NCBI GenBank assembly: GCA_041736175.1
Contig: JBGSUI010000069.1
Coordinates: 18,923-82,922 of the forward strand
DNA from: Oligoflexales bacterium
GTDB taxonomy: Bacteria > Bdellovibrionota_B > Oligoflexia > Oligoflexales > CAIYRB01
Direction: 5' to 3'
DNA length: 64,000 bases
Both the position numbers and the translations under genes were made by a program. The notes beneath the pieces are model-generated. The model was not told where the DNA came from, did no database searches, and saw nothing but the letters and a program-made list of their open reading frames with translations. How positions within the stretch are numbered: the stretch's first letter is position 1; each line of letters starts with the position of its first letter. Positions 1 to 64,000 of this stretch are shown here, piece after piece.

Positions 1-980
1 TTGATTTGGTAGGGAGGCATGTTCGTCTTTATGTTTAAGTCTCCTGGATTGTCCCGCATAGCCATGCCGTAATAAAAGCCGCTGCCCCCATTCAGAGCTT
101 TTTTTCCTTCTAAGGGATTGTAGAGGATTGCAGGGAGATAGACAGCGTTAGGAAAAAACGAGACCTCGGTGTACATGCCGAGTTCGAAGTTGAGCTTGAG
201 AAAACTATAGTGAAAGCTGATCCGGGTGATGGATCTGATGGGGCCTACTTTAAACGCTTCGAGTTCGCTATTTATCGAACGATGGCTAGCATTGATGGTC
301 AAAAAATATTTGAGATCAGCCCGCATATAAAAGGTCGTGGACTCAATAAGGGGGGTCCAATCGGGTTTGCTGGTCATATCCCCTTGGGGAGTCGGGATGC
401 GCATATCAATCCGCCGGGCGACGAGCCAGTTTTTCTTGTCAAACCCATAGCGGTAGCGGCTGGTGGTGACCTCAGCTTGCGAAATATCGAAATTGACATA
501 TTTGCGGTCTGACAGGGGAGGGGGGTTTTTAAAGAAGACGGCTAGGTAGACGGCTCCTTGTTGATCCCCGGCAGGGTTTTTGATGGTTGAAGTCAAAATA
601 ATTTCAAAGGTCAGGGCGGGTTTCCCTTGTCCCCAATGGTCTGGCATTTTAACAGGCCCTACGTCATCTCCCATAAATGATAGTTCGTCCTGAATGTCAA
701 ACACACCATTTCCGGTCTTAGCCGTGACGGAGCCGCCTTCCGGCAAGACATAATCTCCCCAGCTATTGATTTCATCGATCTGAAAGGGAATCGGGACCGC
801 ATTGCCTTTGCCGTCAGATTTAAAAAGGCGGTAAGAATCGAGGGGGTATTGGGTCGTTTGGATGATGCGCGAGCCTTGGATCACGACGGGAGAGGTATGG
901 ATGGTTGCCGCAGCGCGAGGGATCCAGCTTGCAAACCAAAAGAGTAGTCCGATGCAGGAGACTGGCACAGCAGCTTTCAT
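1..980 (-). CDS. Secreted hypothetical protein, partial (runs off the window start)
   Basis: Not in the ORF track. ATG at 980 follows an AGAGGA SD; my translation begins MKAAVPVSCIGLLFWFASWIPRAAATIHTSPVVIQG...PIPFQIDEINSWGDYVLPEGG, a signal-peptide-like N-terminus. Confidence 0.75.
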   Translation of the reverse strand, partial: MKAAVPVSCIGLLFWFASWIPRAAATIHTSPVVIQGSRIIQTTQYPLDSYRLFKSDGKGNAVPIPFQIDEINSWGDYVLPEGGSVTAKTGNGVFDIQDELSFMGDDVGPVKMPDHWGQGKPALTFEIILTSTIKNPAGDQQGAVYLAVFFKNPPPLSDRKYVNFDISQAEVTTSRYRYGFDKKNWLVARRIDMRIPTPQGDMTSKPDWTPLIESTTFYMRADLKYFLTINASHRSINSELEAFKVGPIRSITRISFHYSFLKLNFELGMYTEVSFFPNAVYLPAILYNPLEGKKALNGGSGFYYGMAMRDNPGDLNIKTNMPPYQI

Positions 981-1232
981 GGGTCCTCTCTGGGAGCTTC
1001 TAGGTTCCCTCCTAGGTTAACCCATAAAACAGGATTTGTTGAGCGAGGATTCAAAAAAGCGAACGCCTCAAAAAGCATGTAGAATTTGGTTAAGATTAAA
1101 TAAATAGATCTAAGTTATCGTCTAAACAAGATGGCTACAGTGTACACTTTAAAGAAAACGCCGATAACACCTGTGGTTTTCTGATGTTTAACGTCCTGTC
1201 GATTTTGGGCAGCATGCGAGGGGCCCTCATCT

Positions 1233-1544
1233 ATGAAAAAAAGCATACCCCTAAAAGAATATGTTGGTTTTCTCAAGGCCTATGCAAACGTGCCCCTGAG
1301 TCTCAATCGGATCACACTGCCTTTTGGCGTGATTACCGGGTCCCAGGAGTCTAAAAGCATCCTTGTGGGACATATTCTGGACGATCTGGTGCATCGCTAT
1401 TCCATCGAAGGTTCGATCGATATCATCGATGTAGTGACCAGCGCCCATGACTTAGGTCATGAGCAGGCTGAGGATTTTCTCGATCAGGCAGCCCAGTTTA
1501 TTTATGAGCTGACCAAAGACCAAGGGCTCTACGGGGCTCACTGA
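1233..1544 (+). CDS. Hypothetical protein (103 aa)
   Basis: ATG ORF with GAGGG SD, protein-like composition, convergent with the next gene. Confidence 0.6.
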   Translation: MKKSIPLKEYVGFLKAYANVPLSLNRITLPFGVITGSQESKSILVGHILDDLVHRYSIEGSIDIIDVVTSAHDLGHEQAEDFLDQAAQFIYELTKDQGLYGAH

Positions 1545-1552
1545 GAGGTCGA

Positions 1553-2245
1553 TCACAGGGAACCGTTCACCAGTGGTCCTACCATAAGGTAGGCATGGCA
1601 GCCGGCACCAGCTAAGACGAAGATATGAAACACCTCATGGGATTCGATGATTTTAGGGATAGGGTTGGGCCATTTGACGGCGTAGGCCAAAGCTCCAATG
1701 CTGTAGAGGACTCCACCGGCGACCAGCCAGATCAAGGCGTCCGTGCTTAAAGCCTTGATGATGGGATAGGAGAACAAAAGACAAAGCCAGCCCATGGCCA
1801 GGAAAATCCCAGCATCAAGCCGGGGTCGCCTGCGGCCTCGTCCCCACCAGAACCAATGATTGAAGATACCCACCGCTGCAAGGGTCCAAATCAAAATCAA
1901 AAGGGTATAGCCCCAAGGTCCCCTGAGGCCGATTAGACAAACGGGGGTATAGGTCCCAGCGATCATCAGGTACACGGCACTTTGGTCGAGTTTGCGTACC
2001 CGCCGCTCCCAACGTAGGGGTAGGGGTAGGGCATGGTAGAGGGTGCTTGCCACAAAGACGGCGACGGTTCCGATTCCAAAGACCGTGTAGGATAAGACTG
2101 CTACGTCCGAATTTAGGGAAGGGGAATGGGGCATGGTTACGATGACCCCTAAAAATACAGCGGCGATCAAGGCTCCAACCCCATGGGAAATCGCCGAAAA
2201 CGGCTCCTTGATGCGCATTCCCCCAATTTTTAAGCGGTAATACAT
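1553..2245 (-). CDS. Hemolysin III / PAQR family membrane protein
   Basis: About 7 hydrophobic segments; motifs SAISHG, STLYH, RKLDQSAVYLMIAGTYTP, HEVFHIFV. Confidence 0.93.
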   Translation of the reverse strand: MYYRLKIGGMRIKEPFSAISHGVGALIAAVFLGVIVTMPHSPSLNSDVAVLSYTVFGIGTVAVFVASTLYHALPLPLRWERRVRKLDQSAVYLMIAGTYTPVCLIGLRGPWGYTLLILIWTLAAVGIFNHWFWWGRGRRRPRLDAGIFLAMGWLCLLFSYPIIKALSTDALIWLVAGGVLYSIGALAYAVKWPNPIPKIIESHEVFHIFVLAGAGCHAYLMVGPLVNGSL

Positions 2246-2432
2246 CTCGGTAGACCTCCTTTCTCTACAAATACACCTTCTTGGACGTGGGGTCCAAGAG
2301 ATGTTGACACAAGCTGCTGGAAACCTGCGAAAGGAATCAGTGGACTTTCCAGCAATCGTTAATAAGATACCCAGAACAGCGGACCGGGGGATCCTCGGTC
2401 CCCAGGGGACTAGAGATGGGGAGGTTGGCGAT

Positions 2433-4358
2433 ATGGGTGAGGTTAAGGTACGGTTGCCCGATGGTTCTGAGCGCCGTTATGGTGCAGAGGCTACCTATAA
2501 AGATGTGGCTGCGAGCATTGGAGCAGGATTGGCAAAGGCAGCTCTTGCCGTGAGGGCAAATGGTCAGCTTAAGGATTTAGGACTCCCCCTAAAGACAGAT
2601 ACAGATTTAGAGATCATCACCTCAAAGTCCCCTGAAGGTCTGGAGGTGATTCGACACTCCACAGCCCATGTGCTCGCCATGGCAGTCCAAAAACTCTGGC
2701 CAGGGACCCAGGTGACGATTGGTCCCGTCGTGGATCATGGCTTTTACTACGACTTTGCTTTTCCAGAGGCTGTGAAAATTTCTGAAAAAGAGCTGCCCCA
2801 GATCGAAGATGAAATGCAAAAGATCGTCTCCCAAGACCTCCCTGTCTTTCGGACCGTGGTGTCCCGGCAGGAAGCGGTCGAGCGGTTTACCGCCCTTAAA
2901 GAGTCCTTTAAGGTTGAGATTATCAAGGAGCTTCCTGAAACCGAGGAGATTTCGATCTACGGTATGGGAGACTGGTTTGACCTCTGTCGAGGCCCCCACG
3001 TCCCCTCGACGGGAAAGATTGGAGCCTTTAAACTCACGATCGTAGCGGGCTCCTATTGGCGTGGTGACGAAAAAAACCCGCGTCTGACCAGGATTTATGG
3101 GACGGCCTGGGCTTCCAAAAAAGACCTGCAGGATTACTTGACCCGCCTGGAAGAAGCCAAAAAACGGGACCACCGGGTTTTAGGCAAACAGCTGGGGCTC
3201 TTTAGCTTTCATCCCGAGGCTCCTGCAAACGCCTTTTTTCATCCACCCGGAGCGCGGCTTTATTTGAGTCTTATGAATTTTATGCGCCGTAGCAATGCCG
3301 CCCATGATTTTCAGGAGGTCAATACCCCTCTCTTGATGAACGTAGATCTGTGGCATAAAAGCGGTCACTATGAAAACTACCGCGAAAACATGTACTTTAC
3401 CAAGGTCGATGAAACCGATGCGGCGATCAAACCCATGAACTGTCCGGGCCACTGCCTCCTCTATGGGGCCACCCGGCACAGCTACCGGGAACTGCCCATT
3501 CGGCTCTCTGAATTTGGTCGAGTCCATCGCCACGAACGGAGCGGGGTGACCCACGGGTTGATGCGGGTGAGGACTTTTGTCCAAGACGACGCCCATGTTT
3601 TCTGTGCTCCCGATCAGATCGAACAAGAGATCACCCGAGTGCTCGACCAAATCGACACAGCTTATAAGGATCTTGGGTTTAGCCAATACCGTATGGAGCT
3701 TTCGACCCGGCCTGCCAAATCCATCGGCTCAGAGGAGATCTGGACCAAGGCAGAAAAAGCCCTTAAGGACTGCCTGGAAAAATCCGGCCGTCCCTTTAAG
3801 GTTAATCCAGGGGACGGGGCTTTTTATGGCCCTAAAATCGATTTTCACCTGATCGACTCCCTAGAGAGGAGCTGGCAGTGTGGGACAGTCCAACTGGACT
3901 TTTCGATGCCATCCCGTTTCGAATTGCAGTATGTGGGCTCCGACGACAAACCCCATACTCCCGTGATGATCCATCGGGCGGTCCTGGGGAGTTTGGAACG
4001 GTTTATGGGGATTTTTATCGAACACTATGCAGGGCATTTCCCCCTTTGGGCCGCTCCTGTCCAGGTCAAACTCATCAACGTCGCCAAGGACCAGGAAGAG
4101 TATACGGCGGTCTTGGCCAAGGAGTTTGCAGGAGCTGGGGTGCGGGTGGAAATCGACCTTCGCAACGAAAAACTTGGGTTTAAAATCCGCGAAGCCCAGC
4201 TAGCAAAAGTCCCCTATATGGTGGTTCTTGGGGAAAAAGAACGGGAGACGGGGACCGTAAGCCCGCGGTTTTGGCAGGGCCAGCAGCTAGAGGCCATGAC
4301 ACCCGCGATCTTTATTGAGCACCTGCGTAAAGAGTGTGGATCTCTCTGGGGAGTTTAG
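2433..4358 (+). CDS. thrS: Threonine--tRNA ligase
   Basis: TGS domain (LPDGS), RHSTAH, DLCRGPH, RDHR, KPMNCPGH, FYGPKID, WQCGTVQLDF, IHRA. Start moved to ATG 2433 behind a GGAGG SD. Confidence 0.98.
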   Translation: MGEVKVRLPDGSERRYGAEATYKDVAASIGAGLAKAALAVRANGQLKDLGLPLKTDTDLEIITSKSPEGLEVIRHSTAHVLAMAVQKLWPGTQVTIGPVVDHGFYYDFAFPEAVKISEKELPQIEDEMQKIVSQDLPVFRTVVSRQEAVERFTALKESFKVEIIKELPETEEISIYGMGDWFDLCRGPHVPSTGKIGAFKLTIVAGSYWRGDEKNPRLTRIYGTAWASKKDLQDYLTRLEEAKKRDHRVLGKQLGLFSFHPEAPANAFFHPPGARLYLSLMNFMRRSNAAHDFQEVNTPLLMNVDLWHKSGHYENYRENMYFTKVDETDAAIKPMNCPGHCLLYGATRHSYRELPIRLSEFGRVHRHERSGVTHGLMRVRTFVQDDAHVFCAPDQIEQEITRVLDQIDTAYKDLGFSQYRMELSTRPAKSIGSEEIWTKAEKALKDCLEKSGRPFKVNPGDGAFYGPKIDFHLIDSLERSWQCGTVQLDFSMPSRFELQYVGSDDKPHTPVMIHRAVLGSLERFMGIFIEHYAGHFPLWAAPVQVKLINVAKDQEEYTAVLAKEFAGAGVRVEIDLRNEKLGFKIREAQLAKVPYMVVLGEKERETGTVSPRFWQGQQLEAMTPAIFIEHLRKECGSLWGV

Positions 4359-4380
4359 TTTTATTGTTTACTAAGTAGGA

Positions 4381-6162
4381 ATGATTGATATGCATCAAAG
4401 TGAATCGACTCCACGGCGGCCTTATCTGATCTGTGTAGCCTGGCCCTATGCCAATGGCCCACAGCATATTGGACATATGACGGGGGCTTACCTGCCATCC
4501 GATGTTTTTGCGCGGTTTTTACGGATGCGCGGCGAAAAAGTGGTGATGGTGAGCGGCTCCGACAGTCATGGGACTCCGGTGAGTTTGCGGGCCCAAAGTG
4601 AAGGCCGTAGCGAAACCGAGGTCTTTGAGGCTTTTCATGGTGGGTTTATCGATTCCTATTTAAAGTTTGGTTTGACCTTTGACCTGTTTACCCATACCCA
4701 TACCGAACTCCATGCCCAAGTGGTTCAAGATTTTTTTAAAGATTTGATGCAAAAAGGTTTTATCTATACGGCGCGTTCTAAACAACTCTTTGATACCACC
4801 GCCAACCGCTTTTTGCCCGACCGCTATATCGAGGGCGAATGCCCCATTTGTGGTTTTAAAGATGCCCGGGGGGACCAGTGTGATCAATGTGGCAAGACCT
4901 ATGATGCGGCAGAGCTTAAGAATCCTCGCTCCAGCCTTTCTGGATCTACTGATTTAGAAGTACGGGAAACGGAGCATTTCTATTTGGATCTTGCGCCTTT
5001 TAATAAAACGCTCCTCCAATGGATTGGGACTGACAAAGATCACTGGAGGCGGCATGTCCTTAATTTTTCGAGAGGGGAGTTAGACAAGCAGGACCTGAGG
5101 GGCCGGGCGATCACCCGGGACTTAGACTGGGGTGTAAAGATCCCAATCGATGGGTATGATGATAAACGTATCTATGTTTGGTTTGAAGCGGTCCAAGGCT
5201 ATCTCTCGGCCACGATGGAATGGGCCAAGCTCACAGGGGCCCCTGAGGCGTGGCAGGAGTTTTGGGTCCAAGAGCAGGGTGCTAAAAGCTATTACTTTAT
5301 CGGCAAGGATAATATCACTTTCCACACTATTTTGTGGCCTGCCATGCTGATGGCCCGCCAGGGGCTAAACCTCCCCTACGACGTACCAGCCAACGAGTAC
5401 CTGAATAGCTACGGGCGTAAGTTTAGCAAGAGCCGCGGCACTTCGATCGGCATTTCAGATGTTTTGTCTAGGTACCAGGTGGATGCCTGGAGGTATGCTC
5501 TGGTTGCGATTGCTCCAGAGACGGGGGATGTGGATTTTACCTGGGATGATTTTGTCGAAAAGGTAAATAACGAGCTGGTGGCTAATTGGGGCAATCTCGT
5601 CAACCGGGTGTTAGGGTTTGCCTACAAACGTTACGAGGGGTGTGTTCCCCAGCCAGGAGAATTTAGCCCCGAAGACCAGAGGCTCTTAGACGAGATAAAG
5701 TCTGGTTTTGACTCTGTCGGCCAGCTATTTCAGGGCGTCAAGCTCCGCAATGCCCTCGAAGAGCTGCGGCGCCTGAGCCAAAGGTGTAACCAATACCTTA
5801 GCGATCATGCCCCGTGGACTCTCATTAAAACAGATCCCGCGCGGGCTGCGACGGTGGTCTATGTGGCTCTGCAGTGCATCGACTGGCTTAAGACCATGTG
5901 GGCCCCGATCTTGATTGAGAGTAGCCAAAAGATTCACGAGTCTCTTGGGTATGACGGACCGCTTTTCGGGCGGCAGTGGACTGAAACCGTGGAGGAGTCT
6001 CACTCAAAACACCTGGTCTTAAGGTACGACCATGCCGGTGCGGTGGGGACCTGGGATTCTACGACCCGGCTAGCTCCGGGAAAAGCCATGCGTGAGCCGG
6101 CGGCTCCCTTTCAAAAGTTAGATCCGAAGGTGGTGGAGTTGGAGGGGGGTGGAGGGGCGTGA
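4381..6162 (+). CDS. metG: Methionine--tRNA ligase (no C-terminal tRNA-binding extension)
   Basis: AWPYANG-HIGH, SGSDSHG, CPIC...GDQCDQC knuckle, RDLDWG, YVWF, IGKDNI, KFSKS. Confidence 0.97.
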
Positions 6163-6243
6163 AAAAAAACAAGATGAGCCCGCACTTGAATTCGGGATTA
6201 TGGTCATGGGGTTTGCCGTCATAGATTGTGAGAGAGGTGCAGC

Positions 6244-6855
6244 ATTCCATATAACGAATATACAATTGAAAAATTTGAATCGGATTTTGGATTCAAGGTA
6301 CGTCTTACCAATACGGAAATTCCTACACAGGCGCGTATTGAACCATCAGAACTCATTGTAAAGACGATTAAAAGAAATATGGCGATCGCCATGCGGTCGG
6401 CCACAGAAAAGGCAAAATCAGAAAACTTTGTCGCACCTGTGCTCTCTGAAATAGAGGCAATCATGCCGGGTGCTATTTCCGTCTTTTCAGGCACAAAACT
6501 AACCTGTTCCGACCCTCGTCTGACTGGGTTTGTTGATTTTGCTATCAGCGCAGAGCCCAACCGACTGGTGCTTTCAAGCCCTCTTTGCACGATTGTGGAA
6601 GCGAAAAATGATGATCTATACTTGGCTTATGGCCAGCTTGCTTCTGAGCTTCTTGCTGGAAAAATTAGAAATGAGGAAGATGGGAAAAAGATATTGCCGT
6701 TTGGAATAGCAACAAACGGAATTGAATGGCAGTTTGCAGAAATAACAAAGGAATCGATTCTGATTTATACCCAGCTTTTTAATATCTCTGATCTTGGCGC
6801 GCTTATTGGAACCATTGCTGGTCTGATCAATATTCGGCTAGCGGAACTCACCTAA
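6244..6855 (+). CDS. Conserved hypothetical protein, restriction-endonuclease-like (PD-(D/E)xK) fold; probable ATT start
   Basis: TEKAKSE..VAPVL, G.VDF, IVEAK and GIATNG.EWQF motifs. The frame is open upstream of 6379 to IPYNEYTIEKF at 6244, just after an AGAGAGG SD. Confidence 0.7.
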   Translation: MPYNEYTIEKFESDFGFKVRLTNTEIPTQARIEPSELIVKTIKRNMAIAMRSATEKAKSENFVAPVLSEIEAIMPGAISVFSGTKLTCSDPRLTGFVDFAISAEPNRLVLSSPLCTIVEAKNDDLYLAYGQLASELLAGKIRNEEDGKKILPFGIATNGIEWQFAEITKESILIYTQLFNISDLGALIGTIAGLINIRLAELT

Positions 6856-7070
6856 ATCTTTGCCATTGGATTTGGGTGTGGCTGTGAAACCAGTTTGCGA
6901 AAAGATGGTTTTTTGACAGTGTCTCAATCTTAAACACTGTTTACCGCTTAATGCTCTTGCCGATAAATCGAAATCATCAAACAATTCTGGCATCTTAAGA
7001 TTTAAACAACCCTCCCGAGAGATTGAGACCGGCTTTTGCAGGTAATCCCATAGATTAGATTTTAAAATAT

Positions 7071-7910
7071 ATGGGGGTTGCTATGACTTTGCGACAACAA
7101 TGGTGCCTTTTGTCTATCCTGAGCGGTATGGCCCTTATCGGCTTTTATGGTTGCCAAGGAGCAGGTGGCATCGGTGGTGTACCGGGCGATGGTGGTCAGT
7201 CGATCACTATGAGTGCACCCACACCAACCCCGCCATTTACAGCAGGAGTCACCCTGTTTACCTACATCTTAAAATGCGATGGTGATCCAGCAGGCTCCCA
7301 TAAAATAAACCCTGCTGCCGGTGCCGATATCGTATTTCCCAATGTAAGGGTCGCTCAGGGCGCCAATTGTAAAGTCCAGATGGCTACTGATGTTTCCAAG
7401 CTATCCTCCGCAGAATATAAATTTACGGGAGCCTTAGAGGGCGGACAAACCATTGTTTACGAAGGATCTGCAAAAACACAGGCAGCACCAAGTGGTGGCA
7501 AAGGTTTAGTCATAGATGTGACTCTAATACCGATCTATGACTCGCCCGAAAGGGTCTCCCGTGCGGTCATTATTCCCTTTACAGTCACCCAAGCAGACGA
7601 CAAACTTTTTCCTAAAAAATTTAAATTGGTATGTGGAATGATTGAAAACCCTGGATCTTGTTTTAAAGATTCAATCAAAAGTCAGGTTAAGTGCGAGGGT
7701 GTCTCTACAAAAGCCCAGGCAGACTGTACCTTGAAGGCGACTTCAGAGGATCTACAAGCAAATTACGAGTCAAAATCCTTTTCTATATCCGAAGGCAAAG
7801 CTAATACAGATGCGGAAACGGCTTCTGTGGAATTGCTCCAGGCGACCCAGGCTTCTGGTCCCATTAAGATAAACGCTACCATTCAGCAAAAACCGACTTC
7901 TACGCCTTAG
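7071..7910 (+). CDS. Hypothetical Cys-containing lipoprotein
   Basis: Hydrophobic signal with lipobox-like FYGC, Gly-rich linker, beta-rich body with paired Cys. Confidence 0.7.
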   Translation: MGVAMTLRQQWCLLSILSGMALIGFYGCQGAGGIGGVPGDGGQSITMSAPTPTPPFTAGVTLFTYILKCDGDPAGSHKINPAAGADIVFPNVRVAQGANCKVQMATDVSKLSSAEYKFTGALEGGQTIVYEGSAKTQAAPSGGKGLVIDVTLIPIYDSPERVSRAVIIPFTVTQADDKLFPKKFKLVCGMIENPGSCFKDSIKSQVKCEGVSTKAQADCTLKATSEDLQANYESKSFSISEGKANTDAETASVELLQATQASGPIKINATIQQKPTSTP

Positions 7911-7930
7911 CTTAGCCAAAATCGTGACGA

Positions 7931-8167
7931 TTAATAGCACCGAAGGGTGCCCATAATCTTGACGACGCGGGTGCCACCCGTCTTATAGCAGCGCACGATT
8001 GCTTTTTTGTAATCCTGGGCTTCGTTTTCATTGACGGGAGCTGAACCGCTTTCGTTGCCAAGAACATCTCCGCTACCGCCGCCCCCGGAGGCGCATGCCA
8101 ACGGTGCCAACACTAAGAAAACGGACCATGTTTTTTGAAAAAGTTCAAAAAGACTGAGCTTTATCAT
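7931..8167 (-). CDS. Small lipoprotein
   Basis: Lipobox PLAC, Gly/Ser linker, C-terminal RCYKTGGTRVVKIMGTLRCY. Confidence 0.65.
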   Translation of the reverse strand: MIKLSLFELFQKTWSVFLVLAPLACASGGGGSGDVLGNESGSAPVNENEAQDYKKAIVRCYKTGGTRVVKIMGTLRCY

Positions 8168-8349
8168 ACCATCTCGCTATGTTGTCGTAAAAAAAGTCAA
8201 GAATGGAAGGGCCAGGGGCATGACACTTTTCCGAAGCTAAGGCGTAAGTAACGCTATAGCTATCCTAGCATGGGTACCACCCTGTGACAAATACCAGCTT
8301 TAGGTCGGAGGGGGGTAGTCGGAGTTCCTGATCTCGGCAACCAGAGGAT

Positions 8350-10500
8350 TTAGCTCAGCCGTAGCGGCAAGCGGGTCAATCTTTTTTGGGTCAACCTATA
8401 GAGCCCGTTGGCCACTGCTGGAGCGATAGGCGGCAGCCCTGGCTCCCCTAGGCCGGTCGGAGGGTCCTGGGATGCCACAAAAAAGACTCGGGTTTGGGGC
8501 ATCTGGGACATTTTTAGGATTGGAAAATCATGGTAGTTTCTTTGTTTAACCTGGCCCTGCTTAAAGGTTAACTCCTGAAAGAGACATGCGGATAAACCAA
8601 AAGCTATAGATCCTTCCACTTGGGATCTAGCGTTGGTAGGATTGATCACCGTGCCACAGTGAACGGCAGCATCTACCCGATGGATCGTCGGGGTTTTTTG
8701 GTCCTGACCTAAGGATACTTCTACCACCTGGCCGATGACTGTGTTGAAAGATTCGTGGATCGCAAGGCCAAACCTACGACCAGCGGCGGGTTTTTCCTTC
8801 CAGAAGGATGATTTTTCAAGGAGGTCGAGGACTGCTAGATGGCGCGGATTTTTACTGAGTAGGGGACGCCGAAAAGCCAATGGATCTTGTTGGGCAGCTT
8901 CTGCCAGTTGGTCCAAGAGGGTTTCCATAACAAAGGCTGTATGGGTGTGGCCCACGGACCGCCACCATAGGGAGGAAATGGGAGTCTCCGGCATATGGAG
9001 ATCTAAGCTCATAGCAGGAAGCTGATAGGCGGTGCCTTGGACTCCCTCGACGACGCCGCCATCAATGCCGGTTTTTCTGACTTGGGCATCAAAGGATGAT
9101 CCAAGCATCACACTTTGGCCGACGATTTGATGGTGCCAAGCGATCGGCGCGGCCTTGGCATCAAGGGCAATTTTGACCCGATGTTTAGTGTAAGGTCGAT
9201 AGAAGCCGCCATGCATATCGTCTTCACGCGAATAAACCAATTTAACTGGCTTCCTAAGACTCTTAGCAATCAGGCAGGCATTGACCACAAATTCGCTGGT
9301 CTTTGATGCTCTCCGGCCAAAACTGCCGCCCGCAAAAGTGGTGATCATTTCGATTTTTTCGGGCGCAAGAGCAAGGGCCTTTGCTGCGGCTGCACGGTCA
9401 GAGGTCGGCATCTGGAATGCGGACCAGATTTTGGCTTTTTTACCGTCAAAATCCACCGTACAGTTTAAAGGCTCCATGGAGGCATGGGCTAGCCACGGAA
9501 ACTCAAATTCTGCTTCGATGGTCTTAGCGGCTTTTTTGAGATTGGGGAGGGTCTCAGGATGTTTGATCACCGGGGTCCCAGGTGTTTCAAAAAACTGGCT
9601 AAACCGCTGGCTTTGGGTTTCTGTGGTGGTCATGGGATCTGAGCTCAGATTCCACTTGAGTTCCAGAGCTTCGCGACCTTTAAAAGCTCCATAGGTCGAG
9701 GTGGCGACCACAGCCACAAGGTTGCCAAACACTTCGGCATGGACTACTCCGGCCACGGACTTAGCTGGTCCGAGGTTTACAGGAGTTTTGAGAGTCGCTC
9801 CAAAGGGAGGCTGCGCCAACACCCCGTAGACCATGCCTGGCACGCGAAGATCCATGCCGTAGACAGCATCCCCACGACTTTTTACAGGGGCATCAATCCG
9901 CGGCATGGATTGGCCAATCACTTTAAATTGGCTTGGATCCTTTAAGACCAGGGAGTCGGGTGGAATTTCTTTTTGTGCCGATGCTGCCACCGCACCATAG
10001 GCTAAAGATCCCTTTTGGGGGTGATAAATAACCCCTTTTTCTGCTCGACAACTTTTAGGAGGCACCTTCCAGCGACGGGCGGCCGCCTGGATAAGCATCT
10101 CCCTAGCCATGGCACCAACCTTGCGAAGCTGGACCCAAGACGTGGCGACCGAAGAACTCCCGCCCACAAACTGTACAGGGGCAAACATGTGATTGTAGAC
10201 TGGCGCCACAGGAGAGTGTTCACAGCGAATCTGATTCCAATCACACTCTAGCTCCTCGGCGAGGAGTTGGGCTAGGGAGGTAAAAACACCTTGCCCCATT
10301 TCGAGCTTATGGATGACGACAGTCACTGTATTGTCAGACCCAATTTTAATAAAGGCGTTGGCTAGGTGGGGAGATCCAAAATTTTCTTTTTCTTCTAAGG
10401 TCGCACCCATCACCTTTTGCATCCCGTGCAGGTGGAACCCTATCACGAGTCCCAAGCTTGTTTTGACTGCAGATCTTCGACTAGTTCCTGATTTTTCCAT
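8350..10500 (-). CDS. iorB: Xanthine dehydrogenase family molybdopterin-binding subunit (isoquinoline 1-oxidoreductase beta type), Tat signal
   Basis: SRR twin-arginine from ATG 10500 (AAGGAGG SD); EMGQG, GGSSS, HASMEP, GGSFGRR, WWRSVG, SQVEG, GLGEPG. Confidence 0.9.
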   Translation of the reverse strand: MEKSGTSRRSAVKTSLGLVIGFHLHGMQKVMGATLEEKENFGSPHLANAFIKIGSDNTVTVVIHKLEMGQGVFTSLAQLLAEELECDWNQIRCEHSPVAPVYNHMFAPVQFVGGSSSVATSWVQLRKVGAMAREMLIQAAARRWKVPPKSCRAEKGVIYHPQKGSLAYGAVAASAQKEIPPDSLVLKDPSQFKVIGQSMPRIDAPVKSRGDAVYGMDLRVPGMVYGVLAQPPFGATLKTPVNLGPAKSVAGVVHAEVFGNLVAVVATSTYGAFKGREALELKWNLSSDPMTTTETQSQRFSQFFETPGTPVIKHPETLPNLKKAAKTIEAEFEFPWLAHASMEPLNCTVDFDGKKAKIWSAFQMPTSDRAAAAKALALAPEKIEMITTFAGGSFGRRASKTSEFVVNACLIAKSLRKPVKLVYSREDDMHGGFYRPYTKHRVKIALDAKAAPIAWHHQIVGQSVMLGSSFDAQVRKTGIDGGVVEGVQGTAYQLPAMSLDLHMPETPISSLWWRSVGHTHTAFVMETLLDQLAEAAQQDPLAFRRPLLSKNPRHLAVLDLLEKSSFWKEKPAAGRRFGLAIHESFNTVIGQVVEVSLGQDQKTPTIHRVDAAVHCGTVINPTNARSQVEGSIAFGLSACLFQELTFKQGQVKQRNYHDFPILKMSQMPQTRVFFVASQDPPTGLGEPGLPPIAPAVANGLYRLTQKRLTRLPLRLS

Positions 10501-10551
10501 GGCTGGTCCCTCCTTGAGCGTCCTCTTAAAAACCACCAAACGAAACAAGAA

Positions 10552-11028
10552 TCATCCTAATTCTTCGGCAACAGTCCTAATGGCCCTCCGGATATCCATG
10601 TAGGTACCACACCGGCACAGGTAACTATCCATGGCGAGGTTGATTTGGTCCTCCGTAGGTTTGGGATTTAAGCTGAGGAGTTTTGTCGCGGCGATGATTT
10701 GGCCAGATTGGCAGTAGCCACACTGACCAACGCTCTTTTCGTTCCATACTTGTTGGACTTTTTTTGCGACCTGACCTAGGGCCGGGTCTTGGGCCAATCC
10801 TTCGATGGTCGTGATCTTTTTGCCAACCATAGACGAGGCCATAAGCTGGCAACTTCGGCTCGGCTCTCCATCGACCAACACTGTGCAGGAACCGCAGAGG
10901 GCCATACCACAGCCATATTTAGTGCCTGTAAATCCAATCGTGTCACGGATCACCCACAGGAGAGGTATCGACTCATCGGCATCTACAGGGTGATCGCGTC
11001 CATTGATCGTGAGTTTGAAAGTGGTCAT
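10552..11028 (-). CDS. iorA: (2Fe-2S)-binding subunit (isoquinoline 1-oxidoreductase alpha type)
   Basis: GTKYGCG..LCGSC, QCGYCQSG, CRCGTY. Confidence 0.92.
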   Translation of the reverse strand: MTTFKLTINGRDHPVDADESIPLLWVIRDTIGFTGTKYGCGMALCGSCTVLVDGEPSRSCQLMASSMVGKKITTIEGLAQDPALGQVAKKVQQVWNEKSVGQCGYCQSGQIIAATKLLSLNPKPTEDQINLAMDSYLCRCGTYMDIRRAIRTVAEELG

Positions 11029-11257
11029 GGGTCTTGCTCCTGTGTGATAGCCAAGAATCCTTAATTTGTGTCACGTATACTGTCTATGATGTTGCCAGTT
11101 TCTAGAAGAGTTGACCAGTCTTTTTAAAATCTATGACCTACTGTATTCCTTAGATATTTGTCTTTTTATTCAAATATCACTCAGCCTCAATGACCTATGG
11201 CCGATGAGACGGCATCTGGACTGATAGGCAGTCCAAAATGTCACGAAGGAGTTTTAA

Positions 11258-12130
11258 ATGCGGGTTCTTAAAATGAAACATTTTGTTTTATCATCAATTT
11301 TGTTTGCTGGTTGTGCAGCCCTTGGGCCAAAGCCAAGTGTCTCTCTTGTAAAGGAAGAAATTTCTAGTCATAAAAAAGTAGCCAATATCGTGGTCACCAA
11401 TGTTACTGGGATCGATTCCACGGGCAACACCGGCAAAGCTCTTTTGGCATCAGCTCTGGCAGCTTACGGCAAAAGGTCGCGTCCTGTAGCGGCATTAGCT
11501 CCAGTGATCCAAAAGATCCCTGGTTTACCCGCGGGGTTTGATGAAGTGCTACTTTCCGGATACCAGATAGAATTTGTGAAGGCTATCGAAGCTTTTAAAA
11601 AAGACGGTAAACAACCAGTGAGTCTTAAACTTTCCCCCTCCGGCGGCCTAAAGCTCACCGGGATTAAAGATCTTGCCTCCCTCGCCAAGGGCCTCGGTGG
11701 CGAGGTCGCAGCGATCTCGGAACTTGCAACCACCCTCAAAGCCGGAGATGCCGCAAAAATGGTGGCCGCAGCTGACAAAGCAAAAAACATATTACCTCTT
11801 ATCCAGACCGGTGCCGGCGCGATCATGGCTGAATTAAACGCTGACTACGTGCTCTTGACCCATGTTCAAGGGGACGAGCAGGCTTGGGAAGGTAAAAAAG
11901 AGGTGCAGTTTTTTGCGAGTCTCGTCAATATTAAGACCGGAAAAATGCGCTATTTCGGATCGATTAAAGCAGTCAAAGGGGCCATTCCAGTCCCCTATAT
12001 GGCGCAATTGGGTACAATGTCATCGTCGCTCTTTGACTCTGTTGGTGAAGGCGACCCACTGCCCGAGCTGAGCGCTGCTGAAGAGTCTGGGAATGCCGAA
12101 CCCGGTCGCGTTTCCCAACTCAGCAAGTAA
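11258..12130 (+). CDS. Lipoprotein, possible CsgG/LpoB-like fold
   Basis: AAGGAG SD, lipobox FAGC, C-terminal ADYVL...ASLVNIKTGK pattern. Confidence 0.7.
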   Translation: MRVLKMKHFVLSSILFAGCAALGPKPSVSLVKEEISSHKKVANIVVTNVTGIDSTGNTGKALLASALAAYGKRSRPVAALAPVIQKIPGLPAGFDEVLLSGYQIEFVKAIEAFKKDGKQPVSLKLSPSGGLKLTGIKDLASLAKGLGGEVAAISELATTLKAGDAAKMVAAADKAKNILPLIQTGAGAIMAELNADYVLLTHVQGDEQAWEGKKEVQFFASLVNIKTGKMRYFGSIKAVKGAIPVPYMAQLGTMSSSLFDSVGEGDPLPELSAAEESGNAEPGRVSQLSK

Positions 12131-12579
12131 AGAGCGGACTGCTGTGATCAAGACTTGTTCTTGGGGCCTTTTGAATCGTCTAGCCCGACTTCAGTGGGCC
12201 GCGAAAAAATGACCGGTGCTTGCAACTTTGATAACTGCACATAAATACCGTCCATTATATTACGATAAAAGTTGAGAAAAAATCCTGGGAGGTTGCCTTT
12301 GGGGGGTTAAGCCTCTGAGCATGAGGCCGATGGGCTTTACAGATAGGGGTGGTTATGGGGGTGAGGGGGCGCCATACGCGCACAAAAGGTTTGGCGTCAA
12401 GCCAGAGAAGAAAAGAGCAAACTCCCAAGATGTTTCTAAATCTAGGTTAATGAGATTGGCTGGCCGGTTAAAATCATTTCTTAGCAAAATAAATTTTTCA
12501 TAAAAATCTTTGGGTTATCGATTGTTGACCGAGGCACTCTGGTCTTGAGAAATAGATTTTGAATAAAAACCTAGTTATT

Positions 12580-13989
12580 TTATGGGGTTGGTTTCTTCGG
12601 GGTTTTTTTTAGGTCCACAATGGGGCTCAGATTAAAAGGCGGATCCCATAAATCTCGATGATTTAAGATCCACTGGATTCCACTCTCCTGAGTGGTCCAG
12701 AGATCCTGGTACCAAGCATGGCGGGCCTTTTGGAGGATAAAACCTATAGGTCCTCCGGCATCCATTCCCAAAGAAATCTGGATATCGGTCCCGTTTAAGG
12801 GGAATTTTCCCAGGACCTTATGGTTGTAGCGCTCGATAAGCTGCTGCGCTTGGTCTAGGTAAGATTCTTGTGGGTCGATGGATTCGGACAGAGCCAGAGT
12901 CGCCCGCAAGATCGGTTGGTAGAATGTCAAAAAACCAGGGTTAGACAGGACCCAGGTCCGGAGGTCGTCCAGGCGAAAGCCAAGGGTCCCATCCGAGAGT
13001 TTTGAGAATTCCTCAAGACCTCGGGAGATGGTGAGGGCTTGGCGCAAGATTTTTTTATCTCGGTTTTTTATTTTAAAGCGGGCGCCCCATTTCCAGAGAT
13101 CAAGATCCCCAGTATTTGGATGAGCCTCTGCGCGAGCCTCTTTAAGCGAGCTAAGAAGCAGCCACGTCACGATGGCCAAAGGTTTATCAGGGGTCGCTCC
13201 CGATAAGAGCTTGCCGATGGAACTCTGGTAACGCTCTGGGATGGTGTGCTGGTTGGTTGCAAGGAAATCCGCAAAGGAGCTGAGTCCAAGGTTTAGCTGA
13301 GGATCAACCTGTTCCATGGTCTTGCTGCTGACCAGGGACGGGACGGTGTCCACAAAAAAATCCCCACGGAAGATCTGCCACACCTCCGCTGTGATCCGCT
13401 CTTGGCTGATTTTTTTGAGGCCCGGGGTCAAGGGCGTTAAAGCTTCTAGGGTTCCCGGAGCAGGAGAAAATCCTAATCTCGACCAAAAGCGAAAAAACCT
13501 GAGAATCCTCAAGGTGTCTTCCTTGATGCGCTCGGCGGGGTCTCCCACAAATCTTAAGATTTTTTGTTTAAGATCTCTGATGCCGTTAACATAATCATAA
13601 ACCTTGCCGTGTTGGTCCTCAAAAAGACCATTGATGGTGAAGTCTCTGCGAAGGCTATCCTCCTCAAATCCCGCCCCAAAGGCGACCACAGCCCGTCGCC
13701 CGTCCGTCGCTACATCCTTACGAAGGGTTGTGATCTCGATAGCGGTTGAAGGGGCCAGGACCGTCACCGTCCCATGGGCAATCCCTGTGGGGATCACCTT
13801 ATGGGAGCGACTTTTCATGGCATCTAAGACTTGATCGGGTGTGGCTGAAGTTACGATGTCGTAGTCCGTAGGCACCACTCCCATCAACCGATCACGAACA
13901 CATCCCCCCGCCAATCGGGCCTCAAAACCGCTGGCCTCCAGCTCGCGCAGGATCTGCAAGGCGTCGCGGTAGCGGGTGTCGTGGTCCAT
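12580..13989 (-). CDS. cca: CCA tRNA nucleotidyltransferase (class II)
   Basis: GGCVRD, DYD, TGIAHGT, EITTLR, DGRR loop, RRDFTIN, EDTLRILR, ERITAE; the PcnB-type GRRF signature is absent. Confidence 0.88.
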   Translation of the reverse strand: MDHDTRYRDALQILRELEASGFEARLAGGCVRDRLMGVVPTDYDIVTSATPDQVLDAMKSRSHKVIPTGIAHGTVTVLAPSTAIEITTLRKDVATDGRRAVVAFGAGFEEDSLRRDFTINGLFEDQHGKVYDYVNGIRDLKQKILRFVGDPAERIKEDTLRILRFFRFWSRLGFSPAPGTLEALTPLTPGLKKISQERITAEVWQIFRGDFFVDTVPSLVSSKTMEQVDPQLNLGLSSFADFLATNQHTIPERYQSSIGKLLSGATPDKPLAIVTWLLLSSLKEARAEAHPNTGDLDLWKWGARFKIKNRDKKILRQALTISRGLEEFSKLSDGTLGFRLDDLRTWVLSNPGFLTFYQPILRATLALSESIDPQESYLDQAQQLIERYNHKVLGKFPLNGTDIQISLGMDAGGPIGFILQKARHAWYQDLWTTQESGIQWILNHRDLWDPPFNLSPIVDLKKTPKKPTP

Positions 13990-14029
13990 CAGTTAGAGCC
14001 TCTAGGAATAAATAACTGGAAGCACTGAG

Positions 14030-15724
14030 TCACGACCTCTTGAGCTGCTGGTAGCGAATCCGCTTGGGAGTATCAGCATCTTTGCCCAGGCGTTCCCGAC
14101 GATTTTTTTCGTAGTCAGAGTAACCACCCTCAAAGAAGTAGATTTTAGAATCTCCTTCAAATGCCAAAATATGGGTGGCGATCCGGTCCAAAAACCAGCG
14201 ATCATGGCTGATCACCACGGCGCATCCAGGAAAGTCCATCAAGGCATCTTCGAGAGACCTTAGGGTGTTGATGTCTAGGTCGTTGGTAGGTTCGTCAAGG
14301 AGGAGGAGATTGGCTTCTTCCTTTAGGAGGAGAGCGAGCTGGATACGATTGCGCTCCCCTCCTGATAGGTCGGCCACGCTTTTTTGTTGGTCAGGTCCCG
14401 TAAAGTTAAACCGACCCGCATAGGATCTAGCATTGACCTCCCGCTTGCCGAGCTTAATCATCTCTTGGCCTCCGGAGAGGACATCATAAACACTTTTTGA
14501 TGGATCCAGGTTAAGGCGCGACTGTTCCATATAACCTAAACGGACGGTCTCCCCGATGGTGATCTTTCCTTGGTCTGGTTGGTCCTGTTTCGAGATAAGG
14601 CGGAAGAGGGTTGTTTTTCCAGCGCCGTTTGGACCAATAATCCCGACAATACCGCCTCGAGGGAGTTCAAAGGAGAGGTTTTCATAGAGGAGCTTGTCGC
14701 CAAAGGCTTTCGCTACGTTTTCAAACCGGATCACAATATCCCCGAGTCTTGGTCCAGGGGGGATCACAATCCGCACATCGTCTTGGACCTTTTCCGATTC
14801 CTGGTTTAGGAGAGATTCGTAAGCTCCCACCCGAGCCTTGCTTTTGGCTTGGCGTGCCTTGGGAGACATCCGTATCCATTCCAACTCCCGTTGGAGGGTT
14901 TTTCGCCGCTTGTCCTCGGATTTTTCTTCGGCAGCAAGGCGCTTTTCTTTCTGTTCTAACCAGGACGAGTAGTTGCCTTTCCAGGGGATTCCATGGCCGC
15001 GGTCCAACTCCAGAATCCACCCCGCGACGTTATCCAAAAAATACCGGTCATGGGTGACGGCGATGACCGTGCCCTTGTAGTTTTGCAAGTGGCGTTCGAG
15101 CCAGCTAACGCTGTCGGCGTCCAAGTGGTTGGTTGGTTCGTCAAGGAGCAAAATATCTGGTTCCTGTAGCAGCAAGCGGCAAAGGGCTACGCGCCGCCTT
15201 TCTCCCCCTGAGAGCTCCTGAATCGGCTGGTCTGCTGGAGGGCACCGGAGGGCTTCCATGGCAAAGTTTAGTTTGTCGTCGAGATTCCATGCGTCGGAGC
15301 TGTCGAGCTTGTCTTGGATTTCAGCCTGGAGGGTGATGAGTTTGTCCATCTCGGCGGGAACTAAGTCTTCGGATCCAAGTTTGGTGTTGATCTCTTCGAA
15401 TTTGGACAAAAGTCCGACGGTTTCGGCGCAGGCTTCCTGCACCACTTCTTTGACTGTTTTTTGAGGATCAAGCACCGGCTCCTGGGCCAGATAGCCTACG
15501 GAATAGCCACCGGTAAGGTGGGCTTCGCCGATAAACTCATGATCCACACCAGCCATGATTTTCAAGAGCGTCGATTTCCCTGATCCGTTGAGACCGAGGA
15601 CTCCAATTTTGGCTCCGTAGAAATAAGACAGAGAGATATCTCTTAACACCTGTTTGCCGGTGGACTTATATGTTTTACCGACTTTGACCATGGAGTAGAT
15701 GATTTTGTTGGGATCGCCGCTCAT
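14030..15724 (-). CDS. ettA: Energy-dependent translational throttle ABC-F ATPase
   Basis: ISLSYFYGAKIGVLGLNGSGKST, two ABC cassettes, ELDRG.GIPWKGNYSSWLEQK, ELEWIR..PKARQAKSKAR. Confidence 0.97.
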   Translation of the reverse strand: MSGDPNKIIYSMVKVGKTYKSTGKQVLRDISLSYFYGAKIGVLGLNGSGKSTLLKIMAGVDHEFIGEAHLTGGYSVGYLAQEPVLDPQKTVKEVVQEACAETVGLLSKFEEINTKLGSEDLVPAEMDKLITLQAEIQDKLDSSDAWNLDDKLNFAMEALRCPPADQPIQELSGGERRRVALCRLLLQEPDILLLDEPTNHLDADSVSWLERHLQNYKGTVIAVTHDRYFLDNVAGWILELDRGHGIPWKGNYSSWLEQKEKRLAAEEKSEDKRRKTLQRELEWIRMSPKARQAKSKARVGAYESLLNQESEKVQDDVRIVIPPGPRLGDIVIRFENVAKAFGDKLLYENLSFELPRGGIVGIIGPNGAGKTTLFRLISKQDQPDQGKITIGETVRLGYMEQSRLNLDPSKSVYDVLSGGQEMIKLGKREVNARSYAGRFNFTGPDQQKSVADLSGGERNRIQLALLLKEEANLLLLDEPTNDLDINTLRSLEDALMDFPGCAVVISHDRWFLDRIATHILAFEGDSKIYFFEGGYSDYEKNRRERLGKDADTPKRIRYQQLKRS

Positions 15725-15771
15725 AACCGCATTTTCCTTCGTGCTGGATGTTCTTGGGAGGGACTTAAGGC

Positions 15772-16251
15772 CTATTTCTTTTTAAGGGAGAGAGTTAAGG
15801 TAAAAGTGGCGACTGGGTCTTGGCCAAACTTAGAGGGTACCAGGGCCTTGACGAGGACGGGTAGCTCGACTCTTTCGCCCGTTGCGACAGCTTGGGACAC
15901 AAGGTCTTTGATCGCCTGATTTTGTTGGCAGACGAAATGCACATCCCCTTCGGCCCTCTTATGAAAATCGGCTTTAAAATCTTTAAAAATAAGGGCGATT
16001 TTTTGTTTACTGGCCCGGATTTCTTCCATAGCTACAAATCCACCCGCAAGATCTGCGCCGATGGCAAGAGCCCCAAAGTACATGCTGCGCAGGTGGTTGC
16101 GACTGCGTCGGGTGAGCGGGATCACCACGGTAAAGGATTCTTCATCCCAGGAGTGGATCCTCGGCGTGACAAAAAAGAGCAGTGGTATATATTTAACGCC
16201 AAAATAGCTCAGGCGGACATTGGCCGCGATCAGTTTTTTATCTAGTCCCAT
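15772..16251 (-). CDS. DUF4442 / PaaI-like hotdog-fold thioesterase
   Basis: RNHLRSMYFGALAIGADLAGG, FKADFHKRAEGDVHF. Confidence 0.85.
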   Translation of the reverse strand: MGLDKKLIAANVRLSYFGVKYIPLLFFVTPRIHSWDEESFTVVIPLTRRSRNHLRSMYFGALAIGADLAGGFVAMEEIRASKQKIALIFKDFKADFHKRAEGDVHFVCQQNQAIKDLVSQAVATGERVELPVLVKALVPSKFGQDPVATFTLTLSLKKK

Positions 16252-16544
16252 CTGGTGAACTCCCCTACCGGTGCGTAACTAAGGAAAATGGAAAATGGAA
16301 AATTATTTCAGCCCAAAGTTTCACATTATATTGGGTAAAATGGGAATTCAACTGTTTTTTCCAAAAGTTTTAACGCCACTGCCTGACTCATCATGAGGGG
16401 ACTTGGTCAAATATGAGAAAGAAGGATAGACCCCATTGGTAAATTTCTTGCGGTCAAGTAAACTGATTAACATTAACTTTAGGTTGGTAAGCGGGTCATT
16501 GAGGATTCTTTAAATCCTATTCACTCCTAACGAAGAGCTAAAAT

Positions 16545-17849
16545 ATGTTAACGAAAGCGATTGTTTGTCTGTTTTTGGCCGCCCATACCCGTTCCTTTGC
16601 CCAAACATCGCCGGCTCCTTCGGCCTCAGCTCCAGCATCGACCCAACCTGCCCCCGCCGCCCAAGACGAGGTCAAGAAACTGCGGGAACAGCTCAAGACA
16701 GAAAAAGACGCCCGCAAAAAAGCGGAGCAAAAATCGGAGGATCTTCAACAAAATCTTAAGGACACTGCGGCAGAGTCCAAAGCAGCAGTCGAAAACGCTA
16801 AAAAAGACGCTCAAAATAAAATAAAAGAGGGTCTCAACCAATTTAAATACATCAATGTTTCTTTTGGAGTCTTGCCAAACGAAGACAAAGATATCAACAA
16901 CTATAGTCAGATTTCACTCAATTATTCGCCAGTTTTACAGAGCAGTCTGACTTACTACTCAAGGACCACGGCGCTTTTAAAAAAAGAGAATACCTCCACC
17001 ACCGACCCAGCCACCGCTGACACCCCAGAGATCACTCTGAACACAGAATCAGAGGAGTCATCTGCCACAAAGCGGACCGACTTTAACATTGACTTGCTTC
17101 GCTATGCCCCTGGTCAATTTAAATTCGGTAAAGCAAAGGTGCTGCTCAGCTTGGCAGTCGGCGCTATTTACTCGGACTCCAAAACGGAGACCAATATCTC
17201 CCAAAAAAATTCCCATATCGATCCAGCAACCAAGCGACCCAAAAACATCCCCGTAAGCGGAGCGAGGACCGAATCGGCCAAATCTCTGCTCCCCCAGATC
17301 GTCGGCGAATTTAAATACCAGGCACCCTGGGCCCTTGTGCGTCTTTCTGGTGGTGGGATTGTCCTAAGTCGAGACAAAAAAGAGTTTAAGCAAACGGGGG
17401 CCATCTTGTTTCCCTCCGAAGCACCCGACCCTAAAACCAATACACCCTATAAAGATTCTGTTTACAGTGAATACGAAATCAACTCGGGAAATGCCTTTAC
17501 GGCAAGTGGGTATAAACTTGGCGCCGAAGTCGAGTACCATTCCAACCAGTTTGGTGGATTCGGATTGCACTTTGACTATCTCGAAAAATTTGGTGACACC
17601 AAAGGATTTGACCCCAAAGTGAATATGGCAAAGGCCATGTTGGAACTCGAAGTTAAAGATGTCTACGAAGAACGCGCCACCATGCAGCTCTCGGTCTCCC
17701 ACTCCATGGATTATATCGGTCACCTAGGGGTGACACCCGTACTTCGCTTTAACAGCAATACGGACCGGCTGATCAAAACCCCTAAGGAGGGTCCACGGGT
17801 AGATACCAAAGCCAAGAGTTACGATTTTGGGGTGATTTTTAAGTATTAG
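16545..17849 (+). CDS. Predicted outer-membrane beta-barrel protein with N-terminal coiled coil
   Basis: Signal peptide, Pro/Ala linker, charged heptad stretch, amphipathic beta strands, C-terminal YDFGVIFKY beta-signal. Confidence 0.7.
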   Translation: MLTKAIVCLFLAAHTRSFAQTSPAPSASAPASTQPAPAAQDEVKKLREQLKTEKDARKKAEQKSEDLQQNLKDTAAESKAAVENAKKDAQNKIKEGLNQFKYINVSFGVLPNEDKDINNYSQISLNYSPVLQSSLTYYSRTTALLKKENTSTTDPATADTPEITLNTESEESSATKRTDFNIDLLRYAPGQFKFGKAKVLLSLAVGAIYSDSKTETNISQKNSHIDPATKRPKNIPVSGARTESAKSLLPQIVGEFKYQAPWALVRLSGGGIVLSRDKKEFKQTGAILFPSEAPDPKTNTPYKDSVYSEYEINSGNAFTASGYKLGAEVEYHSNQFGGFGLHFDYLEKFGDTKGFDPKVNMAKAMLELEVKDVYEERATMQLSVSHSMDYIGHLGVTPVLRFNSNTDRLIKTPKEGPRVDTKAKSYDFGVIFKY

Positions 17850-17933
17850 GAGCCCACCAAAAGATGGCACCATCAATACATTTATCCTAAAATTTAGAAC
17901 AAAGGAGATCCTTTTTTCCAAAATTTTGGTAAA

Positions 17934-19322
17934 ATGTATATGGTGTCGTGGCCCCGAACTGGAACAGACTGCATGTATATACCAAGAATGATTGAGAATA
18001 AAATTTCAACCCACTTTCTAACCTACGAAGGAGGGGCCAGCCACCCCGAAGTCGCAGTGGTCGAGGGGATTGTGGGGGTTGGTAAGACGACGACCATTGC
18101 CCAAATCCTCCAACAAAAGGGTTTTAAGGAAAGATTCACTGTTTTCCAATTTAATATGGATGAAACCGTAAATAGGATGAACGTCCGGGACGACAGTGCT
18201 TTTTTTTATAACTTTGTGAGGGCTAAAACCACGGCTCTCGAAAAAACACTGATATTTATCGACGAAGCACAAAAATCGGAAGAGATGTTTGAAGCTGTTA
18301 AAGTGGCTTGGGACAAGGGTATTCACTTTATCCTGACTGGTTCAAATCCACACTATATGAAAACAAAAGCTAAAAGTGCCTTGCAACGGAGGTCCCGCCA
18401 TTTTGACTTAAAGCCATTATCACTTCTCGAAATTCTCTCCCACCAGGGGTGCTTTGGCAAAGACTTTGATCTATCTAGCCATCAAGGTATTTTTCTTTCT
18501 TATGTCTATGGGGAAATTACGATTCAAGGCCTCAAAGATTACCTTTCGACCCTGCCGTTATCATTGAGCCAAGGTATTTTGAACTCGATAGAGCTCTATC
18601 TGTTAAGGGGCGGTATTCCGCTTAGCTATCTGTCAAAAACCAGGGCAGGGAGCTACGAATCTCTAAGGGCAGTGGTCGAGAGGGGGTTCGAGTTGATTGA
18701 AAAGGATAGTCAAAATATTTTTGATGATGTTACCTACGAGCTTTCACTCTTAAGCAGTCATGAATTCACTTACAAAAATATCCTTCGCAAACTTCGTTTA
18801 AAGAAGAGGGATGCTGTCAATACAGTCATAAACTATTTGATAGGACATGGTTATCTTACCGAAAAGAGACCCTATATTTCAGATCAAGGATTTGGGTCAT
18901 ATCATGTTGTTTATTCTATGATAGACCCAGGAATCGTAAGCTATTTTTGGCAAAAAGATATCTTGAGCAATGAAGAAAAGGGTGCTCTCATCGAAAGCTA
19001 CCTAGCAGCCCGATTAGAAAATATTTTTCTCAACGGCTTTAAAAAACACAAATTGAGTTACTATAAGCCATATAAAATGAGAATCGAAATGGGAGAGCAA
19101 AAACTTAGGTTTGAAGATGGAGAAATCGACTTTGTATTAAACTTTGGCCAGTCGGACCCCGTAGCTTGCGAGGCCAAATACGGCGAAAATATCACTATAT
19201 CTGATGTGCCTCTTCTTGCTAAAATGGCTCGCGATGGAACATTTGCACGCCCCATTGTTTTCTATAAAGGCGTCCCAAGGATTGAAAGCGGGATATTATT
19301 TTGGCCCTATTGGTTGATCTGA
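17934..19322 (+). CDS. AAA+ ATPase (AAA_14) with C-terminal DUF4143 PD-(D/E)xK-like domain
   Basis: Walker A GIVGVGKTT, Walker B IFIDEAQ, ILTGS, YLLRGGIP, DPG, EIDFV...EAK. Confidence 0.88.
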   Translation: MYMVSWPRTGTDCMYIPRMIENKISTHFLTYEGGASHPEVAVVEGIVGVGKTTTIAQILQQKGFKERFTVFQFNMDETVNRMNVRDDSAFFYNFVRAKTTALEKTLIFIDEAQKSEEMFEAVKVAWDKGIHFILTGSNPHYMKTKAKSALQRRSRHFDLKPLSLLEILSHQGCFGKDFDLSSHQGIFLSYVYGEITIQGLKDYLSTLPLSLSQGILNSIELYLLRGGIPLSYLSKTRAGSYESLRAVVERGFELIEKDSQNIFDDVTYELSLLSSHEFTYKNILRKLRLKKRDAVNTVINYLIGHGYLTEKRPYISDQGFGSYHVVYSMIDPGIVSYFWQKDILSNEEKGALIESYLAARLENIFLNGFKKHKLSYYKPYKMRIEMGEQKLRFEDGEIDFVLNFGQSDPVACEAKYGENITISDVPLLAKMARDGTFARPIVFYKGVPRIESGILFWPYWLI

Positions 19323-19380
19323 AAATGAGTCGCAGTCAGTAGTAGACGGATATGCCGCGCAATCAAAGTGTTAAAAACCC

Positions 19381-21024
19381 CTATTGTTTGGTCGCCAGCA
19401 CAGCAAGTGGATCGTAAACCATATCGGAAAGATCAAGTTTTTCTTCGATATCTAAAGTACATCCATAAGCTTTTGCTGGTTTAAGTCTTGGAAAAACCTC
19501 TTTTGGAAGCTTTAGCTGAAGGTTTTTACCGTTGGCAATACAGCTTGAGAAGGCTAAGTTTTCCCACTCGATCTTGGTGTCTTTAAGGTAAGGATAGGCA
19601 CCCATAGTCTCTAGCACCCGTGCGGACCTAATCCAAACGGTTTGCGCCCGGGGGAAGACTCGAGCGACGTGAGGAATATCGATTCCCTCGAGAGAACTGG
19701 AGTCAGGGATACAGGGTCCCCCCTGCTTATGGTCTTGGGACTCCATAACAAGATACCTTATGCCCCCAAGGGGCTCTAGCCGGGGAAGCACTATCTTTGC
19801 ATAGGCGGTCTGAAGGCGCAGCCTATTGATTCCGAAAAGATTTAATTCTTGTAAAAATTTATTCAATAAATCTATCATTTCGATCTGGCTTTTGCCATCA
19901 ATTTTTTCAGATTTCCACGTAAAAGGAGTCAACCTTGGCAAGGTATCATCGATAACACTAACAGAGTCTATATTAGGGAAAACCCGCTTCAAATATCCAG
20001 AACCAGCTTTAAACAGCCACGAAGTTGACACAATAACATGTCTTATCCTTTGACGGACGGTTAGCTTAAGGTTTTCTTCTAAGTCCTTATGAGGGATCCC
20101 ATCCACCTGCAGACCAACGATATTTGTTTTTGTATCAAACATCGCATTGAGATCATGGATAGATGGGGGAAAGCTTGCTGAAAACCCATATAATATCCGG
20201 AGATCTTCAAACAAATAAAAGTTATTAAACAGTGGAATTATAAAACTTCTATTTTCCCAATACCCATTAGAAACTTTAAGGCCACGAACCTGGGATGCCG
20301 TCATGCATGATATAGAATCAAAGGAATCGATGGTGCGATCCGGGCTAAGGAGTTCGTTTTCTTTTAAAAGTCTAAACACCGCGGTTTTGTATTCGTGAGT
20401 GGGGAACCTGATTTTTTTTATGCCTAAAGAAGAGCCAACGGACGTCGTGGTAATATCCACTCGTGTCTCCAATTGCTGATGCCATTTTTCTAGGACTGCC
20501 AAAAGTGGGATGGTTTCAGGATTATAATTTAGTAATTTGCGCCAGGAAACCCCCCTCAGGATGTTGGGTATGTTTGATAATCTCTTATCGTCATGCTGGG
20601 GGTCTTCAGGAATTTTTCCTGCAGCAGCGCTCTGTAAAGCAGCAAAAATGACTGCTGGACTTATGAATGATTTGTCAACAAAACAGGGTCTATCTGCCAT
20701 AGATGTCAGATCTCCCTTTTGGTTTGCCAAGATTTCAAGCAAAACGCTTTTGAGCAATTCAGGAAGCTCTCCCTGTACAGTCGGTAGTTTATACAAATCA
20801 CCACCGGTGTTTGGCGATGGATCGAAAACATTTTTTCGCACATAGGCTAATCCAGTAGCTCTTATTTTAAGGGCAAGGGGCGACATACTATCTGGATCTT
20901 CGCTCCCTAGAAGGCTTGATTCACTTTTTGTAGAAGGTTTGGTCTTGGTTACCTGTTGTATACATCCTGACAGTATGAGGATGAAACTGAAAAGAACCTT
21001 CTTATGTCTAAAGGGATAAATCAT
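19381..21024 (-). CDS. Hypothetical lipoprotein (C-terminal half possibly degenerate LRR-like)
   Basis: Lipobox LSGC, 547-aa AT-rich ORF. Confidence 0.7.
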   Translation of the reverse strand: MIYPFRHKKVLFSFILILSGCIQQVTKTKPSTKSESSLLGSEDPDSMSPLALKIRATGLAYVRKNVFDPSPNTGGDLYKLPTVQGELPELLKSVLLEILANQKGDLTSMADRPCFVDKSFISPAVIFAALQSAAAGKIPEDPQHDDKRLSNIPNILRGVSWRKLLNYNPETIPLLAVLEKWHQQLETRVDITTTSVGSSLGIKKIRFPTHEYKTAVFRLLKENELLSPDRTIDSFDSISCMTASQVRGLKVSNGYWENRSFIIPLFNNFYLFEDLRILYGFSASFPPSIHDLNAMFDTKTNIVGLQVDGIPHKDLEENLKLTVRQRIRHVIVSTSWLFKAGSGYLKRVFPNIDSVSVIDDTLPRLTPFTWKSEKIDGKSQIEMIDLLNKFLQELNLFGINRLRLQTAYAKIVLPRLEPLGGIRYLVMESQDHKQGGPCIPDSSSLEGIDIPHVARVFPRAQTVWIRSARVLETMGAYPYLKDTKIEWENLAFSSCIANGKNLQLKLPKEVFPRLKPAKAYGCTLDIEEKLDLSDMVYDPLAVLATKQ

Positions 21025-21042
21025 TGGTTAGTGGATTCCTTG

Positions 21043-22230
21043 TTATTGGCCTGACTTTTGGATGGCCGTTAGTTTGATGTCCTCACATTCTATTTTTTGA
21101 TTTTCAATATTTAATACTGTTAAAATAAGACCCATCGTTCCACTCTGGACCAACTTGTTGGTGGCCTTTAAGTTTGTACCGCAAAACGTTATGCTTTGGG
21201 ATTGGAACAAAGTACCCGCAGTAAAAGGACAATGGAGTATGCTACTGACCAGCCATCCGCTTTTTTGGGTGGCGACGATTTTTTGGGTGACATGGTCTTC
21301 AAAGGGGTTTTGTGGGTTTCCTGCGGGGCAGGCTTTGATGTCAAAGTCTTCATAAAGCTTAAAGGAGTTAGTTCCATGGATAAATTCTGCTTTAGTCCCT
21401 ATCTTAAATTCACGACAGCTATCCATATTTGTATATGGAAAGGGAATCAATAGGAACGCCCCTAACGTTAAGCCTTGGCCACTTCTTCCGGGCTGTATCC
21501 GAATTTTGAAAATATCACCCTTAGAACCTTTATGAACCGACATACGGCAAATTTCTTCGCTTTTTTTGAGCTTGCCCTCAAAAATCTCAACCACTTCCTC
21601 AAGACTTTCGTGGTCAAGGTATAGTGTCGAGATTCCTGGCGCTCTCAGGAAAGGATTTACAGCCCGTGCAAACGTGGGAAGACTTAAAATGTCGACTCCC
21701 TTACTTAAGATTGTCATTCCTTCTACAATCAAGTCTCTATTTGGTCCGTCTACATCGTTTTTAAAATAGACTTTTAAAGGACTTTTATTGGAATCGATCC
21801 AAATAATCTCTAGGTAAAATGGATGAGGTTCCCATTGGGTTCCAGAAAAAACACTGGCAATTTTAGGAACTTCTTTCAATTTATAAAATCTAAATAGTGC
21901 TCCCCATTTAGGATTTTGGGAATCTTTGACCTCAAAGGTCCAATAATTCTCCTGATCACTCGTTTCTCTAAGGAGGACCTGAATGGTGCCTTCGGTTTTG
22001 ATACGGTCCCCAGTGACCATCTGGACTTGGTAAGTCGCTAGGCTTGCTTGGTAGGCCGACACAAAACTACACTTATAAAGCCTGCCTCCTTGGGGGGTGT
22101 TAAGTGTAGAATTACTTGGCACTTTTTTTAATCCATAAGTGCAAGAAGCGAGTCCAATGAAGGAAAAAAGAACAAGACTAAATAAAAGTTCTTTGAAATA
22201 CAGCTCATAAAGCTTTTTATGTCGATTCAT
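21043..22230 (-). CDS. Hypothetical lipoprotein
   Basis: Lipobox LASC, 395-aa ORF, 18 bp upstream of the next lipoprotein gene. Confidence 0.7.
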   Translation of the reverse strand: MNRHKKLYELYFKELLFSLVLFSFIGLASCTYGLKKVPSNSTLNTPQGGRLYKCSFVSAYQASLATYQVQMVTGDRIKTEGTIQVLLRETSDQENYWTFEVKDSQNPKWGALFRFYKLKEVPKIASVFSGTQWEPHPFYLEIIWIDSNKSPLKVYFKNDVDGPNRDLIVEGMTILSKGVDILSLPTFARAVNPFLRAPGISTLYLDHESLEEVVEIFEGKLKKSEEICRMSVHKGSKGDIFKIRIQPGRSGQGLTLGAFLLIPFPYTNMDSCREFKIGTKAEFIHGTNSFKLYEDFDIKACPAGNPQNPFEDHVTQKIVATQKSGWLVSSILHCPFTAGTLFQSQSITFCGTNLKATNKLVQSGTMGLILTVLNIENQKIECEDIKLTAIQKSGQ

Positions 22231-22283
22231 TTTTTTGTTGCCTTAAAGAGATGCTGATTCTCGGTTCCGATCAGCGAGGAATC

Positions 22284-22299
22284 AGCAATAAATGTGCCA
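22284..22299 (-). promoter_or_regulatory. Sigma-54 (-24/-12) promoter
   Basis: TGGCACATTTATTGCT on the minus strand (GG-N10-GC), about 55 bp upstream of ATG 22230. Confidence 0.75.
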
Positions 22300-22366
22300 T
22301 CATGGTGTTTGGCGGGCGCCATGGGGAATCGTAGGTGTCTTTTAGGACCTCTAATTTTAAAGAAAA

Positions 22367-22948
22367 TTAAATAAACTTAGCAAGATACAATTCGTCGACC
22401 CATTGGCCTTCGATTCTAGCGGCTTTGGTGCGAGTCCCTTCCACGGTATAACCGAGGCGCCTATAAAGGTTATAAGCTCGGGTGTTTTCGCTTCGGACAA
22501 GGGCTTCCATCTTGGAAATGCCTATTTTTTGAGCATATCTTTCCATGATGGATAGCATAGCACTCCCGATACCCTGGCCCCACCAGCTTTTTTCGATCAT
22601 CATGCCAAAGCTCCCTAGATGCTGGTACCAAGGGTGGTTGGTATAGGGTAGATGAAAGGCGGCTGTGCCCACAAGTCTTGTCTCGACGGGCCATTCATCT
22701 GAGAAATTCATATGGCAAAAGGCCCCTAAACACAGACTTTTTGCATCGTTAGAGAGAAACTCTAGTTTTTTGCTGGTCTCAGTGGGACTGCTGTAAGTCT
22801 CGTCGACATGGCGCATGGTGTGGTTTGATTCTAGCGCCACCTGCCGGTAGTGCTTGAGGAGCCTCGGACCATCCTCTGGACATAGGGTTCGGATGATCAC
22901 AACCCCCTTATTTTTAGTTTGATGGGATATGGTTGCGAATTTTGCCAC
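22367..22948 (-). CDS. GNAT family N-acetyltransferase
   Basis: WWGQGIGS acetyl-CoA motif, N.RA..LY.RLGY..EG. Confidence 0.9.
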   Translation of the reverse strand: MAKFATISHQTKNKGVVIIRTLCPEDGPRLLKHYRQVALESNHTMRHVDETYSSPTETSKKLEFLSNDAKSLCLGAFCHMNFSDEWPVETRLVGTAAFHLPYTNHPWYQHLGSFGMMIEKSWWGQGIGSAMLSIMERYAQKIGISKMEALVRSENTRAYNLYRRLGYTVEGTRTKAARIEGQWVDELYLAKFI

Positions 22949-23079
22949 GATCTTTGATCCCTCTAGCTTCGAGTTTTGGAGAACCTACTGCGGTCTGCCT
23001 CAAACCACAATGGTCTATTATTTAGGCCCAATTGGATGATCTCAAAATAAGTCCTCGAAATTATGTTTATAAAAATAGT

Positions 23080-23742
23080 TTAGCTTTTATCGGGCTTTTC
23101 ACAAAGCGAGTCTTCATGGATCATGCGGTGGATCGTCCCCACACTAAGTTTTAGTTGTTGAGCGATCTCTTTAAAGGTCTTACCTTCTTCTTTGAGGATC
23201 GTGGCTCGGTTTTTCAAATCAAGATTGGTTTTGATAGGTGCTCCTAATTTGACTCCCCGCTTCCGGGCGGCATCCAGTCCCGCCCGTACCCGAGCGACGA
23301 TAGTCTCACGCTCGATCTCGGCGATTTCGGCAAAGGCAGCCAGCATGGTCCGCCTAAAGGGGTTTTCATGGCCCAGGTTTAGGACGGGTTGAGTCACAGA
23401 GATAAAGGCTACTCCAGCTTCATCTAGGTCAAGCAGCAGCCGAATGGCCGTCGTGGCATGCCGGCTAAATCGGTCAAGTCGATAGCAAATGATGGTGTCT
23501 AATTTGCCAGTCCTGGCATCTATGAGAAGTGCCTGAAAACCTGGGCGGTTGAGTGTCTTTCCGGAGATCCCTTCGTCTTGATAAACGGTGGTCGATTGGG
23601 GGCGACGCTCTTCCGGCAGGGCCTCAAGCCAACCTTGGACAGTATTTATTTGACTGTCTAAATCTTGTCGATCTGTCGACACACGGTAGTAGACAGCCAC
23701 TTTGCCAAGACCATGGGGTCTGGAGTTGGGTTTTTTTGACAT
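23080..23742 (-). CDS. Serine recombinase (resolvase/invertase family) with C-terminal HTH
   Basis: YYRVST..Q catalytic motif, DEGISG, RPG, RLDRFSR, AEIERE.I..R, G.KLG, HTH (EIAQQLKLSVGTIHR). Confidence 0.93.
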   Translation of the reverse strand: MSKKPNSRPHGLGKVAVYYRVSTDRQDLDSQINTVQGWLEALPEERRPQSTTVYQDEGISGKTLNRPGFQALLIDARTGKLDTIICYRLDRFSRHATTAIRLLLDLDEAGVAFISVTQPVLNLGHENPFRRTMLAAFAEIAEIERETIVARVRAGLDAARKRGVKLGAPIKTNLDLKNRATILKEEGKTFKEIAQQLKLSVGTIHRMIHEDSLCEKPDKS

Positions 23743-24028
23743 AGGAATCCCTTAAATGGCCGATTGATCCGTTGTCTAAATCTAGGATATTTTAGAATAC
23801 ATACATGAATTTAGAAAGATACTATACCAGTCACCAGCACATTTCTGACATGAGGTGCGCCCCATCAGATTACCATTTGCACGATTTTATCTTCCTGAAA
23901 AAGGTAAAAATCTTAAGATCCAAATCAAAAGCGCTCCGATGGCTTTATACTTCAAATTTGGTCTAGTGCCAAAGATTTAGAGTCAACCTTCGATTTATTG
24001 AATCCATTGGTCTACCGATACCTTCCCT

Positions 24029-26146
24029 ATGGTTGCAAAGTTTTTTAGCGTTGTTAAAAAAGCATGGAGTCGGGGAATGGATACCTCGATTTCAGGGGAA
24101 TCCTTTGGGGTTTTCTTAGGTCCCAAGGGACTACTCGTCGGAGTTATTCTGGTGTTTTTAGGTCTAACCTGGTTTATCTCCATCAGGATTAGTCGGTATT
24201 TTACCTTCAATGAAATTTACGAGGATCCGACGCTCTTTAACCTGACTGAGTCTCAGGTGCCCTGGGACGTTTATTATGGGAAGTCCCCGGTTTGCGGTGT
24301 TATGGACTGCTTTGCCCGCTCGGATTGGCCAAAGGAAAACTACCAAAAACAAATGGTGCTGCCAGCGCGGGAGTTTCCTCTTAAGGACTATAAACCTGGA
24401 GATATGATTTATCTGAGGACTCGGGTTGAAATTCCGGAAAAGCTAATGGTTTCCGGTGCACCTTTGGCGCTGCATTCTGTATATATTTATGCAAAAAAAT
24501 ATCAATTTTACCTTAATGACCAACTTGTTGCCGAAGGGCCTAGTGAACTCTTTAATATCCCCCTTCCCCGAGACTTGATTCCAGCCAACCGCACGATCAA
24601 CATGGCTTTTGTCATCAATGCTGATGGGTTGAACTCCCAGGGAATCGCCAATCGATACGCGCTGCTGATCGGAAGTAAAGCGACTTTAGGTAAAAAAGCT
24701 TTTCTTGCCGATGAAATGTTAACAACATTTTATTTGTGGTTTTTACTGCCTAAAATAATATTTTGTATTATTTTTTCATTGGTCTATCTCTTCGTTACGC
24801 CTTCTCTTGCCATGTTTTGTTTTATTTTTTATGCGTTCCTGGGGAGTCTCGATACTTTTATGTATTCAGGATTTGCCGTTGAAATGTTGAATCTCTCGAT
24901 AAAATATGATGCATACGGAAATTTGTTTAGGATGTTAAGTGTTCCGTTCCTGATAGGATTTCTTTGGGAACGCCTCGGGACCGGCAAAAACCAAACCCTA
25001 AAGCGGGTTTTCGTTACGGTCTTGAGTATTATCACCGTTTTTGCCACGACCCAAAATTTTTGGAATCATGAAAAAAGCTTTCATTTTTGGCGGATCTCCC
25101 ATGCTCTAGTCTACTTGAGCAGCCTCGCCTATGGAGCTTATCTGTCTAGGGCTAAGAAGCAGTCCGGGATCGATCGTTCCCTTGCCATCTTTTTCGCGAT
25201 TTCGATCCTCCCTGCGGGGCTTCGGCTCTTTCATGTGATTTCTGACTGGCTGGGATTGAACCTTCATATGGGAGTATCTTGGCATTGGATCCACGAATTG
25301 GTGATGTTTGTGGTGTTGACTGCGCTGGCCATTATTGACGTGGGGCGATCGCTTTCGACCAAAGCTATTTTAGAAAAGGAATTGGCAGCCAATGACGAAC
25401 GCATGGAACTTGCCCAATCCGTCCAGCGGATGCTGCTTCCTCGGGAGTTCAGCGGCCAAAACAAAAACATTGATTATCAATTTTTCTATGAACCGGCGGA
25501 AAAAATGTCGGGAGATTGGTTTCACTGCTGGGACTCCCCCCAGGCCACTCATCTTTTGATGGGCGACGTCGTGGGTAAAGGGCCCCAGGCGGCCCTCACG
25601 GTCTCGGTCGTCGCTAGTATCGTGAATGAATGTAAAATTGAGGGCAAAGAGATTGACGAATGCATTGAAAAGATCAATAAACATCTTATTGCTTTTTTTA
25701 ATCGAACCATCACCACTACCTTGACCGTGGTCTCGCTGCGACAAGATCGCAGGATAGAGCTGATCAATGCCGGTACTATAGGCTGGATGACTATGATTGG
25801 CGACAAAGTCGAATATCATCCGTTACGCAGTGGGATTCTAGGCCATCGTGAGACCCTGAATCTAGGGAGAGTTGTGCTAGAGGTCGGGGATGACTTTACC
25901 CTGATGACTTTTACCGACGGTGTGCTCGAAGGCTCAAGGGCATTAAAAAATCTCCGGCAGAAACTCCTAGCAGAAAAATCTCGGCACCCGTCGTTTGAAG
26001 GGCTTTTTAGATTGGTGGTTTCCTGTGGTTTGTCAAGCGTCCTTGTCGACGATAAAACCCTGCTGGTTGTGGGCAGCAAACGTGCAGTTCGCGAAGGTTT
26101 GTCTGCCTATCCGCCTGAAGAATCGGTAGTATCACGAGCTTTATAG
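24029..26146 (+). CDS. Membrane sensor with SpoIIE/PP2C phosphatase domain (7TM-DISM-like)
   Basis: N-terminal TM, periplasmic beta domain, about 7 TMs, then LAQSVQRMLLP, SGDWF, GDVVGKG, NAG, FTDGVLE, DDKT. Confidence 0.88.
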   Translation: MVAKFFSVVKKAWSRGMDTSISGESFGVFLGPKGLLVGVILVFLGLTWFISIRISRYFTFNEIYEDPTLFNLTESQVPWDVYYGKSPVCGVMDCFARSDWPKENYQKQMVLPAREFPLKDYKPGDMIYLRTRVEIPEKLMVSGAPLALHSVYIYAKKYQFYLNDQLVAEGPSELFNIPLPRDLIPANRTINMAFVINADGLNSQGIANRYALLIGSKATLGKKAFLADEMLTTFYLWFLLPKIIFCIIFSLVYLFVTPSLAMFCFIFYAFLGSLDTFMYSGFAVEMLNLSIKYDAYGNLFRMLSVPFLIGFLWERLGTGKNQTLKRVFVTVLSIITVFATTQNFWNHEKSFHFWRISHALVYLSSLAYGAYLSRAKKQSGIDRSLAIFFAISILPAGLRLFHVISDWLGLNLHMGVSWHWIHELVMFVVLTALAIIDVGRSLSTKAILEKELAANDERMELAQSVQRMLLPREFSGQNKNIDYQFFYEPAEKMSGDWFHCWDSPQATHLLMGDVVGKGPQAALTVSVVASIVNECKIEGKEIDECIEKINKHLIAFFNRTITTTLTVVSLRQDRRIELINAGTIGWMTMIGDKVEYHPLRSGILGHRETLNLGRVVLEVGDDFTLMTFTDGVLEGSRALKNLRQKLLAEKSRHPSFEGLFRLVVSCGLSSVLVDDKTLLVVGSKRAVREGLSAYPPEESVVSRAL

Positions 26147-26149
26147 AGA

Positions 26150-27502
26150 TTAGTTTGAAATCTTTTGAAGCTCAGACTGAAAGGTGTTTGAGAAATGTGC
26201 CTCTGGATCTGCGTAAAAAGACTGAAAGACTTGATTGTAACTGACGTTTAGATAGTCCACCGTCGAGGCATTGGGGTCCGCATTGGTATTTTTTCCTGAC
26301 CCAAATATGGTACCCACATTGGAAAGGGGGAGTTTGGACTCAGCCACCACGTCCCCCCAGTAGCTATCACAGGACTCGGTTACGATCACGGGGAAGTTAA
26401 ACCTTGATTCTTTGAGAATCGTCAGGAAAGCTCGCTTGGTAATCCAGCCGTTCTCTTGGCCAAGAGTGGTGCCTAAACTTTCAAACCCTTCGGCTCCGAA
26501 ACCTTCTGCTCCGAAACCTTCAGTTCCAAACCCTTCGGCCCCAAAACCTTCCGCAGAAAATCCTTCGGTCGCAAACCCTTCGGCCCCAAGGCCATCGCCG
26601 CTTCCGAGGAGTGAAAATTTGTTCATCGTGGCCTGACTAGGACATGAAAACTTTGGAACCCTGCCAATTTTTTTCATGTTATCCCAAAATATTTGGACGA
26701 TATTCTTCTGCTTTTCCCGATCGTTTTGCCCTGGGACCTGATTCCAGGTGATTGGAATCCGAGGTGCGACCAAGATACTGTCTAAGTCAGTGAGGTCTTT
26801 TCCATTGGATTTTTGTCCAATATTAGACTTGCCATGGGATTTAATCACAAGGTTAATGCTTGATTTTTCCTTCTTAAAATCGAAGGTGTCGGCTGTTTGA
26901 AGCAGTGCAGCGACAAGGGTTGGGGAATAAACAGCTGGATTTGAGTCAAGCAGGGGATACTTTTGGAGGTTATTGGCGAGAGCACTGCTCTTGAGTGCCG
27001 GAAACTCGACAACCTGGGCTCCACCACCTGGTTTGCAATACAAAAACCTACCTTCTTGAAGGAGCGACGAACGAAAGACGATTAGTCCTAGGTTTTTATT
27101 TTTCGGATTATCGCAGATATTCTTTTTAAGCGCTTCTACTTCGAAGTCAATGAGGCTGGTTAGACAGCTCTTGTCTGCCTCGATGGTCTCACCGTAGGTC
27201 TGGAGATCTGCTGAAAGTTGGTCCAGATCTTTATCGGGCACATTGAGATCCTTAAGAGCCTCCCGATTGTTTTTTAGGGCCGTTACGATGCGGTTGTAGT
27301 CGTTGCTATACTGGCCTTTGACGATGGTTTCGTTGGCATAGTACATCAAGACTTGGCTTTTGTGGCTTTTAGCATCCCCAACGTTAACAGCTTGGATCGC
27401 TTTGGGATAAGAGTTCTCACCCTCCGTATGGGACACCAGGTTGCTGCAGGCAATTGTAAGCCCGAATAAACCTAAAAACGCGAAAAAAGGGGATATCTTC
27501 AT
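26150..27502 (-). CDS. Lipoprotein, putative clan CD (clostripain/caspase-like) cysteine peptidase with internal pentapeptide repeats
   Basis: Lipobox TIAC; VLMYYANET resembles the clostripain first strand; LVIKSHG (His-Gly) and VIVTESC (Cys) dyad-like motifs. Confidence 0.6.
   Translation of the reverse strand: MKISPFFAFLGLFGLTIACSNLVSHTEGENSYPKAIQAVNVGDAKSHKSQVLMYYANETIVKGQYSNDYNRIVTALKNNREALKDLNVPDKDLDQLSADLQTYGETIEADKSCLTSLIDFEVEALKKNICDNPKNKNLGLIVFRSSLLQEGRFLYCKPGGGAQVVEFPALKSSALANNLQKYPLLDSNPAVYSPTLVAALLQTADTFDFKKEKSSINLVIKSHGKSNIGQKSNGKDLTDLDSILVAPRIPITWNQVPGQNDREKQKNIVQIFWDNMKKIGRVPKFSCPSQATMNKFSLLGSGDGLGAEGFATEGFSAEGFGAEGFGTEGFGAEGFGAEGFESLGTTLGQENGWITKRAFLTILKESRFNFPVIVTESCDSYWGDVVAESKLPLSNVGTIFGSGKNTNADPNASTVDYLNVSYNQVFQSFYADPEAHFSNTFQSELQKISN
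26477..26596 (-). repeat. Tandem 15-bp coding repeat (EGF[G/A/S/E][A/T/S]) x7 plus DGLGA
   Basis: Visible directly in DNA (aaaccttc units) and in the protein. Confidence 0.95.
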
Positions 27503-27547
27503 CTGGATTCTCCTCTGGGGTAAAAAAGCGAGGTGCCTAATAATCCC

Positions 27548-27564
27548 TGCAAAAAAAAAGCCAG
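27548..27564 (-). promoter_or_regulatory. Sigma-54 (-24/-12) promoter
   Basis: CTGGCTTTTTTTTTGCA on the minus strand (GG-N10-GC), about 45 bp upstream of ATG 27502. Confidence 0.55.
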
Positions 27565-27897
27565 GGAGAGGCCATTTGAAATCAGGAGTTTTTATATAGG
27601 GATACCTTTATGACTAAAGCTCCTGAGTTGCTGATTGTTGGAGCTTTTGACAGCCATGTGCATTGTCTAAACACTTTTTTAAAAAATGATCGTCTGGCGC
27701 TGTGATCATTTTTAAACAGGAATGTTCATTAATTCTTGGCGATTGACTTGGGTTTATTGGCTGCGGAGTCTAGGTCTCTTGGTAGAGCCTTCAAAACGTT
27801 AAAATGCCTCTTTTTTAAGCACTCAGCTTTAAGCCGGTCGGCTTTCTGGGTTTCACGGCGATTCTAGGCGGCTTTTTAGGGGTTTCCCTACCTTAGC

Positions 27898-27992
27898 CGT
27901 TCAAAAGACACCCAAAAATGCTGTAACTAATTGTTATTATTGAACATAATCGCTAGGCGACCTGCGTTCAAAAGACATCTGTTTTTTGAACG
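27898..27992. other. Candidate recombinase (res-like) binding array
   Basis: CGTTCAAAAGACA twice (27898, 27965), inverted TTTTGAACG at 27984-27992 and TTATTGAAC at 27937-27945. Confidence 0.45.
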
Positions 27993-28324
27993 AAAAGGTG
28001 GCATTTTTGTTTTTTGCAAGGATTTGGGATTTATAACCAACAAAATTGGTCCGTTAGATTACAACAACATCACCATAATTGCTGTTGTAGTATATTTATA
28101 ATCATACAACAACATAATTGTTGCGGTGTTCGATCGGAATGCACAATAAAGAGGCACTTGGACCGGCAAAGTTGGGATCGATAGTTAAAAATATTGGGTG
28201 AACTGAAAACCCACTTTTTTAAAAAAATCCTCAGCGAGGTTGGACTAGGTTTTCAGGTTAAAGAAGTGTAAGTCATCCATTGGATTCGTTGTTAAGGATG
28301 TTTCTGAATACAAGGAGGTTTTTT

Positions 28325-28711
28325 ATGAGATTACAGAATAAGATATTACTCGGTATTTGGTTGGCTTTTCCGGGTGCTGCATTTTCGGCAGCACCTGTAG
28401 AAAACGACGATAATGTCGGCGTCCTTGAGTCACTGCGGCCTGGTCCCCGACCTGGTCCCCGTCCAATTCCTCGGCCGATTCCTCGGCCGATTCCCCGGCC
28501 TATCCCGGTACCGGTCCCAAGACCTTATCCTATTCCAGTGCCGGTTCCTGCCCCAGTACAGTATCGTTGCTTAGCTCAAACTCAGGATGGTCTCAACCAG
28601 TGGAATGGAGTCATCAGTGTAGATTACAATATGGCCAATGACAGTGCCCTTCGTACCTGCGAGCAGAATTCTAGTCAATCATGCTATATCGTGCGTTGCG
28701 ATCAGTTCTAG
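28325..28711 (+). CDS. Small secreted proline-rich repeat protein with C-terminal four-Cys (DUF4189-like) domain
   Basis: AGGAGG SD before ATG 28325; signal peptide ending AFSA; (RPGP)2(RPIP)4 repeats; YRC...ALRTC...SCYIVRC. Confidence 0.8.
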   Translation: MRLQNKILLGIWLAFPGAAFSAAPVENDDNVGVLESLRPGPRPGPRPIPRPIPRPIPRPIPVPVPRPYPIPVPVPAPVQYRCLAQTQDGLNQWNGVISVDYNMANDSALRTCEQNSSQSCYIVRCDQF

Positions 28712-28974
28712 TCAGTAGGGTGTTGCCGAGCTAGCTCGGCCACACCCTTAAAAAGATTGAAAAAAGACTCATGATCAAGCGTAAAGAGCGGTATAGCCTG
28801 TGGAGTTACAAATTCATTAAAATGGGCCTTAGCAAGCTCAACAACATCCACGCTGTCCGTAGCTTCCTTTATTGCATCGTAGCTGTCAGCAAAAGTGCAG
28901 TTTCCATCAAAACTTCTAGGGAAGTCGGGATATTTGTCACGGAAGTTCCAGCCAAGGACATCTGTGGTAAACAT
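28708..28974 (-). CDS. Hypothetical protein (88 aa)
   Basis: Strong AGGAGG SD overlapping the stop of the upstream SEC-C gene; its 3' end overlaps the convergent gene by 4 bp. Confidence 0.55.
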   Translation of the reverse strand: MFTTDVLGWNFRDKYPDFPRSFDGNCTFADSYDAIKEATDSVDVVELAKAHFNEFVTPQAIPLFTLDHESFFNLFKGVAELARQHPTD

Positions 28975-28986
28975 TCTTTTTACCTC

Positions 28987-29847
28987 CTAAGAATTCATGC
29001 AGCATTTCTTGAACTTCTTGCCGCTTCCACATGGACATGGGTCGTTACGACCAACTTTATTTGCGCTCACAGGATCATCTGGGGCCTGGTTTTCCGCGAT
29101 GTACCTACCAAAAAGCGCCTTGATATTATCATGGCGTTTTCGGACCTTTTGCCAGATCTCAGGAATGTCTTGGACCATTGCATCGATGACTGCTTGTGGT
29201 TGAGCCAGCACCTGTTTTGGTTCGTTAACAATATTTACCAGATTGGGATCCTGGTAGGATAGGCGCACGGTGCTGTAGTCCGCTTGATTTTGCCGCCGGT
29301 AGTCAGCCTCAGGAAGTACAAAGGTCAAAAACACTTCAGTGCATGAGCACTTTGGATTGATGCAATAGGAGTCAAAAGCGTCGACACGCTTGCCGCCCAC
29401 GCTAAAACGAAAGGGGGCTGCATGGGGCAGAAAATCCCGGTACCAATAGACCGAACCGTCGCCGTCATCAATAAAGTAGAGCGGTATTTTTTGGATATCC
29501 GCAGTTTCAGTGATTTCTTCTTTGGCTTTGGTGTATACGGTGAGCAGGTCCAGCCATTCTTTCTCGGTGAGTGATCGTGCCATATGTCGGGCAAAGCTTA
29601 AGGCTTTACCGCCTGCATTGCCGAGATCATCGACCTTTCGACTGCGCACTTCGAGGGCAAAGCTGACCTCAGGGTTGGTTCCCTCGCTAGGGGCCAATTT
29701 AAAATGGACTAGTTCGCAAGGGCAAGAGGCCAGATCGCAGACGCTTGTCGTGCCGATGTAGTCTGACCCGGCTAGTGGGCCGGACTCGAATCGAAACCGT
29801 GCTGCTGCCTCAATATCGCCTTCTTTCTTGGGTTTGATCTCTAACAA
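28987..29847 (-). CDS. SEC-C motif zinc-binding domain protein
   Basis: C-terminal [20 protein letters not shown]; two internal Cx4CxC motifs. Confidence 0.88.
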
Positions 29848-30122
29848 AATTCAACCTCGTTCATATGGAGGATATTGACAGTAATTTGACATTCATCCTT
29901 CTCGCAGCCCAGTATCAAAATAAATCTGTAAAATCTAGTTCGATTTTTTTTAGCACGGAACCGCCCCGCGGTTGTGGTCGTGTAAATATCCTATATTATT
30001 GGAGCGTATCATGTTTTTGTGGTCAATTGGCATCCTCCAGAGACCCCGTTGTCGGAGAGGCTTTATCCAGAGGGACCTGTCTATTATCAAGGCAGCGACT
30101 GACCCATTTTCGGCCTTCAGCT

Positions 30123-31697
30123 TCAAGGGCTCTTTTGGATCTTGGCTGCCATTTCCATCGCATTGAAGAGATTCAATCTACCACCTGTGCCAACCAACTG
30201 GCTGGCGGTACTCAATTGTTTATCCTTGGACTGACCAACTCCTGGTACTGACATGGTCCCCTCCATTTTCTCTGTTGATGCTAGCAAAATGCGTTTAAGG
30301 TCAGCCGCCTTAAGGTGGGGAAAATGACCCAAGAGAAAAGCCGCTGCACCAGACGTTATGGCTGTTGCATGACTTGTGCCACTTGAGGTTATATTGAATT
30401 CATAATTGAGGGGTTGGAGCGAAACAATATTCTCCCCTGGAGAAAGGATGTCGACTTTTTTGGTCCCGAAATTGGAAAAAGCAGAGATTCGAAGTTTGGA
30501 ATCTTTCTCGACTGATCGCCCATAACTACCTACTATGATCCAATTTGCAAAGGGTTCGTCCCTATCCGGAAATTGAGTAATGGTCTCTCTATTTTCACCT
30601 TTATTTCCAGCAGAGCTCACCACTAACACATCGTTTTTTCTTGCGTATTGGAGGGCTTCTCTGATTTTTTCGGGAAAAGGAGAGTATTTCTTTCCAAAAG
30701 ACATGTTGATTATTTTTGCTCCGTGATCGACAGCATAGCGGATGGCATGGTAGATATTTTCATCTCGCTCATCCCCAGACGTGGGGACCGCTGCCAATGG
30801 CATGATTAGGGCTGTGGAGCTGATCCCATTAATACCGGCCCCGTTTCCTCGGTTCGCGGCAATCAGGCTGCTCATAGCAGTCCCATGAAATTCCGCTTGC
30901 TCAACGGGGTTCACATCACGACTCCCCCAATTGACGCTGTTAAAATCAAGTTTCTTTCCAGAATAAAGATCACCTTCTACCGGCGAAATAGTTAAACTGC
31001 GATTAATCACATTCTTTGCAAATTCATTTTTTTCGATTTCACCGACTTCATCGGAGTTCATGGTACGCTCAATGTGATTGAGTACCTTATCGATCTCCGC
31101 AACCTCCAATTCATAGTCTTTTTTGATTATCTGCTGTGTTTCGGTCAAAGGACCATTTTTAGGTAATGCAGCATAGAGTCTGGTGATTTCGAGGGTATCA
31201 ATCCGACCTTTAAGTTCGAACTTCTTTGTTTCACCCTGGTATTGATAAGTCCTCGCTGGATCCGGAAAAAAGCTCCAACCGTTGCTTTGGTCCATGGTTC
31301 CTTTGGCGCTCGTTGTCATGGCGTATTTTCCATCAGACGCATCTGGATTGGTCCAAATTCTACCGTTAAAATCTGGGTGATCGATATCAATACCTGAGTC
31401 AATCACCGCAACAACCACTGGATTTTTAGGCTCTCCATAGTTCAAAAGGGCTTTATCAAGATCGATTCCGTTTGCTCCGAGATGCCACTGATCACCAGGA
31501 CCTTTGACGGCTGATTTTATCGATTCGATTTGGTGGCGTGTTAAATACTCCAACAGAATATCCGTGGATTCGCTACCTGATACCAAAGACTCTGTAATTT
31601 TTTGCTTACAAGATGTCACCCACCCAAGGGTTATCAGCAAAAAACTAAACTTGATATTTCGTATAATCAAACGAAAATAAGTAGGCTTGAAAACCAT
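30123..31697 (-). CDS. S8 subtilisin-family serine protease, lipoprotein
   Basis: Lipobox VTSC; catalytic VIDSG, FHGT, SAGN, SGTSHA. Confidence 0.93.
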   Translation of the reverse strand: MVFKPTYFRLIIRNIKFSFLLITLGWVTSCKQKITESLVSGSESTDILLEYLTRHQIESIKSAVKGPGDQWHLGANGIDLDKALLNYGEPKNPVVVAVIDSGIDIDHPDFNGRIWTNPDASDGKYAMTTSAKGTMDQSNGWSFFPDPARTYQYQGETKKFELKGRIDTLEITRLYAALPKNGPLTETQQIIKKDYELEVAEIDKVLNHIERTMNSDEVGEIEKNEFAKNVINRSLTISPVEGDLYSGKKLDFNSVNWGSRDVNPVEQAEFHGTAMSSLIAANRGNGAGINGISSTALIMPLAAVPTSGDERDENIYHAIRYAVDHGAKIINMSFGKKYSPFPEKIREALQYARKNDVLVVSSAGNKGENRETITQFPDRDEPFANWIIVGSYGRSVEKDSKLRISAFSNFGTKKVDILSPGENIVSLQPLNYEFNITSSGTSHATAITSGAAAFLLGHFPHLKAADLKRILLASTEKMEGTMSVPGVGQSKDKQLSTASQLVGTGGRLNLFNAMEMAAKIQKSP

Positions 31698-31780
31698 ATT
31701 GATTCCTTATTTAAAAGCATCTAAGGGCTGAATGTGCCAATAATCTAGACTTATAACAATTTTTAGAATAGAGTTATTGC

Positions 31781-31796
31781 AGCAAAAAATGTTCCA
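31781..31796 (-). promoter_or_regulatory. Sigma-54 (-24/-12) promoter
   Basis: TGGAACATTTTTTGCT on the minus strand (GG-N10-GC), about 85 bp upstream of the S8 protease ATG. Confidence 0.6.
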
Positions 31797-31993
31797 ACCA
31801 TCGATCCAAAAAAATCGCTACCAATTTGGCAAAGTTAAATCCCTGAACCTCGGGATCACGGTGTCATTGGCCTAGCTTACTGCAAAATATTTAGGCAGTT
31901 TCGCTCCGAAAAACCTATGCCATCTGCGATAAAGTCCGGAAAGTTGCCGAAGGGCATTAAACCCCACACCTTTCCGAACCTTTTTAAGGAGAT

Positions 31994-32833
31994 CTAGATT
32001 TTTTGGGCGGTCTCGCGGACCCAAGGTGCGTACTGTGACAAATTAGAGTAGATTCCAGTCGCTGCACACACTCCTGGACCGCCCACAGTCGAACCAATCA
32101 CGAGCAACTCACCATTTTTTTGTAGATACATTGGTCCCCCGCTATCTCCTTGGCATCCTCCAGAGACCCCGTCGTCAGATTTAAATTGGATTAAACCAAA
32201 CAGGTCCTGTGTGACTCTCCCTTCGAGAGGGGGTTCGGGGTAAATTTGGGAAATCCGCGTCTCGACCTGGTAGAGCAACCCTGGATTGGAGTAAGGAGCC
32301 TTACTTCCCTTAGGGATAATACGTCCGTATCCTGCTAAGATCACTGGGTCACCTGCAGAAAAATCTGTCGGTAGCCCCATTGCCACAGGTTGCATAAAGG
32401 CTGGAGCGTTGCGGTCGAGGCGTATCAGAGCAATGTCATAGGTCAACATAGGACTCGATGGGCTACTGAAGTTTTCATGGGCGTAGGCCGTGCCACGAAT
32501 CACTGTTGATCGATCGACTTGACCTAGGCCAAAACTGACGAAAACCCTCGGACTAACACAATGGGCCGCTGTGAGTACTAGATCCTGTTCGATAAGCGTC
32601 CCTGAACAATAGGGAGTCCATCCCCCTTGAGGCAATGGTTGGACTAAACCAACAGTGCTCCAGGCAACAGGGTCGCTCGGCAACACTGCATCGCCGTTTG
32701 CGATTTTTGGTGTCGATTCTTGAGCAGAGGGACTTGTCTCCCCACATGAAATGATCGCTCCAGATCCGAGGAGGATGGATAAAAACAGGCCACGTCTAAC
32801 GTCACGTCCCTTAAGGGTCGTATGTTTTTTCAT
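31994..32833 (-). CDS. S1 trypsin-like serine protease, lipoprotein
   Basis: Lipobox IISC; CSGTLI, LTAAHC, DIALI, GDSGGP. Confidence 0.95.
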   Translation of the reverse strand: MKKHTTLKGRDVRRGLFLSILLGSGAIISCGETSPSAQESTPKIANGDAVLPSDPVAWSTVGLVQPLPQGGWTPYCSGTLIEQDLVLTAAHCVSPRVFVSFGLGQVDRSTVIRGTAYAHENFSSPSSPMLTYDIALIRLDRNAPAFMQPVAMGLPTDFSAGDPVILAGYGRIIPKGSKAPYSNPGLLYQVETRISQIYPEPPLEGRVTQDLFGLIQFKSDDGVSGGCQGDSGGPMYLQKNGELLVIGSTVGGPGVCAATGIYSNLSQYAPWVRETAQKI

Positions 32834-32884
32834 TGGTATCCTCTTTGGTAATTTTAGTCGAGAAATTTTGCTAAAAGATTGATA

Positions 32885-33904
32885 TTAATTTTCTAGATTG
32901 ACCAAAGCTTTGCCGGTGTTTTCCCCTAAAAACAAGCCGCGAAAGGCCGATACGGCTTGGTCGATTCCATAAAACATAGTGGTCCGATCTTTGATCAAAC
33001 CCTCACGAAGCCAGCCACTCATGTCCCTAACAAATTCGTCGTGGAGCTCTGAATGATCCGAGACGATAAATCCGCTGACAGTCAGTCGCTTTGCTACGAT
33101 TTGCATAAGATTAGCTGGTCCCGCGACCGACTTTGTTGCGTTGTATTGGGAAATGGCGCCGCAAGCAGCGATATGACCAAAGTCTTTCATAAAGTCCAAG
33201 GCTGCTTCCAGGTGATCTCCGCCAATATTGTCGAAGTAAACATCAAACCCCTCACCGGCGACTTTGGCAAGCTGGTCCCTGATGGGAGCTTTTTTGTAGT
33301 TGATGACTTGGTCAAAGCCGAGCTCGTCTTTTAAATAGCTGGCTTTTTCGTCCGAACCGCAGGACCCGACGACATAACAACCCTTAATCTTGGCTATTTG
33401 CCCCACAAGCATACCTACTGCTCCTGCAGCTCCAGAAACAAAAACCCTTTGATTAGATTTTAGGTTTGCGATTTTGAGGAGGCCTACATAGGCTGTCATT
33501 CCTGGCATCCCGAGGGTTCCTAGCCAAATCTCTGGGGTCAATCCAGAGATTTCCGGAAGTTTTTTGAGATCGCTTCGGTCGTTGGCGGCGACAAAATAGT
33601 TGCGCCAACCGGAAAAATGGTTCACCAGGCTCCCCACAGGCAAATCGGCCCGTTGGCTGGCGATGACTCGGCCCACAGCGCCCCCCGTTAGGGCTTCTCC
33701 TAATGGAAATGGATCCACATAGCTGCGACGTCCCGTCATACGTCCGCGCATGTAGGGATCAACCGACATAAATAGATTTTTAATGAGGACTTCTCCAGGA
33801 TTTAAGGCATCCGAAACTTTTGTATCAAGGATTTGGAAATCCTGATCTTGGGGAATCCCTTGAGGGTAGCTTTTTAAGATGACTTCTTTGTTTAGATATT
33901 CCAT
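32885..33904 (-). CDS. NADP-dependent oxidoreductase (MDR; prostaglandin reductase/CurA-like)
   Basis: SVDPYMRGRM, LGMPGMTAY, SGAAGAVG, YFDNIGG, CGAISQYN, GENTGK. Confidence 0.93.
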   Translation of the reverse strand: MEYLNKEVILKSYPQGIPQDQDFQILDTKVSDALNPGEVLIKNLFMSVDPYMRGRMTGRRSYVDPFPLGEALTGGAVGRVIASQRADLPVGSLVNHFSGWRNYFVAANDRSDLKKLPEISGLTPEIWLGTLGMPGMTAYVGLLKIANLKSNQRVFVSGAAGAVGMLVGQIAKIKGCYVVGSCGSDEKASYLKDELGFDQVINYKKAPIRDQLAKVAGEGFDVYFDNIGGDHLEAALDFMKDFGHIAACGAISQYNATKSVAGPANLMQIVAKRLTVSGFIVSDHSELHDEFVRDMSGWLREGLIKDRTTMFYGIDQAVSAFRGLFLGENTGKALVNLEN

Positions 33905-33978
33905 GGGTTTCTGCCTTTGCTTGAGCTGTGACTCGACGGAGCGTGGCTTAAGGCTTTAAGCTGCCCCGTTCCATGTAT

Positions 33979-34005
33979 ATTGCATACAAATAATATGTAT
34001 GCAAT
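33979..34005. promoter_or_regulatory. Perfect palindromic operator upstream of the oxidoreductase
   Basis: ATTGCATACA-N7-TGTATGCAAT. Confidence 0.65.
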
Positions 34006-34088
34006 GCAAATTCGCACCAATTATATATATCAAGTAAATACAGATAGTTATAATGATGTTCCTGGCCGAACCAATAAGGGGATCTTTT

Positions 34089-34745
34089 TCAGGATGTGAG
34101 TTTAGATGCTTTGACCAGGAGCTGTCCCCCAAGATCCCATTGCAGCATCGGGGGCAGAAAGCTTAAGGATTGAAGGGGTGCCTTCAGGGTTTGGACTTTA
34201 AATTGGGTCCGAGCGAGGAGAAAGGCCAAGCTATATTTAGAAAACAGAATGCGGTGTTGAGGATCATGGGCTCCTGACCACCCTTTTGGATTTCTAAACC
34301 GTTCAAGAGATTGGATGTTTGGAGTTGTCATGTAAAGCTGACCCTCTGGAGCTAACAACTGATGACACTGCTCTAGAAAGAGAACCGGACTTTTGAGGTG
34401 TTCAATGATGTCGAACGCAAAGATAAGGTCGAACCTCGAGTGCTTAAGCTCGCCAGGCCACTGAGTGCCGTCGAGGTCGACCTGATAAAACTCCCAAAGG
34501 GAGTTGGCATGCACATCGGGAGGTGGAACCATATCGACACCTGCAGCGTTGCGGGCTCCTTGCCTGGCTGCAAGTTGGGGGAAGTAGCCGGAGCCACAAC
34601 CAAGGTCCAGTAGACGGACCCCTGTGAACCCCTGAAAATCTAGAGTGCGAAGCCACTGTTCATGGACAATATCTGAGGGGCGCGGCTTGATAGGTTCGGG
34701 CGATCTAATGTTAGGGATGGAATTTTGTAGCAAAGGATACTCCAT
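34089..34745 (-). CDS. Class I SAM-dependent methyltransferase
   Basis: LLDLGCGSG, FDLIFAFDIIEHL, TTPN. Start uncertain; ATG 34745 preferred over 34895. Confidence 0.88.
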   Translation of the reverse strand: MEYPLLQNSIPNIRSPEPIKPRPSDIVHEQWLRTLDFQGFTGVRLLDLGCGSGYFPQLAARQGARNAAGVDMVPPPDVHANSLWEFYQVDLDGTQWPGELKHSRFDLIFAFDIIEHLKSPVLFLEQCHQLLAPEGQLYMTTPNIQSLERFRNPKGWSGAHDPQHRILFSKYSLAFLLARTQFKVQTLKAPLQSLSFLPPMLQWDLGGQLLVKASKLTS

Positions 34746-34936
34746 AGGGGATCGGATTAAAATGGATCTGGTTTTCGTAAAAACCCGTAGACTCATGCCC
34801 AAGAAGCATTTATCATCCAGAGTTTTCTGGGTTTTACCGTTTATCATGGGCATAATTCCGCAGGTGAACATTAGACGCAACAAGAAAACGCGCATTGGGT
34901 AAGCCCATCGCCCAATGTTTGAAAGGTTAATATCTC

Positions 34937-36328
34937 GTGTCGACTCAAGCTTCGCTTACGATCGCTCTCCATGCCGATCATTTAGTCACGATGGATAGCC
35001 AGCGTCGGGAAATACCTGATGGTGGTCTTGTGACCAAAGACGGTGTTATTCGTTGGGTTGGCCCAAGTTCAGACCTACCTGTGATCTATCGTCAGGCAAT
35101 CGACGAGGGTCAGGCTGTCGTTTTACCCTGCCAGGGCTCGATCGTAACTCCTGGGCTCATAAACACTCATCACCATATGTATCAAACGTTAACCCGAGCC
35201 TTGCCTGAAGCGCAAAACGCAGAGTTATTTGGTTGGTTGCAATCTCTCTATCCAATTTGGGCCGGACTCACCCCTGAAATGCTGCGGGCATCATCCCTTA
35301 CGGCCATGGCTGAATTAATGCTCTCAGGATGCACGACGTCTAGTGATCACCATTATATCTTTCCTAATGGCTGTCGTTTAGACGATTCCATCGATGCCGC
35401 CCTAACCATTGGGATGCGGTTCCATGCATCCCGGGGTAGCATGAGCGTTGGGCGAAGCCAAGGGGGGCTACCTCCGGATAGCGTCGTTGAAAACGAAGAT
35501 GAAATCCTTAAAGATACCCAACGGCTTATTGAGCGTTACCATGATTCTGATGTTTACGCCATGCTGCGCATTGTCGTAGCTCCATGTTCGCCGTTCTCCG
35601 TTTCCCAAAATCTTATGCGGGAATCCTCGCGTTTGGCCCGCCATTTCAGGGTCTCCATGCATACTCATCTCGCCGAAAGTGAAAATGATATCCACTATTC
35701 TCGCGAAAAATTCGCCATGACACCTGCCCAATATGCAGAGAATCTGGGGTGGGTTGGGCCAGATGTTTGGCATGCCCACTGTGTAAAACTTGACCAGGAA
35801 GGAATGCAACTTTTTGCCCGCACCGGAACGGGAGTCGCCCACTGCCCTAGTTCAAACATGCGGCTGGCTTCAGGTATTGCTCCCATCCAAAAAATGCGGC
35901 AGCACGGAGTCGCTGTTGGTCTTGGTGTCGATGGGAGTGCCTCCAACGACAGTTCGCACATGCTGGCCGAAGTTCGTCAAGCAATGCTCTTGCAACGGGT
36001 TGGCTACGGTCCCTCAGCCATGAGCGCTAGAGAAGCCCTAGAACTCGCGACTCTTGGAGGTGCTAAAGTCCTCGGGCGCGATGATATCGGAGCCTTAGAG
36101 GTTGGCAAAGCCGCAGATTTTGTTGCTTTTGATGTACAAGGACTCGGCCACGCTGGTGCAGAGCTTGACCCGGTGGGAGCGTTGGTTTTTTGCACCCCCG
36201 CACCAGCAAAAACAGTCGTCATCAACGGCAAAGTCGTCGTTCAAGATGGAGTTTTGACTCGATTGGACGTCGGCAAGCATGCAGCCCTGCACCGCCGCCT
36301 TGCGCGCCAACTGGTGCAAAAGATCTAA
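34937..36328 (+). CDS. 8-oxoguanine deaminase-like amidohydrolase
   Basis: PGLINTHHHMYQTLTRA, SGCTTSSDHHY, APCSPFSVS, HTHLAE, WHAHCV, HCPSSNMRLASG, GLGVDGSASND. Confidence 0.9.
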   Translation: MSTQASLTIALHADHLVTMDSQRREIPDGGLVTKDGVIRWVGPSSDLPVIYRQAIDEGQAVVLPCQGSIVTPGLINTHHHMYQTLTRALPEAQNAELFGWLQSLYPIWAGLTPEMLRASSLTAMAELMLSGCTTSSDHHYIFPNGCRLDDSIDAALTIGMRFHASRGSMSVGRSQGGLPPDSVVENEDEILKDTQRLIERYHDSDVYAMLRIVVAPCSPFSVSQNLMRESSRLARHFRVSMHTHLAESENDIHYSREKFAMTPAQYAENLGWVGPDVWHAHCVKLDQEGMQLFARTGTGVAHCPSSNMRLASGIAPIQKMRQHGVAVGLGVDGSASNDSSHMLAEVRQAMLLQRVGYGPSAMSAREALELATLGGAKVLGRDDIGALEVGKAADFVAFDVQGLGHAGAELDPVGALVFCTPAPAKTVVINGKVVVQDGVLTRLDVGKHAALHRRLARQLVQKI

Positions 36329-36371
36329 GCGTGCAAAGCTTAACACTCTAAAAAAGGCAAAAATCCTTGTT

Positions 36372-36896
36372 TTAATCTCTAACGAGTCCAGGTGTTGTCA
36401 GGATGACCTCTTTGACCGCGGCATAATACTGCTGATATCCAGTGCAGCGGCAAATATGATCCCCAAGTCCTGCCAATATGGCCTCATCGATACCGCTAGC
36501 AGAAATGGGATTTTTTTGCAGCTTATCAAGGATGACATAGGCTCCCATCAAAAATCCCGATGTTGAGTACCCGCATTGAAAGGCAAAGTTTTTTAAGAAG
36601 GAGTCTTGCAATGGATGCAGTTTTGTTCCATCGGCTAGACTTTCTGTTGTTTTAATCGAGGCTCCATCCAGGCTGCTGACTGGGGTAATGCAGGCACGGG
36701 TTGCTTCATAGCTTTTTTCTCCCGCCCTTTTCACCGCGACGGTGCAGGCACGGCAGACACCGATTCCGCAGCAGACTCGGGTCGCTGTAAGGCCTTTGAT
36801 TTCATGGAGGTAGTCGGCAAGCATCATCGATAGGTATGCTGTTTCAGAGATTTTAGTGTTGTTGAGTTGAAATGTAACCTTTGTTTGGTCGCTCAT
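36372..36896 (-). CDS. (2Fe-2S)-binding subunit of a xanthine dehydrogenase family enzyme
   Basis: CCGIGVCRAC, RACIT, FQCGYS, HICRCTGY; overlaps the large subunit by 4 bp. Confidence 0.9.
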   Translation of the reverse strand: MSDQTKVTFQLNNTKISETAYLSMMLADYLHEIKGLTATRVCCGIGVCRACTVAVKRAGEKSYEATRACITPVSSLDGASIKTTESLADGTKLHPLQDSFLKNFAFQCGYSTSGFLMGAYVILDKLQKNPISASGIDEAILAGLGDHICRCTGYQQYYAAVKEVILTTPGLVRD

Positions 36897-39658
36897 CCTA
36901 AAGCTCCTTTCACTTTATCGGGACTGATGGGAAGCTCTCGAAACCTTTTACCTGTAGCATGGGCTATAGCATTGGCAATAGCAGGTGCGACCGCGCATTC
37001 GACCACCTCTGACATACCCTTAGGCGGATCATTAGGAATAGGTTCTATCACATGGAGCTTAAAGCGATTTATTGGTATGTCTCCCATAAGGGGTACACGA
37101 TATCGTCCAAAATTCCAACCTCCCTCACCTGGACCACCCTTCGTTAAAGGTAGATTTTCGAATAGGGTTTGGCCTATTCCCATGGCGAGTGCACCTTGGG
37201 CTTGGCCCTCCACGATTTCAAGCTGACCCATTTGACCTACGTCGATATAACCTTCTGCTGCGTCGACTCTTACCACTCCGGTTTCTTTATTGACCGCCAC
37301 GCCGACTAAGAGTCCATAGGGCGTGAACATATCAACACCAAACAGATTATTTTTAAATGGAGGCATTTGAACAGTTATCCGATCGAGCAGGGTATAGCTC
37401 GAGTGGTGTGCAAGACGAAGTGCTAATGCATCAATGGGGAGTGTTTCTATGGCGTTACCAATCCTGAACGAGGCCTCTGCCCACTGGGAGCGATAATAGG
37501 CGTGGACCATAGCACCAGACACCATTTTCTGTTTATATAAATTTTCAACAAGAGCCTGCCAGCCAATTCTACGCTCAGAATCAATCCATATTTCGCCTTG
37601 TTTCCACTTTATGCGTTTTATATCAAATGTACGATTGCCGATATTTGCTAGGTTACAGGCCGCAGGCCAAACACCATGACGAAGGACGAGGGTAGCTGCT
37701 TGGCGAACAGCATGACGCATTTGGTAGGCACCCGCACTTGCTGCCTGAGACATAGAAAGATAGGGGACCCAGCGGGGATTTTTGGCTTTGGAATCTTCAG
37801 CGGCCTGGCTAGATTCGAAAGACGACGTCAGCCGCAAGGACTCAAAGTCCTCAGTGACTCCCATCAAGATTCGATCTGCATTGCGACCAAAAAGGTCTGC
37901 AACGGCCAGTGATAGGGTGGTCGCAACCCCATTGCCCATATCGATCCCATTGCTTTTCACGAGGACACGGCCATCTGCAGCTATTTCGACAGCTGCAAGA
38001 CAGGCATCCAGATTGGTTCCATAACTTTTCAGCGCCAAGGCAAAACCAACACCATACATATTTTTTGAGTCCGACTTGGTTTTTTTGGATAACTCCCGTT
38101 CCACCCAAAATTTGGATGTTTGGGCAGCGCGGAGTACCTTCTCGCTTTGGATAACATAGGTCGGCTTGCCTCCCATGGTGGTATTTTGGAAGTTATTGAG
38201 CAGGTTTATAAGTCGTAGCTCAATCGGATCTAGCTTAAGCTTATATGCGGCTTGGTCTACTAAACTCTCCAAAGCAAACATGGCCTGGAGCGTGCCAAAG
38301 CCGCGCATAGACCCTGCTGTTACGGCGATTGACGAGAGGGCTTGGGACTGGATATCAACCCTCGGAATGTAGTAGGCAGCGGTGGCATTTTGGGCAGCAA
38401 CTGCCTGCACCGCAAAACTAAAGTTGTTTTGCCCTCCACCGTCCAGTTGAATATCTGTCTTTAATGCCTGGATCATACCATCGTTGTCGACCGCTATCTT
38501 TTCCTGAATCCGAGCTGGGTGACGCTTGATACCCGCCTGAAACTGTTCAAATCGATTGTAAACGATCCGAATGGGTTTACCATCCCCATAGACTGCTGCG
38601 ATAGCAAGATAGAGAGGGAAATCAGAATGATCTCGTCCGCCAAAACCCCCTCCCGGATAACAAGCGTTTAACTTGACCGTTTGGACACGAAAAGAGCTGG
38701 TTTTATCTGCAAAAATCGTGGCACAGGCATCAGCATCTTCGTAGGGCGACTGGGTGCCAAGAGTGAGATGCAGCGTGTTTTTCTTTTTTTCGAACCAGGC
38801 TATGCCACTTTCACTTTCCATAAAGCATGGGTCGACCGATTGGGTTACGTAAGATTCACTGAAGATATGCCAACCTTGATTCTGCATTTCCTGTTCAATA
38901 AGGTTGCCGTAGTAAACACAACGAGCATTGGTAGACCCTTTTGGATCGGGAGCCTCCCATGGTGGGGAACTCATGCCATCTTGGGCTACTGAAAAGAGGT
39001 CTTTAGTAGGAGATTCTCGGTAGCGCGTCAATCGAGTCATTCCGTAGGAGGTTGGTTGACCTAGACTCGCTGTTGATCCCAATTGAACATAAGAACTAAG
39101 ATCAAAAAATTTTGGTTCGATTGCAAGTAAAGCCAAGTAATCTTTGTTTCTGATAAAAGCGAGAGCCACAGGCTGTCCCAAATAATCAGGACGCCCGCCA
39201 GGAACCGCCATCATGATGCGGCCAAAATAAAACGGGATCTTAAGATGGTCTCGCACAAAATCCTGATGAGTGACAACTTTGAATACCTTAAGATCCTTTT
39301 CTAGTTTTGCGACATCAACCCCTAAAAAAATCCGATCTGCCGCATGGGCCCGCAGGACTAAAACACGGACTTCATCAGTCGGCCATCCCTGCATATCTGC
39401 CGCATGAAAATCTCTGCCATATATCTTGCGACCGGAGACTTTGGCTAGACCATCGTAGCGATGTCGTGCCTTGCCTGGACCAGCACTCCATGCCGGTCCG
39501 GGATCTAAAATCTGATTTTTTTTATCATAGTCGGTTTGCTCCTTGGCTTCAGCATCGCCCTGGGCCAAGTACTTGACCATCAAGGTTGCTGAAGCTAGCC
39601 CCGAACTGATGCCAATAAAGGTCCGACGGTTCTGTTTGTAGGCGTCCATCAGGTTCAT
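36893..39658 (-). CDS. Xanthine dehydrogenase family molybdopterin-binding subunit, Tat signal
   Basis: NRRTFI twin-arginine; GTQSP, GGGFGGRD, KRHP, SMRGFGTLQ, IDMGNG, GQAQG, KGMSE. Confidence 0.9.
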   Translation of the reverse strand: MNLMDAYKQNRRTFIGISSGLASATLMVKYLAQGDAEAKEQTDYDKKNQILDPGPAWSAGPGKARHRYDGLAKVSGRKIYGRDFHAADMQGWPTDEVRVLVLRAHAADRIFLGVDVAKLEKDLKVFKVVTHQDFVRDHLKIPFYFGRIMMAVPGGRPDYLGQPVALAFIRNKDYLALLAIEPKFFDLSSYVQLGSTASLGQPTSYGMTRLTRYRESPTKDLFSVAQDGMSSPPWEAPDPKGSTNARCVYYGNLIEQEMQNQGWHIFSESYVTQSVDPCFMESESGIAWFEKKKNTLHLTLGTQSPYEDADACATIFADKTSSFRVQTVKLNACYPGGGFGGRDHSDFPLYLAIAAVYGDGKPIRIVYNRFEQFQAGIKRHPARIQEKIAVDNDGMIQALKTDIQLDGGGQNNFSFAVQAVAAQNATAAYYIPRVDIQSQALSSIAVTAGSMRGFGTLQAMFALESLVDQAAYKLKLDPIELRLINLLNNFQNTTMGGKPTYVIQSEKVLRAAQTSKFWVERELSKKTKSDSKNMYGVGFALALKSYGTNLDACLAAVEIAADGRVLVKSNGIDMGNGVATTLSLAVADLFGRNADRILMGVTEDFESLRLTSSFESSQAAEDSKAKNPRWVPYLSMSQAASAGAYQMRHAVRQAATLVLRHGVWPAACNLANIGNRTFDIKRIKWKQGEIWIDSERRIGWQALVENLYKQKMVSGAMVHAYYRSQWAEASFRIGNAIETLPIDALALRLAHHSSYTLLDRITVQMPPFKNNLFGVDMFTPYGLLVGVAVNKETGVVRVDAAEGYIDVGQMGQLEIVEGQAQGALAMGIGQTLFENLPLTKGGPGEGGWNFGRYRVPLMGDIPINRFKLHVIEPIPNDPPKGMSEVVECAVAPAIANAIAHATGKRFRELPISPDKVKGALG

Positions 39659-39720
39659 TTTAATCCCTTTTTAAAAATCACATCTTGCGTTTGTTCACCG
39701 GGGCAAGAAATAATTTACTC

Positions 39721-41130
39721 CTAAAGTATGCTCAAGCCATCGACAATGCGAATGTCCACAGCTTTATAGCCGAGCTGTTCCAGCAAGGGCTGCACCTTAG
39801 CCTTGTCGCCCATCACATAGATAGAAGCCCCGGAAAGATTGAAGTAGGTGGCTCCCATCTGGGTGATCAGCGTTTCGGAAGCCTTCATAATCCACTGGTC
39901 CATTGTCTCTTGAAAATTCAAATCACGGTTAAAGGTTTTAGCGGCAAGAGCATCCGATAGGCGATCGGAGGGCAGCTCGCGACCTTCGCGCCACTGGGTC
40001 AGCATGTCGCTTTTTACCAGATCTGCAGTCGCTTGGTCGACCTTGACTTGGGCCTGGGCTTTAACCACCTCCTGGATGCCAGCCATAAGATCACGGAGCT
40101 TGTCGGTCGAGGCGAAAGAAGCCACCGACCAGTAACCTAAATCCTCGTTGACTCCCGAACCGACCCCATAGGTGAGCCCGCGCTCCTCCCGTAGGACTCT
40201 AAAAAGCGACCCCTGCATACCACCACCGAGGAGCTTGTTGGCAAGTTCAAGGGCAATCTGATCGTTGTTGTCCTTGGGAATCTTGCGACGCATAAGATAG
40301 AGCACCTGATTGTCAGTGGCTCCGGCACGATGTACCAATACGACTTTCTGAGGGCCCTGAGATTTGGACTCTTGGCTTGGGGGCGAAAAGGAGCGTTTTG
40401 CGCTTGTTTGACTGAGAAACCCCTCTCTTGCAAGCCTTGTATCCAGGATTTTCTGCCAGGTTCTAGGGTCCGATGGTCCAACAGCAACCGTGACCAAGTA
40501 ACGGGCATCAAAAAGTATCGGAAGGGCTGCTTCGACCTTTTTGAAATCGACGTTTTTGAGACTCAAACGGGAAGGTGTTCCGTCGAGAACATCGGGGTGA
40601 TAATTGAAAGCATCCCTCACAGCCACATAGCGCAGCGTCGACCCCATATCGTCCTCCCGCTGTGCCAAGTTCGCTTCAACCTTGGCCCGTGCTAGCTGGT
40701 AGGTCTCCTGATCAAATTTGGGTTTTTTAAGGGTCTTAAGGGCCAGAACAAGGACATCGTCCAATCGATCATGGGGGGCGATGATGGAGGCTGATGCCAG
40801 ACGGGCGCTCGTGGAGTAATGGATCTCGCCGCCTAAGAGAAAAAGCTCTTTTCGATAAGCTTCACTCGCCATCCCAGCCGGGCCTTCATCAAGTATGGCA
40901 GTGAGAATCTGACCTGCTCCCTGCTCTTCTTTGGGAAGGAGGCCGTTTCCTCCCTGAAAGGTGATCATCAAAAAGTCCCGGGGGGATCTTTTGTCCTGTT
41001 CCCCTATTAGATCTGCTCCATTTTTGAGTTTGAGGGTTGCAGCCTTTAAGAAAGGTCCGACTAGGACGGAGGCTAAGACTCCATAGAACAGACTTTTGAT
41101 TAGGAGTTTGCAAGGCGAACTTTGGGTCAT
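39721..41130 (-). CDS. M16 peptidase family, non-catalytic subunit (secreted)
   Basis: LLGGG..GSLF..LREERGLTYG; no HxxEH; signal peptide; overlaps its partner gene. Confidence 0.88.
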   Translation of the reverse strand: MTQSSPCKLLIKSLFYGVLASVLVGPFLKAATLKLKNGADLIGEQDKRSPRDFLMITFQGGNGLLPKEEQGAGQILTAILDEGPAGMASEAYRKELFLLGGEIHYSTSARLASASIIAPHDRLDDVLVLALKTLKKPKFDQETYQLARAKVEANLAQREDDMGSTLRYVAVRDAFNYHPDVLDGTPSRLSLKNVDFKKVEAALPILFDARYLVTVAVGPSDPRTWQKILDTRLAREGFLSQTSAKRSFSPPSQESKSQGPQKVVLVHRAGATDNQVLYLMRRKIPKDNNDQIALELANKLLGGGMQGSLFRVLREERGLTYGVGSGVNEDLGYWSVASFASTDKLRDLMAGIQEVVKAQAQVKVDQATADLVKSDMLTQWREGRELPSDRLSDALAAKTFNRDLNFQETMDQWIMKASETLITQMGATYFNLSGASIYVMGDKAKVQPLLEQLGYKAVDIRIVDGLSIL

Positions 41131-42530
41131 GGCTTGGCGCTCCCTTTCACTGGAACGGTGGATTTTTTGCTGTTATTGTCGTTCATGCTCTCTTTATTGT
41201 GCACTGCAATCAGATTGTTCTTGTCGAGAAGTTTTCGAAGATAGGCGACCATTTCGACCTGCGGGATCTTAGGTCTTTGGTTCAGGGCTCGGGCAAGCGC
41301 CCCAAGGTTGCCGTATTTGCCCCAATAGAGTGCCAGTTCTTCATTGAGGGATGCGTTGCGCAACACTTTTTCCGCTAGACCAATGTGATATTCTGCTAGG
41401 TAGGCTGCATATTCTTCCGCAGATAGTTTGGCAACATCATCGGGGAGGTGTGCGAACTGCTCGATCACAGCCCCATAAGTGCTCATAGGCTTCAGCTCGA
41501 CTAAAAACTGCGAAAGTCCAAAATCATACTCGGTATTAAAGCTACTGACATCAGTTGCTAGCTTTTCAGCATAAACAAGTCGATTTTTGCTTAGACTGTT
41601 ATTGGAATCCCCAATGATATGGTCGGCTAGTGTGAACAGAGTGAAATTCTCCGCTGTCAGCGGCTCCAGTCGATAACCCAGGAGTAGGTTTTTGGACAAG
41701 GCGCTCAAGCGCCCTTCGGCCAAAATCATACCTTTATTCGCGAAGGGTTGAGGGACTGGCGGGGGTTCGCCGCGGCTCCAATCGCTGTAGTAGGTGGCAA
41801 TCCAGGGTCGAATCTGGTTAATGTCAAAATCTCCAGCCACAAAAAGTCCGACGTTGTTAGGCTTATAGTACTTTTGAAAAAACTCGTTGCAATCTTTGGC
41901 CGTGATTTTGTCCAGGTCCTCCCGAGCCCCCATAATCGTCGAGCCGTAGGGATGCCCAGGAAACCCCTTTTGGTAAAGGGTAAACCAGAGATCCATCATG
42001 GGCTTGGAATCTATTCCCATCGAGTACTCGGAGCGGACCGCTTCTCTCTCAACTTTGAGGAGTTCGTCGGTAACCTGGAGTTTTTTGAAACGATCGCTCT
42101 CGATCTTTAGAGCATCTTTGAGTTTGCCGTTAGATACGGTCGTGGTGTAGACAGTTGCTCCATAACGGGTGTTGGCGTTTACGTCACCACCCAAAGGTCT
42201 TACCAACGTGTCGAAGTTGGGGGTATCTTTGGACAGGGGTCGAAACATCATATGTTCAAACAAATGAGCGATCCCCGTTATACCTGGCTTTTCTTGCAAG
42301 CTACCAACCTTGACCCAGTGGTAAATCGACGTGGTCGGGGCGTTGGGGTTTGGAGTCAGGACTACGGTGAGTCCGTTGGGGAGCTGGTACTGGTAGGTTT
42401 TCAGGTCGCCCTGTATCGCTAGGACCGTCTCTTGGGGGAGTGTTTCGTTTGGAGCCTTTTTGGACGCAGCCGCCCCTAGTGTAACTGACAGAAACACCAG
42501 GGCAAAAGTTGGGAAGATCACAAATCTCAT
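41127..42530 (-). CDS. M16 peptidase family (pitrilysin/insulinase-like), catalytic subunit (secreted)
   Basis: LPNGL, VGS, GIAHLFEHMMF (HxxEH), NANT, EREAVRSE, HPY; signal peptide from ATG 42530. Confidence 0.92.
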   Translation of the reverse strand: MRFVIFPTFALVFLSVTLGAAASKKAPNETLPQETVLAIQGDLKTYQYQLPNGLTVVLTPNPNAPTTSIYHWVKVGSLQEKPGITGIAHLFEHMMFRPLSKDTPNFDTLVRPLGGDVNANTRYGATVYTTTVSNGKLKDALKIESDRFKKLQVTDELLKVEREAVRSEYSMGIDSKPMMDLWFTLYQKGFPGHPYGSTIMGAREDLDKITAKDCNEFFQKYYKPNNVGLFVAGDFDINQIRPWIATYYSDWSRGEPPPVPQPFANKGMILAEGRLSALSKNLLLGYRLEPLTAENFTLFTLADHIIGDSNNSLSKNRLVYAEKLATDVSSFNTEYDFGLSQFLVELKPMSTYGAVIEQFAHLPDDVAKLSAEEYAAYLAEYHIGLAEKVLRNASLNEELALYWGKYGNLGALARALNQRPKIPQVEMVAYLRKLLDKNNLIAVHNKESMNDNNSKKSTVPVKGSAKP

Positions 42531-42840
42531 TTTTAATTCCATTATATGGTTTGCCAACGACAAATTCAGACTAGCTGGGAGGCGGATGATAAGCAAGTCC
42601 ATCTGAGGGGGGGAGCTTGTCTCCGGATTACGTTAATGGCCTGGGCTTTCGGATTTCGGTGTTTGGTGCGAAAACGGTGAGAAGGAGCTCCTGATTGCTC
42701 CAGGCACAATCTTTAGATTTCTCGATCGGCGGGTTGAAGGCAAGACCATTATAATCGAAAAGCAGCAGCTGCAGTGATTTAGAATTTGCATTTTAGTCAT
42801 AGGATCTTTACGGTCTTTTGGATCGAATCAGCTCTGCATC

Positions 42841-43156
42841 ATCGCCCCAACTTTAAGACACGCCCAACCCGAAAGATTTGACGAGCTAGGCAACGGTCTC
42901 GGCCTTGAGCGTAAATTCTGGTCCGAGTACTTGCAAAAAAAAGGTCGGCTCCGAGCCGAAGCTCTATCTGCTTGCTGTTAGCCTAGATTACGCCGAAGCA
43001 ATCAACCACGAGGCCCTCCACGCTCTTTTCTACTCTAATCCCAAAATGCAACAGCTGGTTTTAGAGTTTTGGTTGAAAGAGCTGACCCTCGCCGAGAACT
43101 CCAAGAGTTTCAGGCCTATGTACTTATGCAAAGGTCGACGATTTGTAGTTTGCTAA
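42841..43156 (+). pseudogene. Fragment of a HExxH metalloprotein gene, frameshifted in an A8 run
   Basis: AINHEALHALFY in the 42905 frame; a protein-like upstream frame (LERKFWSEYLQK) joins it if one A is removed at 42935-42942. Confidence 0.35.
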
Positions 43157-43171
43157 CTTCGAAAAATGGAT

Positions 43172-43723
43172 CTAATCGATTCGGAAGGAATTGCTGTACG
43201 GGCGCCAAGCCTTGATGACCTCTATGGCCTCGTCTTGGTTGAGCTCGCCCTTGGCCACTGCTTGGTACACTAGGGCCTCCACCACGCTTTTGGCACGGGC
43301 TACTTTTTTGACGAGGGGCCAGAGATTGCGAGGGCTATTGTCGCCCCCGATACTGAGCGGGATATAATGGTCGATCTCATAAAGATGCAGCTCATCAATA
43401 GACACTCCATAGGATGCGCCGACAGCTATTTTTTCTCTACGGGATACGTTGCGCCGGCAGTGGGCGATCTGGGATGGATACCGATAACCATCGAAGTCTT
43501 TGTCGTCAGGAGTACAGAGTTCCCCAGGGGTAAGATCTGGTGGAGGAGGGAACCCTTGGAGGGCGTCACCTGCGTACTGTCTGGGTGACGGGCTGGTTTG
43601 ACCTAACTCCATAGATGTTTGATTCGTCAGCCGGGGGATGGGGTGGGGAGTCGTTGCCGATGAACAGGTTAAAGAGAAGACAAGACCAAAAACTCCGCTC
43701 GTCAAGGCTATTCTTTTGATCAC
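43172..43723 (-). CDS. Secreted/lipoprotein HNH-type endonuclease-like protein
   Basis: Signal with SLTC; YEIDHYIPLSIGGDNSPRNLWP beta-beta-alpha-metal motif. Confidence 0.72.
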   Translation of the reverse strand: MIKRIALTSGVFGLVFSLTCSSATTPHPIPRLTNQTSMELGQTSPSPRQYAGDALQGFPPPPDLTPGELCTPDDKDFDGYRYPSQIAHCRRNVSRREKIAVGASYGVSIDELHLYEIDHYIPLSIGGDNSPRNLWPLVKKVARAKSVVEALVYQAVAKGELNQDEAIEVIKAWRPYSNSFRID

Positions 43724-43897
43724 AGGAAAACCCCTAGGCTTTATAAAATTGAAATTATTTATAAAGAATAGCCTACCGAGGGCTTGTTAAGCGACGAGAA
43801 AATCCGGGTTAATTTTTAATTGCGCTAGGTGCCAAAAGTGGTCAAAATTGAAAGTCGTCCGACAACCACTTCTCCACCTGATCCCTGATAGGTATTG

Positions 43898-44218
43898 TCA
43901 TACCAGTGGCGCTGCAGTCTTTTTCTTGGTTGTCTTGGTAACGATTGCGTCAATTTCCAGCTTTTTTTTGACGACAATCAGATCGTACTCGGCCTGCATC
44001 CTAACCCACATTTCGGGTGTAGTATTAAAGAATTCGGCGAGCTGCAGAGCAAATTCGGGTGTAATGGCACGTTTACCGTTCACGATCTCGTTGATCTTAC
44101 GCGCTTGACATCCCAGATGTTTGGCTAAGGTCGACTGGTTCAGGACTCGGTCTTTCATATAAATTTCAGCGAGGACTTCGCCTGGGTGCAATATATGGTT
44201 TGGTGTCTTGATGGGCAT
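43898..44218 (-). CDS. higA: HigA family antitoxin (Xre HTH)
   Basis: HPGEVL, INEIVNGKRAITPEFALQLAEFFNTTPEMW..MQ..YDL. Confidence 0.95.
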   Translation of the reverse strand: MPIKTPNHILHPGEVLAEIYMKDRVLNQSTLAKHLGCQARKINEIVNGKRAITPEFALQLAEFFNTTPEMWVRMQAEYDLIVVKKKLEIDAIVTKTTKKKTAAPLV

Positions 44219-44231
44219 AAGAATTCCTTTT

Positions 44232-44546
44232 TCAACTATGGTAATTTACTATCTCAACGTCATGAAAAACATTATTTTTCCAGAGAAAAACAATACGCCA
44301 TCCGCTGATCTTGTTGATGTCGATGGCAGTCTGACCTTTTCGATCACCCTTCAAAGAGTGCACCCTGATATGAGGTGGATGCGCTTTAGATTCCAAGTCA
44401 TTGAGAGAATTAGTTGCATTCATTATCTGAAGCAAAGCTTTGGCCCTCTTACAGTGCTCTTTATCAGGCAGTTTATTTGAGGTACCATTATTCCAGATAT
44501 CTTCTGCTATTTTGCCGCTACCGCCGGTTCGGAAGTTTTCAATCAG
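44232..44546 (-). CDS. higB: HigB family (RelE-like) toxin; probable CTG start
   Basis: IENF N-terminus, DL...PP..RVHSLKGDRKGQ.AI.IN..WRIVF.W...DVEIVNYH; GGGAGGG SD 7 nt before CTG 44546. Confidence 0.9.
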   Translation of the reverse strand: MIENFRTGGSGKIAEDIWNNGTSNKLPDKEHCKRAKALLQIMNATNSLNDLESKAHPPHIRVHSLKGDRKGQTAIDINKISGWRIVFLWKNNVFHDVEIVNYHS

Positions 44547-44565
44547 GATACTACCCTCCCAAATT

Positions 44566-44594
44566 GTTATACCACTATTCGGTATAATGGTCAA
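44566..44594 (-). promoter_or_regulatory. Sigma-70 promoter of higBA with overlapping palindromic operator
   Basis: TTGACC-N17-TATAAC (extended TG) containing TTATACC-N7-GGTATAA. Confidence 0.75.
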
Positions 44595-44643
44595 AAAACT
44601 TTAATATCAAAATTAACCAATTGTTTTCTTTGAATAAATAAAT

Positions 44644-45051
44644 TTACTGGGGGCAAAGCTCGACTTTTGAGTTTTTTGGGAGGAGTAACAGCAACACCGC
44701 GGCGGCTGGGTTAACAGATAAAACACCCCCGGTCACCAGATAATCAAAAAGTTTTTTAAGCGCTGAGAGCCTTAACATGATGGTTGAAGGTGAGTAGCCA
44801 TCGAGTGTTTCCACATAAACGCTCACTGCGAGACTTGAAATACTTTGCAGCTTAAACCCCATGGTGTCACACCAATCAAGAAATTCATGGACGGCGTGGA
44901 GGTACATGGTTCTGGTGCCGGCGTTTCTGATGGATGCGGCGAAGAATTCTAGAAAGCGGTAGCTTGCTTGGTCACCAGCCTCTTCGATCACGGGGTGGAC
45001 GCGTCTGATGACTTGAACACTTCCTGAGCGGGTGAGGGCGAACTCTTCCAT
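44644..45051 (-). pseudogene. Truncated tyrosine recombinase/integrase (N-terminal SAM-like domain only)
   Basis: RFLEFFAASIRN..TR..Y..AV..F..W, LSALKKLFDYL...G....NPAAAV, then it ends before any catalytic domain. Confidence 0.8.
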
Positions 45052-45129
45052 AAGGGTCTCCCTTAAAAATATTTCTGAACCGGTTGAAATTTCTTTGACA
45101 ATCCTAGCATGATCAGATCAGAAAATCTC

Positions 45130-45612
45130 GGGGAATGATACCTTAAAAGTTGTTTTTTATGGCGTTAAATTGCACATTCTAGCTAAAGATATTGATGGAT
45201 CTATCAGGCTTAATATTACGCAAACGTTGACTCGATGGCTTTTTACTTTAAAAGGATTTATTTTACATTCGGCGCAAACAACCACCTCATTAGGAGCGAG
45301 ATAGAAGCAACGATTTGCCCATTCTGTCCTATGAAAACGACCATCGGAGAATAATGAACCATCAGTGCTCAGTGGCTAATGTATATAGCCAGATTTGAAG
45401 TTCTTAACCATGTAGCCAGAAAACTTAGAGCCGAACTTCTTTTTTCGAAGCTACTAAAACGATTTAGAAGAAAAATCAGGAATCGAATTTTCTAGAGATT
45501 TTTTTAGAAGATCACGTCTTTTCCGCAATTGGTCATCGATACGAGCTAATCCTAAATCGTTAACCAGCAGTAGATACTCAGTGATTTCCCGATCATTCCA
45601 GTTACCCACCAA
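45130..45612 (-). pseudogene. Degenerate RES-domain toxin gene
   Basis: Hand translation: MVGNWNDREITEYLL...SF**LRKKKF...YIH*PLSTDGSLFSDGRFH...CFYLAPNEVVVCAEC, matching the RES pattern PLS..GS...GRF...Y.A......AE; three in-frame TAG stops. Confidence 0.6.
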
Positions 45613-45891
45613 AGCTCATTCCTTTCGGGTTAGTGCTTTGCTTTAGATAGCGAGCAACGTGCTCAATACGTCCTGCTTTAATCAAATCCATAGGGCTTTC
45701 ACCCAACCATTCGGGCCGACCTGAAAGAAGCCAACGTCGGCACTGTTTGATATCTCGAAATTGCAGAAACAAAACGGACGCGATATGCTTAAGGTGCGCA
45801 AATTTTGGATTGTTAAGAAGCTTCAGCGCATGCTGTTGCCTAACATTGCTGGGATACTCCTCAATTATGCTTCCAAGTTCATTCGAAACAT
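45602..45891 (-). pseudogene. Frameshifted Xre/MbcA/ParS-type antitoxin (toxin-binding domain)
   Basis: Hand translation: ...LFLQFRDIKQCRRWLLSGRPEWLGESPMDLIKAGRIEHVARYL...; the ATGs at 45891/45882 are one base out of frame. Confidence 0.65.
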
Positions 45892-46228
45892 TTTGAATTG
45901 AGCAAGATCCGGCTCGCCTTGTGCATTAATGAAAGGATCTTCGAGTTGTAGAGCTATTATAGTGGCCCCCCTTATAAGGAGCATCGGCAAAACATGCCGA
46001 AAACCTAACTAATATATAACCAAATTGCAACCTGATCTTACTGACAATGTATTTTAAACCGTAATTTTTCTCTTCACGGAGCCGCCCAGGCCTAATAGTT
46101 TGGACTGGCCGCAAAATAATCCATGGGCGTCCCATTTAGAATATTAAAAATTGGCTTGATAGTGCTTGCCATTTTAAGTAATAGATAGCCAAGGTCTGTT
46201 AACTTAAGATTTTATTAAAGGAAAACCC

Positions 46229-46789
46229 ATGAGACACTCCTTACTTTTATCCATATCAAGCATTGTTGGACTAGGGTTATACAGCTCTAATTTAAATGCC
46301 GAAACCTATGGGAACCTACCAAAAGATCCAAGTTTGGCCGCAGTCTTTTATATGAATCTTCTTGTTCCTGAGGCAGAAGGTCCTTGTGATGTTGAAGAAG
46401 TTGACTATGTATCTGGTGGTAACTTTCAGTTTGCGGTTACCTGTGGAGATGTAAAACGAATTATCATCCAGTGGGACGAGAAATTTGCCCATTTCGGAAC
46501 TGATAGCCGTGAGCCTCCCTTGAGCAGTGACCCCCTGACCGTTTTGGTGAAAGATCCGGGTTGCTACCGGCGTATGGGACACCGATTAGAATCCTTAGTA
46601 ACAGCTCTTTCAGAGCAAAAAACGACGTGCTTTCTGAATCCTTTAGCAGTTCCTTACCCAATCGACCCAAGTGGCCCTGGATATCACGAAAGGCAATTTA
46701 TATGTGGCTTTGGCCAGGGATCTCAAAAGTACAATGTCACTGTCGTCCTTGACTCTAACAATCAATGCTCTTTAACTTCGCTTTATTAA
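46229..46789 (+). CDS. Secreted Cys-rich hypothetical protein
   Basis: AAAGGA SD, signal peptide ending LNA, six Cys. Confidence 0.7.
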   Translation: MRHSLLLSISSIVGLGLYSSNLNAETYGNLPKDPSLAAVFYMNLLVPEAEGPCDVEEVDYVSGGNFQFAVTCGDVKRIIIQWDEKFAHFGTDSREPPLSSDPLTVLVKDPGCYRRMGHRLESLVTALSEQKTTCFLNPLAVPYPIDPSGPGYHERQFICGFGQGSQKYNVTVVLDSNNQCSLTSLY

Positions 46790-46858
46790 TTGGGGTGCCG
46801 GCAACATCCATGGGATAATGTGCAGGGGGAATCTGCCAATCCGAAGTAAAGGAACATC

Positions 46859-49630
46859 ATGAGCGGTATTGAAATTTCAAAGTTTGAACAAGATTTAGAA
46901 TACGTACTTCAATGTCTCCGTGAAGTTCTCCAGGACCTAGGCCACGACGAACTCTTACCCTTTATTCCCTTTGCTCGCTTAGATCCTGGCAAGCATCAAG
47001 AGGATTATACAGCTGTTCCAGCCCAAGCCATTAAACTTGTCCAAATTTTGTCCCTTTCGTTTCAGCTGCTCAATATGGTCGAAGAAAACGTCAACGTCCA
47101 ACAGCGGCGAGCAGCCCAGTCTACGGGACGTCTCGAGATGGAAGCAGGGCTCTGGCCGTGGACCTTAAAGGAGCTTGACATACAAGGTTATGGCGAAGCA
47201 GCTATTCGGGAAACGATTCGACAGCTCCATGTGGAGCCCGTCTTGACGGCCCATCCTACCGAAGCTAAGAGATCGACGATTTTAGAGCATCACCGGGATT
47301 TCTATCTGCTTCTCGTTAAACGAGAAAACCAGATGTGGACCCCCGTAGAAAAGCTCTGGCACAAAGAAGAGATGAAAACCATCCTAGAGCGTTTGTGGCG
47401 AACCGGCGAGATTTTCCTGGAGCGGCCCGATGTGGATTCAGAGCTACGGAATATTTTGCATTATCTCAAAAACGTTTTTCCTCAGCTTTTGCCCTGGCTC
47501 GACAATCGTTTTGAACGGGCCTGGAAAGAGATGGGATACCAATCTGAGCTGGATTTTTTAGAGGGGGATTTTCCCAAGTTTCAGCTAGGAACCTGGGTCG
47601 GTGGCGACCGGGATGGACATCCTTTTGTGAGCGGCCAAATCACCAAAAAGGCCTTGGTTGAGCTGCGGCTCAATGCTCTGATCGTGCTGAGGCATAAGTT
47701 GATCGATCTGGCCAAAAAGCTCAGTTTGGCTGATGATCACCAAAAAGTTCCTGCGATCCTCGTGGAACGCCTGAACTCCTATAAAGATCGCGATCTCTCC
47801 CTGTACCAACGTGCCATCCAGCGCAATCCAAGGGAGTCATGGCGTAACTTGGTTCAAATCATCTTAGAACGATTGCCGATCGAAGTGGTCAGAGAGCATG
47901 TGACGGAACTCCAGGAACACCCTCTCAGTTATAAAAACCCTGAAGAGATGAAAGCTGACCTCCGGGTTCTTGCCCTTTCGCTCAAGGCTATCGGAGCCCA
48001 AAGGCTTGCAAATACAGAACTCCATGATACCGTACGGCTCCTTGAAACCTATGGGTTTCACTCGGCGCGGCTTGACCTACGCCAAAACAGCCGGTTTCAC
48101 GAGGCTGCGCTCCAACAACTCTTAGAGATTGCCGGGGTTGATGAGGGCAGCACCTACAGCCAATGGAGTCGCGATAAAAAAGTCCATTTTTTTGAGAAAG
48201 AATTACAAAATACCCGTCCATTTACCTCGCGGACTCAAAGCTACACGGTTCAAGCCAAAGATGTGATGGAAAGCCTCCAGGTTTTTCTCCACTACCGCCA
48301 GAGTTATGGGGGAGAAGGTCTAGGAGCCTATATCGTCAGTATGACCCATACGGTCGAAGATCTTTTTACCGTTTACCTCCTATCCAGGGAGGCTGGCCTC
48401 TGTGAGGTCGTAGATCGTCAGCTTATCTGTCCTCTGCCCGTAGTACCGCTTTTTGAGACCATCAATGATCTTGAAGCGAGCGTTGGGATCATGGAGGCTT
48501 TCCTAAGTCACCCGATGACTGTTGCCAGCCTAAAATTTCAACAAAAAGAGCGAGGTCTCAAGCGCCCCCAACAGCAGATTATGGTGGGCTATAGCGATAG
48601 TTGTAAGGATGGTGGGATTTTTGCGAGCCAATGGCACCTTTACCTGGCTCAAAGTCAGTTGGCAAAAATGGCCGCAAAATTTGATGTGGAGCTGTGTTTT
48701 TTCCATGGTCGGGGAGGGACCGTCAGCCGGGGCGCGGGTCCGGTGCACCGATTTATGCAGTCGCTGCCTCCAGGCGGGCTTACGGGAGCCTTTCGGATGA
48801 CGGAGCAAGGGGAAACCATTGCCCGCAAGTATGCCAATCAAGCCACTGCTGTTTATAATATCGAGCTGCTCCTAGCCAGTGTGACCGCTGAGACCTTGCG
48901 GAGTCCACAAAAGCAGGAGATGGGGCAGGAGTTTTCCCGGATGATGGGACAGCTAGCTGCCAGGAGCCGTGAGGTCTACCGCCAACTGATTACACGATCC
49001 GATTTTATGACCTTTTTTAGACAAGCCACCCCTATCGATGTCCTTGAACACAGCCGCATTGGAAGCCGACCTCCAAAGCGTACCGGACAAGCTACCCTAG
49101 ATGATTTAAGAGCTATTCCTTGGGTGTTTAGTTGGAACCAGGCGCGGTTTTATCTTCCGAGCTGGTATGGTGTCGGGTCGGCACTGGCCGAGCTTGAGCA
49201 AAATCATCCTGAAGACTTCAAATCATTACTGAGTCATCTAAACCAAAATACACTGCTTAATTATGTACTGCATAATGTGGAAACTACGGTGGCCTCCGCC
49301 AGTGAGGAGATCATGCTCGCCTATGGTGGGCTTATCCAAGATCCCGCCTTAAGAAAGACCTATATGGACCTTATTCTGGGCGAGTATCGTCGCACCCGGC
49401 AGATTCTTATCAGAGTCTTTGGTTCGCCGATCGAGGACCGACGTCCCCATGTGGTCAAAACCATCTCGCTCAGGGAACCCAGCCTTAAGGTCTTGCATGA
49501 CCTGCAGATCTATCAACTCCAAGAGTGGCGGCGAAGCGATCCCAAGGATACCGTGAGGCGAGAGGCTCTCCTCCAAAAGATCTTTACCACGATTAATGGG
49601 ATTGCAAGCGGGCTACGCAATACTGGTTAA
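46859..49630 (+). CDS. ppc: Phosphoenolpyruvate carboxylase
   Basis: VLTAHPTE, WVGGDRDG, VPLFET, MVGYSDSCKDGG, FHGRGGTVSRG, TEQGE, LRAIPWVFSW.Q.R, GLRNTG. Confidence 0.98.
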   Translation: MSGIEISKFEQDLEYVLQCLREVLQDLGHDELLPFIPFARLDPGKHQEDYTAVPAQAIKLVQILSLSFQLLNMVEENVNVQQRRAAQSTGRLEMEAGLWPWTLKELDIQGYGEAAIRETIRQLHVEPVLTAHPTEAKRSTILEHHRDFYLLLVKRENQMWTPVEKLWHKEEMKTILERLWRTGEIFLERPDVDSELRNILHYLKNVFPQLLPWLDNRFERAWKEMGYQSELDFLEGDFPKFQLGTWVGGDRDGHPFVSGQITKKALVELRLNALIVLRHKLIDLAKKLSLADDHQKVPAILVERLNSYKDRDLSLYQRAIQRNPRESWRNLVQIILERLPIEVVREHVTELQEHPLSYKNPEEMKADLRVLALSLKAIGAQRLANTELHDTVRLLETYGFHSARLDLRQNSRFHEAALQQLLEIAGVDEGSTYSQWSRDKKVHFFEKELQNTRPFTSRTQSYTVQAKDVMESLQVFLHYRQSYGGEGLGAYIVSMTHTVEDLFTVYLLSREAGLCEVVDRQLICPLPVVPLFETINDLEASVGIMEAFLSHPMTVASLKFQQKERGLKRPQQQIMVGYSDSCKDGGIFASQWHLYLAQSQLAKMAAKFDVELCFFHGRGGTVSRGAGPVHRFMQSLPPGGLTGAFRMTEQGETIARKYANQATAVYNIELLLASVTAETLRSPQKQEMGQEFSRMMGQLAARSREVYRQLITRSDFMTFFRQATPIDVLEHSRIGSRPPKRTGQATLDDLRAIPWVFSWNQARFYLPSWYGVGSALAELEQNHPEDFKSLLSHLNQNTLLNYVLHNVETTVASASEEIMLAYGGLIQDPALRKTYMDLILGEYRRTRQILIRVFGSPIEDRRPHVVKTISLREPSLKVLHDLQIYQLQEWRRSDPKDTVRREALLQKIFTTINGIASGLRNTG

Positions 49631-49631
49631 A

Positions 49632-50513
49632 TTATGGTCCACTGTTTTTGTGGAGGAACCAATCCCGCCGGATCGCTTCATCCATGTCTAGGGGGCTGCC
49701 TTCAATCTCCATATCGCGGAGTTGCTGGTAAATTCGTTCTTCATAGAGTTTGGCCGCCTTTGTCGAAAGGTTGCCGTAGTATTGGTTTAAGCGAGATTGC
49801 ACTTCTGAGGCTGGTATAATCTCAGATATGCGGGCTTTTTCTCGGGGTGTGAGCGGTTTGACCTGGGGTGGCGCTGGAGCTTTTAAGGGGGGCTGAATTT
49901 GAGCTGGTTTTGGTGCTGGAGAGGGAGGATTTTGGTTGGACCGCTTTTCGTCCCATTCTTCGTTGATCTCGTCCCCGTTGTCCTCATGGCCTTTGCCTTG
50001 GGGGGCTTTCCCCCCCTTTTTTGGGCTCTTGGCAATCGATGTCAGCTCAAAAAAGATTTCGGTATCGCTGACCTTCCATATACAGTCGTTATACCAGTCA
50101 ATTCCTCCTCCAATCGCCAGTCCTAACCATCCCCCCCAAAGGATGTTGCCTAAGGTCCAAAGATTTAGGGTTGAGCTATGCTGGTAGGTGAGAGGTTTAT
50201 ACCCCGGTTTGGATACACTCATGCTGAAATCTTTGTTTTTGTCGATAGCGAGATTGCATGGAGTGGTGCATGGTCCATAGCCTTCTACCTCGGCGAATGC
50301 ACCGGATGGCTCCGAAGTGATCTCGATGGTCTCAGGATCTTGAAAATTCTTGACGATGCTTGCGCAGCTTAAGTTTAGCGCCACCATGACTAAGGCAGCC
50401 CACAGCCTAAAAAAGCCTAATAACCACCCGCCGCATGGCAGCCCGCTGGAGAGTCTTATCGGTTGGCGGCGGGTTTTTCTCGTCCCATTCCCGCGGTGGT
50501 TTATGATCTGCAT
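49632..50513 (-). CDS. PEGA-domain lipoprotein with Gly-rich hydrophobic hairpin and Pro-rich linker (true start probably near 50400)
   Basis: Lipobox NLSC, ITSEPSGA..EV.G....TTP...SKPGY PEGA pattern, GNILWGGWLGLAIGGGID; directly downstream of motB. Confidence 0.75.
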   Translation of the reverse strand: MQIINHRGNGTRKTRRQPIRLSSGLPCGGWLLGFFRLWAALVMVALNLSCASIVKNFQDPETIEITSEPSGAFAEVEGYGPCTTPCNLAIDKNKDFSMSVSKPGYKPLTYQHSSTLNLWTLGNILWGGWLGLAIGGGIDWYNDCIWKVSDTEIFFELTSIAKSPKKGGKAPQGKGHEDNGDEINEEWDEKRSNQNPPSPAPKPAQIQPPLKAPAPPQVKPLTPREKARISEIIPASEVQSRLNQYYGNLSTKAAKLYEERIYQQLRDMEIEGSPLDMDEAIRRDWFLHKNSGP

Positions 50514-51045
50514 AGGCCTCTACCCTTAATTTTTGAGGATTGATTCCAGCAAGCTCAAGACGCTCTCTGATAGCCATGGCCCTCGCACTGGAGAGTTCCC
50601 AGTTGCTTTTGAAGATTCCATTATTAATGGGGGTCTCGTCGGTATGTCCTTCGATGGCGATCCGGTACTTTTCGCTAAACGGTTTAAGAGACTGCATCAC
50701 CTTGGCAAGGGGCTCCTCCATCTCCCCTTTCACCACGGCCTGGCCAGAGTCAAAAGTGACTCCGGAGTGAAAGGAGATCTCAAGGCCATCAGTGGTGAGT
50801 TGTACCTGGACGGACTGGGTGAGCTTTTGTTCTTCAAGGGCTTTTTTGACCTCAACTGAAGCAGCTTTAAGGCTTGTGGCGCTAGGTTTTTTTTGGCCTA
50901 AAGCTTCTGCGATTTGCTCCATCTTTACCGTGCGCATATCCGAGGCCGATAAGATCAAGACAAAATAAATCAATAGATTTGTGATCAGATCGGCGTAGGA
51001 AGTCAGCCATCCTTCGTTTGAGGACCTAAGACGCCGCAAGGTCAT
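50407..51045 (-). CDS. motB: MotB-family stator subunit (TM with conserved Asp, plug, OmpA-like peptidoglycan-binding domain)
   Basis: WLTSYADLIT, FDSG.A, IEGHTD, SNWELSSARA, RRVVI. Confidence 0.9.
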   Translation of the reverse strand: MTLRRLRSSNEGWLTSYADLITNLLIYFVLILSASDMRTVKMEQIAEALGQKKPSATSLKAASVEVKKALEEQKLTQSVQVQLTTDGLEISFHSGVTFDSGQAVVKGEMEEPLAKVMQSLKPFSEKYRIAIEGHTDETPINNGIFKSNWELSSARAMAIRERLELAGINPQKLRVEAYADHKPPREWDEKNPPPTDKTLQRAAMRRVVIRLF

Positions 51046-51824
51046 GGATGATCCCCGATTGATTTAGGCTGTCGGTTTTCTGAAACGAGGGCGGTGATCG
51101 TGGTTTCGATAAGGTCCAGCTGTGTCAATCGGTCGTTGAGTTGGTTGTTGATCCGAGAGGCCATGGGGCCACCTAAAGCCGCACCTGTGGCGATCCCATA
51201 GAGGGTCGCCAAAAGCGCCATCGCCATGGATCCGCCGAGATTGCTGGGATCGTCTCCCATATTTTTAAAGAGTTGAACCATTCCCGTGACGGTTCCGACC
51301 ATGCCAAAGGATGGTGCAAGTTTGCCCACCATCTCCCATGCCTCGACGACCGGGCCAAATTCTTGTAGATAGCGGGTGCGTTGCTGCATAAACCGTTCGC
51401 TCAGGGAGTCTCCCGACTGCTGTAGGAGGAGCACATCGGCAGCGAGGCGGATTTCAGGAGTTTTACCCTGGTCCACCAACCCGAGGATCACGCTGCGGCG
51501 CCCCTCCCGCCAGGCCGAACGAATCTCTTGCAGCCCCTGTCTGGTCTCTTCGATGGTTTTAGAAAAGGGCCGGGCCGCGGGGAAGACTTCCCAAAAAGAC
51601 CGCATCATGGCCAAGAGTGCGTTGCGATCATTTGCGACCAGTAACGCTCCTAGAACACCACCAAAAACCACAATCGCCGCATGGGGATCAAAAAAACCAA
51701 TCTTAACCCCAGATCGTTCCATCAGGGCAGTGTAGGTTACGCCAGCGAGGATCAAGATACCAAGTAAAGGAGTGAGCACGGATGGTCTCCAGGCGTCTTG
51801 TGGATAAGAGTTCAATGAACCCAT
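51042..51824 (-). CDS. motA: MotA-family stator subunit
   Basis: IVVFGG..GA, APSFGMVGTV.GMVQ, LGGSMAMALLATLYG, GPMA; ATGA overlap with motB. Confidence 0.88.
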   Translation of the reverse strand: MGSLNSYPQDAWRPSVLTPLLGILILAGVTYTALMERSGVKIGFFDPHAAIVVFGGVLGALLVANDRNALLAMMRSFWEVFPAARPFSKTIEETRQGLQEIRSAWREGRRSVILGLVDQGKTPEIRLAADVLLLQQSGDSLSERFMQQRTRYLQEFGPVVEAWEMVGKLAPSFGMVGTVTGMVQLFKNMGDDPSNLGGSMAMALLATLYGIATGAALGGPMASRINNQLNDRLTQLDLIETTITALVSENRQPKSIGDHP

Positions 51825-51946
51825 TTTAGTCTACCAGGATCAATCTTCGAAAACCTAAGTTTTTTTATTAACAAACTAAAAATGATTCTGTAAACTGGGG
51901 CTTAACAAACACGCTTTGCACCGCGACCTTTGCGAGCTAGAAACCC

Positions 51947-52720
51947 ATGAGGTTCCCCTACCAAAAATTGAGCCTCTTGCCAATCCTCACAACACTGGGT
52001 TGTGTAGAGTTTGTGACACCTGCGGGGGGATGGCTAGAGCCGGTGGACTTGCAACTCAATCAGGAATCCCTTAAGGGGCAAACCATCGGCCTCGAATGTG
52101 GATGGGAAGAATTTCAATTTTTTAATAGGCTAGAAAAGTGGGAGCCCTATCGACCCCAAGAATCGCAAAAAGGCAATGCAAGGGGCGAAAGAGTCCTCTC
52201 CCCAAAAAAAGTGGGGGGCCTCGAATCTGATAACCAATATACTGAAATGAATGAATCAGGTCTGAGCACTCTATCTTGTTTTAGGATGGCTCAGGTCATC
52301 AGATCCTTGGGAGCCAACCTTTGGGATCCTGACTCGCAGACTGATCCTGACTTTAAGGTAAGGTACCTAAATATGGACCCTGAGCGGGACTACTGCGGCT
52401 GGACGGCTGTTCCCTATGTTTTAAGCTTCACCTTATTTCCCTGTTTAGAATACCTTAAATCACAAGCAGTTATCACTTTTCTTGGAGACCATGGGAAATA
52501 TGAAAAGAAATTGACATTAGCGGCTGACATCACGGCTGTCTATGGAGTCTGGGTGTTTTACTTTATAGGTGTCGATCTCTTTCGTCCAGCCGCAAACCAG
52601 CGCGGCTTTAGGAAGCAAAGGCTGGGACGAGATACCATTCAAACAATCCAAAACCACCTCTATAGCTTTCAGATGCAGCTCGCCAAAAAATCTTTGGCAC
52701 AGTCTGGAGACCAAAGATGA
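51947..52720 (+). CDS. Lipoprotein with hydrophobic hairpins; first gene of the 11-gene operon
   Basis: Lipobox TLGC; hydrophobic segments AVPYVLSFTLFPC and VYGVWVFYFIGV. Confidence 0.75.
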   Translation: MRFPYQKLSLLPILTTLGCVEFVTPAGGWLEPVDLQLNQESLKGQTIGLECGWEEFQFFNRLEKWEPYRPQESQKGNARGERVLSPKKVGGLESDNQYTEMNESGLSTLSCFRMAQVIRSLGANLWDPDSQTDPDFKVRYLNMDPERDYCGWTAVPYVLSFTLFPCLEYLKSQAVITFLGDHGKYEKKLTLAADITAVYGVWVFYFIGVDLFRPAANQRGFRKQRLGRDTIQTIQNHLYSFQMQLAKKSLAQSGDQR

Positions 52721-53304
52721 CACCCCTGTTTATGGTTGCTTCTCTGGTCGTGGTCTCTCTGTCGTTGCCAGTGCAGTTTTTACTGTCGCCCCAGTGGGCT
52801 TTTGAACTGGGATTGGTCTCCGCTGAACCACCCCTTTGCCGCCCTGAAACCCCCTTTGAAACGGCAAGTAGGTACCGTGAAGGCAGTGGAAAGGCGTGGC
52901 GGTTTTCCCGCCGCGAAGCTATGATTTGTCCCCGAAATCTCTTTGGGCGGCGGGACCGCAATACTTACTACAACTTTGTGTTTGATCGAAGTTCCCAGGT
53001 CCTCGAAGCCATGGGGCGGCGTGCCATAAAGATCATTGATGAAACCCCTCGGGGTCGCGGTCTGTCCTGGAGCATAAGCCTTAACGAAGACGTTCCCCGT
53101 GAAATGCGCCAAACCTTGCTGGCAACCTTACAGACAAACCTAGTCCAGGCCCTCGGTCCCGGAAGGGTTCTTAGACAGCGATCTTCAGTCAAACCCCATG
53201 TGCTTTTGTCCGTAGGGACCCAAGCTGTGATTGACCCACAGTTGTTGTTTTATGGTGAGGTCCGTTTGATAGACGAGGCAAAGGTGCAGTCTTGGAAAAT
53301 CTAA
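52717..53304 (+). CDS. Membrane-anchored/secreted hypothetical protein
   Basis: N-terminal hydrophobic segment; ATGA overlap with the previous gene. Confidence 0.7.
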   Translation: MTPLFMVASLVVVSLSLPVQFLLSPQWAFELGLVSAEPPLCRPETPFETASRYREGSGKAWRFSRREAMICPRNLFGRRDRNTYYNFVFDRSSQVLEAMGRRAIKIIDETPRGRGLSWSISLNEDVPREMRQTLLATLQTNLVQALGPGRVLRQRSSVKPHVLLSVGTQAVIDPQLLFYGEVRLIDEAKVQSWKI

Positions 53305-54464
53305 CTTTAGCCAAAATCATAGGGTTTCTTGCCATCCTCCTGGGGATGCCCAGCGGTGTCGCGATTGGTGCAGGAAATCAAGAGGTGATCCTTGCGGATA
53401 TCCGACTAATGGGTGCCGATTTAGTCGATGAAATGGTCTACCAGTGGCAGGAGGCTCCCCCGCTTGGAGGTTTGGGAAACCCGGCTCCCCTGGTACTGGT
53501 GGGGGTCCAAGCACCCCTGGGGCTTGACGTCCGCTTTAAAGAGCTGGTCGAAAATCGACTTTTTGAACTCCTTAGGCAAAACCCCAAAATTCAGGTAAAC
53601 CTAGCCTACTGTGGTCCCTGCCGCCAATGGGTGGCTAAGTCCAATCCTACGGGGACGGTTTTAGCATGGGCTATTGACCAACCCGAGGTGCTCCAGGATC
53701 TCATGGCGGCGACGCCCGAACGCTATGGTTTGGTGTTGAATTTTGAGAGTGAAGCCCATGACCTCGTGCTGCGCGCTCAGATTTTTACCTTAGGGGGGAA
53801 TCAAAAGATCCTTTGGGCTAAGACCATCGCCACAGCAAGCACAGCCCGTAGAGTGCTGCGGGACGAAACTCCGCTGATCAGTTTGAGTGCCGCCAAAAAA
53901 CAACAGGATGATATCCTGAATCGCCATGATCCTCTTGAGGTCACAAGCCGGATCGCCGTGCGGATCTTTCGCCCAGGCAGCGATGCGTCCCAGACGGCCC
54001 TTCCTCTGCCCTTTTTAGAGCAAAGTTTTGAGGTGGTCCCACTCCCCCAAAGAAACCTTCGGTCGGCCATTACCTTTGGGTTTACCAGCATTCAAGAATC
54101 CTTAAGTGGCTGGAGTGTGGGAGGGCACCTAGCCGGTTTGATCCTCCGAGACCGACCATCCCTTGTGAATCCAGACCTCTATTGGCTCTTCGGAGCCCAT
54201 TATATACGCCTCAGGGGGCCTGGGGCAGCGGCCTTTGGCGCAAAACAATTGGATATTGATACCATCAGAAATATCCAACGGGAACCCAAAGCAACTCTGG
54301 TTTCCTGGCGCCTGGGGATCGAGGCTCACATAAAACATCGCCTCGGTTTCTTGTTGTTCTTAGAAGATCTCCCTATTCTAAAGAAAAACGAAGCTTTTGA
54401 CCAAGATTATTTTCTTGGAATTCCCTATTTGGCTTATGGATTTGGGGTTCTTATCAAATGGTAG
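53292..54464 (+). CDS. Secreted protein: CxxC/CsgG-like N-domain plus C-terminal OM beta-barrel
   Basis: Signal peptide, YCGPCRQW, LVLRAQIF...ILWAK, amphipathic strands ending YGFGVLIKW. Confidence 0.72.
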   Translation: MENLTLAKIIGFLAILLGMPSGVAIGAGNQEVILADIRLMGADLVDEMVYQWQEAPPLGGLGNPAPLVLVGVQAPLGLDVRFKELVENRLFELLRQNPKIQVNLAYCGPCRQWVAKSNPTGTVLAWAIDQPEVLQDLMAATPERYGLVLNFESEAHDLVLRAQIFTLGGNQKILWAKTIATASTARRVLRDETPLISLSAAKKQQDDILNRHDPLEVTSRIAVRIFRPGSDASQTALPLPFLEQSFEVVPLPQRNLRSAITFGFTSIQESLSGWSVGGHLAGLILRDRPSLVNPDLYWLFGAHYIRLRGPGAAAFGAKQLDIDTIRNIQREPKATLVSWRLGIEAHIKHRLGFLLFLEDLPILKKNEAFDQDYFLGIPYLAYGFGVLIKW

Positions 54465-55417
54465 GCAAATATCTACAGCTCCTTTTACTCTTCGCTTTAT
54501 TCTTTTGGAGTGGGCAGGCTGCCGCTCTCTTTGTCCAAACAGGCCGTGATTTTGAGCAGCTTCGCGATATCCTTAACGAGCAACTCAGCAACGATCAAGA
54601 TCTCAAAGCTCGAGTCGTGCCAACACTTTTAGCAACTCCGATCCACCACTGGTCCCAGTCTAGTGGTGATTTTGCAGCCCAAGCGACAACTCTCCTCAAA
54701 ACAGTGCTCAATGGGGCCAACGACGTCATCTTGTGTCAGGACTGCAATGCATGGCGTCTTAACGTTGTCACCGGCCAGAGACTACAGATTAACAACGGCG
54801 ACTGGTCCCTCTCAGAGATAAGTCGGGCTAAGGAGAATCTTAAGTTTCAGCAGGCAAAGTCCTTGACTATGATTCGAGAAACCCCCAGTGGGATTGAGCT
54901 GAGGGTTGTAGAGTTAGCCGATGGCCGGGTTTTGCTTAGCGCATTAGCGGATGGAAACAGCGACCTAGATACACAGAAACCGTGGCTTGGGTTTTCTAAG
55001 GAGCGAGACCGACGGCTCAGAGAAGAGGCTCTTGCCTACTCTTTTATCAACCTAGGGCTTTATCCCAATCCTCTCTTGCAGCTGGAGTTTGTGGAGCAGT
55101 GGGGAAGCCTTAACCAGCATATTACGGGGATAGGATTCTCCCTAATCAACCCTGACCTTGCCCTTGGGGTCGTCTATCATTATTTGTTTCGAAACTTTAA
55201 GAATCTCCACGTATCCGGAAGTCTTTTGATGCCGCTGAGTGAGGTCTTGACCCAGGGTGATCAGGCGAATGAGGGAACGAATGGCTTTGTCTTTCAGGTG
55301 ATGGGGCAGTATGCTTTCTCTAAGACCTATGCCCTGGGTCTCTCTCTCTCAAGTGAAGGAAAAGTGAGTCTTGGGTTGGTGTTTCACAATCCTCTCTTTT
55401 TCCCATTTATCCTGTAA
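54458..55417 (+). CDS. Secreted protein, paralogous architecture: CxxC/CsgG-like N-domain plus C-terminal beta-barrel
   Basis: Signal peptide ending AAA, LCQDCNAW, IELRVVELADGRVL, beta strands FQVMGQYAF/LGLSL/LGLVF. Confidence 0.72.
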   Translation: MVGKYLQLLLLFALFFWSGQAAALFVQTGRDFEQLRDILNEQLSNDQDLKARVVPTLLATPIHHWSQSSGDFAAQATTLLKTVLNGANDVILCQDCNAWRLNVVTGQRLQINNGDWSLSEISRAKENLKFQQAKSLTMIRETPSGIELRVVELADGRVLLSALADGNSDLDTQKPWLGFSKERDRRLREEALAYSFINLGLYPNPLLQLEFVEQWGSLNQHITGIGFSLINPDLALGVVYHYLFRNFKNLHVSGSLLMPLSEVLTQGDQANEGTNGFVFQVMGQYAFSKTYALGLSLSSEGKVSLGLVFHNPLFFPFIL

Positions 55418-55423
55418 GGAGTC

Positions 55424-56071
55424 TTGCAATTGCGAAGATCCTATGATCTCACTGGCATCCTAATAGCTCTCGTCCTGTCGAGTTTCCAAGTGGGATGCAA
55501 TGCGTCCAAAGAGTTTTGGCAGTATGTTGTCCAAGACGAAATCGCTAAACCGATCCCCCCGCGCGAGGAGGGTGAGGAGGATGCACCTCGGCTGTTGTCA
55601 CCCCATAATGTCCGAGTCGTTTATAACGACGGCTCGACTTCGACCGAAGTCGTGATTCCAGTGTTATCATCAGGCCAACAAATTGTTATTGACCATAAAA
55701 GTCGATCGAAGCCTAGCTCTCTGTCGGTCCTACCGATCCCCCCTGCTCCTGCTGACCAATCCCTGGAGCAGTCCTATGTGGAAGGCGGTCTGCCAATCCA
55801 ACAAAAGAGTACACCCGTCAGTATCGTCAAGACTCACGAGAAAATCCGCGAGCTTGTCAAGGAAGGCAACTACGCTGTGGCGCTGGAGTATGCGGACCAG
55901 CTCTTGAAGCGGTATCCTAAACACGTCAAGACCCTACGGACCAAAGGATCTCTACTCCTCCAAATGGGCGAATTAGACGCAGCTCTTAAGACATACCGAG
56001 ATGCCCAAGATGTTGAGCCCGATAAAAAGGTCGAAGAGTTGATCCAAAATCTTGAAAAACGATCTCGGTAA
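55424..56071 (+). CDS. TPR-repeat lipoprotein
   Basis: Lipobox QVGC; GNYAVALEYA..LL..YP and KGSLLLQMGELDAALKTY..A...EP TPR units. Confidence 0.82.
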   Translation: MQLRRSYDLTGILIALVLSSFQVGCNASKEFWQYVVQDEIAKPIPPREEGEEDAPRLLSPHNVRVVYNDGSTSTEVVIPVLSSGQQIVIDHKSRSKPSSLSVLPIPPAPADQSLEQSYVEGGLPIQQKSTPVSIVKTHEKIRELVKEGNYAVALEYADQLLKRYPKHVKTLRTKGSLLLQMGELDAALKTYRDAQDVEPDKKVEELIQNLEKRSR

Positions 56072-56089
56072 TTCCAAAGGAGCCACGCC

Positions 56090-57796
56090 GTGAAGCAACA
56101 GTCCCAAAGCTACCTGAAATCGATGCTGATAATGCTCTATCTCCTGTCGGTCTACCGGGTAGCTGCTGCTACACCTGCTGCTTCTCAAGACAAAGGTGTT
56201 CAGATTCCCAGCAATATTCAACAGGAAATTGCAGCCACCAACGACAAGTTTAACCAAATTTTAGAGGAGGAATGCCCTACCCAAGGATGTTTTGCTGTGG
56301 GGTGTTCGGTCTCTCGTTTTGGGGCCGCGGATCAAGTTCAGGGTTCTTCACTGCCGGGTCTGGAAGAAACTAAACTTGATGGAAAACCCCAATACCGTCT
56401 AGAGGCGGTCCTCTGTGAGTTTGCCTACGAGCCGTCGATCGATCCTGCGGAGCTGGCTAACCTTAAACAAAGGGTCAGGCAACGGGTCAAAAACGTTGGT
56501 GTCGAGCTGAGTATCGGCACGAGACCTTTGACGCCTAAGGTTGATCTCGATTCTAAAGGTAGTCCCAAAACCGACTCCCCTCCGCTGCCACCTCCAACGA
56601 TTTTGGACCAATTTGTCTTACGACTGATCCCTTTTGTCCCCTGGTTCTTACTCTTGATTTTGTCGACTCTCGTGCTGCTGCTTATCCTATGGGGTTGGCG
56701 ACGGGTTGGAAGGGTCGAAAAACGCAGCTCTTCGGCAAGGACTCGGGAGATGGACCGCAATTTACCGGCGCCACTTGAGCCCGAGCCAAGCCCCCATATG
56801 TTGATGCGTCGCGTGGCCCAACTATCCCACTCCCTTGGCGAAGATCCCCATCTCGTAGAGGTCACCCTCAAAAAATATTTTGAAGAAAAAAACTATGACG
56901 AATTGATCCATTTTGTCCGGCATTTTGGTCCAGAACTCCTGTCTCCATTTAAAATTAAACCAGAGTTTAGAGAGGCCCTCGGTGTCTTAAGTCAAAAGTA
57001 TTCGGAGACGGATGCTGGCGATGCTCCCTCGGAGATCTGGGGTTTTCTAAACAGGATCGAAAGAGATATGATCGCCGCCAAAGTCCGGATCGATGTGGAG
57101 CCTCTTGCCGAAAACTTTCAGTTTTTAAGCACTCTGGGTGTCGATGAATTCCTAGGAATTTTGCGCGAAATCAGCGAGGAAGAAGCCATAGCAGCGGTCT
57201 CCTATGCCCCGCGTCGACTGAGAGAACAGTTTTTTGCGAGCGCCAATCCAACTTTTACCGCTAAATTTGTCGAGCATCTGACTAAAGTAGAAAAGATGTC
57301 CGATTCCTTTGTAAGAGATGTGGCCAAAAAGCTCCGTGAGGTCCACCAAGTAAAGGGCGACTCCCTCAGGGTTGTGAGGCGGGATACGATTCCACTCTTT
57401 GAAGAAGCTCTCAATGCCTTGGACCCGGACAAAAGGCGGCAGCTCCTTAAAGACCTCAGCCAAGCAAATCCTGCATTTCTCAAGTCGGTGGCCCCGGTGG
57501 TGTTTCTAGACGATTCCCTCCCTCTCTTGAGCGACCCAATTCTCGCCGAGGCCATGATGCTCGTGACACCCGAGGAGGCTTCCCACTACCTGGCTGGATT
57601 TACTTGGGCACCTCAGGTTCTAGGTCGCCTCAATCCGCGGCTTGCGGAAGCGATCCGTAAAGCTCGGTTTGGCAACCAGGTGGACTCCCAGATTGCCTGG
57701 AATGCACGGGAAAAGATCGCTGTCTTTGTAAAACAGCAGCATCTCCTTGGTGCCCTAGATCTCATTGCCATCAATGCTCGTCTCGCAAAGGAATAA
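56090..57796 (+). CDS. Single-pass membrane protein with periplasmic domain and cytoplasmic FliG-like (M and C) rotor domains
   Basis: Signal peptide; TM at about 56620-56700; FQFLSTLG..EFLGILRE.SEEEAIAAVSYAP (FliG-M/ARM-like); VFLDD.L.LLSD..L...LGRLNPRLAEAIR...AREKIA.FVK....G.LDL (FliG-C-like). Confidence 0.68.
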   Translation: MKQQSQSYLKSMLIMLYLLSVYRVAAATPAASQDKGVQIPSNIQQEIAATNDKFNQILEEECPTQGCFAVGCSVSRFGAADQVQGSSLPGLEETKLDGKPQYRLEAVLCEFAYEPSIDPAELANLKQRVRQRVKNVGVELSIGTRPLTPKVDLDSKGSPKTDSPPLPPPTILDQFVLRLIPFVPWFLLLILSTLVLLLILWGWRRVGRVEKRSSSARTREMDRNLPAPLEPEPSPHMLMRRVAQLSHSLGEDPHLVEVTLKKYFEEKNYDELIHFVRHFGPELLSPFKIKPEFREALGVLSQKYSETDAGDAPSEIWGFLNRIERDMIAAKVRIDVEPLAENFQFLSTLGVDEFLGILREISEEEAIAAVSYAPRRLREQFFASANPTFTAKFVEHLTKVEKMSDSFVRDVAKKLREVHQVKGDSLRVVRRDTIPLFEEALNALDPDKRRQLLKDLSQANPAFLKSVAPVVFLDDSLPLLSDPILAEAMMLVTPEEASHYLAGFTWAPQVLGRLNPRLAEAIRKARFGNQVDSQIAWNAREKIAVFVKQQHLLGALDLIAINARLAKE

Positions 57797-57798
57797 CC

Positions 57799-58581
57799 AT
57801 GCTGTATCAAGATCGAAGTGTCCGGCAGATTGGCAGGGATTGGATTTTTTTTTGCGCGGCTATCCTGGGCTCACCCGGATGTTACGAAGGCTGGGAGGAT
57901 CCCTCTGCCCAGGGACCTGGCCAAGGACCCATCGATGGTACCCAAACTCCCCCCGGCGTGAACACCCCTAAACGATACTCCTATAGTCTGCTGACGACCA
58001 TTCGCTTGGCACCAGCAGCTATGGCCAGCACCAAGTGTTTTCCGTCCCAAGACCTCAAGGAGTTTAGAACGACGGAATGGCAAGACCGGGCCTTGTCCCT
58101 TGGGACTGTATTAGGTGAATTAAGTGAAAAGGTCGTCACTAGGGAGGTGAGTGTTCCCGTTAACGACTGCACCGCTTTGGGGTCCGTACTGAACGAGGCC
58201 CTTAAAGAAGCTCCCTGGCTGCCGGAGTCCGCACCGGCCAGTGACTCCCTCGGACGACTGATGGTGCATGTAAAGGCTGTCTTGTGGGAGGGAGAGCCAG
58301 CGTCGGCGCCTTCACCTAATGTCGCCAAAGAGGACTGGATTGCGGTAAGCACGCTTAAAGCAAAGGGTATTAAAAGCAAAAGTCTGAGCTACTTTGTGAT
58401 AGCAAACGGAGGCAGCGGGCATTTTACCCAGTGGCAACGGGCGATGCCAAAAACCACTTGGGCGAGCGGCAATCCCATCAATCAGGTCGACCCGACTGAC
58501 CAAGGGGCTGTGAATCGCAGAAATGTGGTGGGCAAAGATCAAGCAGCATTTAAACAGTGGCTCCTGGAGACTGCGCAGTGA
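57799..58581 (+). CDS. Hypothetical lipoprotein
   Basis: AAGGA SD, lipobox-like SPGC, Pro/Gly linker. Confidence 0.7.
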   Translation: MLYQDRSVRQIGRDWIFFCAAILGSPGCYEGWEDPSAQGPGQGPIDGTQTPPGVNTPKRYSYSLLTTIRLAPAAMASTKCFPSQDLKEFRTTEWQDRALSLGTVLGELSEKVVTREVSVPVNDCTALGSVLNEALKEAPWLPESAPASDSLGRLMVHVKAVLWEGEPASAPSPNVAKEDWIAVSTLKAKGIKSKSLSYFVIANGGSGHFTQWQRAMPKTTWASGNPINQVDPTDQGAVNRRNVVGKDQAAFKQWLLETAQ

Positions 58582-60662
58582 CGTCTGTGGCAAAAATCAT
58601 TTGTTTATACTTTCTTTATGTGAGTGCCGCATGCCAAAAAATCCCGCTTACCGGAGAATTTGGGGTCCTGGATTTAGCCATCGCCCATTGGTTTGAAAAC
58701 GAAGGTGTGGCCTATGTGTTTTACTCCCTGTCAGAGAGAGAAGCACGACTCTTAAACCCGGTCTTTAGCCTATCTCTTAAAATGAAGTCCCAGGTTTCTG
58801 GTGGTGAAGAGACTTTGCAACTCGTCCTTGATGGGAGCCAGGCGGTCCACGAGCATCGCCTTATAAAGTGTGGGCCAGATAAGCTTTGTGGTAGCTATTC
58901 GGTGAGGAGTTCAAAACCGCTCAGCAGCGGCACCCTTAAATTTCAATATGACCCCATGAGCGAGCTTGGGCTTTTAAAAGATCTTTCCGTGCAAAACCAC
59001 TTTGCTAGCGACCGCTCCGAGAGTTTCAGCACCCAGCTGTTTGGCGTTTTTGACCAAACCAACGAACATCTCCAAGTGCGCGCCGTCCCTAACTTTGGCG
59101 TCCCTGGAAGCGAGGCGGTGCCCCTCTATGGGATGGAGCGGAAATACCGGATTTTTGGCGCACAACTGGAAAATATCAGCCTCAGTGATTATATCGCCGC
59201 TAAAACCACCACGGGGTCACCCCTGGCTTTTCCTGCCTCTTATTGTAAAGTCGGTGCCCGCGGTCCAACAGTTCCGGAGTTTATTTTGGAAAAGTCCTCG
59301 GCTTGGTCGCAGCAATCTTTCACACCGACCAATCCCGCTACGGGAGCTTGCTTTACGGTGGAGTACCTAGGAAAAGATGGGGAGCCACTCCTTAAACAGG
59401 CGGTTGCTGCCGCAGGCTTACGCAATCCCTTGGTTCGGGATGCCACAAGCTTTAGTCTGACCAATCCGCTACGGGAGACCCTCCAGATACCCCTGGTCAT
59501 CAAAATCTGCGACGACGATCCAGCTCGGGGATCGATGGTGGACGAGGATTTTTTCAAGTACCAACGGTATGTATTAGGTTACCCGGATTTTCCCCAAGAT
59601 GTGTGTTTTCGTATCGGGCGGAGTGAAGAGTTTAGGGAACAATTGGAAAACGTTTTAAGCTCTAAACTTTCAAGCCTTAAAAGCCAGCCCAATCCCGATA
59701 ACCGAGACTATATGTTTGTTGTGGTTCTTCACGACAAGTTTACTCTCGAATTTAGCGATATCCAATCTAAAATCGCAGAGTCTCTAAGTAAAATATCAGC
59801 TCTAGAAGCTGATTTTGTTTCGCCAAGGTTGATCGGTGGGATCGTCTATGCGTCCACAGTGAATTTTGTACCCACCGTTGACCAACAAAAATATCTTGTT
59901 TGGTGTCCACAAAATCTTCTTGACCAGGTGCTGACCGGTCCAACTGCGGCGTTAGGTAAGCAAAATTGTACGATTTCTCCCTTGCTGAGCCTTGATTTGC
60001 GGATTATTAATTTTGTAGCCCCCTTGGGACCGTTGCCTTCGCTAGACTACTACACCGAGTATGTTAAGAGATATGGAGACTCTGGATTGGCACGAAGCCC
60101 ACAGCTCAAGATGTACAGCGTCCCCCAAACCAATCTAACAATCGTCGAAGAAGAACGTCGGATCACCTATTTTGATAGCCAGCGATATGTCATTGGCCAG
60201 GGAGAAAAAGCGCGGGTCTGCAGAAACCGCCTGGTTCCTGGTATTACAGATATGGTCATAAAACCCTTTGACCAAGACCTTTCCATTGAGGGGATCAGTC
60301 TCTTTAATATCAATGCCCTTTGGTTGTCTGAAACAGGAGCAGGGGAGTACCGGATTGGGATCAGTTGGCGCTATGGATTTTGGGGTGGAATTTCCTATAA
60401 GGGTGCGCTTAATGGTAAAGTTGTCAGCGTGATACCATACACAAGGTCGTTTAGTGCCTACGAGGAGCTAGGGGACTCTAAATGGTCTACGGAGACGATT
60501 CCTCTCGGCCAAGCGATCCAGCACTGTGCTGCCTATTGTGGCCATCCCTTTTTTGATGAATGGGGACAATACCAAGTAGGAGCTGCGTGGGATGATGTCC
60601 TGCGCTCTGACTGCACAACGCCCAAAATTTCTCGGTGGAACGATAATGAGGTGGGAACTTGA
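58578..60662 (+). CDS. Large Cys-rich lipoprotein
   Basis: GTG start in a GTGA overlap with GGAGA SD; lipobox SAAC; many Cys (CGPDKLC, CAAYC). Confidence 0.75.
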   Translation: MTSVAKIICLYFLYVSAACQKIPLTGEFGVLDLAIAHWFENEGVAYVFYSLSEREARLLNPVFSLSLKMKSQVSGGEETLQLVLDGSQAVHEHRLIKCGPDKLCGSYSVRSSKPLSSGTLKFQYDPMSELGLLKDLSVQNHFASDRSESFSTQLFGVFDQTNEHLQVRAVPNFGVPGSEAVPLYGMERKYRIFGAQLENISLSDYIAAKTTTGSPLAFPASYCKVGARGPTVPEFILEKSSAWSQQSFTPTNPATGACFTVEYLGKDGEPLLKQAVAAAGLRNPLVRDATSFSLTNPLRETLQIPLVIKICDDDPARGSMVDEDFFKYQRYVLGYPDFPQDVCFRIGRSEEFREQLENVLSSKLSSLKSQPNPDNRDYMFVVVLHDKFTLEFSDIQSKIAESLSKISALEADFVSPRLIGGIVYASTVNFVPTVDQQKYLVWCPQNLLDQVLTGPTAALGKQNCTISPLLSLDLRIINFVAPLGPLPSLDYYTEYVKRYGDSGLARSPQLKMYSVPQTNLTIVEEERRITYFDSQRYVIGQGEKARVCRNRLVPGITDMVIKPFDQDLSIEGISLFNINALWLSETGAGEYRIGISWRYGFWGGISYKGALNGKVVSVIPYTRSFSAYEELGDSKWSTETIPLGQAIQHCAAYCGHPFFDEWGQYQVGAAWDDVLRSDCTTPKISRWNDNEVGT

Positions 60663-61423
60663 TCGACCGCATATCCATTCAGCGAGTTATCGTGCTGGTG
60701 TTGTTTTTAGGAGATGCCTTCGCATGGGCCCAAAAAAATGATTCTCAAGGTGATGCGAATTCGGATCCCGAGATTGAAGAAAACAGTAGTGAAATCCTCA
60801 GCGCCATGTCTCTTGCCAGAGAGGTGGTCCAAGCCTCCCAGTCACTCCATGCCTTTGACTGGCGCAAGATGGCCACCGAACTTTCTTTTGGTTATGGCTA
60901 CGCGGATGAGGCTAACAATTTTGATACCGAATCTTTCAATCTAGGGCTTGGGATTCCGACGGGCGATGGATATCTGATCCAGGGAGGGCTGCGGCGTACC
61001 TTAGTCTATAGCACTCCTTCTACCAACCAACTTGGGGCTACTCCCTACCTTCAGGAGGCCCTTACATCCCGCTACGAGCTTTATGGGGGACTCGCCGCCA
61101 GTCTCGTAGAAGGCAGGGCGATGTCGCGGCTTAGCCCGTGGCTTCCGGATCTAGAGTTTGTTTTGTTTGGAGTCGGTCGCCTGCATTATTCTCGCTCGAC
61201 CCAGGACTGGCAGCCTTGGAGTTCGCGAAAACCTCCATCAAAGCTCGGGCAAAAGCCGATCACATCGAACTTGGGTGCCGAGCTAGGATTTCGCACTCAG
61301 GTTTATTTACCGATCCATATTGGTCTCTATTTTGAATGGCTTTATATTAGGCCCAGGTCAGGGGGGCAGGATCTCAAGTCATGGCGGTATTTTGAGGGAG
61401 GATTGGCTTGGGAGATTCCCTAA
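60659..61423 (+). CDS. Predicted small outer-membrane beta-barrel protein
   Basis: Signal peptide ending AWA; amphipathic strands (ELSFGYG, FNLGLG, ELGFRTQVY, IGLYFEW, FEGGLAW). Confidence 0.72.
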   Translation: MIDRISIQRVIVLVLFLGDAFAWAQKNDSQGDANSDPEIEENSSEILSAMSLAREVVQASQSLHAFDWRKMATELSFGYGYADEANNFDTESFNLGLGIPTGDGYLIQGGLRRTLVYSTPSTNQLGATPYLQEALTSRYELYGGLAASLVEGRAMSRLSPWLPDLEFVLFGVGRLHYSRSTQDWQPWSSRKPPSKLGQKPITSNLGAELGFRTQVYLPIHIGLYFEWLYIRPRSGGQDLKSWRYFEGGLAWEIP

Positions 61424-63339
61424 ACAACAGACACAAGTCGCTCAAGGGTTGGCTTTGGGGAATTTTGCTTCTGATTCAGCCGGCCCTAGGGGCTACTCCC
61501 TCGGGATTCGATGTGAGGCTTGAACAAGGGCGTCACGCCTTGACGACAGCAAAGAATTCAAAAGACCTCAAGGCAGCCGAAGATGTCTATGGGGGAATCC
61601 CTTGGTCGGACCCGCTGTTTAAGACAAAAATTCAAGATTTGATCCAGTGGCGCCTTCGCCTTAACCATGGCACGGAAGCCTGGAAACTCCATCTAGTAGC
61701 AGAGCGTCTAGGATACCAGTGGTCGGACCTGGACTACTCCAAGGTGCTTGCGGCGATGATGGTGGGAGTCTGTACCCTTAATGTTCCGGTTGAGATTCCC
61801 TATTTTCGGTTTTTGGCGCGGGCCCATATCTACCGTTTTGGGGTTCGCTTTTCCAAAAGTCGCCAACTGGTAAACCCCTATGAGATTGCCGCAAGGGGGC
61901 GCAGGCTTTCCTATCTGAATTGGAACCAACTCCCCTATCTTGTGGCCATTGCCCAGCTGGGCGGCTACCAAGAGACTCAGCTCCTGCGGGGAATGGGATG
62001 TGCCTCGGACGAAGATGAGCTACGGGACCCCAGAGAACGCCAGCACCTGGAGTTTGTCCAACTCAAAAATTGGTGGGCCTTAAAAAAGCAGAACCTCCAG
62101 CCAGATCTTTACGGTGAGACGGCGGTGCGTCTGCGACTCCTCTGGTTGGCTATGAATACATCACCAAAAAACTCTGTTCCTCAATCAAGTCCGCCCCTTT
62201 CGGATGGTGACGAGAAATTGGTCATAGAACTTTTAGACTCCTTTGAGTTTCGCCCTAAAGGTCCACAGCTTCCACAAAAAGAGGTATGGCAAGGTTTAGA
62301 CCCTGAAGAACAGCGTTATCTTTGGGGCCAGTTTATATCATCTAAACGGGTCCCCTCCCCTCCCTATAAGTTTAACTCCTCGGAAGCAAGCCACCTAGCC
62401 CTGCTCGCTCGATCTGCGCTGACCTCAAAAGATGCCGCGACCTGGTATGCCCTGCTTGATGTGCGGGCGTTCCCATTGGCACAGCACCAAGAGATTCTCG
62501 ACCAAGTCTTACAAAAAAAATCAGATTCTGAGTCCTCACTGGGATGCCTCCTCTATAACCGAGCCCAGATCGCCTATACTCGAGGCCAAACAACCTTGGC
62601 TTTAACCATGATCAGGCGACTCCTTTTGGGCGGGGAGTCGGATGGAGACCGGGAGGTGGAGACCCAGGCCGAGCACCTTGCTACTGAGTTGATCACAGAG
62701 TATCAATACGATCCGGCGATTTTAGGAGCTATCCAAACGCTGTTACCTCCCTCCCTGTGGACTCAGATCTTCCAAAAAATTGCCATCGACCACGGGCTCC
62801 GTGGCCAAAAGCGGGAGTTTGATCGGATCGTTTCTCTGGGTCCCAAAAAGTCTGGAGGGCCTCATCTAAGCTTTAACCCTCAGGGTTTAGAGCTGCTCAG
62901 GCACATGGCAGAACGAAATATAAATCAGTTTAATCGGATCTGGGCCCAGTTTGTCCAAGCCCAACCCCAGCAAGCTCTCACCCTTGTCGAGCGCATGGCC
63001 GAACGGAGCTTAGGGCTTAAGCCCCAAGAAAAACCGGGGGTCTCCCCCTATTTTAAAGTTGTTCTCGACACTATAAGCTCCCTTCCCCAAAGGGGGCGAA
63101 CCCAGGAGGTTTTAGGTGAGTTGCGCAAGATTTGGAGCTTTGCTCTGACTGCCAACCGCTTCCAGGAGGGTGTGGCGACAGTCCATGGGGGCGTCGTCCA
63201 AGCGGGAGTGGTGGACCTCAATAAGGGGGTTTCCCTCCTCCCTTGCGATCAGGCTTGGAAGCCTCCCCAGTCCCTAAGTCCTAAACAGCTCCTAGCGATC
63301 CCGCGCCGCATTGGCTCTACCGAATGGGAGGTGCGATAA
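61408..63339 (+). CDS. Secreted alpha-helical (TPR-like) protein
   Basis: Signal peptide ending ALG; LYNRAQIAY.RGQ...AL..IRRLL TPR-like unit. Confidence 0.72.
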   Translation: MGDSLNNRHKSLKGWLWGILLLIQPALGATPSGFDVRLEQGRHALTTAKNSKDLKAAEDVYGGIPWSDPLFKTKIQDLIQWRLRLNHGTEAWKLHLVAERLGYQWSDLDYSKVLAAMMVGVCTLNVPVEIPYFRFLARAHIYRFGVRFSKSRQLVNPYEIAARGRRLSYLNWNQLPYLVAIAQLGGYQETQLLRGMGCASDEDELRDPRERQHLEFVQLKNWWALKKQNLQPDLYGETAVRLRLLWLAMNTSPKNSVPQSSPPLSDGDEKLVIELLDSFEFRPKGPQLPQKEVWQGLDPEEQRYLWGQFISSKRVPSPPYKFNSSEASHLALLARSALTSKDAATWYALLDVRAFPLAQHQEILDQVLQKKSDSESSLGCLLYNRAQIAYTRGQTTLALTMIRRLLLGGESDGDREVETQAEHLATELITEYQYDPAILGAIQTLLPPSLWTQIFQKIAIDHGLRGQKREFDRIVSLGPKKSGGPHLSFNPQGLELLRHMAERNINQFNRIWAQFVQAQPQQALTLVERMAERSLGLKPQEKPGVSPYFKVVLDTISSLPQRGRTQEVLGELRKIWSFALTANRFQEGVATVHGGVVQAGVVDLNKGVSLLPCDQAWKPPQSLSPKQLLAIPRRIGSTEWEVR

Positions 63340-63342
63340 CCT

Positions 63343-63834
63343 TTGTTGTGGTCTCTTCCAACCCATCCCTTGACTAAGGTATTAGCTCTTGGAGTGGCTC
63401 TATGGAGCCAACCAATAGGCTGGGAAGAAATCCCTGCTGGTTCTCCTCCAGAGGTCGAAAAAACTATTCAGCCAAAAGCTGCGACTAAAGTCCTCAAAGA
63501 GACTCCGGGGAGCCCCCGTCTCCGTTTGCCAACAGACCGAGGTTTACAGGTAGACTCCGAACGGTTTTTACGATCCTTTCGCCGCCAAGCCGCGGTGGAC
63601 TTAACGCCCTGCCTGGCCAAGGAAGAAAAAAATCAGGGTGGAGGTGACCGCAGTCTCGGTCTTTCGGCAGTGCTCGATGCAAAAGGGCATATCAAAGTGA
63701 TCAAGGTTATCGATCCCCACAAAAACATATCAGACTGTGCCCGCGAGGCTCTTTTTAAGATGGATTTTTCCCCTTTGACCACGCACCTCCCCCAGGGAGC
63801 GACCGTTACTGTTCAATGGCGCCTAGATTGGTAG
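63343..63834 (+). CDS. Membrane-anchored protein with TonB-C-like (AgmX/PglI C-terminal-type) domain
   Basis: Short hydrophobic anchor, Pro-rich linker, L.PC.....L.L.AVLD.KG.I..I.V.....ISDC...L.KMDF......V.V.WRL.W. Confidence 0.6.
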   Translation: MLWSLPTHPLTKVLALGVALWSQPIGWEEIPAGSPPEVEKTIQPKAATKVLKETPGSPRLRLPTDRGLQVDSERFLRSFRRQAAVDLTPCLAKEEKNQGGGDRSLGLSAVLDAKGHIKVIKVIDPHKNISDCAREALFKMDFSPLTTHLPQGATVTVQWRLDW

Positions 63835-64000
63835 CCTGGGAAACAGGAAATTTCTATAAACTTTTAATTCGATTGAGTTAGACTCACTTACCGAAACAGC
63901 AGCCTAGGCAACCTCCTATAGTGGACGGATTTCAATGCTTGGGCGCGACATCACGGGTCCTCGCGCCGACGCTGGCACAGACGCGTTTGATAAAGGTGTC

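What the first reader, a model, noticed from the sequence alone, without database searches (positions are those of the whole stretch)
49632..63834. Candidate non-flagellar rotary trans-envelope machine: orphan MotAB stator divergent from an 11-gene operon with a FliG-like rotor, OM barrels, TPR and TonB-C-like proteins
Seen: motA-motB-PEGA lipoprotein on the minus strand and, 122 bp away, 11 plus-strand genes that overlap or lie at most 18 bp apart. Every one has a signal peptide, lipobox or membrane anchor. No flagellar export, hook, rod, filament, chemotaxis or Zorya effector genes appear anywhere in the window. Known: 5:2 ion motors drive the flagellum (MotAB acting on FliG), Ton/Tol, Myxococcus Agl-Glt gliding (TolQR-type motor with TonB-C, TPR and OM barrel partners), T9SS (GldLM) and Zorya. 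Inference: this locus combines a flagellar-type stator and a FliG-like ring with a Glt-like parts list. That combination suggests a dedicated inner-to-outer-membrane motor (surface motility, prey contact/invasion, or energised secretion/import) that matches none of those systems as I know them.
Basis: partly seen in the sequence, partly recalled or inferred. Interest (0 to 1): 0.93.

Follow-up and report, generated by a model that had tools for sequence, protein, structure and literature searches.

The report
MotAB-driven envelope machine with membrane-anchored FliG
A conserved, unannotated gene cluster in Oligoflexia bacteria joins a flagellar-type ion motor (MotA/MotB) to a membrane-anchored relative of the flagellar rotor protein FliG and about ten unknown envelope proteins, which looks like a non-flagellar machine that sends power from the inner membrane to the cell surface.

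Summary
motA-motB-PEGA lie on the minus strand, and 122 bp away are 11 packed plus-strand genes, all predicted to be exported or membrane-bound.

The link is not chance. In 25 of 25 evaluable related loci, MotAB (in one, MotB alone at the contig end) sits with the cluster: divergent from it in 11 loci and inside it, between the TPR lipoprotein and the FliG-like gene, in 14. Cluster-type MotA occurs in 30 of 131 class genomes, the same 30 that carry the FliG-like protein.

The 568-aa protein has a signal peptide, a periplasmic domain with four invariant cysteines, one TM helix, and a cytoplasmic domain homologous to FliG middle and C-terminal domains (family profile vs PDB 1lkv, E=4.9e-20).

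MotA is MotA-type, not TolQ/ExbB-type. MotB keeps the plug, the TM Asp and the OmpA domain. Nine plus-strand proteins match nothing in Pfam, NCBIfam or, for the six searched, PDB. The flagellum is encoded elsewhere.

"TonB-C-like" is not supported. The best reading is a new PMF-driven trans-envelope machine of unknown output.

The parts
49632..50513 (-). PEGA-domain lipoprotein, found in Type I loci only. The first ATG overlaps motB by 107 nt, so the true start may lie downstream.
   Evidence: Pfam PEGA E=8.3e-07, 29.3 bits against a cut-off of 20.8. A conserved Cys follows the hydrophobic leader in orthologues. The gene follows MotB in 7 Type I loci: L017, L018, L022, L023, L041, L042 and L067.
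50407..51045 (-). MotB-like stator B subunit: TM helix with the conserved Asp, plug, and OmpA-type peptidoglycan-binding domain.
   Evidence: Pfam MotB_plug 3.9e-11 and OmpA 1.4e-15, both above their cut-offs. NCBIfam best hit is MotD at 5.5e-35, below every curated cut-off. The [SA]YAD[LM] motif is present in 23 of 23 cluster MotBs.
51042..51824 (-). MotA-like stator A subunit with four TM segments and a cytoplasmic insert of about 100 aa.
   Evidence: Pfam MotA_ExbB 3.3e-18; MotA_N 27.2 bits against 27.3. NCBIfam flagellar MotA/PomA models score about 1e-20 against TolQ at 0.005, all below cut-offs. The tree splits it 100/100 from the genome's TolQ/ExbB-like paralogues. Basic residue, adjacent acidic residue and the TM3/TM4 prolines are conserved.
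51825..51946 (.). Divergent 122-bp intergenic region between motA and g1.
   Evidence: One sigma-70-like match lies at 51868-51896 (+), but the scan as a whole is not above chance (7 found against 9.4 +/- 2.6 expected). No motif conserved across 9 Type I intergenic regions was visible by eye.
51947..52720 (+). g1, a probable lipoprotein of unknown family.
   Evidence: No significant Pfam or NCBIfam hit. A Cys follows the leader in orthologues. Present in Type I loci and, weakly detected, in Type II loci.
52717..53304 (+). g2, an exported protein of unknown family.
   Evidence: No Pfam or NCBIfam hit. The Type II equivalent matches by hhalign at 95.2%, E=2.5e-08.
53292..54464 (+). g3, an exported protein: N-terminal CxxC domain plus a C-terminal half with beta-type periodicity that ends in an aromatic residue. 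A probable OM protein and core gene.
   Evidence: No Pfam, NCBIfam or PDB hit. 23 database relatives, none named. Its N-domain is distantly similar to that of g4 (hhalign 65.7%, E=5.8e-05). Periodicity heuristic. Present in every locus that reaches its position.
54458..55417 (+). g4, a paralogue-like partner of g3 with a CxxC motif. A probable OM protein and core gene.
   Evidence: No Pfam, NCBIfam or PDB hit. hhalign to g3. Present in both locus types.
55424..56071 (+). g5, a TPR lipoprotein. In Type II loci it lies immediately upstream of motA.
   Evidence: Pfam TPR_16 9.2e-08 and TPR_19 2.7e-07. Conserved lipobox Cys. A TPR gene holds the same position in the paralogous C260 module.
56090..57796 (+). 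g6, a bitopic inner-membrane protein: signal peptide, periplasmic domain of about 150 aa with 4 invariant Cys, a TM helix at about 181-205, and a cytoplasmic domain whose last 230 aa or so are homologous to FliG middle and C-terminal domains.
   Evidence: A1 profile against PDB 1lkv, 8.8e-07. A6 profile (69 sequences): 1lkv 4.9e-20, 3hjl 6.3e-18, 8umd_B 1e-14, MgtE N-domain 1.1e-05. Invariant C62, C67, C72 and C109 in 21 sequences. TM helix and the positively charged stretch after it.
57799..58581 (+). g7, a lipoprotein with a conserved Cys-Tyr-Glu/Asp-Gly-Trp start. Found in Type I loci only.
   Evidence: No Pfam or NCBIfam hit..
58557..60662 (+). g8, a 701-aa cysteine-rich lipoprotein and core gene.
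   Evidence: No Pfam, NCBIfam or PDB hit. 15 database hits including itself, all 'hypothetical' or unnamed, none with a Pfam domain. 13 invariant Cys in 9 sequences.
60659..61423 (+). g9, a small exported protein with beta-type periodicity and an aromatic C-terminus. A probable OM barrel and core gene.
   Evidence: No Pfam, NCBIfam or PDB hit. Alignment.
61408..63339 (+). g10, a 643-aa exported protein that is probably helical.
   Evidence: No Pfam, NCBIfam or PDB hit. The Type II equivalent matches by hhalign at 100%, E=5.4e-39. Alpha-type periodicity in its C-terminal half.
63343..63834 (+). g11, a small exported protein with 2 invariant Cys and a conserved Trp-x-x-x-Trp C-terminus.
   Evidence: No Pfam hit in the window copy or in 6 orthologues. 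No NCBIfam hit. PDB profile search gave nothing with E below 0.2. Alignment.

Best explanation
The locus encodes one dedicated multi-protein machine of the cell envelope. It is separate from the flagellum and runs on the ion-motive force.

Its engine is a flagellar-type stator: MotA with four TM helices and a large cytoplasmic domain, and MotB with a plug, a channel Asp and an OmpA-type anchor to peptidoglycan.

The stator does not push on a soluble FliG ring mounted on FliF. Its cytoplasmic face is proposed to engage the FliG-like cytoplasmic domain of g6, a single-pass inner-membrane protein whose other end is a disulfide-rich periplasmic domain. Ion flow through MotAB would move g6. If g6 polymerises as FliG does, the movement would be rotation of a ring or chain; otherwise g6 would be pushed as a lever.

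g6 would pass that movement across the inner membrane to the periplasmic and outer-membrane partners. These are the TPR lipoprotein g5, the probable OM pair g3/g4, the probable barrel g9, the Cys-rich lipoprotein g8, and g1, g2, g10 and g11.

Shown: the gene linkage, the phyletic co-occurrence, the homologies of MotA, MotB and g6, the topology signals, and a separately encoded flagellum.

Inferred: MotA-g6 contact, movement, ring formation, OM location of g3/g4/g9, and the output. My guess for the output is movement or exposure of a surface component (gliding- or adhesion-like) rather than import, but this is weakly founded.
For: Linkage. MotAB lies with the cluster in 25 of 25 evaluable loci out of 29 fetched; in one (L047) only MotB is on the contig, at its end. 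The other 4 sit on contigs that end too early. Two gene orders exist. In Type I (11 loci) motA-motB(-PEGA) diverges from g1-g11. In Type II (14 loci) the order is g1-g2-g3-g4-g5-motA-motB-g6-g8-g9-g10. Linkage has therefore survived a rearrangement.

Phyletic pattern. Cluster-type MotA (E<=1e-30) is present once each in 30 of 131 genomes of the class. Full-length g6 is in 29 of them, and in the 30th (G101) its start sits at the contig end. Neither was found in the other 101.

g6 is FliG-like. Family profile against PDB: 1lkv E=4.9e-20, full-length FliG 3hjl 6.3e-18, Salmonella C-ring FliG 8umd_B 1e-14. hhalign to an own-genome protein with Pfam FliG_M and FliG_C gives 98.4%, E=7.7e-15.

Topology. 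g6 has a leader, 4 invariant Cys in the N-domain, one TM helix, and a Lys/Arg-rich stretch after it.

Stator. MotB_plug and OmpA are above their Pfam cut-offs, and the channel Asp motif is present in 23 of 23. MotA groups with MotA-type paralogues and away from TolQ/ExbB-type ones at 100/100 support. These sequence features match those that PMC12505986 lists as specific to flagellar stators (section read).

Second module. A second, more distant module in the same genome (C260) reads TPR, MotA, MotB, a 645-aa bitopic protein with Pfam FliG_C at 24.5 bits (cut-off 23.3), then an OMP-like gene. This shows that the TPR-MotA-MotB-anchored-FliG core recurs.

Separate flagellum. FliF, rod genes and another MotAB lie on C123; FlhA, flagellins and MCPs lie elsewhere.
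Against: There is no structural or experimental evidence.

The charged positions of the FliG torque helix are not conserved across the two locus types. The Arg column is kept in Type I only, and the EHPQR and GGxG motifs are absent.

The acidic residue of MotA lies one position off the column of the canonical one.

The g6 periplasmic domain shows no similarity to FliF or to the N-domains of the other anchored FliG-like proteins, so nothing supports ring building.

All 30 system-positive genomes also have FliF, so a flagellar link is not excluded.

Nine of the 11 plus-strand proteins give no hint of activity.
Confidence: 0.6

Rival explanations
1. It is a flagellum-associated accessory module. 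On this reading the cluster supplies an extra stator set together with periplasmic and OM scaffold proteins (in the manner of TPR-rich MotC, MotK, PflA or collar proteins), and g6 docks, parks or regulates these stators at the flagellar motor.
For: All 30 system-positive genomes have FliF, against a background of 114 of 131. The stator has the sequence features of flagellar stators. TPR proteins that work with stators are described in passages of PMC13023049.
Against: None of the 29 fetched loci showed a hit to flagellar genes beside the cluster, as far as my cluster HMMs and the coordinates of the FliF and FliG hits tell. Only 30 of 114 FliF-positive genomes carry it. The own genome has another MotAB on the FliF contig. 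A FliG domain tethered to the membrane by a TM helix about 130 residues upstream, with no match to FliG_N (the profile match to full-length FliG starts at residue 93-105), has no obvious place in a C-ring. A dedicated set of 12 conserved genes is large for a regulator.
Confidence: 0.15
2. It is a Ton/Tol-like transducer with no rotor. A MotAB unit acts on single g6 molecules, as ExbBD acts on TonB or TolQR on TolA, but from the cytoplasmic side. This would energise an outer-membrane task such as uptake, envelope integrity or lipoprotein exposure, with no ring and no sustained rotation of the partner.
For: In Type II loci g6 follows motA-motB directly, in the position tonB or tolA takes after exbBD or tolQR (gene order; the comparison is from general knowledge). 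A TPR protein and lipoproteins accompany it, as CpoB and Pal accompany Tol. Nothing supports ring building by the g6 N-domain.
Against: MotB has the full OmpA anchor and plug of high-torque stators, not the compact TolR/ExbD type. FliG middle and C-terminal domains are known to self-associate in chains (recalled, not tested). No TonB_C, TolA, TolB or Pal signature was found in any cluster protein.
Confidence: 0.18
3. It is a Zorya-like or other anti-phage defence system built on a MotAB-like channel.
For: MotB gives weak hits to ZorB models (best 1.5e-17).
Against: There is no ZorA hit for MotA, and no ZorC, ZorD or ZorE or any other PADLOC hit in the 10 proteins scanned. NCBIfam flagellar MotB/MotD models score far better (5.5e-35). 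No nuclease, helicase or other cytoplasmic effector is present; every partner is exported.
Confidence: 0.02
4. The genes are unrelated neighbours, with an orphan flagellar stator lying by chance beside an envelope operon.
For: In the window alone, the two units are divergently transcribed and could be independent.
Against: 25 of 25 evaluable loci keep the link. In 14 of them motAB is inside the operon. The phyletic match is 30 of 30 against 0 of 101.
Confidence: 0.01

Closest known systems
Bacterial flagellar motor (MotA5B2 stator acting on FliG of the C-ring)
   Same: The stator subunits are of the same type: a 4-TM MotA with a large cytoplasmic insert, and a MotB with plug, channel Asp and OmpA domain. 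The proposed partner carries domains homologous to FliG_M and FliG_C.
   Different: The locus has no FliF, FliM/N, export apparatus, rod, hook or filament; these are encoded elsewhere. The FliG-like domain is fused through a TM helix to a periplasmic domain rather than being soluble and bound to FliF. There is no match to FliG_N and no EHPQR or GGxG motif. MotA and MotB score below every NCBIfam flagellar cut-off. Ten accompanying envelope proteins have no flagellar counterpart.
Myxococcus/Bdellovibrio Agl-Glt gliding machinery
   Same: The parts list is similar in style: an ion-driven motor in the inner membrane, bitopic IM proteins, TPR proteins, lipoproteins, paired OM proteins and a Cys-rich OM lipoprotein. 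The description of Glt is general knowledge and was not tested here.
   Different: The Agl motor is TolQ/TolR-like; PMC12505986 places AglRS among the non-flagellar 'GIT' group. Here MotA is MotA-type and MotB has plug and OmpA. No sequence similarity to any named family was found for g1-g4 and g7-g11. The 2026 gliding review PMC13104615 does not contain the word FliG (term search only).
Tol-Pal and Ton systems (TolQRA, ExbBD-TonB)
   Same: In Type II loci the order is motor A gene, motor B gene, then a single-pass 'transducer' gene, with a TPR protein and lipoproteins nearby. The purpose of energising the outer membrane from the inner one would be shared.
   Different: The transducer has the opposite topology, with its large domain in the cytoplasm. 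It is FliG-like, not TonB- or TolA-like. The motor is MotAB-type. There are no TonB_C, TolB or Pal hits.
Type IX secretion/gliding motor GldKLMN
   Same: A compact operon in which a lipoprotein gene precedes the two motor genes and periplasmic or OM ring components follow. A fixed rotary motor is thought to drive an envelope track (passage in PMC13104615).
   Different: GldLM is not homologous to MotAB (same passage). GldM transmits force through its own periplasmic domain, with no FliG-like cytoplasmic partner. No Gld or Por family hit was found here.
Zorya (ZorAB plus effectors)
   Same: It is a MotAB-like channel used outside the flagellum.
   Different: No ZorA-type long tail or PADLOC ZorA hit, no ZorC/D/E, and no cytoplasmic effector.

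Membership tests
Flagellar-type stator ('FIT' of PMC12505986): A subunit | Four-helix TM 'square fold' and an expanded cytoplasmic torque-generating interface of at least 4 helices | tested here: inconclusive
   Four hydrophobic segments and an insert of about 100 aa between TM2 and TM3 are seen in the sequence and alignment. Pfam MotA_N scores 27.2 against 27.3.
Flagellar-type stator ('FIT'): B subunit | Plug and linker next to the TM helix, and an OmpA-related peptidoglycan-binding domain | tested here: met
   Pfam MotB_plug 42.8 bits (cut-off 24) and OmpA 57.8 bits (cut-off 27.2). Features as listed in section 7 of PMC12505986.
Flagellar-type stator | Conserved channel Asp in the B-subunit TM helix and prolines in A-subunit TM3 and TM4 (residue roles recalled from the E. 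coli literature) | tested here: met
   The [SA]YAD[LM] motif is present in 23 of 23 cluster MotBs. The TM3 and TM4 Pro columns are invariant in 20 cluster MotAs (P171, P220) and aligned with the own-genome MotA paralogues.
Flagellar-type stator | Meets a curated equivalog model of a flagellar MotA/MotB/PomA/PomB | tested here: not met
   All NCBIfam hits are far below their cut-offs: MotA best 73.3 bits against 237, MotB best 121.2 against 283.
Flagellar-type stator | Works on the flagellar rotor, shown by flagellar gene context or a flagellar phenotype | tested here: not met
   No hit to FliG_C, FHIPEP, YscJ_FliF, Flg_bb_rod or Flagellin_N falls on contig C16. In 25 loci the context is always the g-cluster. 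The phenotype cannot be tested here.
FliG | FliG middle and C-terminal (ARM-like) domains | tested here: met
   Profile A6 against PDB FliG chains: 1lkv 4.9e-20 over profile positions 345-563, 3hjl 6.3e-18, 8umd_B 1e-14. The window protein alone gives only MgtE_N at 0.0044 in Pfam.
FliG | FliG N-terminal domain that binds FliF | tested here: not met
   Matches to full-length FliG start at chain residue 93-105 (3hjl, 8umd_B). The roughly 130 residues between the TM helix and the matched part hit nothing.
FliG | EHPQR and GGxG motifs of the middle domain (FliM binding and hinge; motif names recalled) | tested here: not met
   In the alignment with the two canonical own-genome FliGs, the cluster proteins lack both motifs.
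FliG | Soluble cytoplasmic protein of about 330 aa | tested here: not met
   g6 is 568 aa with a leader, a periplasmic domain and a TM helix.
Agl-Glt gliding machinery | TolQ/TolR-type motor (AglRQS) | tested here: not met
   Cluster MotA separates 100/100 from the genome's TolQ/ExbB-like paralogues. NCBIfam TolQ scores 0.005 against MotA/PomA models at about 1e-20. The B subunit has plug and OmpA.
Agl-Glt gliding machinery | TonB-C-like domains in bitopic IM proteins (GltG/GltJ) | tested here: not met
   No TonB_C or related hit in any cluster protein. g11 was tested in the window copy plus 6 orthologues and by PDB profile, with no hit.
Agl-Glt gliding machinery | Sequence homology of the OM and periplasmic parts to GltA-K | not testable with these tools
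   No Glt reference sequences or models were on hand. Indirectly, NCBIfam and Pfam gave nothing.
Zorya | ZorA with a long cytoplasmic tail, plus ZorC/D or other effectors | tested here: not met
   PADLOC gives no ZorA and no effector hit in the 10 proteins scanned, only weak ZorB hits for MotB.
Tol-Pal / Ton | TolA- or TonB-type transducer with a large periplasmic C-domain; TolB and Pal, or TonB-dependent receptors | tested here: not met
   No such Pfam or NCBIfam hits. g6 has the reverse topology.

The most novel reading that the evidence does not exclude
This is an independent, minimal ion-driven rotary motor. A flagellar-type MotA5B2 stator turns a ring or chain of a single-pass 'FliG fused to a periplasmic domain' protein, with no FliF, FliM/N or export apparatus. 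The motor drives a so far unknown surface function (gliding, adhesin transport or secretion) through roughly ten novel envelope proteins. It would be the first non-flagellar use of the MotA-FliG torque interface. It would be either an offshoot of the flagellar motor or a relative of its pre-flagellar ancestor.
Probability: 0.3. Interest if true: 0.95.

Novelty: categorically new. Interest (0 to 1): 0.85.

Why it matters
All known uses of flagellar-type stators, and of FliG, are in the flagellum. A recent survey (PMC12505986; abstract and sections 6, 7 and 14 read) treats the plug, the OmpA anchor and the large cytoplasmic interface as flagellum-specific innovations.

A conserved 12-14-gene cluster that pairs such a stator with a membrane-anchored FliG homologue and no other flagellar part would change that picture in three ways:
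- It would add a new member to the short list of machines driven by 5:2 motors (flagellum, Ton, Tol, Agl-Glt, T9SS, Zorya).
- It would show a second way to couple MotA to a load.
- It would offer a much simpler system for studying the MotA-FliG interface and for asking how the flagellar rotor arose.

It also gives a first functional context to about ten 'dark' protein families. At least one cultured species (Pseudobacteriovorax antillogorgiicola) carries a g6-like protein, so the idea can be tested at the bench.

Tried and rejected
Structure prediction, complex prediction (g6 periplasmic domain, 4 copies), the ESM Atlas and the search of earlier findings were closed or held nothing. No fold-level test of FliG-likeness, OM barrels, ring formation or MotA-g6 contact could be made.

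Ring-building idea. hhalign of the g6 periplasmic domain against an alignment of 14 FliF proteins, and against the N-domains of the C138 (784-aa) and C260 (645-aa) proteins, gave probabilities of 0.1-0.2%. This neither supports nor refutes the idea.

TonB-C idea for g11. No Pfam TonB_C hit in the window copy or in 6 orthologues, none in NCBIfam, and no PDB profile hit below E=0.2.

PDB profile searches of g8, g3, g4, g10 and g9 gave nothing significant. Pfam on 10 Type II orthologues of g1, g3, g4, g8, g9 and g10 gave nothing.

Zorya was rejected.

C260 neighbours against the cluster families by hhalign: only the FliG-like protein (70.5%) and the TPR repeat region (75.7%) scored. The other 13 comparisons with C260 proteins were at or below 0.7%.

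The genes of the ~800-aa FliG_M/C family are not next to any MotA_ExbB hit in the 5 genomes checked, so that family is not a third copy of the module.

Regulation. Promoter-like sites are not above chance (7 against 9.4 +/- 2.6), and no shared motif was visible by eye in 9 divergent intergenic regions.

Expression. No RNA holder is listed.

Literature. Searches (listings and abstracts read) found no description of a MotAB plus anchored-FliG system or of this cluster. Supplements of papers were closed and were not seen. The supplementary trees of PMC12505986 might include members of this MotA clade.

Full report
WHAT IS THERE

The window is part of contig C16 of a 6.08-Mb, 264-contig genome that is 91.6% complete. 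Related records are titled Oligoflexales or proteobacterial MAGs.

On the minus strand lie three genes:
- a PEGA-domain gene (49632-50513);
- motB (50407-51045; Pfam MotB_plug and OmpA, both above cut-off);
- motA (51042-51824; MotA_ExbB above cut-off, MotA_N 27.2 bits against 27.3).

After 122 bp come 11 plus-strand ORFs, called g1-g11 here (51947-63834). They overlap or lie at most 18 nt apart.

Only g5 (TPR) has a clear Pfam match. g6 (56090-57796) has a sub-threshold MgtE_N hit (E=0.0044). g1-g4 and g7-g11 match nothing significant in Pfam or NCBIfam.

A simple leader, lipobox and hydrophobicity scan of all families across orthologues gives this picture:
- g1, g5, g7, g8 and PEGA have a conserved Cys after the leader, so they are probably lipoproteins.
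- g2, g3, g4, g9, g10 and g11 have leaders only.
- g6 has a leader plus one internal TM helix.

IS THE LINK BETWEEN motAB AND THE OPERON REAL?

Yes. I fetched 29 loci with a g6 homologue, the window included, from genomes of the same class. I mapped them with tblastn and with HMMs built from the orthologues.

Four loci sit on contigs that end before the place where motAB would be (L008, L014, L021, L036). In the other 25, MotAB is part of the locus; in L047 only MotB is present, at the contig end.

Two arrangements occur:
- Type I (11 loci: window, L017-L020, L022, L023, L041-L043, L067) has motA-motB, usually followed by PEGA, diverging from g1-g11. L041 has g1 and g2 moved to the motA strand.
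- Type II (14 loci: L024, L037-L040, L044-L051, L066) has motA-motB inside the operon, between the TPR gene g5 and g6.

Type II loci also keep equivalents of g2 (hhalign 95.2%) and g10 (100%). A small ORF sits in the place of g11 but matches it only weakly (27.5%). Type II loci lack g7 and PEGA.

A further genome, G115, has MotA about 0.7 kb from g6 on the same strand, judging by the coordinates.

The phyletic pattern agrees:
- A profile of the cluster's MotA finds one copy at E<=1e-30 in 30 of 131 genomes of the class.
- Full-length g6 is found in 29 of these.
- In the 30th, G101, the start of g6 lies at the contig end.
- Neither protein was found at these thresholds in the other 101 genomes.

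The carriers are spread over at least nine GTDB-style families of the tool's numbering. Kin are not independent, so I make no statistical claim. Even so, linkage that survives a rearrangement, together with a one-to-one phyletic match, is strong evidence of one functional unit.

The conserved core is g1-g6, g8-g10, MotA and MotB.

THE STATOR

MotA has four hydrophobic segments and an insert of about 100 residues between the second and third.

In a maximum-likelihood tree of 27 sequences, the 20 cluster MotAs group with the three other MotA-type paralogues of the genome (C123, C42, C260). They are split at 100/100 support from its four TolQ/ExbB-like paralogues. The long branches make the finer order unsafe.

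NCBIfam flagellar MotA/PomA models score about 1e-20 against 0.005 for TolQ. Every hit is far below the curated cut-offs, so this is a divergent clade.

In the alignment with the genome's other MotAs:
- The basic residue in the column of the canonical charged pair is kept as R/K.
- An acidic residue follows one position after the canonical acidic column.
- The TM3 and TM4 proline columns are invariant (P171, P220).

Which E. coli residues these correspond to is recalled, not tested.

MotB keeps the channel Asp motif in 23 of 23 sequences, as well as the plug and the OmpA domain.

PMC12505986 (abstract and sections 6, 7 and 14 read) lists the plug plus linker, the OmpA-related domain, the expanded cytoplasmic interface and the square TM fold as features of flagellar stators that are absent from non-flagellar relatives. 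It places AglRS, ExbBD and TolQR in the other group. By its sequence-level features this stator is therefore of the flagellar type, yet it sits in a non-flagellar context.

THE FliG-LIKE PROTEIN

g6 orthologues share this layout:
- a leader;
- a domain of about 150 residues with four invariant cysteines (C62, C67, C72, C109 in 21 sequences);
- a TM helix (about 181-205), followed by a strongly basic stretch;
- a cytoplasmic domain of about 360 residues.

A nine-sequence profile hits T. maritima FliG (1lkv) at E=8.8e-07.

A profile search of 1.84 billion representatives found 488 relatives at E<=1e-3 and 80 at E<=1e-30. A 69-sequence profile built from them hits FliG chains at the following E-values, always over the last ~230 residues:
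- 1lkv, 4.9e-20;
- 3hjl, 6.3e-18;
- Salmonella C-ring FliG 8umd_B, 1e-14;
- the MgtE N-domain, 1.1e-05.

The match covers FliG_M and FliG_C but not FliG_N. The EHPQR and GGxG motifs of canonical FliG are absent. The Arg column of the torque helix is kept in Type I proteins only.

So g6 is a true FliG homologue, but not a FliG in architecture or motifs. Its topology puts the FliG-like part where MotA's cytoplasmic domain is.

THE REST OF THE CLUSTER

- g3 and g4 look like distant paralogues (hhalign 65.7%, E=5.8e-05 over their N-domains; both have a CxxC motif).
- The C-terminal halves of g3 and g9, and less clearly g4, show beta-type hydrophobic periodicity and end in aromatic residues. g10 and the g6 C-half show alpha-type periodicity. 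This fits OM barrels but is only a heuristic.
- g8 is a 701-aa lipoprotein with 13 invariant Cys.
- Database searches find 15 relatives of g8 (itself included) and 23 of g3, all unnamed or 'hypothetical' and without Pfam domains.
- PDB profile searches of g3, g4, g8, g9, g10 and g11 found nothing significant.

RELATION TO THE FLAGELLUM

The genome encodes a flagellum elsewhere:
- FliF, two rod genes, an MCP and a MotAB pair on C123;
- FlhA on C125;
- two canonical FliGs on C232 and C130;
- nine flagellin hits and nine MCP hits in all.

None of these is on C16.

FliF is present in 114 of 131 genomes, and in all 30 carriers of the cluster. The cluster is therefore an accessory trait of about a quarter of the flagellated genomes. 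It has not yet been seen in a genome without a flagellum. The genomes without FliF are few and are concentrated in a few families, mostly with small genomes, so this says little either way. I keep a flagellum-associated role as a rival at 0.15.

A SECOND MODULE

On contig C260 the same genome has, in order:
- a TPR gene;
- MotA;
- MotB;
- a 645-aa bitopic protein with Pfam FliG_C at 24.5 bits (cut-off 23.3);
- an OMP_b-brl-like gene.

This protein aligns with g6 over the whole cytoplasmic domain at hhalign 70.5%, E=3.9e-05. Its neighbours otherwise differ from the cluster's.

The core 'TPR protein, MotA, MotB, anchored FliG-like protein' thus occurs twice, in the same order as in Type II loci. 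This supports the idea that MotAB and the anchored FliG domain work together.

HOW IT MOST LIKELY WORKS

The following steps are inferred, not shown.
1. MotB anchors the stator to peptidoglycan.
2. Ion flow turns the MotA pentamer.
3. MotA's cytoplasmic domain engages the FliG-like domain of g6.
4. g6, alone or as a FliG-like chain or ring, is moved.
5. The disulfide-rich periplasmic domain of g6 passes that movement to g5, g8, g2, g10 and g11, and to the probable OM proteins g3, g4 and g9.

There is no cytoplasmic ATPase or other cytoplasmic partner, so the ion-motive force would be the only energy source.

The output is unknown. I lean towards moving or exposing a surface component rather than import, by analogy with Agl-Glt and T9SS, but with low confidence.

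My estimates:
- About 0.85 that the cluster is one dedicated machine that includes MotAB and g6.
- About 0.6 that MotA-g6 contact is the coupling step.
- About 0.3 that g6 forms a rotating ring.

COMPARISON WITH KNOWN SYSTEMS AND NOVELTY

The cluster shares its engine and a rotor-domain homologue with the flagellum, but nothing else. It resembles Agl-Glt, Tol-Pal and GldKLMN in its style of parts list and in gene order, but it has a different motor type and no detectable homology. It is not Zorya.

Four literature searches found no description of it. A 2026 review of gliding motors does not contain the word FliG. All database relatives are 'hypothetical' or unnamed.

At the level of the system I rate it categorically new, with two caveats: the energy-coupling principle is borrowed from the flagellar motor, and all the evidence is comparative.

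LIMITS

- No structure, complex or atlas tool was available.
- No RNA data were listed.
- Supplements of papers could not be read.

Noticed in passing
Own genome, contig C260 = L032:8345-13076 (outside the window): A second, distant module in the same order as Type II loci: a TPR gene (8345-8986), MotA (8983-9852), MotB (9849-10538), a 645-aa bitopic protein with Pfam FliG_C at 24.5 bits against a 23.3 cut-off (10520-12457), and an OMP_b-brl-like gene (12444-13076). A giant ORF of more than 1900 aa lies nearby at 14159 onwards.
   Followed up: partly
Own genome, contig C138 = L034:687-3041, and one copy in most genomes of the class: A family of 750-1000-aa proteins with a long N-terminal exported region, one TM helix, and Pfam FliG_M plus FliG_C above cut-off. 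It is present in most of the 131 genomes and missing mainly from families without FliF. It is not next to any MotA_ExbB hit in the 5 genomes checked. In the own genome a cNMP-binding-like ORF follows it. It may be an undescribed flagellar or other motor component.
   Followed up: partly
window:53292-55417: g3 and g4 look like tandem paralogues. Their N-domains align (hhalign 65.7%, E=5.8e-05) and each has an invariant CxxC motif.
   Followed up: partly
window:16500-23800: A low-GC stretch (0.41-0.46 against about 0.50 elsewhere). It holds an AAA_14/STAND-like ATPase (17934-19322) and several ORFs without Pfam hits (16545-17849, 19381-21024, 21043-22230). It may be a mobile or defence island.
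   Followed up: no
Own genome, contigs C232 and C130: There are two canonical FliG genes of 333 and 339 aa (143.5 and 101.5 bits to FliG_C) in a genome with a single FliF and a single FlhA.
   Followed up: no
Genomes G075, G023, G025, G024, G035: Each has 8-11 MotA_ExbB-family genes. That is a large number of 5:2-motor paralogues for genomes of 3-8 Mb.
   Followed up: no
L035 (C16 just beyond the window): 855-1799(-), 2118-3401(+), 3591-4385(+): The three ORFs downstream of g11 have no Pfam hit. I did not examine whether they belong to the cluster. They were not among the families conserved next to Type II loci.
   Followed up: no
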